A stretch of 64,000 bases of DNA from Hamiltosporidium tvaerminnensis FI-OER-3-3 (taxonomy: Eukaryota; Fungi; Microsporidia). Below are positions 1 through 64,000 of the stretch, piece by piece. The notes under the pieces are model-generated. The model was not told where the DNA came from. It worked only from the letters and a program-made list of their open reading frames with translations, and did no database searches. How positions within the stretch are numbered: position 1 is the first letter of the stretch; each line of letters begins with the position of its first letter. The stretch covers positions 372,001 to 436,000 of the forward strand of contig CM061256.1 in assembly GCA_022605425.2 (NCBI GenBank), read 5' to 3'. The position numbers and the translations under genes are program-made.

Positions 1-683
1 TTACATAAAATTCTACCACGTTTTAAACAACAATTTTTACTCAAAGTATAGATCGAGTTTTTTAGTAAAATTATTTTTCTGTTTTTAATTTATTTTTCCA
101 TATTTAAAAATCTTAATTTAGCACACATTATAAATAGATTCTTTAAACAATATTGGACTGACTTTTTTTAATTTTTTTGTAATTTAAAAATGTGTTTAAT
201 TTCGCTACGAAAAAATGTAGGTTATACTCAAATTTCATTTTGCTTACTAATTTGATGTCTATGAATTATATTTGTTTGTTTCGTTTATAACTAAAAGTAG
301 AGGGTGAATATGATGTTATTGTAGTTTATGTTTTGTACGATAAATGTTTCTTATAATTTTATAAAATCTTATATTTCAGAGAGATATGTTTAAAATATAC
401 TTATTTTGGAAATAATTTTATCGAAACCGGGAAAAAAATTGGTTACGTTTATAAGTTCTCTAAAGAATACAATAATATTAAACATACTATTCGTATAACC
501 ATAGATATTTTAAATTTTATAGCAATAGAATTAAAATTGATTCATATAGACTCGTTTGAGTTTTAGATTAATTGATTGTCATTGTCCCATTATTTGAAAT
601 AAATTGCAAAATCGTGCCTTTTTTCAATAAAATTTTATAATCAAAAAAAATAAAAAATTCAAAAAAAAAATTGATCCCATACG

Positions 684-1613
684 ATGCTAGAAATAAATAA
701 AGCAAGAGATATTTTAAACGGAAAACATTATAATATATCACAGAAAATGCGCGCATTGTTCTTTTTGCGCAACATAAACAATACAGAATCAGTTTTAAGC
801 ATTATGTCTGCATTTCACAATGAATCCGTTCTACTTAAACACGAATTGGCATATGTACTTGGACAGATGCGAGATCCAACTTGTATACAAACTTTAAAAG
901 ATGTTTTAAGCAATACCGCAGAAAATGAGATCGTAAGACACGAAGCAGCAGAAGCACTTGGAAATTTTCTTGATAAAAATGATATCGATTTTTTAAAATC
1001 ATTTCTTAAGGATATTTCAATTCCTGTTCGAGAAACATGTTATTTAGCAATCAAAAAAATAGAAAATCATCATAAATCAGAAAATAAAATAAATTTTGAA
1101 AAAAGTGAAAATTTTTTAAAAAATTATAATTTATCCGATTCTTCTATTCAATTTGATAAAATAGAATTATCAGAATTCGATTCTTGTGATCCTGCATATC
1201 CTTTGATTATTGATGATAATTTCTTAGAATTTATATATTTGAAGCACTCTGACATTTATCTTAGATACGGTGCTATGTTTTCTTTAAGAAATAAGAAAAA
1301 CATAAGTATATTGGTGAAAGGCTTTAAAGATAATTCTGCACTATTTAGACATGAAGTAGCATTTGTATTAGGACAATTAAAAATGAAAGAGAGCATTCTT
1401 TATCTAAAAGAAGTACTTGATAATGAAAACGAACACGATATGGTTCGACATGAATGTGCAGAAGCAATCGGGGCAATTGGTACAGATGAATGTCACAAAA
1501 TTCTTATGAAATATCTTAACTGTGATGCTGACATCGTTAGAGAAAGTGCAGAAGTTGCTTTGGATATTTGTGCTTATGAAATGTCAACAGAAACAGAGTA
1601 TTGCAAAGTATAA
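684..1613 (+). CDS. DOHH: Deoxyhypusine hydroxylase (HEAT-repeat di-iron enzyme), copy A
   Basis: Four HE motifs (LLKHELAYVLGQ, IVRHEAAEALG, LFRHEVAFVLGQ, MVRHECAEAIG), RALFFLRN and DPA motifs; CCC motif just upstream of ATG. Confidence 0.95.
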   Translation: MLEINKARDILNGKHYNISQKMRALFFLRNINNTESVLSIMSAFHNESVLLKHELAYVLGQMRDPTCIQTLKDVLSNTAENEIVRHEAAEALGNFLDKNDIDFLKSFLKDISIPVRETCYLAIKKIENHHKSENKINFEKSENFLKNYNLSDSSIQFDKIELSEFDSCDPAYPLIIDDNFLEFIYLKHSDIYLRYGAMFSLRNKKNISILVKGFKDNSALFRHEVAFVLGQLKMKESILYLKEVLDNENEHDMVRHECAEAIGAIGTDECHKILMKYLNCDADIVRESAEVALDICAYEMSTETEYCKV

Positions 1614-3407
1614 TTATATCTTTATTATTTGTCTTTTCTTGATATATTAAATATATTATTTCTTAATTTCATAATACTTTCTATTTAAATTTATTTATAG
1701 GTTTTAAATTATCTTTGTTTTAAAATTTTAATTTTTTAAATATCTTAATTACCGATTCTGATAAGTTGTCTTTCTGTTTAGAGGATTAAAAAATGCAATG
1801 CAAAGGTATTCTATTGCTAATCAATGTCTGGCTTTTATTGAGTTTATTCCTTTTTCAGATAAAGCGTTTTGTAAAAGTCAACCCATTTTACATTCACAGT
1901 TATTCTATTTTCTCTATAAATTTCTTATTTTGTTGATTAAGCCACAATCCAATTCACGCTAGATCATTGATTCTGAAACAGTTCTTTATTTGAATTTTTT
2001 TTAAGCTGTTGTAATACAGGATTATAGAATTTTGACTTATATATCCAGTGTAGTTTATATCTCATAAAAATTTAAGAATGAAATTCACATTAATTTCACA
2101 GACTCATTTCTAAACAATAGTTTTTGATGTAGTCATCTATATAATACCCCTATTTTACCATTCCTCGATTAAAAATGTATTATACTTCTAAATTCACGCA
2201 CTCGTAGTTTAATTACTCTTATTGTATAATTATTTGGGTTTTTTATACTTCCTATATTAACTTAATTAAACTATAGACGGATCAATTTTTATATCTTAAC
2301 AAAAAAATTGCAATTATGATTCTATCGAAAGGATAGCACCATAATAGAATTATTCTATTAATATGCAGCAGAACCTAAAAAAATCTTTGATATAAAATTA
2401 TTAACCTTTATATATTTTTACCAAGTAATTAAAAAAACGTAGATTTTAATTATATTTGAAGCCATTCAACTCGAATAAATTTCGTGTTTATGATATTATT
2501 ACGGTAGCAAACTACTTTAATTTTTAATAAACTATTTATGAAAATATTATAAAAATATTTAATAGTTTGATAATTTCTAATTTTATTTCTTTTATAGTTA
2601 TTATGAGAGTTGATTGCTAATTCCAAATGGTTCTAGTTAAAATACTTACAAAAGAATGAAATTAACCTATAAATTAAAAAATTATACATTTATGTAAGAT
2701 ATTGAAAAGCTGAGGTGACCAAATTCTTTATATAGGGAATAAAAAAATAATTAAATACTCAAGAAAATCTTTTACGACTAATATAGAGAAAATGTCTAAT
2801 TAACTTTTAATTCCTTAATTATCTTTATTCAATTATCTAAAATATCAGTAAATAATTTAACGATTCTCAAATATTCTTTAGTATTTCCAAGTAAACGGAT
2901 GGAATGATAAATAAATTTCAAAATATTTATATTTATTTGAAGTATTACAAACAATTTACATATTTTAAAATAATATTTTCTAAAACTTTATTTTAGGTTA
3001 AAAGTAGTATAAAAATATTATATGTTTGATAAAATATTTAATTTAGCTATTTTTAAAAGAACAAAAGAAATTTTTTAAAATATTATTATTTTAAAATGTG
3101 TAAATTGTTTGTAACACAATGTAATTTTCATAAGATTCCATCAATGTTATTACAATTATAAATAATTCTTAATAAATTATACTCTTATTTTAGGAAATTT
3201 CTTACAATGAATATTTGAATTCTCCAAGCAGTTTATATATAGAAATTTACTTTTATATTGTAAATATTTATCAAATAATACAATTATAACCAGAAATAAT
3301 TTTGAAAAAAATAACTAAAAAGATATTTTTTTAAAATTTAAAAACAAGTAAAATATTTAGAATTCAAAAAACAAGAAATTTACACGGATTTTTTTATTTT
3401 GAGAATT

Positions 3408-4457
3408 TTAATTTTTTATTCCAAAATCCATGGTATTTATTACATTTCGTACTTTACTTCTCCAAGAATCAAATTTATTAATCATATCATCAATATCTTT
3501 AGTTTCTAAAATTTTACACATTAATAATGTAAAAACCATTTCTTCTTTTTCACAGTCTATATAGCCTTTGACTATTTTCATACTAAGAGACTTTAAAAAT
3601 ATTGAAGGTACATCATTTTTTGGAATATTAAGAAGTTTTGCTGCTTCATCAAATCTTACTCGATGTGATTTGAGTGTAAAAAAATAATTCAGAAGAGAAA
3701 TTAAATGAGCCTTTTCTATCAATCCATCAATTGATAAACCATATTTTGTAATTAAATTGGTTTTTTTTAGAAATGAAATATTTGCTTGTTTTGTATTTAT
3801 ATAAAGATCAGAAAGTTCTTTATTCTCAAGATATGGAAATATTGGTGACGTATAAAATGTATTATAATTATGAATATCTTTAGAAAGAAGAGAAAGTCGA
3901 GCCATTTTTTCTGCAAGAAATTTTGGAGAAATATCAGAAATATTGTAATTTCTTTCGTTGTAGTCAGGCATTCCACATATTTCTACATATTTTATACGAT
4001 AAGAATATGCTTCTTCGTATTTTCCTATTATTTCGTAGAACTCATACGAAAGTCTGTAAAGATTTGCTATCATTTTCTTATTATGAGCATCTTTTAATTT
4101 TTTTTCTAAAAAATTATAAACCTGTGTATGGCATTTATCTCCGTTCAACAACATAAATTCAAGTCTGTAAATTTCTAAAAAATCGACAGCTAAAGAATGT
4201 GTTTCGGTTTCTAAAAGATCGTTTCGAAGTAATTCCTGTGCCTTTTCTATTAAATCAATACTGTCTCTATGTTTAATAGTTGATAAAACTACTGAAGCAA
4301 ACGTAGTTGGATAGAAAGATTTAGAAACAGGAAATATTTTATTTTCTATAAATAAAAGTATTTCTTTTACTAATTTATTTTTTTCTAAATTTTCTTCAAT
4401 TGATAAAGCAAGGTTGTACCACTTTTTTTGTGAAAAATATGTTTCTATTTGATTCAT
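3408..4457 (-). CDS. RPN9: 26S proteasome lid subunit Rpn9/PSMD13 (PCI domain), copy A, 349 aa
   Basis: N-terminal KKWYNLA resembles the Rpn9 KKLWHQL motif. C-terminal PCI region RFDEAAK..KSLSMKIVKGYID..KILE..INKFDSW. ACCC immediately before ATG. Confidence 0.8.
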   Translation of the reverse strand: MNQIETYFSQKKWYNLALSIEENLEKNKLVKEILLFIENKIFPVSKSFYPTTFASVVLSTIKHRDSIDLIEKAQELLRNDLLETETHSLAVDFLEIYRLEFMLLNGDKCHTQVYNFLEKKLKDAHNKKMIANLYRLSYEFYEIIGKYEEAYSYRIKYVEICGMPDYNERNYNISDISPKFLAEKMARLSLLSKDIHNYNTFYTSPIFPYLENKELSDLYINTKQANISFLKKTNLITKYGLSIDGLIEKAHLISLLNYFFTLKSHRVRFDEAAKLLNIPKNDVPSIFLKSLSMKIVKGYIDCEKEEMVFTLLMCKILETKDIDDMINKFDSWRSKVRNVINTMDFGIKN

Positions 4458-4589
4458 GGGTTATAAAAATTTTTTTGTTATTTATTTTCTGAAAAATAAG
4501 AAAAATAAGTTTTTAAACAAATTCATCAGACTTTATCCCAAGAAATTAAGGGCAGAAATCTATTTAAAGCCATAAACAAATAGGCAAAT

Positions 4590-5968
4590 TCTATACTAAA
4601 CTATTTTATAGATATACTTCGATTAGAACCAGCCAACTTCTCAAAACTAGATTATGCAGCACGTATGTGCTAGTAAAGAACAAAATTCATCTACGCCCGA
4701 TATATGAAGAATTTTTATGACTTCTCCATAAGGAACTTAGGGCGAGCTTTGCATAGTGTCGAGTACAAAAGCGAACATATTTTTTTGCAGCTCTTGGGTT
4801 GTCTGGAATAATCTAAAAATACATCTCAGAAGAGCAGGAAGTTTAAAGGTCGGTAACAATAATAAAGCTCACCTTTTACCAATAAAAAATTTTTAAAAAG
4901 TAAAATTCGAGTTGGAAGAGGAAATTTCAAAAATAAATTGTAGAATTCGCAACTAGCTAACCAGTATAACGAAATCTAATAACAAAAACTTTATTCAAGG
5001 TTATGTAAAGCTATAAATTTACAGCTGTTAAGTTTCAAGGACTCGTCAAGATGGTTAAGGATAAGAAATATATTCTGAGAAGCAGAAGGTATGTGTCAAT
5101 ACTGCAACACGTCTAGAAAAACAGTAGACTATTTATCAACGAAGTGTGAAAAATGCCTGGTAATGACTATACTTAACGACAGAATGAAATCATAGGAAGC
5201 ATTTATTTAGTTCTACGAAATAGATTTGATTTCAAGTCTTCAAAACAAATTCGGAGTTATTAAGTTCATGAAATTCTTGATAAAAAGTATGCAGAGATAA
5301 GAGTAAGTACCGAAACAAAAGTATAATGTCAAAATTCAAAATTATAAACAAGATATATTCATTTAGAATAGAACGCAAAGTAGTATTATTCTTATTGAAG
5401 TAGTAATCTTTTCCCAAAATAATATTTAGATAGTTGAAACGAAAAGGTTAAGAAGTATAATCTATTTGCAAATGAGTCGGGTCTTATTTATAAATGTAGT
5501 TTGGAGTTAATTCTTATGTGATGGTGACCTAGGAGAGAATTATATCAAAATACAATAAGATGTATGCTAAAAGACTACAAATATCCATGAATGTAGCGGC
5601 ATATATTGTGTCAGTAGTACACAAGAAGAGTTTTGAAACAATTTCATTTGATCGCCAAGAGGACTTGAGTCAAAAGCAAATGCCAAAGAGAATTGGAAAA
5701 GAGCGTCATAAGTGGTATTGAAAGAGGTGAGATACATAAGCAACTAACACCTCAATAAGGAAAGTGACAATCTTGATGATGGTGTTAAAATGAAAATTTC
5801 AAAAAATATCTTACTCCTATTATTTTAGATGTATGATCACACTGAAGGAACTCTCAATGAACACAAAGGAAGAGTCGGATTCAAAATAAGAGAAAGATGT
5901 GGCTAATGTTGAAAATAATATATAAAGAGATAAAATTCATTAATGCAGAAAAAATATTTAATAAAATT
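4590..5968 (+). mobile_element. Decayed 3' portion of R4-clade LINE
   Basis: Colinear similarity to ~54530-55955 (e.g. GCATAGTGTCGAG..AGCGAACATAT, AGAGTCGGATT, similar 3' terminus), with many stops and indels. Boundaries approximate. Confidence 0.8.
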
Positions 5969-6274
5969 GTTTTTTATGTAATTTGTGGTTTGTTTTATTG
6001 TTTTAAAGGGCATAATATCAATGATAATTTATAGAATTCTTTTTAATTTACCACCAATAAAATTTAATTAGTCAAATATGGTTTTATGAAAAATATATGT
6101 ATATTTTTTATAATATAAAACCAAACTTCTAATTCAATTATTTTCTAATCTTTAATCTATTTTCGATAAAAGAATATAAATATCTTTTTTTAATTTATCA
6201 CTGATAAAATATTCTACAAAAATATTTTTACTGGTTGAACTAAAATATTAATTATATCCCATATTTGTTAATCC

Positions 6275-8681
6275 ATGAATAATATTATGTATCTTAAGAA
6301 AAAAAGCGCTTTTAAAGGGTATGAATTTTGTATTCAGTATTTTATTTTGAAAATCTTCATGACATTGAATCTTGTTACGGCATATAAATTTGCTTTCAAT
6401 TTCTACAAAAACGAAAATTCCGAAATTTTATTCTTCCTTCAAAGACAAGAGAACCGAGAGAATTCTGAACATAACATTGAAAAATTCGATCTGAAATCAT
6501 ATAATACCAATGAAGAAAATCAATTAGATCGACAAGATCCAGTTTTTACATATACAAAAGAAAATTTTATTGAGTTTTATTTATTAAACAATATGTTATT
6601 TACAAATTCCTTCGAAAATAATTGCCAGAATAGAATTATAAATTGTAATTTTGATTTATCTTATTACTTAAAGCTATCTAAAGATTTTACAGCAATACCA
6701 AATAGACTTACTATTTGTCAGCTGAAATATTTTCTCTTGACTTTAAAATTTTTACAAGCAGTAGATAACAAAAATATGGCTAAATTGTTACAAGCATTAA
6801 TTTTTAAAGTATTTATTTGTTCTAATACCGATGATACAGATAAAAACGATACAAAACATGAAGAAATCATTGATTCATATTTTGTGTCTCAATTTGATTT
6901 TTATATTAAAAGAGGATTGTTAATCGCTTTTTTACACATACTTATGATAAAGTATACATTTTATGATGAGAACTTGATTTTATTAGAAAAATCTAAAGAT
7001 ACCTATAATTCTTCACATTTCCATGAACATATTCCATACAAGAATTTATTAATATATAATTACAAAATATTTCGTACTCTAAAAAATACTCTTAAAAGTC
7101 TTCCTAATTTCCTATGTATTTTCAGAATTTATTGGAGGAAATAAATATAAAATCTCTGATAATTACTGATTACGAGGAATTAGAAAATCGCATCGAATGA
7201 TATATATTTGTTTATTAAGTTCATTGACTTTCTTCAAATCTATAGTAATTTCAAAGTCCGAACAAATATTCTCAAGGATTTTTATACGATCCAAATTTAA
7301 TTTATAAAAAGGATATTGAATATCTTTCATTGAAGTAATCTAACGGTCGAACTATCCAATCTTGTTTTTTTGTTAGAACAACAAAAACTTAAAGGATTGA
7401 TATTGTATTACGTTGATTTAGAAGATAACGAGGATTACTCCATGGAATATAATATGAGATTAAATTTGGAATATATCCACTTTGCAAATGTTGAAATGAA
7501 TTTTTTTAGGTGGAGAGATTTTTTTAAATTTGCAGATTTCGGTAAATAATATTAGAATTTGATCGGCTTTTGTTGCAAGAAAATGTTTTGAGTTATATTG
7601 GTCTATTGAATTCATATAAAAATGTTCTTTATTTGGAAATTAAATTTTGTAATTTATATATATTGAGGGATTTTCATAAAATATTGAATAAGTTTAAATA
7701 TCTACAGACTTTAAAGCTGAATAGATATAATGACGATAGAAATAGCAGTTTGTATATGTTTGAAGCGATTAAAAATATGAATTACTTAGAAAATTTGACT
7801 ATCAATCTGCCTTATAGAGGAGTTTATAATAACAGCGACTATTTTTTCGGCATGCAAAATTTCAAAGTTTTGTGTTTGACCGGTACTAATCTTACACAGG
7901 AGATTCCTAATATCAAGATTTGGGGGAATTATACATTGTTACGTACCTATATCATTAATAAAGCTATAATAAAAGTGTATGATTTAATTGAAATATTGAA
8001 AATAGAAAGTTTAACTAAGTTGTCCATTCTTAGATTGTGATATAGAACCTTGTTTTCAATTATATTTCGGTTGAACTTTCAGGTATAAACATCAAATCCT
8101 TAGATTTCACTGCGACGAATTTAGATGCTTTGAAAAATATTGATATTTTTAAGGAGTTTGCTCGGCTAGAAACATTACACTTGTCGAATTGTAATTTAAA
8201 ATCTGGATGGCTAACCCAAACTAATCAGTCCTGTAATTTATCCCTAAAAATACTTCATTATGCAGCTAATTGTCTTGATAGAACTGATTTGAACCGAATG
8301 AACAATCTTGAAGTTCTTGAAGAATTAAATTTAAGAGATTGTAAATTTTATAGTTGTGGTTTTTTTGAGTTAGGAAATGATTGTAAATTCTTAGGTAGTT
8401 TAAAATATTTAGATCTTTTACATGTGGAAATAAATATAGAAGATTTGATTTTTTTAAAAAGTTTTAAAAACTTGAAAAGTTTGAATTTAACACTTTCAGA
8501 TCCGGATTTCTTTACAGCAAAAAATTTATTGTTTTATTTACCAATAAATGCTCTATCTTTAAATGAATGTAATAAGAAAAGCATTTTTGAAAATTCTTAT
8601 AGCAGATACCTCTACGAAGAAAATATAAACTTGAATTTAAATTCGCTTTCGAGTAAATCCTTTATCCTCATTCGCATTTGA
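6275..8681 (+). pseudogene. Frameshifted leucine-rich-repeat protein gene (ORF pieces 6275-7144, 7570-8040, 8130-8681)
   Basis: N-terminal part nearly identical to 28483-30885; later pieces contain LxxLxLxxC repeats. Several 1-bp indels around 7120-7560 and ~8040, which could be real or sequencing errors. Confidence 0.75.
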
Positions 8682-10082
8682 TATATGCCTATTTCTTATA
8701 TTGAAATAAACAAATATTGAATTGTGTTAAATTAAATATAAACTCAACATTAGTATAATTTTTTAATGTTAATTTTGTTGTAACCTATTTATTTACTTAT
8801 TATTCTTCATTCATATCTTTTTATGAACTATATATATTTACAGGATTTTTTTATAAACAATACAATTATGCTTTACTTACAATTATATTTTATATTAACA
8901 ATTTGTGATTTTGATCAATAAAACTCACACTTTCATTGTATAGAGCGATCTGATGTGAGTCAGAAGCAAATTTTTATTTTCAAGCTGACATTCTTTATCT
9001 AATGAGACTTACATGAAAAAATTTTCCTTAATGGACTTTATGTCATGTTTTCATTCGAGATATTTTAGATGGTCTTCTATTATGATACAATTTTAACATC
9101 ACCTATTTTGATTTGACCTAATCTTTTTTTTGCATCTCAAATCTCATTCGAGTATTTCATTTCTTCGCGCAAATTTTTATTTTCAGTTTTATATTTTACT
9201 ACAAAGATAAACAAGAATAGTGAGTGGCATCTTCTGATAAGTCAACAATTTGACTTCTCAGTCACGCGAAGATTGTACTCTTTAACTTTTTGGGCAAAAA
9301 TGATACCCGCTATTTCTTGTAGAGACAATATATTTACTAAAAGTTATGTCCCAATGTTTTTATAATTTTTATTTAAGGCCAGATTTCCTTAAGGTCATTA
9401 CCTTTTCGTATTTTTTCATGCTACGAAGGAAGAGTTATAAAAATCGTTTTCTTTACGACTTATTTCTTTTTAAACCACCGTTATAGCCATATATGACTTA
9501 ATTTTTTAACAGTTTATTGTGTTATAATCTTATTTTGCAAAATTATACTCATAAAAATGATTTTTCTGTATTTTACTAAAACATTTCGTTTTTATTTATT
9601 AGATAACCCCATTTAATCGAATGAAGAACGATTACCTAAACACCAAAACTAACTTTTCATTTATAAGCCAAAAATTTAACGTAAAACATTTCAAATGCTT
9701 AGAAACATTATTACTTTGATTTAGATGAAAAATCAAGATAAAAAAAGAAGCAGTTATAATGATAAAAGTATTATTATAAGTAAAGCATTTTTATTTATTT
9801 CTTCTCTTAAATATCTTTTACTAAAATTAAGGCCAAAAAACAGATGATTTTATTGAAATAAATAACCTAAAACAAATGAAAGATTCAATAAGTTAAAAAA
9901 TAACTCTTTTTCAGTAGATATTATTGTATTTAGAATCGTCTCGTATTTTATTATGTTCCTCTCTTCTTTCTCCCGCCGCTGAATTTTTAATTCTGAGAAA
10001 AAGTAAATCTTGACAGCAATATCCATAATTGCAGATTATAAGAGGTTTTAAAATTTATTTTATTTCTTTTGTAAGAAATTAA

Positions 10083-10810
10083 ATATTTAAACTTTATTCA
10101 AAAGTATCACATCTTTTTAAAACAGTGGCAAGTGTTATATTTGTTTTTATGACATTAACGAAGTTTTAGGTTTAACATGAATAACTGCTACCCCGCACTC
10201 CATCGGTAACCTCTGCGATACCTATGTCCCAAAGCCTTTCATCTAACCGGTGTGTAGAACCTAATTAATAAGCGAGGCAGTTGTCCGGAGTTGTTAATGT
10301 CGGTTGCATGGAGTGCGATCGAAAACCGAAGCCCCCTGCTCCTCCAAGACTATGCAGCGTTCCCACTTACTCTACACTTTCTGAACCCAATAAACTTCTA
10401 GCTAAGATATATTTCAGAGATTTACATGGGATCCACCTAGACAGTGCAATGCCATACCAACAGGTATAACCTGCTACTTAGCTCTCTTGGCTATAATGGT
10501 TTTATTTTTATTCTCCTAGGCGCTAAGTCTTCTAACCCGAGTGAGCAAGGCTAGGTTTCTATGCTTTTACATGGCAATTACCTACAAGTTTAGCCGCGGT
10601 CTGCAATCTGTTGACGTAAAAAACTACAAATAAATCGTAGAAAAAGTTTCTCCATTTCTTAGACTTCTCCTCCTCATCACAACTCCCATGAACAACCAAA
10701 GATGTAGTGTGGTTTTATTCCCACCAAAAATTCAAACAATGATTTTCAGAGCAGTTTCACACACTCATTGCCAAGCAGAAAGTTTTTTATGTGGTTATCC
10801 TCCCTCCACC
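10083..10810 (-). mobile_element. ~730-bp SINE-like element, copy 1
   Basis: Homologous to 51421-52148. Flanked by direct repeat TTTTGTAAGAAATTAA (10067-10082 and 10811-10826). Confidence 0.85.
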
Positions 10811-10831
10811 TTTTGTAAGAAATTAATCTTA

Positions 10832-12581
10832 CTCCCTCTGTCCGGAAATATGGTATACATTTTAGCGATTTTTTTGTCCGGAAATATGGTATACATTTGC
10901 GAAAAAAATAAAATAAAATAAAAAATGTAAGGACAAGTTTATTATATTACCTTTATTTCGAACATTAAATAAATATTAATGTAAATATTAAATAAAGATT
11001 TAAAATCATATATATTAAAATTAATAATTCACTCAAAATTTGATTTGGCTTTAACGTATTCTTCTTTGGAACATACATATTTTTCTAGCAGTCGACCTTC
11101 GCGACGAAGTTTTACTTTACTTAAATGAGGTATTTTATAACCATTTCCACCATCTGCTAGCATAATTGACTCCATACATGCTTGCAATGTTGTAAAAACG
11201 TTATCGAGAGTATTCGCTTCTAATTGATGAAATGCATCTTGAACAAGATTTATTAATTCGTCAATTGTGTGTGGCGATGCTTGATATTGCAGCGATTGTA
11301 TGGAGTTGAAAAAGCCTAAACCAAGAACATTTAAATTCGGGCTATTTGCCAGTTGCACCTTAAATTTAATATTCCAGTCATCAGCAGAACCAAGAGCGAC
11401 AATATCTGCATCATTATCCGAAAAATGGGGTTTCGCATTGTCTTGTTGTACGTAAATTGTTTTCTTTTTGTATGCTTGCGGAAATTTAGATTTAATTACG
11501 GAAATACACTATCAATGATCATGTTTTTGCAACGACTGCTGTAACAGATTCCACATTTTTTTTTATCATTGTTCTTTAGCCCTATTCTTAGAATTTTTTT
11601 GAGCTGGTTCTTGATAAACAAATAGCCATATTCCAATTTTCCCATCAAAAAAAAGCTTTCGATGTGCATCATAGCGTGGTCGAGCTACTGCAGCCATGAA
11701 CATTATTTTCGTAATAAATGGCTTACTTTTGCAGTTTCTCTCCGGTTTTTCTTCGTTTAACATTAAGTAATAAGAGCGCTTAACTTTAGTTAGATAAAAC
11801 CACTTTTCATCAATGTGAACGTAGTCGTACAAATCATCAAAAAGCAAATCTCCATTATTAGCAAGATTTACTTTAGACAAGCAAAATTTCAATCTGTCCA
11901 TTTTATTTTTATCTGTTAAAGTTGGATAACTGAAGAAGATATTTTCTTCATATACTTTCCCGACTTGAATATATCAAACAAAGTTTATTTTGGAATATCA
12001 ATTGCAAAGGAAAGACTTGTGAGCGTTCATCGACGATTTAATGGTGTTTTCTTAATTGCGCTAAATTGTTCGAATATTCTTTAGGTTTTCTTCCGCATCT
12101 TTTTTTCTTTTTTGAAGAAACATCGGCACATATCTTGCCTTTTTTGTATTGAGTTTGTGCTGTGTGCCAAATTCTGTTAACGGTTAGCCGGGAAACTTGA
12201 AAGACAGAAGAAATTTCGTTGATGGCACCGTATTTTAACTTATTCTCCTTCATCTGCTGTAATAATTTTTTAAAATACCTTGACGTTGTTCTTTAGTTAA
12301 CTGTTTATATTTTGAATCTCTTCTTTCTAAATTTAACAAATTTCCTTCCAAATTTTCCATATTCGTTTTGCAGCGGTACTAATTTTTTTTACCTTAAGAA
12401 ACACTGATGTTTCAGCGGTAACTTTTTAACTAAGAATGATATTACTAAAGTTAAATATTTTAGGTTGTATTGTCATGAATATTTACTATGACAATGTCAT
12501 GACAGTTGCATTTTTATTTTTATATTCACGATAATCTATAGTTTTTTTCGAAATTTATACCATATTTCCGGACAGAGGGAG
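10832..12581 (-). mobile_element. Tc1/mariner DD39D (plant-type MLE) transposon with inactivated transposase
   Basis: 31-bp TIRs CTCCCTCTGTCCGGAAATATGGTATA(C/A)ATTT and TA duplications at 10830-31 and 12582-83. Transposase motifs HIDEKWF, QQDNAKPH and NSPNLNVLGLGFF, with 39 residues between the second D and the third-D position (now G). Frameshifted; start near 12360. Confidence 0.93.
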
Positions 12582-13540
12582 TATTTAATAAAAAATCGAA
12601 AAATTAGAAATATTACCAAACATGAAGTAGAAAACAAAGTTCAATGATTTCCTCTGTTCTATTATTCACATACTTTCTTTATATTAATCAACTTTTTCTT
12701 AACTTTTGTTGCTGTTTTACTCTTTTTCTATACTTAAATTCTAAAAAAAAAAAAAATTACAAAAAAAATAAAATATAAGCTAAGTATCATAATTAACTTT
12801 ATAAAGAATAAAAGGTCTTTAACCACATGATTTATTTCAGTTTTAAGTTATAGTACGTTTTTCTTTTGTTTTATGAAGTTTTAACACGAGACATAATAAA
12901 AATAGTAAATAAGTCTAGGCTCTTAACGGGCCATAATGCTATTGAGTAGGTAAATAAGTTGGTAAGTAAGATATAATAAAAAAAGAGAGTAACATATTAA
13001 GGTTTAGACCGAATAGAATAACAAAAAATTTATGTAATTTTTAAGTGAAAAACTATGGCAGGAACAAAAGTATAAAAAATACCTCAAAAATAATATTATA
13101 AACAGTATTGAATTACAAATAAAATGTAATTTACAAGCCTGAATCAGCGATATATTTGAGAGCTTATAAAGAAGAAGAAGCTAATTTAAATAATAAAACG
13201 ATAAATAACTTGAGAACAAAAGATTTTACAGCCTTTAATATGATAAATTCATAGTCTATTAAGCTTCTAATAATATTTTTAACAATTTATCTTAAAATAG
13301 CTATTATTCTGTAGTTTTATATACTAAGTTGTTAAATATTAAATAGTCGTGGTTTTTATTTATTCTAAATACCAATATGCTTCTCTTATTTAATTATTAT
13401 AATATTTTAGATTTACTAGTTTTTCAAGGTGGTATAAGTTACACAGTATTTTAAATCCTTTTTTCAACCAAGATTTAAAATTTTCCGAGAAATACAATAT
13501 TTTATTATAAACGACCACCCCCCTTCGCTATTAATTTTAA

Positions 13541-13684
13541 ATGAGTAAAAAGAAAAATCCAATAAACGTTTCTGATTTAGATATTCCATCCTCGATATTT
13601 TTAACTGTTACAGATGAAGAGATTGAAGAGTATCCAATACCAAAAGATAAAATATCAGAATTTGAAATAAATTTTGAAATTTAA
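13541..13684 (+). CDS. Candidate small acidic protein, 47 aa (MSKKKNPINVSDLDIPSSIFLTVTDEEIEEYPIPKDKISEFEINFEI)
   Basis: Translated by hand (below ORF-track cutoff). Preceded by CCACCCCCC about 20 nt upstream of ATG, like the real genes here. Isolated in an otherwise ORF-poor region. Confidence 0.45.
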   Translation: MSKKKNPINVSDLDIPSSIFLTVTDEEIEEYPIPKDKISEFEINFEI

Positions 13685-15713
13685 TTCGTTTAAATGAAAC
13701 ATCTTTTTTATGATTTATATTTTTTATGATTCGTAGTTCTTTTATAATTAATAGTGTTGTATTCTACTACATTATTATGGGTTATTGTATTCTTTCATAA
13801 AATATAAAATTTTTTGTTTTAAACCTCAATGTTCGAAGAAAGGAAACAAAACAACTGAAGTAAAAATATAATTAAACTTTTTCTTTTCCTGAATAATTAT
13901 TTGTTTACACGGATTAACAAACCATTTACTTTAGATAATAGAACCTGTCTCTATCAAAAATACCTTTTATCTGAGTACCTCAAGAGAGGTTACGACAAAT
14001 AACTTTTATATGATTTAACATACTTAGATATTCCAGTTCTCTTGTACTTCTCCGTGTTAGGAATTTTACGATTTTAAGTTTTTATATTGTTCATAGTTTT
14101 TCTATAAAATCAAGTGTCGCCATACTTCTAGCCTGCGAATCATATTTACTTTAATAGAATTCTCGAAGATCAACTACTGATTAGATTTTATACCCACGTT
14201 TTGAAAAGTATTCATATCATCTTTATCATTAATTTTTTTAAATTTAGTGTTAAAAGTTTCATACATACGTTCAAAAAAAGAAAATTGTATGAGAAGATAT
14301 TTTTAAAAAATAATATTAAAATTAAGTGAAATTTTATAAGAGTCTTTTGCCTATACATTTCAATACCCCTCATAAATTTTATCATGTATTTATTTGCGCT
14401 TCCAGTTCTACCTATCTTGTTGAAAAAAAAAACATTCTCTAAAATAAAATACATAAAAAATACTTACAAATATAAATTAACAGATTAGCACATAATGTAA
14501 TTATTGGTAATTTATACTCGTAAATTTAATCTTAATTCTAAGCAATTATCTTCAAACCTTTTCAGTTACATAATTTTCTGAATAGCTACTTATGTCACAT
14601 ATTTTTTGTTATTTCATTTTGTTTTGTTAGTTCAAAATAATAGAAAATATAAATATATTCTACAAAAAAAATTGTTGAAAACCAAATAAAGTTTCTTATC
14701 ATTCCAAATTCAGAATTAAACAAAATATATAAAACTCTTTAAAAAAAGTTTTAACTTGAAATTTATTAATTAAAAAATTAGATATTCATTTTAAAATTAT
14801 CTATGATTGTACTTTTATTTGTATAATTTATTGTTTTTTTTTATTTTATTTTCAGATTTGATTTATAAAGATACGCTTACTCATAAAAAAAATGTTAGCG
14901 GCCATAAAAAGATAATATAAGAACACTACCACATAATAAAGGATTAAAATCCACTGCTCTAAATAATAAAAACCAATAACAAGTTTCTTTTTTGCTTTTA
15001 AATAGTTATTTAAGTTTCTTTTTTGTTTTTAAATAACTATTTAAAGTTTCTTTTTTAACCAAAGAATAGTATTCTTTCTATATATTGTTCTCAATCTATA
15101 ATTCAAAATAAAAAAGTATATTTCTAACAATAATAATATTACTATCTCACCCAACAAAAATATTAAAATATAAAAACAAGAATTTATACACATGTATTCA
15201 TAAATCTTTAAATAAAATAATTATTTACTTCTCCTAACATATTGAAAAAACCAATATTCTTATATTTCTTTAATCACTTATATTACTTATATTACTTTAT
15301 AGTCTCAAATAATCTAGAATAATATAAAACTACTCTTCTTACTATCTTAAATAAAACTCAATACCGTTCCAGATTTCTCACACGCACCTACAAATTATTT
15401 CAATTTTTAAATACAATTACATAATACTATCCTCTTTAACAAAAATACAATATAATCACTCCCTATCTTCATTAAATCTAAGTCTATTTTAATCCAAGAA
15501 TAAATAAAAATATAAACTTAGATACTTACAATAAAAATATTTAATTTAATTAATATATCTTTAATCTAAGAATAAGCCAGATTTATTATCGTATCATTTT
15601 AATAATATTAGTATAGTGTAACATCATTATATAACAATTATAATTACTGTTAATTTCTAAATGTTATAATTCATCTTAATTCTTAATTCTTAATAACTTA
15701 ATATTTTAATAAT

Positions 15714-16516
15714 CACTTTATTTAAAAATATCACATCTTTTTACAATAGTGGCAAGTGTTATATTTGTTTTCATGACATTAACGCAGTTCTAGGTTTAAC
15801 ATAAATGACTGCTACCCCAACACTCCATCGGTAACCCCTGCTATACCTACGTCCCAAAGCCTTTCATCTACCAGGTGTGTAGAACCTAATTAATAGGCGA
15901 GGCAGTTGCCCGGAGTTCGTTAATGTCCGTTGCATGGAGTGTGATCGAAGGCCGAAGCCCCCCCTGGGCTCCCCCAAGACTATGCAGCATTCCCACTTAC
16001 TCTACACTTTCTGAACCCAATAAACTTCTAGCTAAGATATATTTCAGAGATTTACATGGGATCCACCTAGACAGTGCAATGTCATACCAACAGGTATAAC
16101 CTGCTACTTAGCTCTCCCGGCTTTTAATGGGTTTTATTTTTATATCTCCCAGGCGCTAAGTCTTCTAACCCGAGTGAGCAAGGCTAGGTTTCCATGCTTT
16201 TACGTGGCAATTACCTACATGTTCAGCTGCGGTCTGCAATCTGGTTACATAAAAAACTACAAATAAATTCGTAGAAAAAGTTTCACCATTTCTTAGACCT
16301 CTCCTCCTCATAACAACTCCCATGGAACAACCGAAGATGTAGTGTGGTTGTATTCCCACCAAAAATCCAAACAATGATCTCACACCAGTTTCACACACTC
16401 ATTGCCATGCAGAAAGTTTTTTATGTGGTTATCCTCCCTTCACCTATTATGTGGTTATTCTCCCTCCACCTATGTGGTTATCCTCCCTCCACCTATGTGG
16501 TTATCCTCCCTCCACC
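15714..16516 (-). mobile_element. SINE-like element, copy 2, with 4x terminal 23-mer
   Basis: Near-identical to 51421-52148. TSD TTAATATTTTAATAAT at 15698-15713 and 16517-16532. TATGTGGTTATCCTCCCTCCACC x4 at 16422-16516. Confidence 0.9.
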
Positions 16517-16532
16517 TTAATATTTTAATAAT

Positions 16533-16680
16533 ATCTTAATATCCTACTATCTTAACATCCTAATATCCTAGTATCTTAACATCCTAATATCCTAATATCT
16601 TAGTATCTTAACATCCTAATATCCTAATATCCTAATATTCTAGTATTCTAGTATCCTAGTATCCTAGTATCTTAATATCT
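16533..16680. repeat. Degenerate 8-bp tandem repeat (ATCCTAAT/ATCCTAGT/ATCTTAAC) upstream of CTR9
   Basis: Directly visible. Confidence 0.8.
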
Positions 16681-16841
16681 TATTCCATATTCTTATTAAT
16701 ATCTTAATTATTCATCACCCCATCCAATTCCCTTCTTCTATTCCCCTCCTTCAAATAAAATCGTCAAATAAAATCTCCAAAAAACAATCTCTTAAATCTT
16801 ATAATCTACATTTAAATTCTCTACACCCCACACCCCTAAAC

Positions 16842-19800
16842 ATGTTAACAATACACATAAACACCAACGAGACATACACTCTCGACCCATCAGACCTCCC
16901 AACAAAAAAAAACTTCAAAAATTTTCTTACATTTCTTACCACCTCCAACGTACCAATACCCGACCTATTAAATATAGCACATCATTATAACTCACAGTCA
17001 CACCACATTGAATGTAGAAAAGTTCTTCTTACTTGTGCTGATATTTGTACTTTCTCTGTTAAATACGAACCATACGTTTTATTACTCCTCATATCACACA
17101 TACTAACGTATTATAACGAAGAGAATATTTTTAACGATAAAATCTTTAACAGTAAAGATGAGACTAAAGACAAAGATGAGACTAAAGACAAAGATGAGAC
17201 TAAAGACAAAGATGAGAGTAGTAAACACAAAGATGAGAGTAGTAAACACAAAGATGAGGATAGAGATATGACTAAAGATAAATTAAATACCAATAACTTA
17301 TATACCAATACAAGTATATCTAACACAAGTATATCTAACACATCTAATACCAACACATATACTAATACAAATACTAACACATATGCTAATAACGACACAC
17401 TCCTTAATAAACACTTTAAAAGACTTGAAACCCTCTCACTAACACCACCACACACATCACTTCTATCTCTCCTCAAAGCATTTTACTGTCTCCACAAAAA
17501 CAAAACAGACACTTCACTCTTCCTCTTCAACAACACATCCACCCCTCTAACACGTACAGGTATAGAAATATCATATTTTCTTACTAATACCCCATTTAAT
17601 TACACACACCCACTTTTAAAAGTTTTATATTTTTATAATAAAAACGATTCTTCTTTTTGTATTAAAGATTTAGAAATACTTATTAATCAGTATCCCTTAG
17701 TCAGTAACTACATATACCGTATCAAGGGATGTAATAACAATAATAATAGTGATACTAGTAGGGATATGTGTATAGATAATAGTAGGGATACTAGTAGGGA
17801 TACTAGTAGGGATATATGTAAGGATACTAGTAGGGATAATAGTAGGGATACTAGTAGGGATAGTAATACTAGTAAGGATACTATTAGGGATAAGAGTAAT
17901 ATAGATAATAAATTAATAGATAGTAAATTAATAGATAATAGTAATCCCTTTACTGATGACACCAATACCAACACCAATACTAATACTAATACTAATACTA
18001 ATACTAATACTAATACTAATACTAATACCAATACTAATACTAATACTAATACTAATACTAATACTAATACTAATACTAATACTAATACTAATACTAATAC
18101 TAATCTTGATATCCTTCTAACTGATTGTTACTCTCTTATTACTACTAACCCTTATAAAGCTATTAATATATTAAAACCACTTTTAAATTTAAATATCTCA
18201 GAAATATTTTATTTAACCGGTAAATTTTACCATTTAAATAAAGAAATACAAAATGCTTTAAAATATTATAATTTAAGTGTTAATATAGATAATTATATAC
18301 CAGCTAAGTATAACATATGCCGTATCAAAGGAGAAGTATTTAGCAATAATACTTTGGTATATAACAGGGGTAATAGTAATAATGGTTTGGTAAGTAGTAA
18401 TAGTAGTAATATATTAGTAAGTAACAGGGGTAGTAATAATTATATTAGTAGTAATAATTATAACAACTATACTAATAATTATAACAACACTACTAATAAC
18501 CATAACAACTATACTAATAACCATAACAACTATACTACTACCCCCTTTATACCCTCACCACAACTCTATATGTATATGGCTTATACTTCTTTAAAAAATA
18601 AAAATACAAATTTAGATTTAAAAAATTTAAATTTAGAATTTTATAATGTATGTAGTGTTATTATAGATGAAATAAAAGGTAGAGAAAGTGTATTTATTAA
18701 ATATGAAAAGATAAGAAATAATAAGTATGTTAAATCATATGTAGTAGAGAATAATATAGTATATCACAAGTACAAGGACATAGTGTATGAGAATATGGAT
18801 TATAGTATGGGTAGTATGGATAATAGTATGGATATTAGTAATATGGATATTAATTTAGATAATAGTAATAGGGATATTAGTAGGGATATTAATTTAGATA
18901 ATAGTAATAGGGATATTAATTTAGATAATGGTAATACTAACAACAATACACCCAATACAAATACACATCCCCTATCTCTTCTTGATTCTGCTCTTTCTAC
19001 AGCTGATGAATCTAATATAACCACAATAATGTACAACCGTTCATTTTTCTGTACAAAACAAGAAAATATAAATATTTTAAAAGAATTATTAAAAAAAGAA
19101 AATAAAATAGAATATTTATTAAGATTAGGATATTTAGAACAAGATATAGAATATTATAAAGAGTGTTGTAGTAATGAGACAGTATATGGATTTAATGCTA
19201 TGGCTAGTGTATATATAAGAGATAGTTATTGTATGGCTAGAAGAGTATTAGAGTGTAGTAAAGGTAGTTTATATGGATGTATACTTCTAGGATACATAGG
19301 TATTGTTAGTGGTAAGGATAGTGGGGGTGGTGGTAGTAGGGGTGTAGGTAGGGATAGTATTAGTAATAGTATTAGTAGTAAATATAGTAGTAACCATCCT
19401 AATACTAATAATATTAGTCTTGCTCTTGATTGGTTCTTGAAAGGTCTTAAGTATAATAGTAAGTCTCCTTACTGTTGTTTAGGTGTTGGTCTGTGTTTAG
19501 TAGAAAAAGGATTTAAAAAAGAAGGTATTGATATATTAAAAGGGTGTTATAGAGAAGTAAGAGAAGTTAGTTATAATTTAGGTAAAATATTTTATGATAG
19601 CAAAGACTATAAAGAGAGTCTTAAGTGGTACATAGAGTATTACAGGGGTATTAATAATACTACTTATAATAATAGTAAGGATAGTGATACTACTTATACT
19701 AATAGTAAAGAAATAAATACTAATGTTACTTATAATACTACTAACACAAAGAATACTAATGCTAATGTTACTTATAATAACACTAATACTACTAACACTA

Positions 19801-20258
19801 ATACTACTAATACTAATACTAATGTTACTTATAATAAGTTCCTGAGGTGCTTAAGAGATAGAATAATAGTATTAGCTTTAAGACTAGGAGAGGATACTAG
19901 TAATAATAAAGCTAATGGTAATATTGTAAGTAGTATGGCTAATAATAGTACTTATACCAGTAAAGGTAATACTTATACTAACAATATTACTGGTGTTGGT
20001 TCTGTTGAGTATCTGTTGGATGGGGTGTTGGAGTGTGTTGGTATGGAAGAAGAAGTATTGATCTGTAAAATAAGGATGATGGTTGAGAGAAATGAATTGG
20101 AAATAAAAAAATATTTAAAATATTTAAGTGGTGATAATAAGAGGAGAGTGTTAGAGTGGGTTGAGAGGAAGAGGAAGGGTAATGAGGAGGAGAGGAATAG
20201 AGTGGAGAAAAAGGTTAAGGAGTTAGAGGAGTATAGGAAGAGAATGAGGAGAGTATAG
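16842..20258 (+). CDS. CTR9: Paf1-complex TPR subunit Ctr9 with in-frame low-complexity (N/T/S/D) insertions
   Basis: N-terminus TIHINTNETYTLDPSDLP resembles Ctr9 IEIPL..EVIELDFDQLP. TPR segments SEIFYLTGKFYH, TTIMYN, EYLLRLG and ALDWFLKGLKYNSKSPYCCLGVGLCLVEKG..VSYNLGKIF occur in Ctr9 order. Charged C-terminal coil; CCCC upstream of ATG. Alignment is from memory. Confidence 0.72.
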   Translation: MLTIHINTNETYTLDPSDLPTKKNFKNFLTFLTTSNVPIPDLLNIAHHYNSQSHHIECRKVLLTCADICTFSVKYEPYVLLLLISHILTYYNEENIFNDKIFNSKDETKDKDETKDKDETKDKDESSKHKDESSKHKDEDRDMTKDKLNTNNLYTNTSISNTSISNTSNTNTYTNTNTNTYANNDTLLNKHFKRLETLSLTPPHTSLLSLLKAFYCLHKNKTDTSLFLFNNTSTPLTRTGIEISYFLTNTPFNYTHPLLKVLYFYNKNDSSFCIKDLEILINQYPLVSNYIYRIKGCNNNNNSDTSRDMCIDNSRDTSRDTSRDICKDTSRDNSRDTSRDSNTSKDTIRDKSNIDNKLIDSKLIDNSNPFTDDTNTNTNTNTNTNTNTNTNTNTNTNTNTNTNTNTNTNTNTNTNTNTNTNLDILLTDCYSLITTNPYKAINILKPLLNLNISEIFYLTGKFYHLNKEIQNALKYYNLSVNIDNYIPAKYNICRIKGEVFSNNTLVYNRGNSNNGLVSSNSSNILVSNRGSNNYISSNNYNNYTNNYNNTTNNHNNYTNNHNNYTTTPFIPSPQLYMYMAYTSLKNKNTNLDLKNLNLEFYNVCSVIIDEIKGRESVFIKYEKIRNNKYVKSYVVENNIVYHKYKDIVYENMDYSMGSMDNSMDISNMDINLDNSNRDISRDINLDNSNRDINLDNGNTNNNTPNTNTHPLSLLDSALSTADESNITTIMYNRSFFCTKQENINILKELLKKENKIEYLLRLGYLEQDIEYYKECCSNETVYGFNAMASVYIRDSYCMARRVLECSKGSLYGCILLGYIGIVSGKDSGGGGSRGVGRDSISNSISSKYSSNHPNTNNISLALDWFLKGLKYNSKSPYCCLGVGLCLVEKGFKKEGIDILKGCYREVREVSYNLGKIFYDSKDYKESLKWYIEYYRGINNTTYNNSKDSDTTYTNSKEINTNVTYNTTNTKNTNANVTYNNTNTTNTNTTNTNTNVTYNKFLRCLRDRIIVLALRLGEDTSNNKANGNIVSSMANNSTYTSKGNTYTNNITGVGSVEYLLDGVLECVGMEEEVLICKIRMMVERNELEIKKYLKYLSGDNKRRVLEWVERKRKGNEEERNRVEKKVKELEEYRKRMRRV
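17961..18104 (+). repeat. (ACTAAT/ACCAAT)~24 hexamer microsatellite encoding poly(Thr-Asn)
   Basis: Directly visible; 144 bp, in frame. Confidence 0.95.
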
Positions 20259-20511
20259 GAGTAGTATATGTAGTACATGAGTAGGAATAGAGTGGAGAAG
20301 AATATTAAGGAGTTAGAGAAGTATATGAGTAGTATAAGTAGTAGGGTTAGATATATATTAGTATAAGAGTATAAGTAGAAAAGTAGAAGTAGAAGAGTAA
20401 AAGTAGAAGTAGAAGAGTATAAGTAGAAGAGTATAAGTATTATACAAATTATAAGTAGTATAGTAAAAGAATTTATAGTAGAGGGAGTCTAAAATTTATG
20501 TGTTAATTAAA

Positions 20512-21274
20512 TTATTTAATAAAATTCAGAGTTAAAATATTTTTTAACATTTTTATATGTTTTCTTTCTACCTCTTTAACCACTACTGTCTCTTCTTCCA
20601 AATCCGACTCTTCATTTATGTTATTGGTCGGTTCCTCCAAAGTGGTTCCTCATTGATAAATAAAGGGTGTATTATTTTGGTTTAAATTTTAACACCATCT
20701 TCCTCTCTCTTCGCTTCTTTTAAAGGGGGTGTTGGTTCTTTATGGATCTCTGATCTCATAATAACACCCATTGACGCTCTCTCCCAGCTCTCTTCGGCAT
20801 TTAGTCCTGACTCAAGTCCTTTTCGTCGATCAAAGGAAATTGTTTCGACTGTCTTCTTAAGTACTATAGACTGAATGTATGCTTCTACATTCATGGGTAT
20901 TTCTAGTCTTTTAAGATGAGATTTATGGTATTTTGTCACAATACCGTCCCAGGTCATCACATAAGGGATTATCTCAACACCACACCTATAAATAAGATCC
21001 AACTCATTGGCTAGCAGGTCATACTTCCTAAGTTTTTCAGTTTCAACTATTTGAAGTAAATCTTGGGAAGTGATTCCAACTTCAATTAGTGTTATCTTAT
21101 TCTTCTTCTTATCTAAAATAAATGTGTCGGGTCTGTCATTCCGAATTTTAACATCAGATTTAATTCTGGTGTCCACTCTTATCTCTGCATACTCATTATC
21201 AAGAATTTCTTGAACTGAGTGACTCCTAATTCGTTTTGAGGACTTAAACTTATATCTATTTAGGAGAAGTAAGT
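20512..21274 (-). mobile_element. 5'-truncated R4-clade LINE copy (RLE domain and 3' end)
   Basis: RPDTFILD..IEVGIT..EKLRKY restriction-like endonuclease motif. Highly similar to 55192-55955, including the terminal AATTTTATTAAATAA. Confidence 0.92.
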
Positions 21275-21807
21275 TTAATTTAAATATAAGAAAAATAATT
21301 TAGTTCAAAGCTTTTAATTACTTCTTTTAAAGAAGGGGTTATTTTTAAATTATTTTTAAAGAAATTAGAGAATAAATAAGAGAATAAATTTATGGTTTAA
21401 AGCTTATTCTCTACCTTTTTTTTAAAAAAAGGTTATTTTTAAAGAAAGTAGAGAATAAATTCAAGAAAAAAAATAAAAAATTAGAGAATGAATTAAAAGA
21501 AATATAAATACTTAAATATTTTATTCAATAAAATTCTAGGTTTACAAAATTTTCTCTTTCTAAATAATAATTTCCACTATTTCAACTACTTCTATCTCTT
21601 CCTCCAACTCCAACTCTACATTTGTTAAATGCTTAAAATAAATAAATAAAAAAAAAACTTAAAATAAAAGATGATTAAATAAATAGTGAGAAAAAATACT
21701 TAAATAAATAAATACATTACAAATATAAAATACAAACCTAAAATAAATAATACAAAACATAAAATTTTAAATTAAGAAGTTGAAAATATTGTTTATTGGA
21801 ATCTGTT

Positions 21808-22317
21808 TTAATTCTTTCTGGCATATTTTTCAACGCATTCTTTACACTTCTGTCTGTAAAGTTCTCTATCATTAACGTATGTACGAGCTATTTCTGGGAC
21901 AAGTGGGTCTTTTGGGTTTGGTTCGTCTAACCAACTAATTAGTGAAATAATGACTTTCTGTATAGTTAGTGCTGGTGACCAGCTATCGTTAAGTATGTCG
22001 AGGCATATGACACCGTTGGAGTTGATATTTGGGTGGTAAATTTTAGTGAGGAAAATAATTTTTGGTGGTTTGAATGGATAATCTGCTGGAAAGGTAATTC
22101 TTAGGTTGAAGATACCGCCGTGGTAGAAACTACCTTCCGGTGGAATGAGTTTGGCATCCCATTCAAAGAAATTGCCATTTCCTGATGGTTGTATCTCAAA
22201 ACACCTAAATGTTGTGTCTTTAGCCATGTTCTTTGGATCTGATTTCTCTTTGGAAAGTGCTTGCATTTCTTTCATTATTCTTTTTTTTGCAGCGTTGTCT
22301 GCTGATGTTTTGTCCAT
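21808..22317 (-). CDS. UBC4: Ubiquitin-conjugating enzyme E2 (Ubc4/UBE2D-like)
   Basis: KRIMKE, FPADYPFKPPK, YHPNINSNGVICLDIL (catalytic Cys), WSPALT, PNPKDPLVPEIA; ACCC before ATG. Exact subfamily less certain than the E2 call. Confidence 0.9.
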   Translation of the reverse strand: MDKTSADNAAKKRIMKEMQALSKEKSDPKNMAKDTTFRCFEIQPSGNGNFFEWDAKLIPPEGSFYHGGIFNLRITFPADYPFKPPKIIFLTKIYHPNINSNGVICLDILNDSWSPALTIQKVIISLISWLDEPNPKDPLVPEIARTYVNDRELYRQKCKECVEKYARKN

Positions 22318-22490
22318 GGGTATTTGTTTTTTTTTGTTTTTTTATTATTTGTGTCTGCGATATAATTTATTTTTAAATTTGAAAATGTTGTTTTTTTGTA
22401 GGATTTAAAATATTATTATTTGTGTTTTTTGTACTTCTTTGCAGTTTTTTGTCTTTTATATTTTATTATAATTTTTATAATTTTACTGTA

Positions 22491-22589
22491 AAGAGTCGGA
22501 TTTGGAAGAAGAGACAGAAGTGGTTAAGGAGGTAGAAGAAAACATATAAAAAATGGTAAAAATATTTTAACCCAGAATTTTATTAAATA
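22491..22589 (+). mobile_element. ~100-bp extreme 3' fragment of the R4 LINE with 14-bp TSD
   Basis: AAGAGTCGGATTTGGAAGAAGAGACAG...AATTTTATTAAATA matches 55857-55954. ATAATTTTACTGTA repeated at 22477-22490 and 22590-22603. Confidence 0.88.
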
Positions 22590-22845
22590 ATAATTTTACT
22601 GTATTTTTTATAATTTTACTTCTATTTAATATTTTGTATAATTTTTTATAATTTTTTATAATTTTAGTACTTTTTTGTTTTTTTGAATAGAACTTAGAAA
22701 TGCTTTAATTTAAATTATTTTAGAAAAATATGTTTAAAATGGAAGTTTTTTATGGGTTTTTGTTAAAATAAGAAAGATAATTTGATTGTTTTTAAGGTTG
22801 ACGGCTGTATATTAAAAAAAATATTTAAAATATAGGCGAATTATT

Positions 22846-23045
22846 ATAGGGATTTAAATAAAAGGGATTTAAATAAAGGGATTTCAAATAAAGGGAGTAA
22901 AATAAAGGGATTTAAATAAAGGGATTTCAAATAAAGGGAGTAAAATAAAAGGAAAGAATTATAGGCATTGAATTAAAGGGATTAAAATAAAAGGAAAGAA
23001 TTATAGGCATTGAATTACAGGGATTAAATTACAGGGATTAAAAGG
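22846..23045. repeat. Degenerate AAAGGGATTTAAAT-type tandem array upstream of the E2 gene
   Basis: ~14-bp units with GGG cores, plus a larger duplicated unit (AAAATAAAAGGAAAGAATTATAGGCATTGAATT x2). Confidence 0.8.
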
Positions 23046-24579
23046 CTCGATTTAATTAACAGGCTTAAATTACAAGATTTAATTATAATAATCATAGCGT
23101 TATGTGTTTTTATTAACTGTTTTATAGCTATTTAAATAAATAAATATAAATAAATTAATTAAAATAATTATTGGATAAATATAAATGAAGAGAATCTACT
23201 TCTTTCATAGTAAGAAATGTTGTTTGAGACTGAATAATTATTACAAAAATTAAATAATCTTGAGAGTATTTATATTGGTTAGAATTTGAGATTATATAAA
23301 TGGGATCTTAAAATAAAATGATAAGAATGATTTATTTGGTATGAATATGTTTTGTAAAATATTAGAAATATATTGATATATGTAAATTATAAATACTTGG
23401 TATAAATAATTGTAATTTAGATTGTTTGAATAAAATCAATTTAATATTAGTTGTAGATCTGTATGTGGTATGTGGGTGAACAGATTTTTATATTTTAAAT
23501 GGTTATAGATAAATAGATAGACATTAGAACGTATATGTGCTATAGGAAAGGAATTATACTCTTCTAGATGGTCTATGTCAAGGCTTGCCAAACTTTTTGG
23601 CCTGCGGGTTATTTTGACTTTTATAAAAAAATTTGAGAACCAAGAGACTATTATATTTCTATATAAGTTTAGTAAGAAGCATTTGTAATATTTATTATTC
23701 ATACTTTTGAGTTAAATATCTAAGGATCATAAACTTTTTTAATGAAAATAAAATTGTTTCTTAGCAATATTCTTAAAAATAAAAATGGTAAAATAAAAAG
23801 AAATGAATCGATAAATAATTATAGGTTTGATTGAACTATTAAAGTAGGAAAGAGTGGTTTTTTTAATCATATCACTGTGATTGAACATATGATTGAAGTA
23901 TTTGTTAGATGATTTTTTTATTTATACTTTTTATATTTACGCTTGAATCAAAGACCGGGGTCACACATCTTTTTCTTAAGTCATAAATTTTTTATGTAAA
24001 GGTGATTTTGGTCTATAAAATCTGAATAACCAGACATCATTTGCATTCATATCCGGAAAAACCACCCAGAACCCGAGTTGACTAGGCTGTTTCTGGGACT
24101 AATTGAGACATAATCAATACAAAATAGTTTTTGCTTCAAAGATGAGTTAAAATTTCTTGCATGCGTGACATAGGGCTTCTTCTCTTCAGTACTGAATTCA
24201 AGGGCATCGATCATAACTCAGGTCGGTAAGTTGTGCTAAATAATAAACAACAAAATATGTCTTTATGTCTGTGATGATTTAATACTCAATTTTTATCTTT
24301 ACTTCAATCTATATAATAATATTATGCTAACTTAATCAAAAAGATACACCATCTCATTTTCTAATGGAAAACAAAATATAGTGTCTTTATAACTTTAAAG
24401 TTTTGAGTTAGTTGCTTATAAATCGGTAAAGAAATTTATTGGTTCAATTCTTGTTTGAAACTTTGGATGTTTAACTTACTGTATTTACATTTTATTTTTT
24501 CTCTATAATTCGAAAAAAATATTAATACTGACAAAAAAATAAGATAATGTGAATGCAGATCATTTAAAGGGCCATATGA

Positions 24580-26150
24580 CGGTTAATGGTTTGTTATTGT
24601 GTCAAGTAATAAGGTAAGATGTGTCGTTTGATACAAAAATATATCAAATCTTGAAGCAAACAATATAAAAGATATTAATAGATGAAATATTCTCAGATTT
24701 ACCTCAAATATACCAGAAGTTTACAATTAGAAAAATAAAGAACTTTAAAACGCGGCTGAAAGCTAAAAAATCATTGTTCAGAAAATTAAATGCTGGATAA
24801 GTTGCAGAAACCCGAGTTTTTTTCACTTGACTTATATATTCGGCAAAACGTAGTATATTTTTTAATACGGCGAATAAATTAAAAATTTTATCATTGCAAG
24901 GCTATTAAAAATGTGCTTGTAAAATATAAATGCATTAAAGATTATTTACTTACCCTAAATAGTAGCAAGATGAAAAGAGACATTTAAGATAGTATATCAA
25001 CACATGTATCAGACAAAACAAATACATAGAATGTTCTTATTGGCCTATATGTGTCTCGAAGGACGTTTCCGGAATGGCCCAAATTTCGCTTCTTGTTCGA
25101 GAGATTGATGCAAACATGAAGTATTTAAGAGCTTTTAGATGCTTTTAGTATTACAACACGATCACTGAAAATTATATTTTTCCAGAAACCAAAAATCTGT
25201 TGAGAAGAACAATATTCGAAGAAAAAACTTGAAATTTATTACAACTAATGACGGAGAAAATATTATTCCGGAAAAATAAAGGTGTCGTCACTCACGTAAC
25301 AAAGACCTTAGAAAAGTACGTGGCTATAAAATTTTCGATAAAAATTATATATACAGCCCCAATCTTTATAAGAAAACGCTGTACGTGTAGAGTGTTTTAA
25401 ACCAATCATATACGTGATTAACTGTATAAAAGCGCATGCACTGTATCATCGCCGATCTCGTGAATTTATTCAGGAAGTTAAAGAAAATTTTCCCCCAGTA
25501 TATTGCAAATTACTAGCTTAATTGTAAAACAAATTCAATCGAGTTTCTTAAGTTACACAAGACTTCCGAATATTTTTAAATAAAAGGAATCCTCAACCTT
25601 CTTTATACAGCAATGAATAACTATGTAATTGAATTTCATTCAGATTTACTTGGAACATTGAATGATCTGAATTTAAAATCACAAGGAAAGAATCAGATAT
25701 TCCCGAATCACAAACATATATTTATTCCATTCGTAAAAAAATAGTCTTGTTTAAATTTCAAATAAACAAATTTCTTCACACGTTTTGATACGTTTTTTGA
25801 AAAATCTTCGGCATCATTTTCAATATATTTTGCATTAGAAAGTTTATATACTTTCAAAATAAATTTATTCTCGTTTTTATGATTTCTATTTATTAGCAAA
25901 CGAAGTTACATTTTTTTCAGAATCATTTTAATGCCGATATAGAACCCCTAGCCAGGAACTTTAATTTAAAATTATAGCTATGCAAAGCGGTGATGGTTTA
26001 AAAGAAAAATATAGAAATTCATCATTACAGGGATTTTATAAGAGTTACAGTTATGCAATTCAATCACGTATATAAATTTACTTGTGGTTTTTTTCCGCTT
26101 TTGATACTACCAATCTATGTCAAGAAACATTCTCTAAATTGAATGCAGAA
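24580..26150 (+). mobile_element. Decayed hAT (SPIN/Buster, GTF2IRD2-like) transposase remnant
   Basis: Hand-translated fragments in the expected order: CLLCQ, SKDVSGMAQISLLVREIDA, TTNDGENI, VINCIKAHALYHRRSREF, SAFDTTNLCQETFSKL. No TIR identified. Confidence 0.65.
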
Positions 26151-26570
26151 AAAATAATTACACAATTAAATTAGCTTATATCTACAAAATGTAGTTAATG
26201 ATAGGTTCGAATGGTAAAAAGACCTACAATTTCGTGAAATTTTTGGTGATAAAATACACTACAACAATCTCATCAATTACAAATTAATCCAGAGTTTTAT
26301 ATTATTTTATTTGGGTTTTTTAGCAGCAGAAGCCGTATTTGTAAAATCCCTTCCCTCATTCTGTTCCACGCTGAATTTTACCCCTGGCTGAAAATAAAAT
26401 CCAGCGGATCGTGGCACCTGATAAATTGTATTGGGTCTGAAAAATTTTGTATTTAATTCTTTTCTTTAGACAAAAACATTTATTTTGATGGGAAATTTTA
26501 CATTTTGTGAATACGAAAAGATTTTAATAAAATAAGACCCTTTTAAGTGGAAAAAATATTTAGAAATTGA

Positions 26571-27291
26571 ACTTTTTTTAAAAGTATCAAATATTTTTAA
26601 AACAGTGGCAAGTGTTGTATTTATTTTCATTGCATTAACGCAGTTCTAGGTTTAACATAAATAATTGCTACCTCAAAACTGCATCAGTAACCCCTACGAT
26701 ACTTACATCCCAAAGCTTTTCATCTACCAGTTAAGTGGAACCTAATTAATAGACGAGGAAGTTGCCCGGAGTTTGTTAATATCCGTTGCATGGAGTGTGA
26801 TCCAAGACCGAAGCCCCCCCTGGGCTCCCCCGAGACTATGCAGCATTTCCACGTATTCTTCGCTTACCGATCCCAATAAACTGCTAGCCAAGATATATTT
26901 TAGAGAAAAACATAGGTACACGTAGACAGTGCAATAATATACCAACAGGTATAACCTGCATTTAGAATTCTTGGTTTTAGAATAGTTTTGTTTTTATATC
27001 TCCTAGGCGCTAAGTCTTCTACTCCGAGTGAGCAAGGCTAAGTTTCCATGTTTTAACATGACAATTATCTACATGATCAGCTGCGGTCTGCAATCTAGCT
27101 ACATAAAAAACTTAAAATAAACTTGTAGGAAAAGTTTCACAATTTCTTAGACCTCTTTTCCTCATACAAACTCCCATGGAACAACCGAAGATGCAATGTG
27201 GTTTTATTCCCACCAAAAGTTAAAAAAGGAACTTCACATCACTTTCTCACATTCGCCAAACAGAAGGTTTTTTATGTGATTATCCTCCCTC
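26571..27291 (-). mobile_element. SINE-like element, copy 3 (moderately diverged)
   Basis: Full-length colinear homology with the same ends; only a degenerate TSD candidate. Confidence 0.85.
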
Positions 27292-28482
27292 TGTTCAAAA
27301 ATTAAAAAGAAATGAATGAAAAAGATTAAAAAAAAGATTTAAAAGAAAGATGGAATAAAATATCAGAAAAATAAAATGAAGAAGCATTTAAACTATTTAC
27401 ATAATAAACATTTTGAACGCGTATGCGTTTTTCTAATTTCTTTGTTTTATCTAATCATTTCCCCATTGACTTTCTAGTTTTCCTTTATATAAGAAATATT
27501 TTTGTATTTTAATCCGAAAATTTAAAATGTTTTAAAATTATTATGTAAGTTACTCAGATATACTTCAATGAAGAGACTTTGACAAAATATATTTTTTTAA
27601 AGTTTTTTTACCAGAATTTTTGGAATTAAACATGGAAATGCAATATAGAATAAAGTTTGCGAAATAATTAAAGTAAAATAAAAAATAACGTACATTTTTA
27701 CAAAGAAATTCTACCAAAATCTAACTATAGAATATAAAAATCTAAGTCAAAAATGGGTATAAGCCCGAAACGGATATCTTAGCACAGCCTTTTTTATTTT
27801 TCGCAGGAAGACAGGAAAAAAACGACATCAAATAATAAAAATGTTATTAAAGATTTAAGAAAGTGTTGAAAATAATAAAATTTTATTTGCTGCAATCTTC
27901 CTTGTAATTTATATTAATTCATTTGCTTTGTTAAAAGACACCTACTCTACAAAAAAAATTGTAGTGGTTCATATGTAAGCAATCTTTGACCTGCCGCAGC
28001 AGGCAGATAAAATACGTTTACAGGGGCATTTTCGAATCATTTAATCTAAATAAACAAAAAAAGAACGCCAAAAATAATACGATCACACATAAAGTATAAA
28101 ATTTAAAGCAACGAATTCCAATTCAATAAATATCAAACGCAAAAGAAACCAAAATCTTATTTGTAAATTTAAAATACATGCCATATATAAAAATACAAAA
28201 AAAAGTATCGGAAAGAGCGTGAAATAAGGATTATATGAATAGAAATAGCGCTTGTATTTACTTGTTTTAAGAAAAAGAATTTTAGAAAATAATAAAATAT
28301 AAGCAAATTATAATTTAATTTGGCTGTTTCCATATAGAAATCCCAAGTTTTTTTTCCAACGTTGTATTTTTGGCGATAGCCGAAGGCATTTGTTTGGATA
28401 TTTATAAAAACAGTCAAAAACTAAATTTATTGATTTTTATTTAATTTCGTACAACGAAGCAGTTAAAAATCTAGAGATAAAA

Positions 28483-30885
28483 TTAGCCACTTAAATAAGT
28501 AAGAACTATATTAGAATTTTTTATATTTTCTTCGTAAAAATAACACTCATATGAATAGCTATACCTATACCTATCTAGATTTCCTTTTTCGAAATTATCC
28601 AAAGATAATATATAAATAGGTAAGGACCTCAGGAAATTTATAGTCGTAAAAAAATCAGAAGTAGAAAGCGTTAGTTTCAAATCTTTCAAAATTTTAAACC
28701 TTTTTAAATAAATTAAATCTTCGAGATATATTTGAACATATTGTATATCCAAAACTTTTAAACTATTTAGGAATTTACAATCATTTCCTAATTCAGAAAA
28801 ACTACATTGGTAAAATTTAGAATCTTTTAGATATAATTCCTCGAGACATTTAAGATTTTGTATTCGGTCCAGATCATTCTTATCTAAACAATTTTCAAGA
28901 TAATGAAGTTTTTTAAGTGAAAAATTGCACAGAGGATTTAATTTAGCCAAAAACCCAGATTCTAAATCACATTTAGCTATATTTAAGTTTTCTAAGCGTG
29001 TAAAAATACTTAAAATATCAAAATTCTTAAAAAAGGTCAAATTTGAGCGCACTATATCCAAAGATGTGATATTTTGTGGAAAAAAATCTCGGGTGCTATA
29101 ATTTGAAGTATAATCTAAATCACAAGAGAAAAAGGACAATTTTGTTAAAGCTTCAAGTTTAAATATTTCTGCAAATTCGGATTCATCAATTTTAGCATTC
29201 ATTAAGACAAATTCATTCAAAGATTTATAATTTCCCAAAAAATTAATATTTATACTTATTTTTCCTCTTGATGCATAAACACTTCTTCCTACACTAACGC
29301 ACAAAAATTTGATGCTTGGCATTTTAAATATAAAAGCATATTCTGCCATTCCTTTTTGCGGTAAATTTATTGTCAAATTTTCCAAGCCTTTCATATTATC
29401 AACTGTCTTAACCAAAGAAAGGGCTATATTTTCATCGCTAACATATGATTCGAGTTTAAAAGTATGTAAATATATAAAGTTTTTCAACAGAACATGCAAA
29501 TTACTCCAAATGCCTGTACTACCAAATGATATTTCCAAATATAAAACATCTTTGCATGAATTATCATGAATAAGTTCATTAAGAATACTTTCTTGTATTT
29601 TTGTACCGCTGAAATTTAATATTATCTTATGAACATTAGCAGATTTGAAAAAATCACACCATTTAAAGACTTTCATTTTAACATTTATCAAATGAATATA
29701 TTCTAAATTTAACTTCATATTAGATTCCACTGAATTATCTACCACACCCTCTATATCAATGCAATTCAATATCAATCCTTTAAGTTTTTGTTGTTCTAAC
29801 AAAAAAACAAGATTGGATAATTCGATCGTTAGATTCTTCAATGAAAGATATTCAATATCCTTTTTATTAATTGAATTTGGATCGTATAAAAATCCACGAG
29901 AATTATTTTTCGAATTTAAAACTACTATAGATTTGAAGAAAGTCAATGAACTAATAAACAAATATACATCTTCGATGTGATTTTCCAATTCCTCGTAATT
30001 ATTAATTATCAGAGATTTTATATTTATTTCATCCAATAATATCTGGAAAATACATAGGAAATTGGGAAGACCTTTAAGAGTATTTTTTAGAGTACGAAAT
30101 ATTTTGTAATTATTTATTAATAAATTCTTGTATGGAATATGTTCATTGAAATGTGAAGTATAATAGATATCTTTAGATTTTTCTAATAAAATCAAGTTTT
30201 CATCATAAAATGTATAATTTATCATAAGTATGTTCAAAAAAGCGATTAACAATCCTCTTTTAATATAAAAATCAAATTGAGACATAAAATTTGAATCAAT
30301 GATTTCTTCATGTTTTGTATTGTTTTTATCTGTATTAGAACAAATAAATACTTTAAAAATTAATGCTTGTAACAATTTAGCCAAATTTTTGTTATCTACT
30401 GCTTGTAAAAATTTTAAAGTCAAGAGAAAATATTTAAGCTGACAAATAGTAATTCTATCTGGTATTTCTGTAAAATCTTTAGATAGCTTTAAGTAATAAG
30501 ATAAATCAAAATTACAGTTTATAATTTTATTCTGGCAATTATTTTCGAATGAATTTGTCAATAACATATTGTTTAATAAATAAAACTCAATAAAATTTTC
30601 TTTTGTATATGTAAAAACTAGATCTTGTCGATCGAATTGATTTTCTTCATTGTTCTTATATAATTTCAGATCGAATTTTTCAATATTATGTTCAGAATTC
30701 TCTCGGTTATCTTGTCTTTGAAGGAAGAATAATATTTCGGAATTTTCGTTTTTGTAGGAATTGAAAGCAAATTTATATGCCGTAACAAGATTCAATGTCA
30801 TGAAGATCTTCAAAATAAAATACTGAATACAAAATTCATACCCTTTAAAAGCGCGTTTTTTCTTAAGATACACAATATTATTCAT
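28483..30885 (-). CDS. Leucine-rich-repeat protein, 800 aa (expanded family, possibly secreted)
   Basis: Hydrophobic N-terminal segment before AYKFAF; C-terminal LRRs (LENLNIAKCDL, LEELYLKDSKF, LKVLDIQY); paralogous to 59305-61650. Confidence 0.85.
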   Translation of the reverse strand: MNNIVYLKKKRAFKGYEFCIQYFILKIFMTLNLVTAYKFAFNSYKNENSEILFFLQRQDNRENSEHNIEKFDLKLYKNNEENQFDRQDLVFTYTKENFIEFYLLNNMLLTNSFENNCQNKIINCNFDLSYYLKLSKDFTEIPDRITICQLKYFLLTLKFLQAVDNKNLAKLLQALIFKVFICSNTDKNNTKHEEIIDSNFMSQFDFYIKRGLLIAFLNILMINYTFYDENLILLEKSKDIYYTSHFNEHIPYKNLLINNYKIFRTLKNTLKGLPNFLCIFQILLDEINIKSLIINNYEELENHIEDVYLFISSLTFFKSIVVLNSKNNSRGFLYDPNSINKKDIEYLSLKNLTIELSNLVFLLEQQKLKGLILNCIDIEGVVDNSVESNMKLNLEYIHLINVKMKVFKWCDFFKSANVHKIILNFSGTKIQESILNELIHDNSCKDVLYLEISFGSTGIWSNLHVLLKNFIYLHTFKLESYVSDENIALSLVKTVDNMKGLENLTINLPQKGMAEYAFIFKMPSIKFLCVSVGRSVYASRGKISININFLGNYKSLNEFVLMNAKIDESEFAEIFKLEALTKLSFFSCDLDYTSNYSTRDFFPQNITSLDIVRSNLTFFKNFDILSIFTRLENLNIAKCDLESGFLAKLNPLCNFSLKKLHYLENCLDKNDLDRIQNLKCLEELYLKDSKFYQCSFSELGNDCKFLNSLKVLDIQYVQIYLEDLIYLKRFKILKDLKLTLSTSDFFTTINFLRSLPIYILSLDNFEKGNLDRYRYSYSYECYFYEENIKNSNIVLTYLSG

Positions 30886-31189
30886 CGATTAACAAATATG
30901 GGATTTAATTTATATTTCATTCAACTAGTAAAATATTTTTGTAGAATATTTTATCAGTGATAAATTAAAAAAAGATATTTATATCTTTAATCAAAATAGA
31001 TTAAAGCGTAAAGTTTCTAAAATAAATGAATATTAAGTTTGGTTTTATATTATAAAAAACATGCATACATTTTTCATAAAACCATATTTGACTAATTAAA
31101 TTTTACTGATGGTAAATTAAAAAGAATTCTATAAATTATCATTGATATTAGGCCCTTTTAAACAATAAAACAAACCACAAATTACATAA

Positions 31190-32570
31190 AAAACAATTTT
31201 ATTAAATATTTTTTCTGCATTAATGAGTTTTATCTCTTTTATATATTATTTTCATCATTAGCCACATCTTTCTCTTATTTTGAATCCGACTCTTCCTTTG
31301 TGTTCATTGAAGGTTCCTTTAGTGTGAACATACATCTAAAATAATGGGCGTAAGATATTTTTTGTAATTTTCATTTTAACACTATCATCAAGATTGTCAC
31401 TTTCCTTATTAAGGTGTTAGTTGATTATTTATCCCACCCCCTTCAATACCATTTATGATGCTCTTTTCCAACTCTCTTTGGCATTTGCTTTTGAGTCAAG
31501 TCCTCTTGGTGATCAAATTAAATTGTTTCAAATTTCTTCTTGAGTACTACTGAGTAAATATATGCCGCTACATTAATGGGTATTTGTAGTCTTTTAGCAT
31601 ACATCTTATTGTATTTTGATACAATTCCGTCCTAGGTCACTATCACATAAAAATTAACTCCAAACTACAGTTATAAATAAGACCCGACTCATTTGCAAAT
31701 AGACTATACTTCTTAACCTTTTCTCGTTTCAACTATCTAAATATTATTTTGAGAAGTAATTACTACTTCAATAAGGATAATACTACTTTGCGTTCTATTC
31801 TAAATGAATATATCTTGTTTATAATTTTGAATTTCGACAATACTTTTTGTTTTGGTGTTTACTTTTATCTCTGCATACTCGTTATCAAGAGTTTCTCGAA
31901 CTTAGTAGCTCCGAATTTCGTTTTGAAGACTTGAAATTAAATCTATTTTGTAGAAGTAAATAAATGCTTTATATGATTTATTTGTTTCGTATAGTATAGT
32001 CATGACCAGGTATTTTTTCACACGTCGTTGATAAATAGTCTATTGTTTTTCTAGACGTGTTGCTGTGTTGAAACATACTTTCTGCTTCTCAAAATATATT
32101 TCTTTTCCTTAACTATCTTGACGAGTCCTTGAAACTTAACAGCTGTAAATTTATAGCTTTACATAACTTTGAATAAAGTTTTTAGATTTCGTTATACTAG
32201 TTAGCTAGTTGCAAATTCTACAATTTTTTTTGAAATTTCCTCTTATAACTCGAATTTTTATTTTTAAAAATATTTTATTGGTAAAGGATGAGCTTTGTTA
32301 TTGTTCTCAATCTTTAAACTTCCTGCTCTTCTGAGTTGTATCTTCAGATCATCCGAGACAACCCAAGAGCTGCAAAAACATATGTTCGCTTTTAAACTCG
32401 ACACTATGCAAAGCTCGCCTAAGATTTTTATGGAAAAGTCATAAAAATTCTTCATATATCGGGCGTAGATGAATTTGTTCTTTGCTAGCACACACGTACA
32501 GCATAATCTAGTTTTGAGAAGTTGGCTGGTTCTAATCGAAGTATATCTATAAAATAGTTTAGTATAGAAT
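31190..32570 (-). mobile_element. Decayed R4 LINE remnant (mirror of 4590-5968)
   Basis: Reverse-complement match to 4590-5968. Confidence 0.8.
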
Positions 32571-32700
32571 TTGCCTATTTGTTTATGGCTTTAAATAGAT
32601 TTCTGCCCTTAATTTCTTGGGATAAAGTCTGATGAATTTGTTTAAAAACTTATTTTTCTTATTTTTCAGAAAATAAATAACAAAAAAATTTTTATAACCC

Positions 32701-33765
32701 ATGAATCAAATAGAAACATATTTTTCACAAAAAAAGTGGTACAACCTTGCTTTATCAATTGAAGAAAATTTAGAAAAAAATAAATTAGTAAAAGAAATAC
32801 TTTTATTTATAGAAAATAAAATATTTCCTGTTTCTAAATCTTTCTATCCAACTACGTTTGCTTCAGTAGTTTTATCAACTATTAAACATAGAAACAGTAT
32901 TGATTTAATAGAAAAGGCACAGGAATTACTTCGAAACGATCTTTTAGAAACCGAAACACATTTTTTAGCTGTCGATTTTTTAGAAATTTACAGACTTGAA
33001 TTTATGTTGTTGAACGGAGATAAATGCCACACACAGGTTTATAATTTTTTAGAAAAAAAATTAAAAGATGCTCATAATAAGAAAATGATAGCAAATCTTT
33101 ACAGACTTTCGTATGAGTTCTACGAAATAATAGGAAAATACGAAGAAGCATATTCTTATCTTATAAAATATGTAGAAATATGTGGAATGCCTGACTACAA
33201 CGAAAGAAATTACAATATTTCTGATATTTCTCCAAAATTTCTTGCAGAAAAAATGGCTCGACTTTCTCTTCTTTCTAAAGATATTCATAATTATAATACA
33301 TTTTATACGTCACCAATATTTCCATATCTTGAGAATAAAGAACTTTCTGAACTTTATATAAATACAAAACAAGCAAATATTTCATTTCTAAAAAAAACCA
33401 ATTTAATTACAAAATATGGTTTATCAATTGATGGATTGATAGAAAAGGCTCATTTAATTTCTCTTCTGAATTATTTTTTTACACTTAAATCACATCGAGT
33501 AAGATTTGATGAAGCAGCAAAACTTCTTAATATTCCAAAAAGTGATGTACCTTCAATATTTTTAAAGTCTCTTAGTATGAAAATAGTCAAAGGCTATATA
33601 GACTGTGAAAAAGAAGAAATGGTTTTTACATTATTAATGTGTAAAATTTTAGAAACTAAAGATATTGATGATATGATTAATAAATTTGATTCTTGGAGAA
33701 GTAAAGTACGAAATGTAATAAATACCATGGATTTTGGAATTAAAAAATTAAAATTCTCAAAATAA
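32701..33765 (+). CDS. RPN9: Proteasome lid subunit Rpn9, copy B, 354 aa
   Basis: Near-identical to 3408-4457; longer C-terminus due to a 1-nt indel. Confidence 0.8.
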   Translation: MNQIETYFSQKKWYNLALSIEENLEKNKLVKEILLFIENKIFPVSKSFYPTTFASVVLSTIKHRNSIDLIEKAQELLRNDLLETETHFLAVDFLEIYRLEFMLLNGDKCHTQVYNFLEKKLKDAHNKKMIANLYRLSYEFYEIIGKYEEAYSYLIKYVEICGMPDYNERNYNISDISPKFLAEKMARLSLLSKDIHNYNTFYTSPIFPYLENKELSELYINTKQANISFLKKTNLITKYGLSIDGLIEKAHLISLLNYFFTLKSHRVRFDEAAKLLNIPKSDVPSIFLKSLSMKIVKGYIDCEKEEMVFTLLMCKILETKDIDDMINKFDSWRSKVRNVINTMDFGIKKLKFSK

Positions 33766-35539
33766 AAAAATCCTGTGTAAATTTCTTGTTTTTTGAATTC
33801 TAAATATTTTACTTGTTTTTAAATTTTAAAAAAATAGCTTTTTAGTATTTTTTTCAAAATTATTTCTGGTTATAATTGTATAATTTTAGATAAATATTTT
33901 GCAGTATAAAAGTAAATTTCTATATATAAACTGCTTGGAGAATTCAAATATTCATTGTAAGAAATTTGCTAAAATAAGAGTATAATTTATTAAGAATTAT
34001 TTATAATTGTAATAACATTGATGGAATCTTATGAAAATTACATTGTGTTACAAACAATTTACACATTTTAAAATAATAATATTTTAAAAAATTTCTTTTG
34101 TTCTTTTAAAAATAGCTAAATTAAATATTTTATCAAACATATAATATTTTTATACTACTTTTAACCTAAAATAAATTTTAGAAAATTATTATTTTAAAAT
34201 GTGTAAATTGTTTGTAATATTTTATATAAATATAAATATTTTTAAATTTATTTATCATTCCATCCGTTTACTTGGAAATACTAAAGAATATTTGAGAATC
34301 GTTAAATTATTTACTGATATTTTAGATTCATTGACTAAATATAAATGAAGAATAAAAAGTTAATTAGACATTTTCTCTATATTAGTCGTAAAAGATTTTC
34401 TTGAGTATTTAATTATTTTTTTATTCCCTATATAAAGAATTTGGTCACCTAAGCTTTTCAATATCTTACATAAATGTATAATTTTTTAATTTATAGGTTA
34501 GTTTCATTCTTTTGTAAGTATTTTAACTAGAACCATTTGGAATTAGCAATCAACTCTCATAATCACTATGAAAGAAATAAAATTAGAAATTATCATACTA
34601 TTAGATATTTTCATAAATAGTTTATTAAAAATTAAAGTAGTTTGCTACCGTAATAATATCATAAACACGAAATTTATTCGAGTTGGATAGCTTCAAATAT
34701 AATTAAAATCGACGTTTTTTTAATTACTTGGTAAAAATATATAAAAGTTAATAATTTTATATCAAAGATTTTTTTAGGTTCTGCTGCATATTAATAGAAT
34801 AATTCTATTATGGTGCTATCCTTTCGATAGAATCATAATTGCAATTTTTTTGTTAAGATATAAAAATTGATCCGTCTAGAGTTTAATTAAGTTAATATAG
34901 GAAGTATAAAAAACCCAAATAATTATACAATAAGAGTAATTAAACTACGAGTGCTTGAATTTAGAAGTATAATACATTTTTAATCGAGGAATGTTAAAAT
35001 AGGGGTATTATATAGATGACCACATCAAAAACTATTGTTTAGAAATGAGTCTGTGAAATTAATGTGAATTTCATTCTTAAATTTTTATGAGATATAAACT
35101 ACACTGGATATATAAGTCAATATTCTATAATCCTGTATTACAACAGCTTATAAAAAATTATAAATAAAGAACTGTTTCAGAATCAATGATCTGGCGTGAA
35201 TTGGATTGTGGCTTAATCAACAAAATAAGAAATTTATAGAGAAAATAGAATAACTGTGAATGTAAAATGGGTTGACTCTTATAAAACGATTTATCTGAAA
35301 AAGGAATAAACTCAATAAAAGCCAGACATTGATTAGCAATAGAATACCTTTGCATTCCATTTGTTAATCCTCTAAACAGAAAGACAACTTATCAGAATCG
35401 GTAAATAAGATATTTAAAAAATTAAAATTTTAAAACAAAGATAATTTAAAACCTATAAATAAATTTAAATAGAAAGTAAAATGAAATTAAGAAATAATAT
35501 ATTTAATATATCAAGAAAAGACAAATAATAAAGATATAA

Positions 35540-36469
35540 TTATACTTTGCAATACTCTGTTTCTGTTGACATTTCATAAGCACAAATATCCAAAGCAACT
35601 TCTGCACTTTCTCTAACGATGTCAGCATCACAGTTAAGATATTTCATAAGAATTTTGTGACATTCATCTGTACCAATTGCCCCGATTGCTTCTGCACATT
35701 CATGTCGAACCATATCGTGTTCGTTTTCATTATCAAGTACTTCTTTTAGATAAAGAATGCTCTCTTTCATTTTTAATTGTCCTAATACAAATGCTACTTC
35801 ATGTCTAAATAGGGCAGAATTATCTTTAAAGCCTTTCACCAATATACTTATGTTTTTCTTATTTCTTAAAGAAAACATAGCACCGTATCTAATATAAATG
35901 TCAGAGTGCTTCAAATATATAAATTCTAAGTAATTATCATTAATAATCAAAGGATATGCAGGATCACAAGAATCGAATTCTGATAATTCTATTTTATCAA
36001 ATTGAATAGAAGAATCGGATGAAGTATAATTTTTTAAAAAATTTTCACCTTTTTCAAAATTTATTTTATTTTCTGATTTATGATGATTTTCTATTTTTTT
36101 GATTGCTAAATAACATGTTTCTCGAACAGGAATTGAAATATCCTTAAGAAATGATTTTAAAAAATCGATATCATTTTTATCAAGAAAATTTCCAAGTGCT
36201 TCTGCTGCTTCGTGTCTTACGATCTCATTTTCTGCGGTATTGCTTAAAACATCTTTTAAAGTTTGTATACAAGTTGGATCTCGCATCTGTCCAAGTACAT
36301 ATGCCAATTCGTGTTTAAGTAGAACGGATTCATTGTGAAATGCAGACATAATGCTTAAAACTGATTCTGTATTGTTTATGTTGCGCAAAAAGAACAATGC
36401 GCGCATTTTCTGTGATATATTATAATGTTTTCCGTTTAAAATATCTCTTGCTTTATTTATTTCTAGCAT
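35540..36469 (-). CDS. DOHH: Deoxyhypusine hydroxylase, copy B
   Basis: Same four HE motifs; six substitutions relative to copy A. Confidence 0.95.
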   Translation of the reverse strand: MLEINKARDILNGKHYNISQKMRALFFLRNINNTESVLSIMSAFHNESVLLKHELAYVLGQMRDPTCIQTLKDVLSNTAENEIVRHEAAEALGNFLDKNDIDFLKSFLKDISIPVRETCYLAIKKIENHHKSENKINFEKGENFLKNYTSSDSSIQFDKIELSEFDSCDPAYPLIINDNYLEFIYLKHSDIYIRYGAMFSLRNKKNISILVKGFKDNSALFRHEVAFVLGQLKMKESILYLKEVLDNENEHDMVRHECAEAIGAIGTDECHKILMKYLNCDADIVRESAEVALDICAYEMSTETEYCKV

Positions 36470-37539
36470 CGTATGGGATCAATTTTTTTTTTGAATTTTT
36501 TATTTTTTTTGATTATAAAATTTTATTGAAAAAAGGCACGATTTTGCAATTTATTTCAAATAATGTGACAATGACAATCAATTAATCTAAAACTCAAACG
36601 AGTCTATATGAATCAATTTTAATTCTATTGCTATAAAATTTCAAATATCTATGGTTATACGAATAGTATGTTTAATATTATTGTATTCTTTAGAGAACTT
36701 ATAAACGTAACCAATTTTTTTCCCGGTTTCGATAAAATTATTTCCAAAATAAGTATATTTTAAACATATCTCTCTGAAATATAAGATTTTATAAAATTAT
36801 AAGAAACATTTATCGTACAAAACATAAACTACAATAACATCATATTCACCCTCTACTTTTAGTTTTAAACGAAACAAATAAATATAGGTAATACACACCA
36901 AATTTGTACGAAAAATGAAATTTGAGTTTTGACTTAGGTTTTTTGTGCGAAATTAAACACATTTTTAAATTACAAAAAAATTAAAAAAAGTCAGTCCAAC
37001 ATTGTTTAAAGAATCTATTTATAATGTGTGCTAAATTAAGATTTTTAACTATGGAAAAATAAATTAAAAACAGAAAAATAATTTTACTAACAAACTCGAT
37101 CTATGCTTTGAGTAAAAACTGTTGTTTAAAACTTGGTAGAATTTTATGTAAACAGAGTAAATATTTTCTTCTGTGTATTACAAACATAGAAATGATAATA
37201 AATTTATTGATATGGTTTTGAATAAATAATCCTTTGGTCGTATTTAAGGCATTATATATCCGTGGTATGGATTTTTGCAGTTATTTATGTACTAAAATGT
37301 TGGACGCTTTTTATTTTATCATGACGCAAAATAAATATATTATTGAAAACGGCAATATAGAAACTTAAGAACTTTCAGATCAAAACACCAAAAATATATT
37401 TTATGGTACTTCATGTAAGATAAGTTTTAGTTTTTATATTTTTGACATAAATAAGAAAAAAAAGTTGCAGTTGTTTGGTGAAAAAAATTTACAATGGTTT
37501 TTGAGCATCATTGTAAAAATTTCTTGTATATTATTAAGA

Positions 37540-38237
37540 TTTATTTCATATGATATTTATCCGTAAAGAGTGGAATCTTTTACATTGTTTTTATGATATT
37601 AACGCATTTCGAGATTATGGTTAGATAACTACTTCCCCGGTGTTCCATCAGAAACCCATATGAATCCTAAATCTTATATACGGATATCTAAAGGGATTAG
37701 AGAACCAGTTTAATAGGCGAGGCAGTTGCCACAAATTTGTTGATATATACCTCGGTATGTAATCATTTTTAAATCGACTTAGGATGTCCTAGAACTAGCA
37801 GTGTTTCCATTACACTGCGCTTCCTGAGCCGATTACCTTCGATTATTATAAATCTCGGCGACTTTAATTGGGTTAAACTAGATATCGCAATGTCATACCG
37901 ACAGGCATTACCTTTGTTTAGTATTCCTGGTTTTTTTGTTGTTTTGTATCTACTAGGCGCCAAGCCTTTTAACACGGGCGAGTAAGGCTAGGATTACATG
38001 CTCCAAATGTAAATTTTCTACAATTTAGCTGTTTTTTCAGATCTGGTTGCATAATTTGTTTCTTTTATATATAATTTCACGGATTTATAAATCTTCATTT
38101 CCTATACAAATTGCCAGTGAGTATCCGAAAAGTTGGTTTGATTTTTGACTAATGGAAATTTAAACAAAGATATTTACATCAATTTCACATATTTATTACC
38201 AAAAGAATGGGTTTTTATCTAGATATGTTTCCAGCCA
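37540..38237 (-). mobile_element. SINE-like element, copy 4 (old, degenerate)
   Basis: Retains TAATAGGCGAGGCAGTTGCC, GCAATGTCATACC, CTAGGCGCCAAG and AAGGCTAGG in the same order and spacing. Ends approximate. Confidence 0.7.
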
Positions 38238-38819
38238 TCATTTATAGTATAGATTTACGATAGATATATAGTGTTCCGTTTTCTAGAATTAAGTGTGCCG
38301 AAATCTGGCAATATAACAGTTCAATTATCTTCAAAGAAAATTGTTGAGGTGAATTTGTTTCCTTGTAAAGATCAATCTCAGAAAGGCTCTATCTCTTCAT
38401 ATTAGAAATTATCACAAACTAATAACTTTGTTTCTATTTTTATAAATTTTTAGGTTTTAATATAATTTACGGATGTAATCGAACATTAAAAATTGTTTAT
38501 CATACATGAAACCCATTTTAGAAGGTTCGAATTAAATATATATTTACAAATCCTAAAATTTTCTTTTAATACAACAAAAATCTTCAATTTCACAGAACTC
38601 ATGGTTTAAAATTTATGTTAACTCACTTTATCGATTAATTCTGAGTTAGAAGTATAACTTTTTTAATTATAAAAACATAACTGATAAGCTTTAATATATC
38701 ACGTTTTGAAGATTTTTTATATGGTATTCCAGTTTTTTTTCTTATATTATAAAATTGCAAATGATATCGTAATCTAAATCGACATAGATTTTTATTTTTA
38801 CAATGAGTTATGAAGCTAG

Positions 38820-39268
38820 TATGTTTTCCCGAAAGGCAGCCAAGTTTGAAGTAAGTCTCTAGCAAGGAGATCGCCTTTCTACTCATCGTTCGTTTATTAT
38901 AATAAAATTGGATATTTCTAGAAATAAGAGAAATGTTTTTATATATTTAATCCATTCCGGTACCTCCTCTTTTTGTTAAAACCTATATATTTTTTATAAA
39001 TTACTAAACTTAAAATATAAAAAAAATTTCAAGATTTTGTGTATAAATAATACCACAAGTGCATTACAATCTAATGGTTTATTTGTTTTCTTTATTATTT
39101 TCTATGGTTTTGTCGTAAGTCTCTGGAAGGCAGCTAAGTTTGAAGTACGTCTCTAACAAGGAGATCGTCTTTTTGCTCCCCGTTCTTTTGTTATTATGAA
39201 AATAATTATTTTTAGAAATAAAAGAATTGTCTTTATTGGTTTTATTCATCTTGGCACACCCTTTTCTA
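38820..39268. repeat. Diverged direct duplication of a ~150-bp unit (offset ~294 bp) with a GC-richer core
   Basis: AAGGCAGCYAAGTTTGAAGTAMGTCTCTARCAAGGAGATCGYCTTT at 38833 and 39127. Confidence 0.8.
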
Positions 39269-39290
39269 AGTTTAAAATATAAAATATAAA

Positions 39291-40013
39291 ACTTTATTTA
39301 AAAATATCACATCTTTTTTAAAATAGTGGCAAGTGTTATATTTGTTTTCATGACATTAACACAGTTCTAGGTTTAACATAAATAACTGCTACCCCAAAAC
39401 TCCATCAGTAACCCCTGCGATACCTACGTCCCAAAGCCTTTCATCTACCAGGTGTGTAGAACCTAATTACTAGGCGAGGCAGTTGCCCGGAGTTCGTTAA
39501 TGTCCGTTGCATGGAGTGTGATCGAAGGCTCCCCGGGCTTCCCCAAGACTATGCAGCATTCCCACTTACTCTACACTTTCGGAACCCAATAAACTTCTAG
39601 CTAAGATATATTTCAGAGACTTACATGGGGTCCACCTAGACAGTGCAATGTCATACCAACAGGTATAACCTGCTACTTAGCTCTCCCGGCTTTAAATGGT
39701 TTTTTGTTTTATATCTCCCAGGCGCTAAGTCTTCTAACCCGAGTGAGCAAGGCTATGTTTCCATGCTTTTACATGGCAATTACCTACATGTTCAGCTGCG
39801 GTCTGCAATCTGGTTACATAAAAAACTACAAATAAATTTGTAGAAAAAGTTTCTCCATTTCTTAGACCTCTTCTCCTCATAACAACTCCCATGGAACAAC
39901 CGAAGATGTAGTGTAGTTTTATTCCCACCAAAAATCCAAACAATGACCTCACACCAGTTTCACACACTCATTGCCAATCAGAAAGTTTTTTATGTAGTTA
40001 TCCTCCCTCCACC
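39291..40013 (-). mobile_element. SINE-like element, copy 5
   Basis: Near-identical to copies 2 and 7 except for a small deletion removing the UUCG hairpin (~39530). No clear TSD. Confidence 0.9.
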
Positions 40014-42224
40014 TTATTTGATCAAATATAATATATTTTAAATATTTTAATTAATTTTTAAGATGTAGAATCTAGAATCGATTTCTTCGGTACTATTTTC
40101 TAAATTTACACAATTATTCTCGCATTTCTAATTAAATTATCATTTTTAATATTTTGATGAGCTGAAATACGGTTGCTCTCTTTTTTAGAAAGAAAATTGT
40201 TAGGTAGAATTGTTTTAAATTTTATTTACATTTGATATTTCTATCAAATTGTCTCTTTTGTAGAAGAAAATTTTTTTATGATTTTTAATTTAAAACAATA
40301 TTGCCTTAGTCGTGTTTTTTTCGAGAAAATATTCCGAATATTCTTGCTATAATTTTTAAACTTGTTTTCTAAATCAATAAATCTCCATACTTTAAAAGAT
40401 TATAAAGTGTGTAATAAAAAAACTTCTGATTTCTTTAGATGTAGCTAAGAAAGTTGCTGGAATGTCATTAAGAAATGCATTTTTTTTATAATTAAAAAAA
40501 TTACTTGTATAACAACGAATAAAGCTTAGATAGAACAGAATCCGGAAATAAACTGCTGTATTTTTGCCTTTAAAGACGACCTAAGGTCTTGTTTCTTACA
40601 TTTTTGGAAGAATGTGTTGAATTTCGACTTAAAAAGACAACCTTAAAAATAATTAATGGTAATATGGATATCTAGCCTCAATAATAAACGTATTACTGGT
40701 CAAATATATTATATTAGAGATTTTTATTAGATCAAATTTAAAACGCTTAAATAAAAAATTTATGTGACGAAATAAACAATCAAAAATTACATTCAAAGAT
40801 AAATAAAGGCAAATGCCATTAACCAGCGTTATATTAAGGCTATCTGAAATACGACAGGACATTGAAAATTAGATATGAGATAAAGCAGTATTTTAATATA
40901 TCTAAAACAGAAATGTGTCATACAAATCAGAAAAAACATCTCAATAAAATAATAAATCAAGTAATGTCATAAAATTTTGACATCCAAGTTTGAAAAAAAT
41001 ACATCCATATGTACAGAAGGTGGAACGAAGAGCTCTCTGTGTTTATTTCATTCCAAAAAATGAATAAAATTTAATTTTTGCAAAACGAATAAGTTCACAC
41101 AGTGCCTGGCTTTTCAAAAAAAAGTATGCGGAAAAAACGAAACTAATAAAAAACAGATTTAAAAAGCCAGGATACTAAATCATATATATTTGGATTGTTA
41201 AGTTAATTCTAGAAAGATACCTTTTTGTTATTTTGAATTTTACTAATTTATTTCAAACATTAAAAACAAAGAAATTAAAATTTTTATTTTTCTTCTATAA
41301 ATTTTGAGGTAGAACTCTTGTTTAATCAAATCTCGGGATGATATGATTGCAAAATATTATGAGAAAAAACTTACGAAGTGAAATATTAATAACTATATAG
41401 GCTTGATAGAGTTGATGGTCGCTTAAAATCTTGCATATCATTTCTTCTAATTTAGAACAGCAAATATAAACATATAACTAACTTCTTTGATATTACTAAA
41501 TGTAGATTCGAAGCAGGCAAAAGATAGAAAAACATACTAAGTTTTGCTCTCTCTTTCATAAAATATTTGGCCAAAAAAAGATTCCAAATAATAAATAAAT
41601 ACAGAATCTAAAAATTCCAATGATATATTTAAAGTCAGAAGTTACTAATGAAAAGTCAAGTTTCGTGCCAAATATAGAATAAATTGATATAGTGATTTAT
41701 AAAGCGTATAGAAAAGAGACTAATAAGTATTTTTAGCATTTTAATAATATTGATATAAAATTTCCCCTTGAAAATAAGCTTATTCATAATAGAACATATA
41801 TATACTCTTTTCTTATTTTACAGAAACGGTTATTAAATATGAAAACCAATGTTATAATACTCATTTATAAATTATATTTCTTGAGTTTAAAAGTGATTTA
41901 TTGGAGAGAAAGATTCGATTTAGCATACAAACACCAATGTAAAAGGATTGTTTTATTTGGTTTACAAAACTACTTTTATTATTTAAAATTCTATGTTTTA
42001 TTAGCATTATTTTTTTGCTTTTCATAAATTCTTTAACTACTTCAAATAAGTATTCCCTTGTTAAAAGATTGTATAAAATTAAACTTCGAATTCGCTATTT
42101 AAATTTTTGTATTTAAACATAAATTATTAGATAAAAAACAAAAAAAAATTAATTATAAAATGTTTTTATTATTTTTGATTCTTTTGTAATTTAATTTAAA
42201 AATAAATGACAAAAAATTTATAAT

Positions 42225-43124
42225 TTATTCGTCTAAAAAAGAAACACCGTCATAAATACCATCGACGATGTTGAACGCAAGTATTTCAGATGTTGACATG
42301 TATGTTATATCCCCTCGATTTCGAGCAGCTTGTATTTTTTTTGATGCGTTAACATTCGAACTGTTCAAATCGTGTACAGTAAGAAGCGGCACTGTTGATA
42401 TTTTTTCGTTTGGCCTGCTACTAATTTTTTTTTCTTTATCTGCGATTTCATTATTATTTATTGTGATTTCTTCGATTTTTACAGTTTTCTGTATCTGTTT
42501 TTGATTTTTCAATATCGAGTTGTAATTTTTTTTAGGAATATGATTTTCTTCATTATGAATATGAGAGTTTTCCTTTTCGACACAGGTTTTAGGCTTTAAA
42601 ATGCCCCTAGTCTCAACATCCTGAATTATGCTTGGTCTTTCTAATTCTGCAACCATATCAACAGATTCTAAATTGAGTGGAAATCCAAGATATGTACATA
42701 TGTCTTTAAAACATATATTTCTTTGGATTTGGAATACAAAATTTTCAATAAATATATGTATTTTATATGTTATCATAGCAAATATTTTATAATATCTTTG
42801 CCAAAGCGAATAACTAATGGATCTGTTTCTACATTCGAGACCTCCCAGAACAAAAATAGGCAGCAAATATTTTTTATACAAAAACAGGATGATAACTTTA
42901 ATTATTTCCTTGGTTTGTAATATAAAAAAACAATGTATTCGGACGGCAAATATTATTACTTTTACAACTGGATTTAAAATATAACAGAGAAAAATGTCTA
43001 TAAATTTCATAATTTTCGTAATCAAATTGTATTCAATGCCGATATTTGTCAAGTATAAAATTGATTTTAAAACTTCAGATGGAATAGTAAAAAAAATCAA
43101 GATTATTATATTGTCGATGCGCAT
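42225..43124 (-). CDS. Hypothetical membrane protein, 299 aa (paralogue of 47241-48113)
   Basis: Long ORF, hydrophobic N-terminal half, shared motifs with its paralogue. Confidence 0.75.
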   Translation of the reverse strand: MRIDNIIILIFFTIPSEVLKSILYLTNIGIEYNLITKIMKFIDIFLCYILNPVVKVIIFAVRIHCFFILQTKEIIKVIILFLYKKYLLPIFVLGGLECRNRSISYSLWQRYYKIFAMITYKIHIFIENFVFQIQRNICFKDICTYLGFPLNLESVDMVAELERPSIIQDVETRGILKPKTCVEKENSHIHNEENHIPKKNYNSILKNQKQIQKTVKIEEITINNNEIADKEKKISSRPNEKISTVPLLTVHDLNSSNVNASKKIQAARNRGDITYMSTSEILAFNIVDGIYDGVSFLDE

Positions 43125-43789
43125 TTTTGTTACTACTATTATTTCCGTCTATTATATTTTTCTGAAAATAGAGAACAAATTAGATTTGAACATATTCCCC
43201 TTATCTTTGATATCAAATAAATTGGTAAATTTTCTCAAAATTCTGAAAATAATTTATCATAAAAACAAACCAATAAAATTTTTTGTGTATTAATCTATTT
43301 TCGAAAAATATGAAACTTAATATGCCAAAAATTCATAATTAGTACCTAGATTATTTTTGAAACAACCGAAATTAATCTTTAGGATATAATGATATTTGAT
43401 CTAAAATTTTAAATATCGTTTTACACCAAGAGTCACAAAACTTTTTATTCAGTAAGCTTTATTTACTTCTATAAAAAGTCTAGAAGGTCATGAACCCATT
43501 AGCCTTTAAACCAACATATTGAAAGTACTTTTTTTATGTTTATTTCAAACCTATTCTACATCCATAAAAGAAATTTCACATAAAGCTCTAAAAAGATTTA
43601 TTGATTTCGATTTATAAAAAAATTCATTTATTCACTCCAATTCCTTTTTAAGCCATTTTATCATCATTTAATATTTTTCTTTTATTCTTATATTTTTTTT
43701 ACTTTAAGAAATGCAAGGAAGAAGAAAACAAAAAAACAATCATTAAGAAGTTAAAATGAAAAATAATGGAAAAAATTACTTTAAAAAAA

Positions 43790-45130
43790 CAAACTGTAGA
43801 TGTTCAGAAGCGGAATTTAATCATTCGTGTTTTTGTGAAGATGAGATAATTCATTTTCATGATACTTCTTAATTCGATTTTTGCAAATAATTTTCTGCTT
43901 GTCGTCACATTGTATAAAAATTTATCGCTGCTACTTCTAAGAACAACTTTTTAGAATCTATCCTCATATAAGTCAATAATTTTGCTTTTTTTAGTCTTTT
44001 GATTGTTATCGAAATCTCTCTTTAGTAGAACCACATCACCAGGAGTAAATTTTAAGCAAGAGAAGTGTACATACGCATCATTTTTGATCCAGATACATAT
44101 AAGTCTCAATATTTTAGCGAGATCATTCGAATAATATCTATTTTATTATATATTTTATCCTCATATATACTTTATCTTCATAACGAGACTTTTTATGTTT
44201 AGATCTGTATTTTCAAGATATTTCTTCAATTCATAGCTTGAAAAATATTTTTTATGAATTGCATCTTCCTCGTAATAAGATTTTTTGCCTATAAGACCTA
44301 TAAATGACTGCCATTGGGGTCATGTTTATTGCCCTGCTCTAATCTGATTGTAGCTATGTACAAATTTCTTACTTAAATCGATCCATCTTTTTCGGCTAGA
44401 TGTTCTTAAATTTATACAGGTTTGCATATAATTGTCTAGTTGTATTTCTCTTTTTCCCTTGATAATGTATGTACCTTGCACTTCCAGTTATAAATGGAAT
44501 GTTGTGATCAACATATATTTTTTTTGAAAAATTTCTTTTCGTTTTTGTTTGTAGAATATTAGGCGCACTTCTGAAAAAATAAGATTTCTCAGCGTATTTG
44601 CAACACCAGCTCCTGCCTTTTTTTGCAATGGTGCCCCAAATAAAAATTTAGAGTGTGCATCTAAAGTGTGTAAGATCTATCCAACTCCATCATTATCCAT
44701 TGAATATTTACGCATATCAACAAGATCCATATGAATTCTTTCTCATAGATAATTTAGAGGTATCGTTTAAATTGCATCATTTCGCTTCAAAGGTGGATAA
44801 TACTAGCAATCTTGGCATGTTTTAACGAATAGTTCTATTTTATCTCGCTTAAACCAGCAGTATTTTCTTATGATTTCTTGATGCATTCGTTTAATATTAA
44901 TGTAGCCAGGAAAATTTATAGAAGCAAAAAATTGGTTTATGCTTCTTTATCATCATCTGCTATAACTTCTTTAATGAAAGTTAATATCCGTTTTAATTAT
45001 CTTACCATTTTCGATCTATATATCGCCTTCTCGTTTTATAAAGCATCGTTTCTGATTGCAATTCATATTGTACGGTAAATTTCTTGAAAATATGAATTTT
45101 TAAAGCCTTCTAATTTCATATTTGTCGCAA
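43790..45130 (-). mobile_element. Decayed rve-integrase element (Ginger/KRBA2-SCAND3-like)
   Basis: Hand-translated minus-strand CQDC, ERIHMDLVDMRKYSMDNDGVG*ILHTLDAHSKFLFGAPLQKK and PNILQT motifs; many stops; no RT or LTR seen. Ends approximate. Confidence 0.65.
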
Positions 45131-47240
45131 TTCATGTTATTTTTAAAAAATTTTTATCGGTTAAAAATATAATATATTTTTTAAATCCAAAACATGAATA
45201 TGAACGAAAAAATGTAACTCTAATAAGTAGAAAGTTTGCAGGAAAAAATTAATTCAATTAAATTTATTTTTTTTACTTGAAATTTGATTTTGGTATAGAT
45301 AATGATTTTGGAATAACCTCGATATTTATTATTAATATTTATGCTGAAATCTAAAACGTTCATACATATGTTCAATTAAATTATAATGTAATCTTTACAA
45401 CATTTTCAAATAAAAATATCAAAATTAAATACCAAATTTTTATAAGAGTTTTTCAGCCAAGCAACGCCATCACGTTCATAATTTGCTCAAAGGTTTGTTT
45501 CCGCTTTTGGCTTTGCCTACTGCATGAAAAAACAACTTCCAAAATGGAATGCACAAAAAAAACAGATCCAAATTTTACAGATAAGCCACCGAAGAAGTTT
45601 ATGATAAATTTTATTCCTCAATTAGACTTACGTTTTTAAAGAATTATTGATAAGATTATTTGATTAAATCAATCTAATTAATAAGAAATATGATAGAGGT
45701 TTGAAAAAATCTTGAAAATCAAATATCTTTATTGTATTTCAAATTCATAATAAAAATTATTCACGCTGTGAACTTTTTTGTATATTTATTTAAATTTTTT
45801 TATTTTATTTTCCTTTTTAAAACATCTACTGTACAAAAAAATTCATGACGGTTCGATTTGGCTCACAGTCCATAGTTTTGTAATGCCGAATCCAAATCTA
45901 GATCGTAATATACTGAATGTATATATATTATTTAACAAAAAATTTAAATTAGTAAATAATGTTCGAATCAGAACAAATTATTAAAACTTTTAAATTAGTA
46001 AATATTATCAATATTTTATCCAAAATTATGAATTTAGTCTTTTGGGTTATAAATATACTGTCTGAATAGATTATCTAAATATAAATTTAGATATCTTATA
46101 AATTTAGAACGAATATTTTTTTTGTTTTAATTATTCTGGAATCGACCAGACAAATTTATAAGCATAGGGAAAATTAAATAATATTCCTTGTTTTAGTTAT
46201 GAATAATTGTGTTTAACAATCGTTAGCTCGTCATATCTAATATTGAAAGGACGTCTAATTTTTTTTCTATTAAACAATTTCCATAATTCAAGCAAAATGA
46301 AAGAAATCACAGTTTAGACCATCGCATTATAAAAATTTATCTCTTTTAGGAATACATGTCATACATTTATAGTAAGATTTGTATTTCAGAACAAAAAATG
46401 TGTATTAAAATTCAAAATTCAAGGAAATGCTATTATTCTAAATAATTTGAAATAAATTTTGGTTTCAAATTTTATATGTGAAAAATCTAAAAGGTATTTT
46501 TTAGGAAATTTCAATGATAAAGTTTTTTATTTTCCTCCATCAATTGATAATGTGATCGTGATTTGTATTGTTCTAGAATATTGTTCCAAGCAAAATGTTA
46601 TGTAGATTTAAATAATTAAATATCCTAGATAAAAGCCTAATAAGCAAAACCCATTCCTTAATATCCTATCCGAATGCAGCCTTAAACCGCAAAAAAATCA
46701 AAAGCTGTGCTTGAGTAAATAAATGTTTAAAATTTATATTCCTCATATATCATTGCAAAATAAAGTATTAAAATTCAAATTACTATTGTCTAGCTTTATG
46801 AGAACATGTAAACAAAATTTAATGTTCCTTTTTGAAATTTAAAGTCTACGAAAAGATGATTTGACTTTTCAGAGACAAAAATGTTATATGATACATTTTG
46901 GTAATACATAAATAGAATTAATAAAAAAACATAATATTGAGATGATGCAATATGTTGTCACGTGAATTTAAACTATAAATTTTTTATAGATAATTTAAAT
47001 TAATGACGTAAGATCTAGTATGCACCAATTTTAATAAATTTCATTTTTTATGACAAATTTTGTATGGTTTTGATTGAAATTTCATAATTTTTGATTGATT
47101 TATCAGTAAAGTATAAATAATCCTTGATTTTTTTTGTTTAAGTTTATCTATTTGATACATATTTAGAGATAAGACATAATTGTTTCATTGCAATTTGTTT
47201 ATATTTTTGTCTATAAATAAAAAAACACAATAACAAAACA

Positions 47241-48113
47241 ATGAATATTTCTAGCACATGGTTGAGGAAAAACCTGATTTTGCTCATTAGCACAATTATT
47301 CTTGTAGCATTTAAAATGATTGTCTATGTTTTAAAAATGGCTATTGTGTATGGTGTCATATCAAAGGTGATAAAGATAGTCAAATTCATTTTAGAAAAAT
47401 CATGGACGAGAACTATTAAGTCTATATTTTATCTTATTCACTTGTATTATAAAATTACATGTAAACTTGCACAATTTTTAAAAAAAATCATTGTGATGAT
47501 ATATAATTCGTGTTTGCTTCCTATATGTGTATATGGCGGCATAGAATACAAAAGAATACCCACCGGCTATTCAAAATGGCAAAAGAGCTATAGATTATTT
47601 GCTATATCATTGTATGGTATACATATATTTTCTGAAAAGACTATTACTACATTAAGAAAAAATATATGTTTTAAAGATATTGGAGCCTTTTTTGGATTTA
47701 CGGAGATTGGTCACGATAATATGGAAGCTGGAATAAATGAACTGGAGGCACAAGATACCAACAATCAACCGAAAATTATTCTTCCAAACAAAACAGATAA
47801 AAAATCTGCTAAAAATAATACTTCAGCCACAAAAAACAAGATCCAAAGTAAAAAAACTGTTAAAATTAACAAGCCATATGTAATAAATCACAATATCCCA
47901 ACAGACAATGAAATATCATGTAATGGCTTAAAAAGAAAAAATCCAAAAATTGACCCTTATGATACCATCGTAGTAGAAACTTTGGATGAAAGTATACTTA
48001 AAAAGGTGCAGCAATCGCATGATCAAGGTGATATCACATCATTATCTACTTCGGAGATACTTGGATTTCATATTGCTGATGGAATTTATGATGGCATTTC
48101 ATTTTTAGATTAG
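47241..48113 (+). CDS. Hypothetical membrane protein, 290 aa (paralogue of 42225-43124)
   Basis: Shared LLPIxVxGGxE, YSxWQxxY, NICFKDI and terminal GDITxxSTSEILxFxIxDGIYDGxSFLD motifs. Confidence 0.75.
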   Translation: MNISSTWLRKNLILLISTIILVAFKMIVYVLKMAIVYGVISKVIKIVKFILEKSWTRTIKSIFYLIHLYYKITCKLAQFLKKIIVMIYNSCLLPICVYGGIEYKRIPTGYSKWQKSYRLFAISLYGIHIFSEKTITTLRKNICFKDIGAFFGFTEIGHDNMEAGINELEAQDTNNQPKIILPNKTDKKSAKNNTSATKNKIQSKKTVKINKPYVINHNIPTDNEISCNGLKRKNPKIDPYDTIVVETLDESILKKVQQSHDQGDITSLSTSEILGFHIADGIYDGISFLD

Positions 48114-48950
48114 AAAAATTTACAAATAAATTCATAGAATATATCATTTCCAATTTAATTTTAATTATAATTTTAAAGACCTAAAAAACTTTAATTTAAT
48201 ATATCAAATATTTTTATAAATCATATACTTTTTCCTGTGGCATATATAACATTGGGTTTACGCTGCACACAAATGGAATAGTATACATTTTTTTCAAAGA
48301 ATTCAAAACATAATTCGGCCTAAAAAATTTGAATATTTAGAAATTACTGATTAAATAGTATTTTTGAATACGTTAGCCTGAAACACGTAGATCCTGGTAT
48401 TTACGCGTATATTAAAACATTTTTGTACGTCTGGGTTTTTATCAATAAATTTCGACAAAAAATCTTGATTTTCATGGCATTTTTATAGTCGTTGAGCTTC
48501 TCGACTCAACTAATGTTTAATATAGGTTCATTAGAAAATCTTTCGAATTCAGAATAAATAATACAAAGTTTTAGTTAAAAAAATCAAGGCAGTTTATCTA
48601 ATCTTGAAATCTAATTTTTACAATTAACTCATGATAAGCAGCTTTCAAATTTGATGGAATAAGCATATTTTGTTGTGTACAATAACGAAAAATTACATGT
48701 CTATATAAGAAAGAAATATGTAGAAATAAAAATTTACTTTATAAGTAGTTAAATTTAATTGATAATCCGAAAAAAATATGTGGAAATTATTTGTATCAAT
48801 GCTTAAAACAGATTATTTAATCTTTTAAGCAAACAAATTCGATTATTTAATTGTTAAAAACAAATCATGACAGAAGAAAATTTAATAAGGATAAATATAG
48901 CACAAAAAGAGATATGTTAAAACCACTGCCTACCTATATTTTAATTATAA

Positions 48951-49654
48951 ACTCTTTTAAAAAACATCACATCTTCTTAAAGCAGTTGCAAATGTTATAT
49001 TCTTCATGAAATTAACAAAGTTCAAGGTTTAAAATAGATAAATGAATCTCAACACACTGTCAGTGATTTTTCGATACATACATCGCAATGTTTTTATCGA
49101 AAGATTATAAAGCTTTTTTAATGAGTGAAGAAGTTGCTTTAGGTTCTTTAATGATCTTTGCTTAGTGAGTGATTTCGGGTAGAATCCAAGTTTGGGATAA
49201 CAATGTCATCAACATTTCGGCCTACTCTAAGCTTTCGGGCCGAAAGACTTCCGTTAAAACATTTCTCATTGAGCCATACAGAGTCAATCGTGTATTGTAA
49301 TTTAATATCAACAAGCGTAACACGTTAATTTGAATTCCTGGATTTTTAAAAGTAGATTTTCCATATCACACGGGCGCCAAGTCTTCTAATTCGCGTATGC
49401 AAGGTAAATTTTACATACTCTACATAGTATTTTCCACAAGTTCAATCATAAGTTTCGATCTAGTTATATTAAAAAGTAAAATCTAAGCTTTATAAATATT
49501 TCGCTATTTTGAGATATGTGCTTTACACAAATTACCAGGTAACACTAAAAATTAGATGTGGATCTCATTCCAACGAAAATTTAAACAATAATTTTCCCAC
49601 AAATGTCATTAAACCATTACAAAGTAAAAAATTTCAGATGTGTTTTCTTTCCAC
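48951..49654 (-). mobile_element. SINE-like element, copy 6 (old, degenerate)
   Basis: ATCACATCTT..GCAAATGTTATAT start, GGCGCCAAGTCTTCTAA, TATGCAAGG and ATTCCAACGAAAATTTAAACAA in the expected order. Confidence 0.65.
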
Positions 49655-51232
49655 AATAGATTAATATTTCGATATATTAAATCGAATTAAATTAGAATTT
49701 GAACAGAGAGTTTTTTTAGTATTTTTAGAATCCTAGATTTCTTATAACTGATCTCAATTCCTGGTTGTTTATATATTTTGTAATAGGAGAAAAAACCAAC
49801 GTTGCATTCTCTTTGAACTTTTAGATACCTTTTACTTTGGGCTGATTTTTCCAAACAGAGATCGTTTTATATTTTACTTAAGGTGAATTCTGTTTTAATG
49901 AGCATCAACTTATAAAAGTAATTGATATCCACGCAAAAATTTGTTGTGAGTCGTCTTTTGAGAATCTGATCCATGACACGATGAAGATCCGAACAATAGA
50001 TTTATTCTTTCGTAGCCTATTACTCATATTAGCAATTTTCGCGATAGAAAAAATAGATACCATCAATTCCACAGCTTTTCAAAATTGAAGCCAAATAATA
50101 TAATTTTAAAACTCATCAATTATAAGAACATGAAGTGAAATGTATTTTTAACAAAGAATAGTAGATGTTATTTTAATTTGGGCGATTCATTTTTTTTGTT
50201 TCAAATCGTAGAAAAGAACCAACTTTCATAAAAATTTGCTATATTTTGAAATAAAATATCCTAAAATTTTATTATAATTTCGAGCTTAAATAACTCAAAC
50301 ATACAATTACTTCAAAGTAACAACTTTATATTTCCATAAAATCCGATTTTCTGCAACCAAAACATCCATTGACTTATTTTCTTAACTAAAGCATCTGAAA
50401 AATCATTTTTTTTTGGATTTTAAATATTCATCTGTATAATATTCTTAAACATCTTTTTTTTTCGAATATTCCATATTATTTTTGTCTACGAGTTAGTTAT
50501 AGAAATTTTAGGAAAGTATAAAAAATATTTCATTTTCCATGTTTTTCTCTCATCATAAACCTATGTATCTCTTTACCAGTTGCCGGTTTATGACAAATAT
50601 GGTGAGACTTGGATAGTATAAGCACTATTTTAAATCAATCCAGACAATCAAGATTAGTATATTACATAACAAATATTTAACAAAGGGCCATTTGTTTCAC
50701 TTTTTGTATTCAATTTGTTCTAAAGATTTGATATTCAGTTTTAATTTATTTTGAACATAAAAATGATGGGTATAATTTAAATTTCATATAACCATATCAA
50801 TGTCAAAAATTTCAAAGAATATGTTTACTGATATTTATTCTAAATATATTCCTAAATTTGTGATATTTCTACATATAAAGTAACTTTTAAAAAATTCTTT
50901 CAAATTATTATCTTCTTTTTTTAAAAACTAACTGAAGACATTATTTCATTTAATTTTTCTACAATTTTTTTCTGCAGTTTTAAAATATTAAGAACTTCAC
51001 GATAGCATCATTGTATAAAAACAAACATATTTGTTTTTAATTTAAAATTTGAAAAAATGTTCCTCTTAAATTAAAAATTTAATTAAATCTTTTATTATTC
51101 ATTTTAATTTATCAAAAATACTAATTTTCAGACATTTACTTTCTAATTTCAATTTATTTTAAAATTTATATCTTTGAATATTAAATTAAAAATTTTTTGG
51201 GTAGTTCCTATCTAAATTTACTTTTTTCGAAT

Positions 51233-51366
51233 AATTTCCTAATTTATTATTTAATTTATCAAAGTGTTTTACCGCCAAACCGTTTTTAATTTCATTTCCT
51301 AATTTATTATTTAATTTATTAAAGTGATTTTACCGCCAAACCGTTTTGAATTTCATTTCCTAATTT
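51233..51366 (+). repeat. ~61-bp tandem repeat (two and a bit units), possible LINE 5' region
   Basis: ATTTCCTAATTTATTATTTAATTTATYAAAGTG(A)TTTTACCGCCAAACCGTTTT repeated twice. Confidence 0.75.
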
Positions 51367-51420
51367 CCATAATTTTTTAATTTCCTAATATTATAATTTA
51401 CTATTTATTTTTTAATTTAT

Positions 51421-52148
51421 AGGTGGAGGGAGGATAACCACATAAAAAACTTTCTGCTTGGCAATGAGTGTGTGAAACTGGTGTGAGATCATTGTTTGGA
51501 TTTTTGGTGGGAATAAAACCACACTACATCTTCGGTTGTTCCATGGGAGTTTGTATGAGGAGGAGAGGTCTAAGAAATGGTGAAACCTTTTCTACGAATT
51601 TATTTGTAGTTTTTTATGTAACCAGATTGCAGACCGCAGCTGAACATGTAGGTAATCGCCATGTAAAAGCATGGAAACTTAGCCTTGCTCACTCGGGTTA
51701 GAAGACTTAGCGCCTGGGAGATATAAAAATAAAACCAATTAAAAGCCGGGAGAGCTAAGTAGCAGGTTATACCTGTTGGTATGACATTGCACTGTCTAGG
51801 TGGACCCCATGTAAGTCTCTGAAATATATCTTAGCTAGAAGTTTATTTGGTTCAGAAAGTGTAGAGTAAGTGGGAATGCTGCATAGTCTTGGGGGAGCCC
51901 AGGGGGGCTTCGGCCTTCGATCACACTCCATGCAACGGACATTAACGAACTCCGGGCAACTGCCTCGCCTATTAATTAGGTTCTACACACCTGGTAGATG
52001 AAAGGCTTTGGGACGTAGGTATCGCAGGGGTTACCGATGGAGTGTTGGGGTAGCAGTTATTTATGTTAAACCTAGAACTGCGTTAATGTCATGAAAACAA
52101 ATATAACACTTGCCACTATTGTAAAAAGATGTGATATTTCCAAATAAA
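51421..52148 (+). mobile_element. SINE-like element, copy 7, inserted in the LINE 5' region
   Basis: TSD TATTTTTTAATTTAT at 51406-51420 and 52149-52163; LINE ATG follows at 52173. Confidence 0.88.
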
Positions 52149-52172
52149 TATTTTTTAATTTATGAAAGGAAA

Positions 52173-55100
52173 ATGGGTAGAAGGAAAAAAGTAGACAGCG
52201 AAAATATAAAAAATGAAAAAATAAGGGCTGTAAACAACTTGGAGAACAGCGCAGGAGAGATTTTGATGTGTGATGTAGATGTAGCAATGTTATCTGAGAG
52301 ACTTCCACCTCCACCGACCTTCCATGACACCACCCACCAACCACCAAGCAGTAGTTGCCAGACTAGTCCAGTCTGCTTGGTTGACACCCTACCCTCGTCT
52401 TCTGGTACCGATGCCACTGCGTTTGGACCAGCCAACGGCATGACAAACCTCAATACAGATTCCATTCTAGAAGGGAATCGACTGATGGTATTGCACTCAA
52501 TACTTGACTCTGTCACAGTCTTAGAGCAGGAATGGCCTAGATCTGCTATTCTAGCAGTGCAAAAGAGGTGTGAGAGAATGCCCAGAAATGGCTGGCCCGC
52601 TACTCTGAGGTACTATAATGAGAAATTTAGCTGCACACTAGATATCGATGCGTTTAAAAAACTCGCACAAAATGAGGCAGAAAGGGAAATAAGGCAAGAA
52701 GAGAATGGAGAGCGACGTAGAATCGCCACTTGTCTCACTGAGCCATGCACCCTGACTGACACCACGGAGTACATAAACTTAAGAAATAAATTTCTGAGTA
52801 AAATCAAAGAAATCGAGGAGAAAAAAATTGGAAAAGTGGTGATCCGAACTCGAAAGCTTCCAAGTGAATTAGTTTACGGTAAAGTTTTATACCTTATTAA
52901 TCGAATTATTGGTGAGTATGCTGATTCTTATGTGGCGATGACGATAACTGCAGTGGCACGGATAATCCAGGCAGCACAGGTATTTTATGACGAGGCAACA
53001 CGTAAATAGAAGCCTAGATTAGCTTGGATGGAAAACATAGAAAGTGAAATCTCGAAGTTAGTACTTTCCAAAGATCTTCTCGAGAAGGCTCGAAACCAGG
53101 AAAAGCTCTCCACTTCGGAAACGAAGAGCCTTAAGAAAATCATGCGAGAGTTATATTGAAACTTGAGCAGTGTAACTGATCTTTCTGAGGCTTTGGTTAA
53201 GAAGAATGAGTCTTTGAATGTGTACGAGAAAAAAATTACGATGCATGAAAGTAGGGAGCAATTCCGAAAAGAGAATCGTATGTTTGAGCTTTTCCGAGGT
53301 CGATTTTATCGTGGGTTATCTGAGCGTGTGGAATCCGAGCATGTGGTTAGTCGTGATGAAATTATGAGTTTTTGGTCTATACTGTTGAACAAAAATGATG
53401 ACGCAGTCACGTATGATGATTATTTGATTCCATTTGTACCAGATAATCATCCGACCACGTTTCCTTCACTTGATGAATTTGTAAATATCATTAATTGGCT
53501 TCCTAATTGGAAAGCTGCTGGAATTGATGGTATTTACAATTTTTTCATTAAGAAACTTACAACTCTTCACAAATATCTTTATGATATTGTGAAAGTTATA
53601 TGTTTAGAAGGAACACCTCAAGCTGATTGGTTTTACTGCGGGCTTACCTATTTGATACCGAAAGAAATCCCGCAAAGAGGCTCTGACTACAGGCCAATCA
53701 CTTGTATGTCCAATCTCTATAAGTTAACGACTAAGTGTGTAACGAAAGTCGTTCAATTTGAAGTGGAAAGGCGAGGGTTGCTTGCAGAGAACCAACTAGG
53801 GGCGGTAAGAGGTGTGCAGGGAGCGAAAGAGCAGGCTCTACTGAATATTGCCTTAAATAAAGAGTATGACAACAATCTTAAGGCAACATGGATTGATGTT
53901 AAAAAAGCTTATGATTCAATAGATCATGCTTATTTAACTCAATGCATTGAAAACCTTAATTTACCTGATTGGATTATGAAATTTATTAAGGTAATTATAT
54001 CAAAATGAAAATTGATATATCAGTAGGGCCTGAAAAAATCATGAGCAAGAAGATTGAGAGAGGAATTCTGCAAGGAGATAGTCTGTCACCATTGCTGTTT
54101 GTATTGTGTATGGATCCATTGAGCCGAAAGCTTAATAAAAAATACACAAAAGTGACAGTACAAACAGATGCAGAATTCTATTATACTAATCATTTCTTGT
54201 TTATTGACGATCTTAAGCTCCTTGCAAAAGACAGCTCCACATTGAGTGCTATGAAAGGCGAGGCAAAGGAATTTTTAGAGGTGATTGGCATAGAGATTAA
54301 CAAAGAGAAGTCAGCCACAAATGATACGTGTTGTGAAGATACTGCTACTCTTCTGTAAGGTGTTAGTGTTTACAAATATTTAGGAATAATAGAAGATAGC
54401 AGAGGAATTCAAACACGTAGCACATTTGAAGAATTACAAAGCAAACTTATATCAAGAGTTGAAAGACTTTTTCACACTAGATTAAATGCAAAAAATTATT
54501 TTCTGCAATGAATCCACATGCGATATCGCTTATCAACTTTCACATAAGAGTATTTCGACTTGAACCGGCTGACTTCTCTAAGTTAGATGATGCAGTGCGT
54601 GCAGTGTTGGTGAAGAATAAGATACATCTCCGCCCAGGATGTAAAGAGCGTTTATACCTTCCTAGAACAGAACTTGGAAGAGGCCTACATAGTGTTGAGT
54701 GGCGAAGCGAACATATGCTTCTGCAACTCTTGGATTGTCTGGAAAAAAGTAAAGAAATATCAAGTAGACGAGCAGCAATCCTCAAGGTGGAGAATAATAA
54801 TAAAATCCATCTTGCACTAATTAAAGGCTTCTTACAAGTAAAATACAGGTTTGTAGAAGAAGTCACTAAGAAAGGTTTAGAAGAAGCGTAACTCGCAAAA
54901 CTATATAACGAAATAGAAAAACGAAAACTACATTCAAAGTTATATAATGCAAGGAAAAATGAGCTTGTAAGTGTTAGTGACTCTTCAAGATGGTTAAAGA
55001 GAGGGAATATTAGGCCGCGTGATGAAGCAGTGTTCTGCTATATCCAGGATAGAAATGTATTCTGGGGAGCAGATGGTATGTGTCAACACTGCAATAAATC

Positions 55101-55955
55101 TGGTAAGACTGTAGATCATCTAGCAACTCGATGTGAAAAAATGCTAGGCCATGACTACACCAGACGGCATAATGAAGTGGTTAGATGCCTACACACTTCT
55201 CTTAAATAGATATAAGTTTAAGTCTTCAAAACGAATTAGGAGTTACTCAGTTCAAGAAATTCTTGATAATGAGTATGCAGAGATAAGAGTGGACACCAGA
55301 ATAAAAACTGATGTCAAAATTCGGAATAACAGACCTGAAATTTAAATTTTAGATAAGAAGAAGAATAAGATGACACTCGTTGAAGTAGGAATCACTTCGA
55401 CAGATTCACTTAAAATAGTTGAAACTGAAAAACTTAGGAAGTATGACCTGCTAGCCAATGAGTTGGGTCTTATTTATAAGTGTAGTGTTGAGATAATCCC
55501 TTATGTGATGACCTGGGACGGTATTGTGACAAAATACCATAAATCTCATCTTAAAAGACTAGAAATACCCATGAATGTAGAGACATACATTCAGTCTATA
55601 GTACTTAAGAAAACAGTCGAAACAATTTCCTTGGATCGACGAAGAGGACTTGAGTCAGGACTAAATGCCGAAGAGAGCTGGGAGAGAGCGTCAATGGGTG
55701 TTATTATGAGATCAGAGATGCATGAGGAACCAATACCCCCTTTAAAAGAAGCGAAAAGAGAGGAAGATGGTGTTAAAACTTTAAAACCAAAAAATAATAC
55801 ACCCCTTATTTCACAAGGAGGAACCACTTTAGAGGAACCGATTAATAACACAAACGAAGAGTCGGATTTGGAAGAAGAGACAGTAGTGGTTAAAGAGATA
55901 GATGAAAACATATATAAATGGTAAAAATATTTTAACCTAGAATTTTATTAAATAA
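52173..55955 (+). mobile_element. Near-complete R4/Dong-clade non-LTR retrotransposon (RT, CCHC zinc knuckle, RLE), inactivated
   Basis: WKAAGIDG, YRPITC, WIDVKKAYDSIDH, GILQGDSLSPLLF, FIDD, YKYLG, RLYLPR..GRGL, CQHC-x8-H-x4-C (55081-55134), RHNEV, RP(E)..EVGIT..EKLRKY. Stops at 53007, 54356 and 54889 plus several frameshifts; no poly(A). Confidence 0.93.
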
Positions 55956-55961
55956 AATTTG

Positions 55962-56186
55962 TCAAAGATTTTTTTTAGGTTGCCCTGCACATTAAAAAGA
56001 AAAATTCAATTATGGTGCTTTCCTTTCCATAAAATCATGATTAAACTTTTTTTGTTTAATATATAAAAATTACACCGTCCAAAGTTTAATTAAGTAAATA
56101 TAGGAAACATAAAAATACTAAATAATTATACAATAAGAGTAATTAAACCACTTACGCGCAAATTTTAGTAGTATAATACATTTTAA
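55962..56186. repeat. ~225-bp dispersed non-coding repeat (also 34762-34983, and 2169-2390 inverted)
   Basis: TCAAAGATTTTTTTAGGTT..ATTATGGTGCT..GTTTAATTAAG..AAATAATTATACAATAAGAGTAATTAAAC..AGTATAATACATTTT shared. Confidence 0.75.
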
Positions 56187-56994
56187 ATATAATGTTAAGT
56201 TTATGGCTAAATTCAAAAAATGAAAGATCTTAATATCTGCTAAAAACGAGAGTCTAGGTGTTTTTAAACGCAACTGAACTTATATTGAATAAAATAAAAA
56301 GAATAAAATGAAATAAGTCTATTTTTATTATATTGTTCCATTTAGATTGGTGGCTGATTATGGCATCAAAACCCATCTGCTCAGCTATTATCAAGTAGAA
56401 TTAGTGCAAAATCATTGTTTGAATTATTTGTGGAATGAAGGAGATATACAAAAAGGTAATTTTTTTTAAAAAAAAATTGTGTTTAAAAAGATTGGAAACC
56501 CCAAATCAGACTATGCTAATTGTAAAGTTATAACATGGAACCAAACCTTGCTTACTCGATTTAAAAAATTAAGGTTTGAATTATATAGAATATATACTCT
56601 TTACAAAAGCAGAAAATCTAATAAGCAGATATTATATGTTAATTTGGCATTTCAACGTTTAAATTAACTCTACCAAACTCGCTAAAATGCATTTTTGCAG
56701 AAATTTATTTGATTCTGAAAAGTAAGAGTGATGGGAAGGTGCTTATCATAGTAGAGAAAAGTTAGATTTCGAGCTGCAATCCCGTTTAAGATCAAAAAAA
56801 TATATGAATACATGAGATTTATTGGTCTTTTAACAAGATTTTCACAAATTTTAATTAAAAAGCTTCGGTATCTAGGTGTCTTTGAAGTTTTAAGGGAACC
56901 GTAAAAATACAGGCCTTAACTGCGTAAACATAATTAATATATAATATACATTTTTTATAGAAATATCTTATATTTATTGAATTGCTCTCTCTAA

Positions 56995-58730
56995 ATATAT
57001 CTAATAAATTCTGGTTCAAAACTTTTCTTCACACTTCTATATATTTTCTCTACTTCTTATACCAGCATATTTTCCTCTTCTGTATTTAACTTTTCATTTA
57101 TGTTTATTGTCAGTTCTTCGAATGCCGTTCCTTCTTCCGAAACAAAGGTTGATTATTATTTTTTTAAGAACTTTAACACCATCCGCTTGGCTAATCGCTT
57201 GTTTTTTAATGAAAGTTGGACTCTTTTGCATTTTGGCTCTCTCGTTAACACACATTGACGCCTTTCCCCAGCTCTCTCGTTAACACACATTGACGCCTTT
57301 CCCCAGCTCTCTCTGGCATTTGATCACGACTCAAGTCCTCTTCGTCTATCCGAAAAATTAATTCCACTGTATTTCTTAGCACTATCCACTGTAGATATGT
57401 TTCTAAATTTATGGGTATTTACAATCTTTTAAGCTACATCTTATGATATTTGCCACAATACGGTACCAGGTAACTATATCAGAGATTACCCCAACACAAT
57501 ACTTATAAATATAACCCAAAACATTGGCAATATTTCCTTCTTTTAATGTTTTTAGGCTTAATTATGATGAAAAGAATATGCGAATATAATTCCTACATAG
57601 ATGAGGGTTATCTATTGTTACTCTAATCTGAAATAAAACTACCGGGTTTATTATTTCTAATACTGAACACTTTTTTTATTCTGGTGTCCAATTTTAGCTT
57701 CGCATACTCGTTTTCAAGAATTTCTCAAACTACGTAGCTTCAAATTCGTTTTGAGAACTCAAAATTATATCTATTTAGAAGAATATGATACAACTGATAA
57801 CTATTCATTATGGCTCTGATGTGCTCTTGACTAAAGATATCTCACATCGAGTTGCTAAATCCTAAACTGTTTTACAATAAACATTGCCGTGTTAGCAGAT
57901 AACATCGACTTACCAGAATATATTTTTTTCCTAGATACAGCAGAACACTGATGCATAGCATAAACTTAATTCCAGCTCTTTATTCATCTAAAAGAGTCAC
58001 TAATACCTTAGGGCTCGTTTTCATCTTGCATTATACTACTTTTGATGAAGTTTTCTTTTTTCAATTTCCTTATAAATTTTTCAAATTGAAAGTTTTCTAA
58101 ATTTATCTTAATAACATTCTCCAACCAATATTTTACTCATAAGCATCTATAGATTAGAGCAAGATGGATTTTTTAGTATTTTATAACTTTAGGATTGCAG
58201 CTCTTCAAGTGAATATTTTTTCATTTTTTCTAGACAAGCCAAACGTTGCAGAAGCATATGTTCGCTTCTCAAACCAACACCATTAAGTCTCTTCCCAGTT
58301 CTGTTCTTGAGCAGAACAAACCCCAGTTACATCTTAAGTGAATATTTTCCTTATTTTTTTTACAAACATTGCACATATCCCATCATCAAACCTAAAGAAA
58401 TCTGCCGGTTTAGGCCAGAGTACTCTATAGAGAAGTTTATTACAATATTGCGTGCAGATTAATCGCAGAGAATAATTTTTTTGCGTTTAATCTATTATGA
58501 CAAAGTATTTTAACGCTTGATATTCGTGTGCGCTGTATTTCTTCGAATGAGCCAAGTGTCTGATCACACCTACTATTACCTTTATTTTCAATATTTACTA
58601 AGAAAAACACCTTCTGGGACAATAGCAATATAATTGCTACACTTATAATTCTTGACCGACTTTTCTTTGATTATTTATAACCTAATAGCCTTTGAAAATC
58701 TTCTAGCCTCACACTTCATAGCTCCCAACT
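56995..58730 (-). mobile_element. Decayed R4 LINE copy, tail-to-tail with the 52-56 kb copy
   Basis: Reverse-strand similarity to ~54260-55950 (GACTCAAGTCCTCTTCGTC, CATCGAGTTGCTA, AGCATATGTTCGCTT); internal ~34-bp tandem duplication at 57238-57312. Confidence 0.8.
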
Positions 58731-59304
58731 TGATTATATATAATCGTATACAAATATATTAAATAGTACTCCACGAAATATAATCAAAACTAATAAGAAA
58801 TTTCCAAAATCTAAGTAACTTCTAATACATTTACTAGACATTTTAATTTGAATGAACAGTATTTTTGAAACGATTGATGAATTGATACCACTTACTTGCA
58901 TCTCAAAGCAATATCTTTTATAAAACAATTACCAATTAGAAAGTTTTCAAATCCACCCAAAAAAATCTCAATTCATTCATTAAACAGTATAGAGACAAAT
59001 ATAAGACTTAAAATAAAATTTTTGTTCATTGTTTTTGTTTTCTATGTGGTTTTTATATTTAAATTACACTTCTTAAATCGTAGCCTACATCTTTAAACCT
59101 AGGGCTACAAAGAATACTATAATAAAATAATTAGATCAAATCTTGCTCAGATTGCAAATCCATTATTTACATTAATAGTCTTTAAAGGTTTTATTTAATA
59201 AATGCATATTAATATAGATAAAACATGTTCCTAAGATTCAAAAAGAAATACTAGCAAATATTTATTTAAAGAAAAAATCATAGAAAATGCTAAATAACAT
59301 AATA

Positions 59305-61650
59305 TTATGTTAGCTCAACATATATGGGATCTTCATAAAGACATTTCAGAAATTCATCATAAGTTTTTTCCTGACTAATACAATCGATTTCAAATCTACA
59401 TATTGGTATTAACACCAAATAATTTTTTACTGCTAGTAAATCTAAACCAGTTGGTGTTAATCGCATCCTCTTAAGATATTTGAAATTTATAAGATATTTA
59501 AGATCCTTCATGCATATTTTGACCAACCACAAATCCAATTTCCTTAAAGATTTGAAAAATTTGCACATTGAATCCAACTTGTGAAAACTGGTCCCATGAA
59601 ATACACATCCAAATAAATTTAATTCTTCAAGTGTTTCGAAATATTTGATTGCATCTAAATCATTGGAATCCAAAATACCCAAACCATAAGATAGTTTTTT
59701 TAACTTTGAAGAGCTAACTGTGCATATCTTTGCTAAATAACCCATTGGAAGATTGCAACAGGACAAGTTTAAATATTCGATCAATTCAAGGGTTTCAAAA
59801 ATATTTAGATGACTAATGACTTTTAAATCTGTAGCATAGAAATTCAACATATATAGATTTCTTGAAGAACGAATACAATGATTTAAATTACCGATAGGCT
59901 CAACAATACACAATTTAAGAGATAGACTTGTTAAATTTTCTAATCGGAAAATTTCGTTCATAGTAGAAAAGCTTATGGTTATTTTTGTTAAAACAAGTTT
60001 GGTAAGTTTATTAAAATGACTGTACAAATCAACCAGAAGAGGTTTTTTTCGCGAAGAATAGTTTTTTAGCTGTAGAACCTTTATTTTCTGTTTTTGCAAT
60101 GAAATATTGTAAAATCTCGGCGGAATTTTGTAGCTACCAATAGTGAGATATACCAAATTTTTCATACCTTCAATTGCTTTTAACAAATATATTTCGGTCT
60201 TTTCATTAGTTTCATATCCTTTTAATTTCAAATTTTTTAGATTTCTCCAACACGATAAAGAATTACAAAAATCAATGGTTAGAATAAGATTGCAAAAAGT
60301 GCAATCAAAGTACAAAACGTTTTTAAAGCACATTTGTATAATGAACGCTTTGATAAAACTTTCTTGTAAGGAGGAATTATCAAATGAAAGTATAATTGTA
60401 TGAATTTTTGCTCTTAGTAAAAAATCCATCCACCAGTTAATATCTATACTAACATTCCTAAAAAATATGTATTCTAGAGTGTCATTTAAATGCATGCAGA
60501 GTTCAATATAAGGGAAAAAATCAATATAATCTACATCACCCAATAAAAAACCTCTAAGTTTTCTCTGTCTTAGGAATCTATCAAGATTATTTTTTGAAAT
60601 CGAAAGGTTTTTAAATCTAAGAAATTCTATGTCCTTTTTAAGAGCACCATTTAGTCTGTATAAAAAAAGCGAGGAAAAGTCATCTATATAGGAAATTATT
60701 ATGGATTCGAAAATATTCATTGAAAGGATCAGAAATTTATGTTCAATATCCGGAATACTATTTAAGTCTAGGTAATTATTTATAATAAAAGCTTTTATAT
60801 TGATAATCTTCAATAAGATCTTTAAAGAATTAAAAGTGTAAGAATTTTTGAGAATATTTTCTAAAGTACAAAATACTTTATAACTATTTACCAGTAAATT
60901 TTTATATGGAATATGTTCATCAAACAGTGATGTATCGTATTTTTCTTTACAATTTTCCAAAAATAATAAATTGCCATCATACCACACATATTTCATCATA
61001 TTAATATTTAAAATTGCCGAAATGAGATTATTTTTTATTGAAAAATGTATTTTATTGGCAAAGCAAGAGTCAAATATCTGTTTGAAATCCAATTGTACCT
61101 TTTTATAGGAATTTAGAGAAAAAATGTCAATGAAAATTAAGGCGTGAAATAATTTGATGATGTTATTGTTTTCTACTGCTTTTAAACATTTTAGGGTTAA
61201 AAGCAAATTTCTAAACCGATTATTTGTCAAGGTATTCGATATGTTTGCTATATCTTTAGTAATTTTAAGAAAGTAAATCAATTCATAATCACATTCAATC
61301 ATTCCATTTTTAATTTTGCTTGCTATAGAATTTAGAGATAGAATATCATTCAAAATCTCAAAATTAACAAAGTTTTCTTTTGTGTATTTAAAACAATGTA
61401 CTTTACCGCTATAAAACGATATATTTTCGTCACAAAGGTATGTTATTTTAAAACACTTACCAGGGTTTTTACTGAGACATTCTATTCTTTTTTCCTCAAA
61501 AAATAGAATTTCGTAGTTTCCATTTTTTCTAAATGCATATCTAAATGTATAAGAAATAGCAAATCCAAACCATATAAAAATATATAACCAAATAAGAAAT
61601 TTTTCATAAAAATTCTTCGCTTTATCATAACCAATACAAGTAGCAACCAT
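59305..61650 (-). CDS. Leucine-rich-repeat protein, 781 aa (same family as 28483-30885)
   Basis: Hydrophobic LIWLYIFIWFGFAIS before YTF; shared YTKENF, LLTLKxLxAV and EHIPYKNLL motifs; LRRs (IEYLNLSCCNL, LEELNLFGC). Confidence 0.88.
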   Translation of the reverse strand: MVATCIGYDKAKNFYEKFLIWLYIFIWFGFAISYTFRYAFRKNGNYEILFFEEKRIECLSKNPGKCFKITYLCDENISFYSGKVHCFKYTKENFVNFEILNDILSLNSIASKIKNGMIECDYELIYFLKITKDIANISNTLTNNRFRNLLLTLKCLKAVENNNIIKLFHALIFIDIFSLNSYKKVQLDFKQIFDSCFANKIHFSIKNNLISAILNINMMKYVWYDGNLLFLENCKEKYDTSLFDEHIPYKNLLVNSYKVFCTLENILKNSYTFNSLKILLKIINIKAFIINNYLDLNSIPDIEHKFLILSMNIFESIIISYIDDFSSLFLYRLNGALKKDIEFLRFKNLSISKNNLDRFLRQRKLRGFLLGDVDYIDFFPYIELCMHLNDTLEYIFFRNVSIDINWWMDFLLRAKIHTIILSFDNSSLQESFIKAFIIQMCFKNVLYFDCTFCNLILTIDFCNSLSCWRNLKNLKLKGYETNEKTEIYLLKAIEGMKNLVYLTIGSYKIPPRFYNISLQKQKIKVLQLKNYSSRKKPLLVDLYSHFNKLTKLVLTKITISFSTMNEIFRLENLTSLSLKLCIVEPIGNLNHCIRSSRNLYMLNFYATDLKVISHLNIFETLELIEYLNLSCCNLPMGYLAKICTVSSSKLKKLSYGLGILDSNDLDAIKYFETLEELNLFGCVFHGTSFHKLDSMCKFFKSLRKLDLWLVKICMKDLKYLINFKYLKRMRLTPTGLDLLAVKNYLVLIPICRFEIDCISQEKTYDEFLKCLYEDPIYVELT

Positions 61651-63269
61651 TTCTAATATATTAAGAGGTCTATAAAAGTTTTTTTTAATAATACTGATAA
61701 AATGATATAATTATCTTGTAATCATAAATTAAATTAACTGAGAAAGTTTCCAAAAGAGCCTAAAATACTTCGAATAATCACAATGCTTATAAAACCCCCA
61801 TCTTAAATCTAAATTAAAAGTATTTTATTTCTACGGCATAATTTTTTTTGTATTATCGATTATAGCGGGAAAATAAGTTATTTAAATTAATTTTTAAAGA
61901 AATCTAGATCTAAGATTAAATTTTATGTAAAAATCTTTAATTTTTATATGAATATTTTAATTGATAAAATAAAATAAATCTAAAATAGTAAGCGATATAT
62001 ATCGAAACAACTTATTTTCGAATGAAGAAATTTCAAAAATCCGAACTTAACCCTATTTCATATAAAATATAGTATTTGCCTTTTAAATAGCGCAAAATTC
62101 TTTTTATATATAAACCTTAGTCATTTTGATTCATATTCATACTTTAAGATGTATTTTGAGGATGCTTTGAACATAGGAATGTGATGTTCACATATGATTG
62201 TTTTTTATTTGAAGCTTCTTTTGTAAAGTTCTTAGCATAATTTATCTTTCATAGTAAAATAAGAGTAATAGTGTTTATAGATCTTCAAATAGTATCTCAA
62301 TAGTTAAAAACAAAGATTGGCTTGCTTTATAGCCCGTATACACATAAAATTCTATAAAAAGTCACGCCGGCGGATAACCTAGTAGTCTTTATACCACCCT
62401 ATAGAAAAGTATTCCTACATCGTTGCAGTTTTACACAGACGTGCAAAAAATATAAGCTGAACGAAGAAAAATTTTGAATATATATCTTTGGAAAAGTATA
62501 TCAATAAGTTTATAAAAAATCCAAATTTATATTTTGATGAGTAAAGTTTCAAAAAAAGCCAAATTCAGAAAAAATAGATTCATAAATCGTATCAATCTAT
62601 CTGTTTAATTACAATACACATAAGTAGAGAATTTTTTTTGATTTATACTTTTACTTTTTTCACGCTTGACTCCCTGACTATACCCTTGTATAAATTTATT
62701 TTACGCTTATAGAATTACTGAAAAAGGTAATAGGAGCCCATAATAATAGAATAGTAAAGCTGAACGTGCAAATTTTACTAAGAAGACACATTAAATCTAC
62801 ATTGGAGAGCGGTTTTAATATGAACAAAGCTCTTGTCCAGCAAACACATGTAATCGTAAAAATGAGCAAAATCATTTTTCGGAGCAGCTCCGAACGTATG
62901 CATCTGAGTACAAGAGTCAAATATGTTATACAATTATATCTATTTGTTTGTTTAAGCTACTAAAAAACATATAAATATATTTTTGTGGATTTTTAACATG
63001 ATCTTCATCTATATTTTATTCCGATATTGCTATTTTAAGCCAAAATAATCAAAACAAAATACTCTTCTCATTTTCCAATAAAAAAAGAACCTACACTTAC
63101 AGTTGTAGTTTTTTCTTAATTATTTGAATAGCCGCAATATACCAATCAAAACATTTGCTTTAATTGAAAATTTAGTAGTTAACCATACAGTATTGATATT
63201 ATAATTTTTATTGAATATATATGAATTCTAAGAATAAAGAGAGATAAATAGTAAATATACAGCAAATAA

Positions 63270-64000
63270 AGAGCAATGGATGGATCTGTACTTTGATGTT
63301 GAGCAAGGGGATATAGTAATATGTGCTGTTTACAATGGGTCTATATCAGCTAAAAAAATTCAATAAAAACTTCATTGCCAAAAAAAGATCTCATAACATA
63401 GCTCGAAGTAAATTGGGCTTCAACGTGTATAAAATTATGAAATTCAAATACGTGTTCATGTCTGAACAATCATTGCCTACAAAAGTAAATCCCGGACGAG
63501 AAGTAGCTACCCGAACGAGCTCACTAGGCTTTTTTGTTGGTAAAACGTGCTAAACCGTTTACAGACGACAAATTATTATAGCCTGTCGGGATTGAAGCAG
63601 CATTACAAAATCGACAAAAAAAGTTCCTACATTGAAAAATTTCTGCTTTCCTGGAAATATAATAACTATAAAAGCAGAAGACAATGCAGACAATATAAAT
63701 CACGGTTCGTTAAAAAAATACTTGGAATGGTTTATTTTGATCCTGTATAAGTCAAATTACTTTCTGAAATACCACCTGTTGCTTTTTATTTGAAGGATTA
63801 ATTCAAGATGAAATATATTAAGAGCTTTAAGCGTTGTTGGAATTAAGAGCAAATGAATGGAGAAGATATTATCACAAAACTCGAAAAACCAATAAGAAGA
63901 ATAAAGCTTGTTGAAGATACATGAATTGGAAAAAAATCAAGGCTAAAAGAACGTGAGTAGACCCAATAAAGGTATCGGTTATTGTAATGCAGGCTGCGGA
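63270..64000 (+). mobile_element. Possible decayed MULE/Mutator transposase
   Basis: Fragments loosely resembling MULE motifs (YPNELT/GFF, FVKKILGMVYFDP); heavily disrupted. Confidence 0.3.

Follow-up and report, generated by a model that had tools for sequence, protein, structure and literature searches.

A mobile non-coding retroposon family with SINE-like behaviour in Hamiltosporidium, and a LINE as its plausible partner

The window analysed here is the whole of a 64,000-nucleotide stretch of contig CM061256.1 (~372–436 kb) of Hamiltosporidium tvaerminnensis FI-OER-3-3, a microsporidian parasite whose host is Daphnia. It contains copies of a ~730-bp unit, lettered A to H, together with a degenerate LINE, LINE fragments, and a second, shorter non-coding family. 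Element copies were located by blastn and profile search, with copy G as the reference for identities.

~1820–2149, minus strand: duplicate of the second-family copy at 35003
10083–10811, minus strand: copy A, full-length, 92.6% identical to G; 15-bp duplication TTAATTTCTTACAAA at 10068–10082 and 10812–10826
15714–16516, minus strand: copy B, 97.7% identical to G, the unit itself at 15714–16445; 16-bp duplication ATTATTAAAATATTAA at 15698–15713 and 16517–16532
20512–21270, minus strand: LINE fragment, 5′-truncated, 92% identical to the main LINE copy
22491–22589, plus strand: LINE tail fragment, 5′-truncated; flush 14-bp duplication ATAATTTTACTGTA at 22477–22490 and 22590–22603
26571–27293, minus strand: copy C, 85.7% identical to G, first ~5 nt missing
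35003–35330, plus strand: copy of the second, shorter non-coding family, which has only a ~110-nt 5′ head in common with the ~730-bp family
37565–38236, minus strand: copy D, decayed, 66.8% identical to G, GC 34%
39291–40014, minus strand: copy E, full-length, 96% identical to G, clean duplication no longer present
48952–49652, minus strand: copy F, decayed, 64% identical to G, GC 31%
51421–52148, plus strand: copy G, full-length, 728 bp, reference copy; perfect 15-bp duplication TATTTTTTAATTTAT at 51406–51420 and 52149–52163
52173–55957, plus strand: candidate partner LINE, degenerate, with several frameshifts and stops
56349–56742 (approximate), plus strand: copy H, decayed and partial, omitted from an earlier listing

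A preliminary description of this DNA had listed seven copies of the unit, from near-identical to heavily decayed. All seven were recovered by blastn and profile search and an eighth (56349–56742) was added, giving five full-length copies, two decayed copies (D and F) and one decayed partial copy (H) in the window. The full-length copies are 86–98% identical to copy G (A 93, B 98, C 86 and E 96%), and copies D and F are 64–67% identical to it. The term colinear, which had been applied to the seven, is loose, as six of them are minus-strand copies in relation to the one at 51421. Copy H is made up of head positions 21–96 (56364–56438) and body positions 200–462 (56485–56742). Copy B carries three extra tandem copies of its own first 23 nt (GGTGGAGGGAGGATAACCACATA, 16448–16516), all within a single insertion, and the 3′ end of copy A extends 10 nt beyond AAATAAA (GTTTAAATAT). 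A gene of 1138 aa adjoins copy B; a homology search with this gene gave no match among low-complexity candidates, and seven alternative starts of it matched no recorded protein. Three other chromosomes of this assembly hold five further copies of the unit, and a mini-copy with an internal deletion is present at L008:442–745. Within the ~127 kb of the 21.6-Mb genome that was sampled (four regions, biased towards LINEs), the density is about one copy per 10 kb.

Comparison of the copies bears out the ends proposed for the unit, which are fixed and run from (A)GGTGGAGG... to ...TTTTTAAATAAA plus 0–10 more nucleotides. The perfect 15–16-bp AT-rich target-site duplications claimed for three window copies (A, B and G) were found at exact positions, and a fourth, also flush with the unit, occurs at L010:6363–6990; none of 300 flank shuffles reached a match as long as those observed. 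The features described as missing were likewise absent in our searches: a repeat search found no terminal inverted repeats (TIRs) or LTRs in the unit, ARAGORN found no tRNA, Rfam gave no match in the whole window at the gathering threshold or for the unit at E≤10, and by these two tools neither A and B boxes nor a tRNA, 7SL or 5S head was detected. The longest ORF, and the only one common to the copies, has 77 aa and is broken in older copies by 1-nt indels, and single-base indels distinguish the copies. A homology search returned no homologue of this ORF and an exact look-up of the element ORFs no match, in keeping with the claim that no conserved coding ORF exists. The predicted RNA fold of the whole unit scored z = -0.7 and -1.5 against shuffles for the two strands, neither value being significant, that of the head or tail gave no signal above shuffles, and no compensatory changes or covariation were seen in the head hairpins. 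Metagenome and viral scans with the invariant 17–21-mers of the unit yielded nothing, or chance matches only.

On the evidence of the genome sequences, the ~730-bp unit is confirmed as a real, mobile, non-coding and non-autonomous family of the genus Hamiltosporidium. Judged by the same data, it is not a SINE in the strict sense, as a pol III-type head is absent and T5 and T6 runs lie inside the unit; the canonical pol III SINE is ruled out by these runs together with the negative ARAGORN and Rfam (E≤10) searches. An HDV-like ribozyme at the 5′ end was excluded by inspection, there being no P1 helix partner and no Rfam match. The absence of TIRs and the 15–16-bp duplications of variable length rule out a MITE or DNA transposon. 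A solo LTR would have TG...CA ends and a 4–6-bp duplication, whereas the unit has the ends AGGTGG...AAATAAA and duplications of 15–16 bp, and a Helitron would have TC...CTRR ends, a 3′ hairpin and no duplication, whereas the ends here differ and duplications exist.

The LINE at 52173–55957 ends in the tail ...TTTTAACCTAGAATTTTATTAAATAAA. In four genomic copies of this LINE, homology begins exactly at the ORF start ATGGGTAGAAGG, with no common sequence upstream of the start codon. That LINE copies are mostly 5′-truncated, as had been stated, holds in the window for all but the one at 52173–55957; the fragment described with a 14-bp duplication is real (22491–22589), and it is the only LINE copy with a clean one. 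A near-intact relative at L008:10001–13765 has a single 1,254-codon frame with one in-frame stop and contains a reverse transcriptase (RT), a CCHC knuckle and an RPD...E...K motif; the part at L008:12770–13765 carries CQHCGKSRKTVDHLATRC and RPDIF...IEV...EKLRKY. Pfam recognized RVT_1 as the sole significant match (on an 830-aa piece), and neither a significant match on the 411-aa N-terminal piece nor an AP-endonuclease match; querying the PDB with just the endonuclease ORF gave no informative match. By its motifs, the LINE is assigned to the single-ORF type with RT, CCHC and restriction-like endonuclease (RLE), that is, to the R2/R4/NeSL/CRE group. Among its named relatives, the closest is a ‘LINE-1 reverse transcriptase like protein’ of Dictyocoela muelleri (35% identity), and the 96 relatives of its ORF1 are all from Hamiltosporidium. 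Of the four regions covered, three have it interleaved with ~730-bp copies, and a scan of ORFs from the window, L008 and L010 found no other reverse transcriptase.

The preliminary description had also pointed to a resemblance between the ends of the unit and the LINE, and this stands in part. A TAAATAAA-type end is common to both, the LINE ending in a TAAATAA(A) motif, and the duplications are of like length (15–16 bp for the unit and 14 bp for the LINE), but the similarity of the tails is weak, with three short common blocks of joint significance p about 0.03–0.05 against AT-rich genomic windows. Within the window, the 9-mer AACCTAGAA is confined to unit and LINE tails (6 matches vs 0.78 expected), 8-mers common to both tails number 6 against 1.2 expected (p=0.033), and the best local tail alignment covers 15/16 nt (p=0.027) and lies out of linear order with the remaining blocks. 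A common 3′ tail of tens of bases was not found, only blocks of 8–16 nt, and blastn and profile searches detected no unit–LINE homology outside the tails. Based on the similar duplication length, the TAAATAAA-type end and the three tail blocks, the RLE LINE is a plausible partner of the ~730-bp unit.

The history of the family can be read from its copies. Their identity matrix is star-like, with the youngest copies at the centre, and GC content drops from 42% to 31% with increasing divergence, the genome-wide base composition being 25% GC. Only 4–5 private changes each are present in G, B and E, and many differences are common to several copies, which indicates that the source sequence itself changed over time. 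The copies are shown to have decayed each on its own, all from a single source that changed slowly, and the matrix and the private changes support the earlier view of a long-lived non-autonomous family, active over a long period. Copies C, D and the 3′ part of E are found at orthologous sites in H. magnivora (copy C is 99.4% identical to its orthologue; the part of E lies at L002:1–232 of isolate BE-OM-2), and copy F is found in contigs of H. magnivora IL-BN-2 and H. tvaerminnensis IL-G-3. As for copy G, contigs of other assemblies that approach it from the right end within the LINE, and on the left the H. magnivora contig L011 ends 300 bp short. In the Israeli isolate IL-G-3, contig L012 matches the window at 99.57% identity as far as the last base ahead of copy G; it lacks the ~730-bp unit and contains the 15-mer once, and its right flank differs, with another LINE subfamily (75.6% identical) and another 5-nt spacer. 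Sequence comparison thus shows some insertions to predate the split of H. tvaerminnensis and H. magnivora, and others possibly occurred as late as after the isolates diverged.

As a whole, the explanation that we regard as probable is that of a non-LTR retroposon of Hamiltosporidium with SINE-like behaviour, retrotransposed by the neighbouring RLE LINE. Its RNA, probably a transcript of RNA polymerase II, would begin at the GGTGG end and stop at or just past its own AAUAAA signal; copies truncated at the 5′ side and ragged at the 3′ side, together with the AATAAA motif, suggest the RNA strand, the polymerase and the ends. Target-primed reverse transcription at a staggered break in the chromosome would then turn the RNA into DNA, with both the break and the reverse transcriptase borrowed from the single-ORF RT/CCHC/RLE LINE of the same regions. 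Priming inside the UAAAUAAA tail, instead of on a poly(A) tail, would account both for the lack of poly(A) and for the raggedness at the 3′ side. The ~110-nt head common to the second family would most likely be a module ensuring that source copies continue to be transcribed or packaged.

The same observations could be accommodated if the copies were processed pseudogenes of a cellular gene for a ~730-nt structural or regulatory RNA, selection on that function holding the master constant and retroposition being a by-product. The source has indeed stayed GC-rich (42%) and nearly constant while its copies drift towards the 25% GC of the genome, a conserved 110-nt head is common to a second family, and a pol III SINE head was not found. 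However, no Rfam family matches at E≤10, the fold signal does not exceed shuffles, and about one copy per 10 kb in 127 kb, successive source variants and a deletion derivative are typical of a selfish family. We consider this origin rather unlikely, although it is compatible with the selfish-family reading and the two are not mutually exclusive. It is unlikely, too, that the unit is a retroposon mobilized by another reverse-transcribing element, either another LINE clade or an LTR element. Such a mobilizer would fit with the marginal unit–LINE tail similarity, with the ~127 kb of genome covered, and with the several LINE and many LTR families of microsporidian genomes (PMC4202319, table 1). 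However, with 96 ORF1 relatives the RLE LINE counts as abundant, and it provides a like duplication length, the TAAATAA(A) end and the interleaving in three of four regions, and LTR machinery would not yield 15-bp duplications without LTRs. Finally, that the unit is part of something larger (LINE 5′ UTR, solo LTR, Helitron end or MITE) is highly improbable and already refuted for the copies in hand: copy G does immediately precede the LINE ORF, 24 bp from its start codon, and shares its orientation, and a second copy, in L008, lies 55 bp from a LINE 5′ end, but the duplications bracket the ~730-bp unit alone, the L008 neighbour is oppositely oriented, TIRs and LTR ends are absent, the duplications are long and of variable length, and the four LINE copies have nothing in common upstream of the start codon, which also rules out the LINE 5′ UTR.

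The probable LINE-dependent retroposon has counterparts elsewhere. The LINEs of Entamoeba histolytica (EhLINEs) carry a restriction-like endonuclease. Its EhSINEs are non-coding elements of 500–600 bp without a convincing tRNA head, make target-site duplications and are paired with LINEs, and EhSINE1 and EhLINE1 have ~70 bp of 3′ end in common (PMC2996970). The Hamiltosporidium unit is like EhSINE1/2/3 in being non-coding and non-autonomous, in its target-site duplications and in residing in an AT-rich parasite genome; short tandem repeats, internal or terminal and variable in number, occur in both (26–27 nt in EhSINE1, the 23-nt 5′ unit in copy B). Unlike EhSINE1 with its ~70-bp overlap, unit and LINE here have only 8–16-nt blocks in common, and whereas transcription and polyadenylation of EhSINE1 are documented, the Hamiltosporidium unit is known from DNA alone; there is no sequence similarity between the two, and the hosts are unrelated (Amoebozoa vs Microsporidia). 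R2 SIDEs of Drosophila and RIME/ingi of trypanosomes are mobilized by LINEs, are exact at both termini and occur mostly at full length, and SIDE/RIME-type derivatives retain both ends of the parent LINE. Our unit is similarly non-autonomous with precise ends and mostly full-length copies, but it has no detectable homology to the LINE 5′ end or body; an internally deleted LINE derivative is ruled out, as no LINE match to the unit was found (blastn, profile) and the 5′ end of the LINE coincides with the start of its ORF. Fungal SINE-like elements include Eg-R1 of Blumeria (~700 bp, no tRNA head), MgSINE and Foxy. These, too, are long non-coding retroposons of a fungal lineage, set apart from the unit by a presumably different sequence and, in the described ones, by A-rich or poly(A) tails. 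With pol III SINEs the unit has in common a head–body–tail layout, a head module found in more than one family and a presumed LINE dependence, but not tRNA, 5S or 7SL similarity; it is 730 bp long and its T5/T6 runs would stop pol III.

The family is a new one, yet an ordinary kind of genomic parasite and no new kind of element. A full-text search of the searchable microsporidian genome and transposable-element literature gave no report of a SINE in Microsporidia, the word itself being absent from the genome and transposable-element papers checked, and the family, which had been called unrecognised, goes unmentioned there. Published repeat surveys list LINE, LTR and DNA elements, and much else as ‘unknown repeat’, a large class. 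The ballooning of some microsporidian genomes is studied with Hamiltosporidium as a model, and a defined non-autonomous family, at about one copy per 10 kb in a LINE-biased sample, would assign part of that class to a known mechanism. The star phylogeny and GC decay would serve as a clock for repeat expansion, and young copies such as G and B, if polymorphic, would provide presence/absence markers for Daphnia–parasite population studies.

A broader joint reading is possible, although we hold it to be doubtful: a modular superfamily of LINE-dependent retroposons in Hamiltosporidium, the first in Microsporidia, with at least two families that have different bodies and a common 110-nt 5′ head, a portable module that would provide an internal promoter or RNP assembly. 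The 23-nt 5′ unit could multiply, as in copy B, and the family would still be active, with copy G polymorphic between Finnish and Israeli isolates. The elements and the LINE would begin at the first transcribed base without a leader, and AT-rich targets resembling their own tail would serve both integration and upstream promoter function. The window also contains an inverted segmental duplication, in which the duplicate of the second-family copy (~1820–2149) lies, and a decayed match to copy D is found left of the window start, in a stretch mirroring the region of D (L001:245–904).

The 730-bp unit represents a real retroposon family of an ordinary kind, and one that is probably undescribed, as judged from the literature. 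The word SINE is absent from the microsporidian genome and transposon papers that were consulted (PMC4202319, PMC7313128, PMC12449221, PMC12558613, PMC6944219), and a full-text literature search found no report of a microsporidian SINE. The closest described analogue of this SINE and its neighbouring LINE is the EhSINE/EhLINE pair (PMC2996970). Searches by blastn with 51421-52148 as the query and by a profile derived from an alignment of five copies recovered all seven copies of the preliminary description; they are colinear in being the same unit, but six of the seven lie on the minus strand. An eighth, decayed copy is absent from that first list. Addition of 372,000 converts window positions to those of the record (CM061256.1, assembly GCA_022605425.2).

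Copies of the 730-bp unit in the window (A to G recovered by the blastn and profile searches)
10083-10811, minus strand: copy A
15714-16445, minus strand: copy B
26571-27293, minus strand: copy C
37565-38236, minus strand: copy D
39291-40014, minus strand: copy E
48952-49652, minus strand: copy F
51421-52148, plus strand: copy G
about 56349-56742, plus strand: copy H, eighth and decayed

The unit starts with (A)GGTGGAGGGAGGATAACCAC and ends with TTTTTAAATAAA, and it has a tail, TAAATAAA, and a block, AACCUAGAA. GT follows TTTTTAAATAAA in four of the five full-length copies, and because copies A, E and F run on with roughly GTTTAWATAT, the position of the 3' end varies within about 10 nt. According to published papers, FI-OER-3-3 is a microsporidian that parasitises Daphnia magna, and its genome measures 21.6 Mb; GC is about 25% in the window versus 42% in the element.

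The family is non-coding and lacks a familiar RNA head, as initially proposed. The longest ORF common to the copies, 77 aa from a GTG start, has no relatives among 5.8 billion proteins, and single-base indels separate the copies. ARAGORN found nothing, Rfam gave no match at the gathering threshold or even at E<=10, and no tRNA or 5S head is recognisable. The whole unit folds no better than shuffles on either strand (z = -0.7 and -1.5), nor do the head and tails when folded alone. The T5 and T6 runs within the sense strand argue against full-length pol III transcription; we infer, rather than observe, the polymerase that serves the element.

The anatomy of the insertions gives good support to target-primed reverse transcription in trans. 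The perfect 15-16-bp duplications described for three copies are indeed exact: they measure 15 bp at A and at G and 16 bp at B, where counting the unit's first G would make it 17. A fourth exact duplication, of 16 bp, flanks a SINE copy on another chromosome (L010:6363-6990). None of 300 flank shuffles reached the match length of the real duplications, which are no longer present at older copies. A search of the unit for inverted or long terminal repeats found none, in agreement with the earlier reading. In copy B, the first 23 nt of the unit are repeated three more times in tandem inside the duplication (16448-16516), twice perfectly and once with a G-to-A change. Template jumping at the 5' end of the RNA could explain this array, as could multiplication of a 5' promoter unit. 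Two independent insertions, G (duplication 51406-51420) and the L010 SINE (near 6991-7008), both have duplications that open with the 8-mer TATTTTTT and follow TATT. The similarity of this target to the tail of the element itself, TATTTTTAAATAAA, hints that base pairing between tail and target may take part in insertion.

The candidate partner is the neighbouring LINE (52173-55957, plus strand), a degenerate copy. A 92% identical copy on another chromosome (L008:10001-13765) is near-intact, with a 1,254-codon frame and a single in-frame stop at 11234-11236. Its two pieces were searched separately; the 830-aa piece matched RVT_1 (E = 4e-25) and, in PDB, the L1 ORF2 and R2 RT domains, and neither piece yielded an AP endonuclease. 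The C-terminus of the 830-aa piece, CQHCGKSRKTVDHLATRC followed by RPDIF...IEVGITS...EKLRKY, has the CCHC knuckle and PD-(D/E)XK-type motif of restriction-like-endonuclease LINEs. The LINE's ORF1 has 96 relatives, only in Hamiltosporidium, and the RT/RLE part has thousands, including one named relative from the microsporidian Dictyocoela. In four LINE copies (window 52173, L008:10001, L009:10001 and L010:10001, the latter three on other chromosomes), homology starts exactly at ATGGGTAGAAGG, with the A of the start codon; further upstream the four copies have unrelated flanks and share no 5' UTR.

Several features connect the SINE with this LINE. The LINE fragment at 22491-22589 does have the 14-bp duplication first noticed there, and SINE and LINE duplications are of the same size, with targets of the same AT-rich kind. 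The proposed resemblance of the ends holds in part: the SINE end TTTTTAAATAAA and the LINE end TTTTATTAAATAAA are alike, AACCTAGAA occurs in the window only in SINE and LINE tails (six hits versus 0.78 expected), and ATGAAAACA[T/A]ATATAA is common to both tails (15/16). However, the shared blocks are short and differ in order between the two, and against random AT-rich windows the best local alignment of the tails gives p = 0.027 and shared k-mers p = 0.03-0.05. On such sequence features we lean slightly towards this LINE as the partner, and the driver that we infer for the family.

The site of copy G was compared with the Israeli isolate IL-G-3, whose contig PITK01001095 (L012) is 99.57% identical to window 43831-51421. 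Over the compared stretches (L012:7580-8362 and window 51406-52921), the contig continues with one copy of the 15-mer TATTTTTTAATTTAT, AAAAA and a LINE ORF start, with no SINE. In the Finnish isolate the SINE is present, the spacer has 9 nt (GAAAGGAAA, versus the 5-nt AAAAA) and the LINE is that of the window. The left side of L012 is as an unoccupied site of G should look. The LINE on its right side belongs to another subfamily, with 75.6% identity over 505 bp, and a second IL-G-3 contig (L007) holds the 3' end of the window's LINE unchanged; L012 could represent an allele of this locus, a paralogue of the segment or the product of recombination.

The older insertions have a longer history. 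Contig PITI01000164 of H. magnivora BE-OM-2 (contig accessions from PMC6944219) runs colinear with the window over 21243-39524 (98.2%) and holds C and D together with as much of E as it covers, the orthologous C copies being 99.4% identical; copy F is also present in H. magnivora IL-BN-2 and H. tvaerminnensis IL-G-3. Since C, D, E and F are common to H. magnivora, these insertions are older than the species split. Copy D is probably also older than an inverted segmental duplication (1-7566 versus 29606-37151, 95.1% identity), as a decayed copy matching D (L001:245-904) lies in the mirror stretch that continues the duplication left of the window start. The duplication contains deoxyhypusine hydroxylase and PSD13-like proteasome subunit genes, a diverged LINE fragment and a head-sharing element.

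The identity matrix is star-like, with each old copy nearest to G and B, and the distance between two old copies is roughly what one obtains by multiplying the distance of each to G. G and B have 42% GC, and the value declines steadily down to 31% in F. Only 4-5 changes are private to each of G, B and E and many differences are common to several copies, which indicates a slowly changing source lineage; the family may still be active. The profile was also run on 63 kb from three other chromosomes, chosen around LINE ORF1 relatives. It found four further copies of nearly full length and a 304-bp mini-copy with an internal deletion, a density of roughly one copy every 10 kb in a LINE-biased sample.

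A second non-coding family has its first ~110 nt in common with the 730-bp unit, followed by an unrelated, shorter body; one or more copies end in an A/T-rich tail resembling TAAATAAA. The presence of this head in two families suggests that the functional 5' part lies here.

Members of the second, head-sharing family
window 35003-35330, plus strand
window about 1820-2149, minus strand: duplicate of 35003-35330
L010:14640-14900, minus strand
L010:3347-3590, plus strand
L009:20096-20436, plus strand
L009:8924-9083

Just past the LINE 3' end, 227 bp (55962-56188) are 83% identical, in reverse orientation, to 2168-2390, which adjoins a head-sharing element; this is probably another unclassified repeat. 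Next to copy A, three broken ORFs (11029-12253, minus strand) resemble remains of a DNA-transposon gene, of which we take their HIDEKWFYL motif to be a mark; Pfam gave only DUF7769 (E = 6e-8, first ORF). The genes at 42225-43124 (minus strand) and 47241-48113 (plus strand), with no Pfam domain, encode hypothetical proteins of multi-copy families, with several paralogues (LUQ84_001244-001258) on a 1.5-Mb chromosome of the same assembly.
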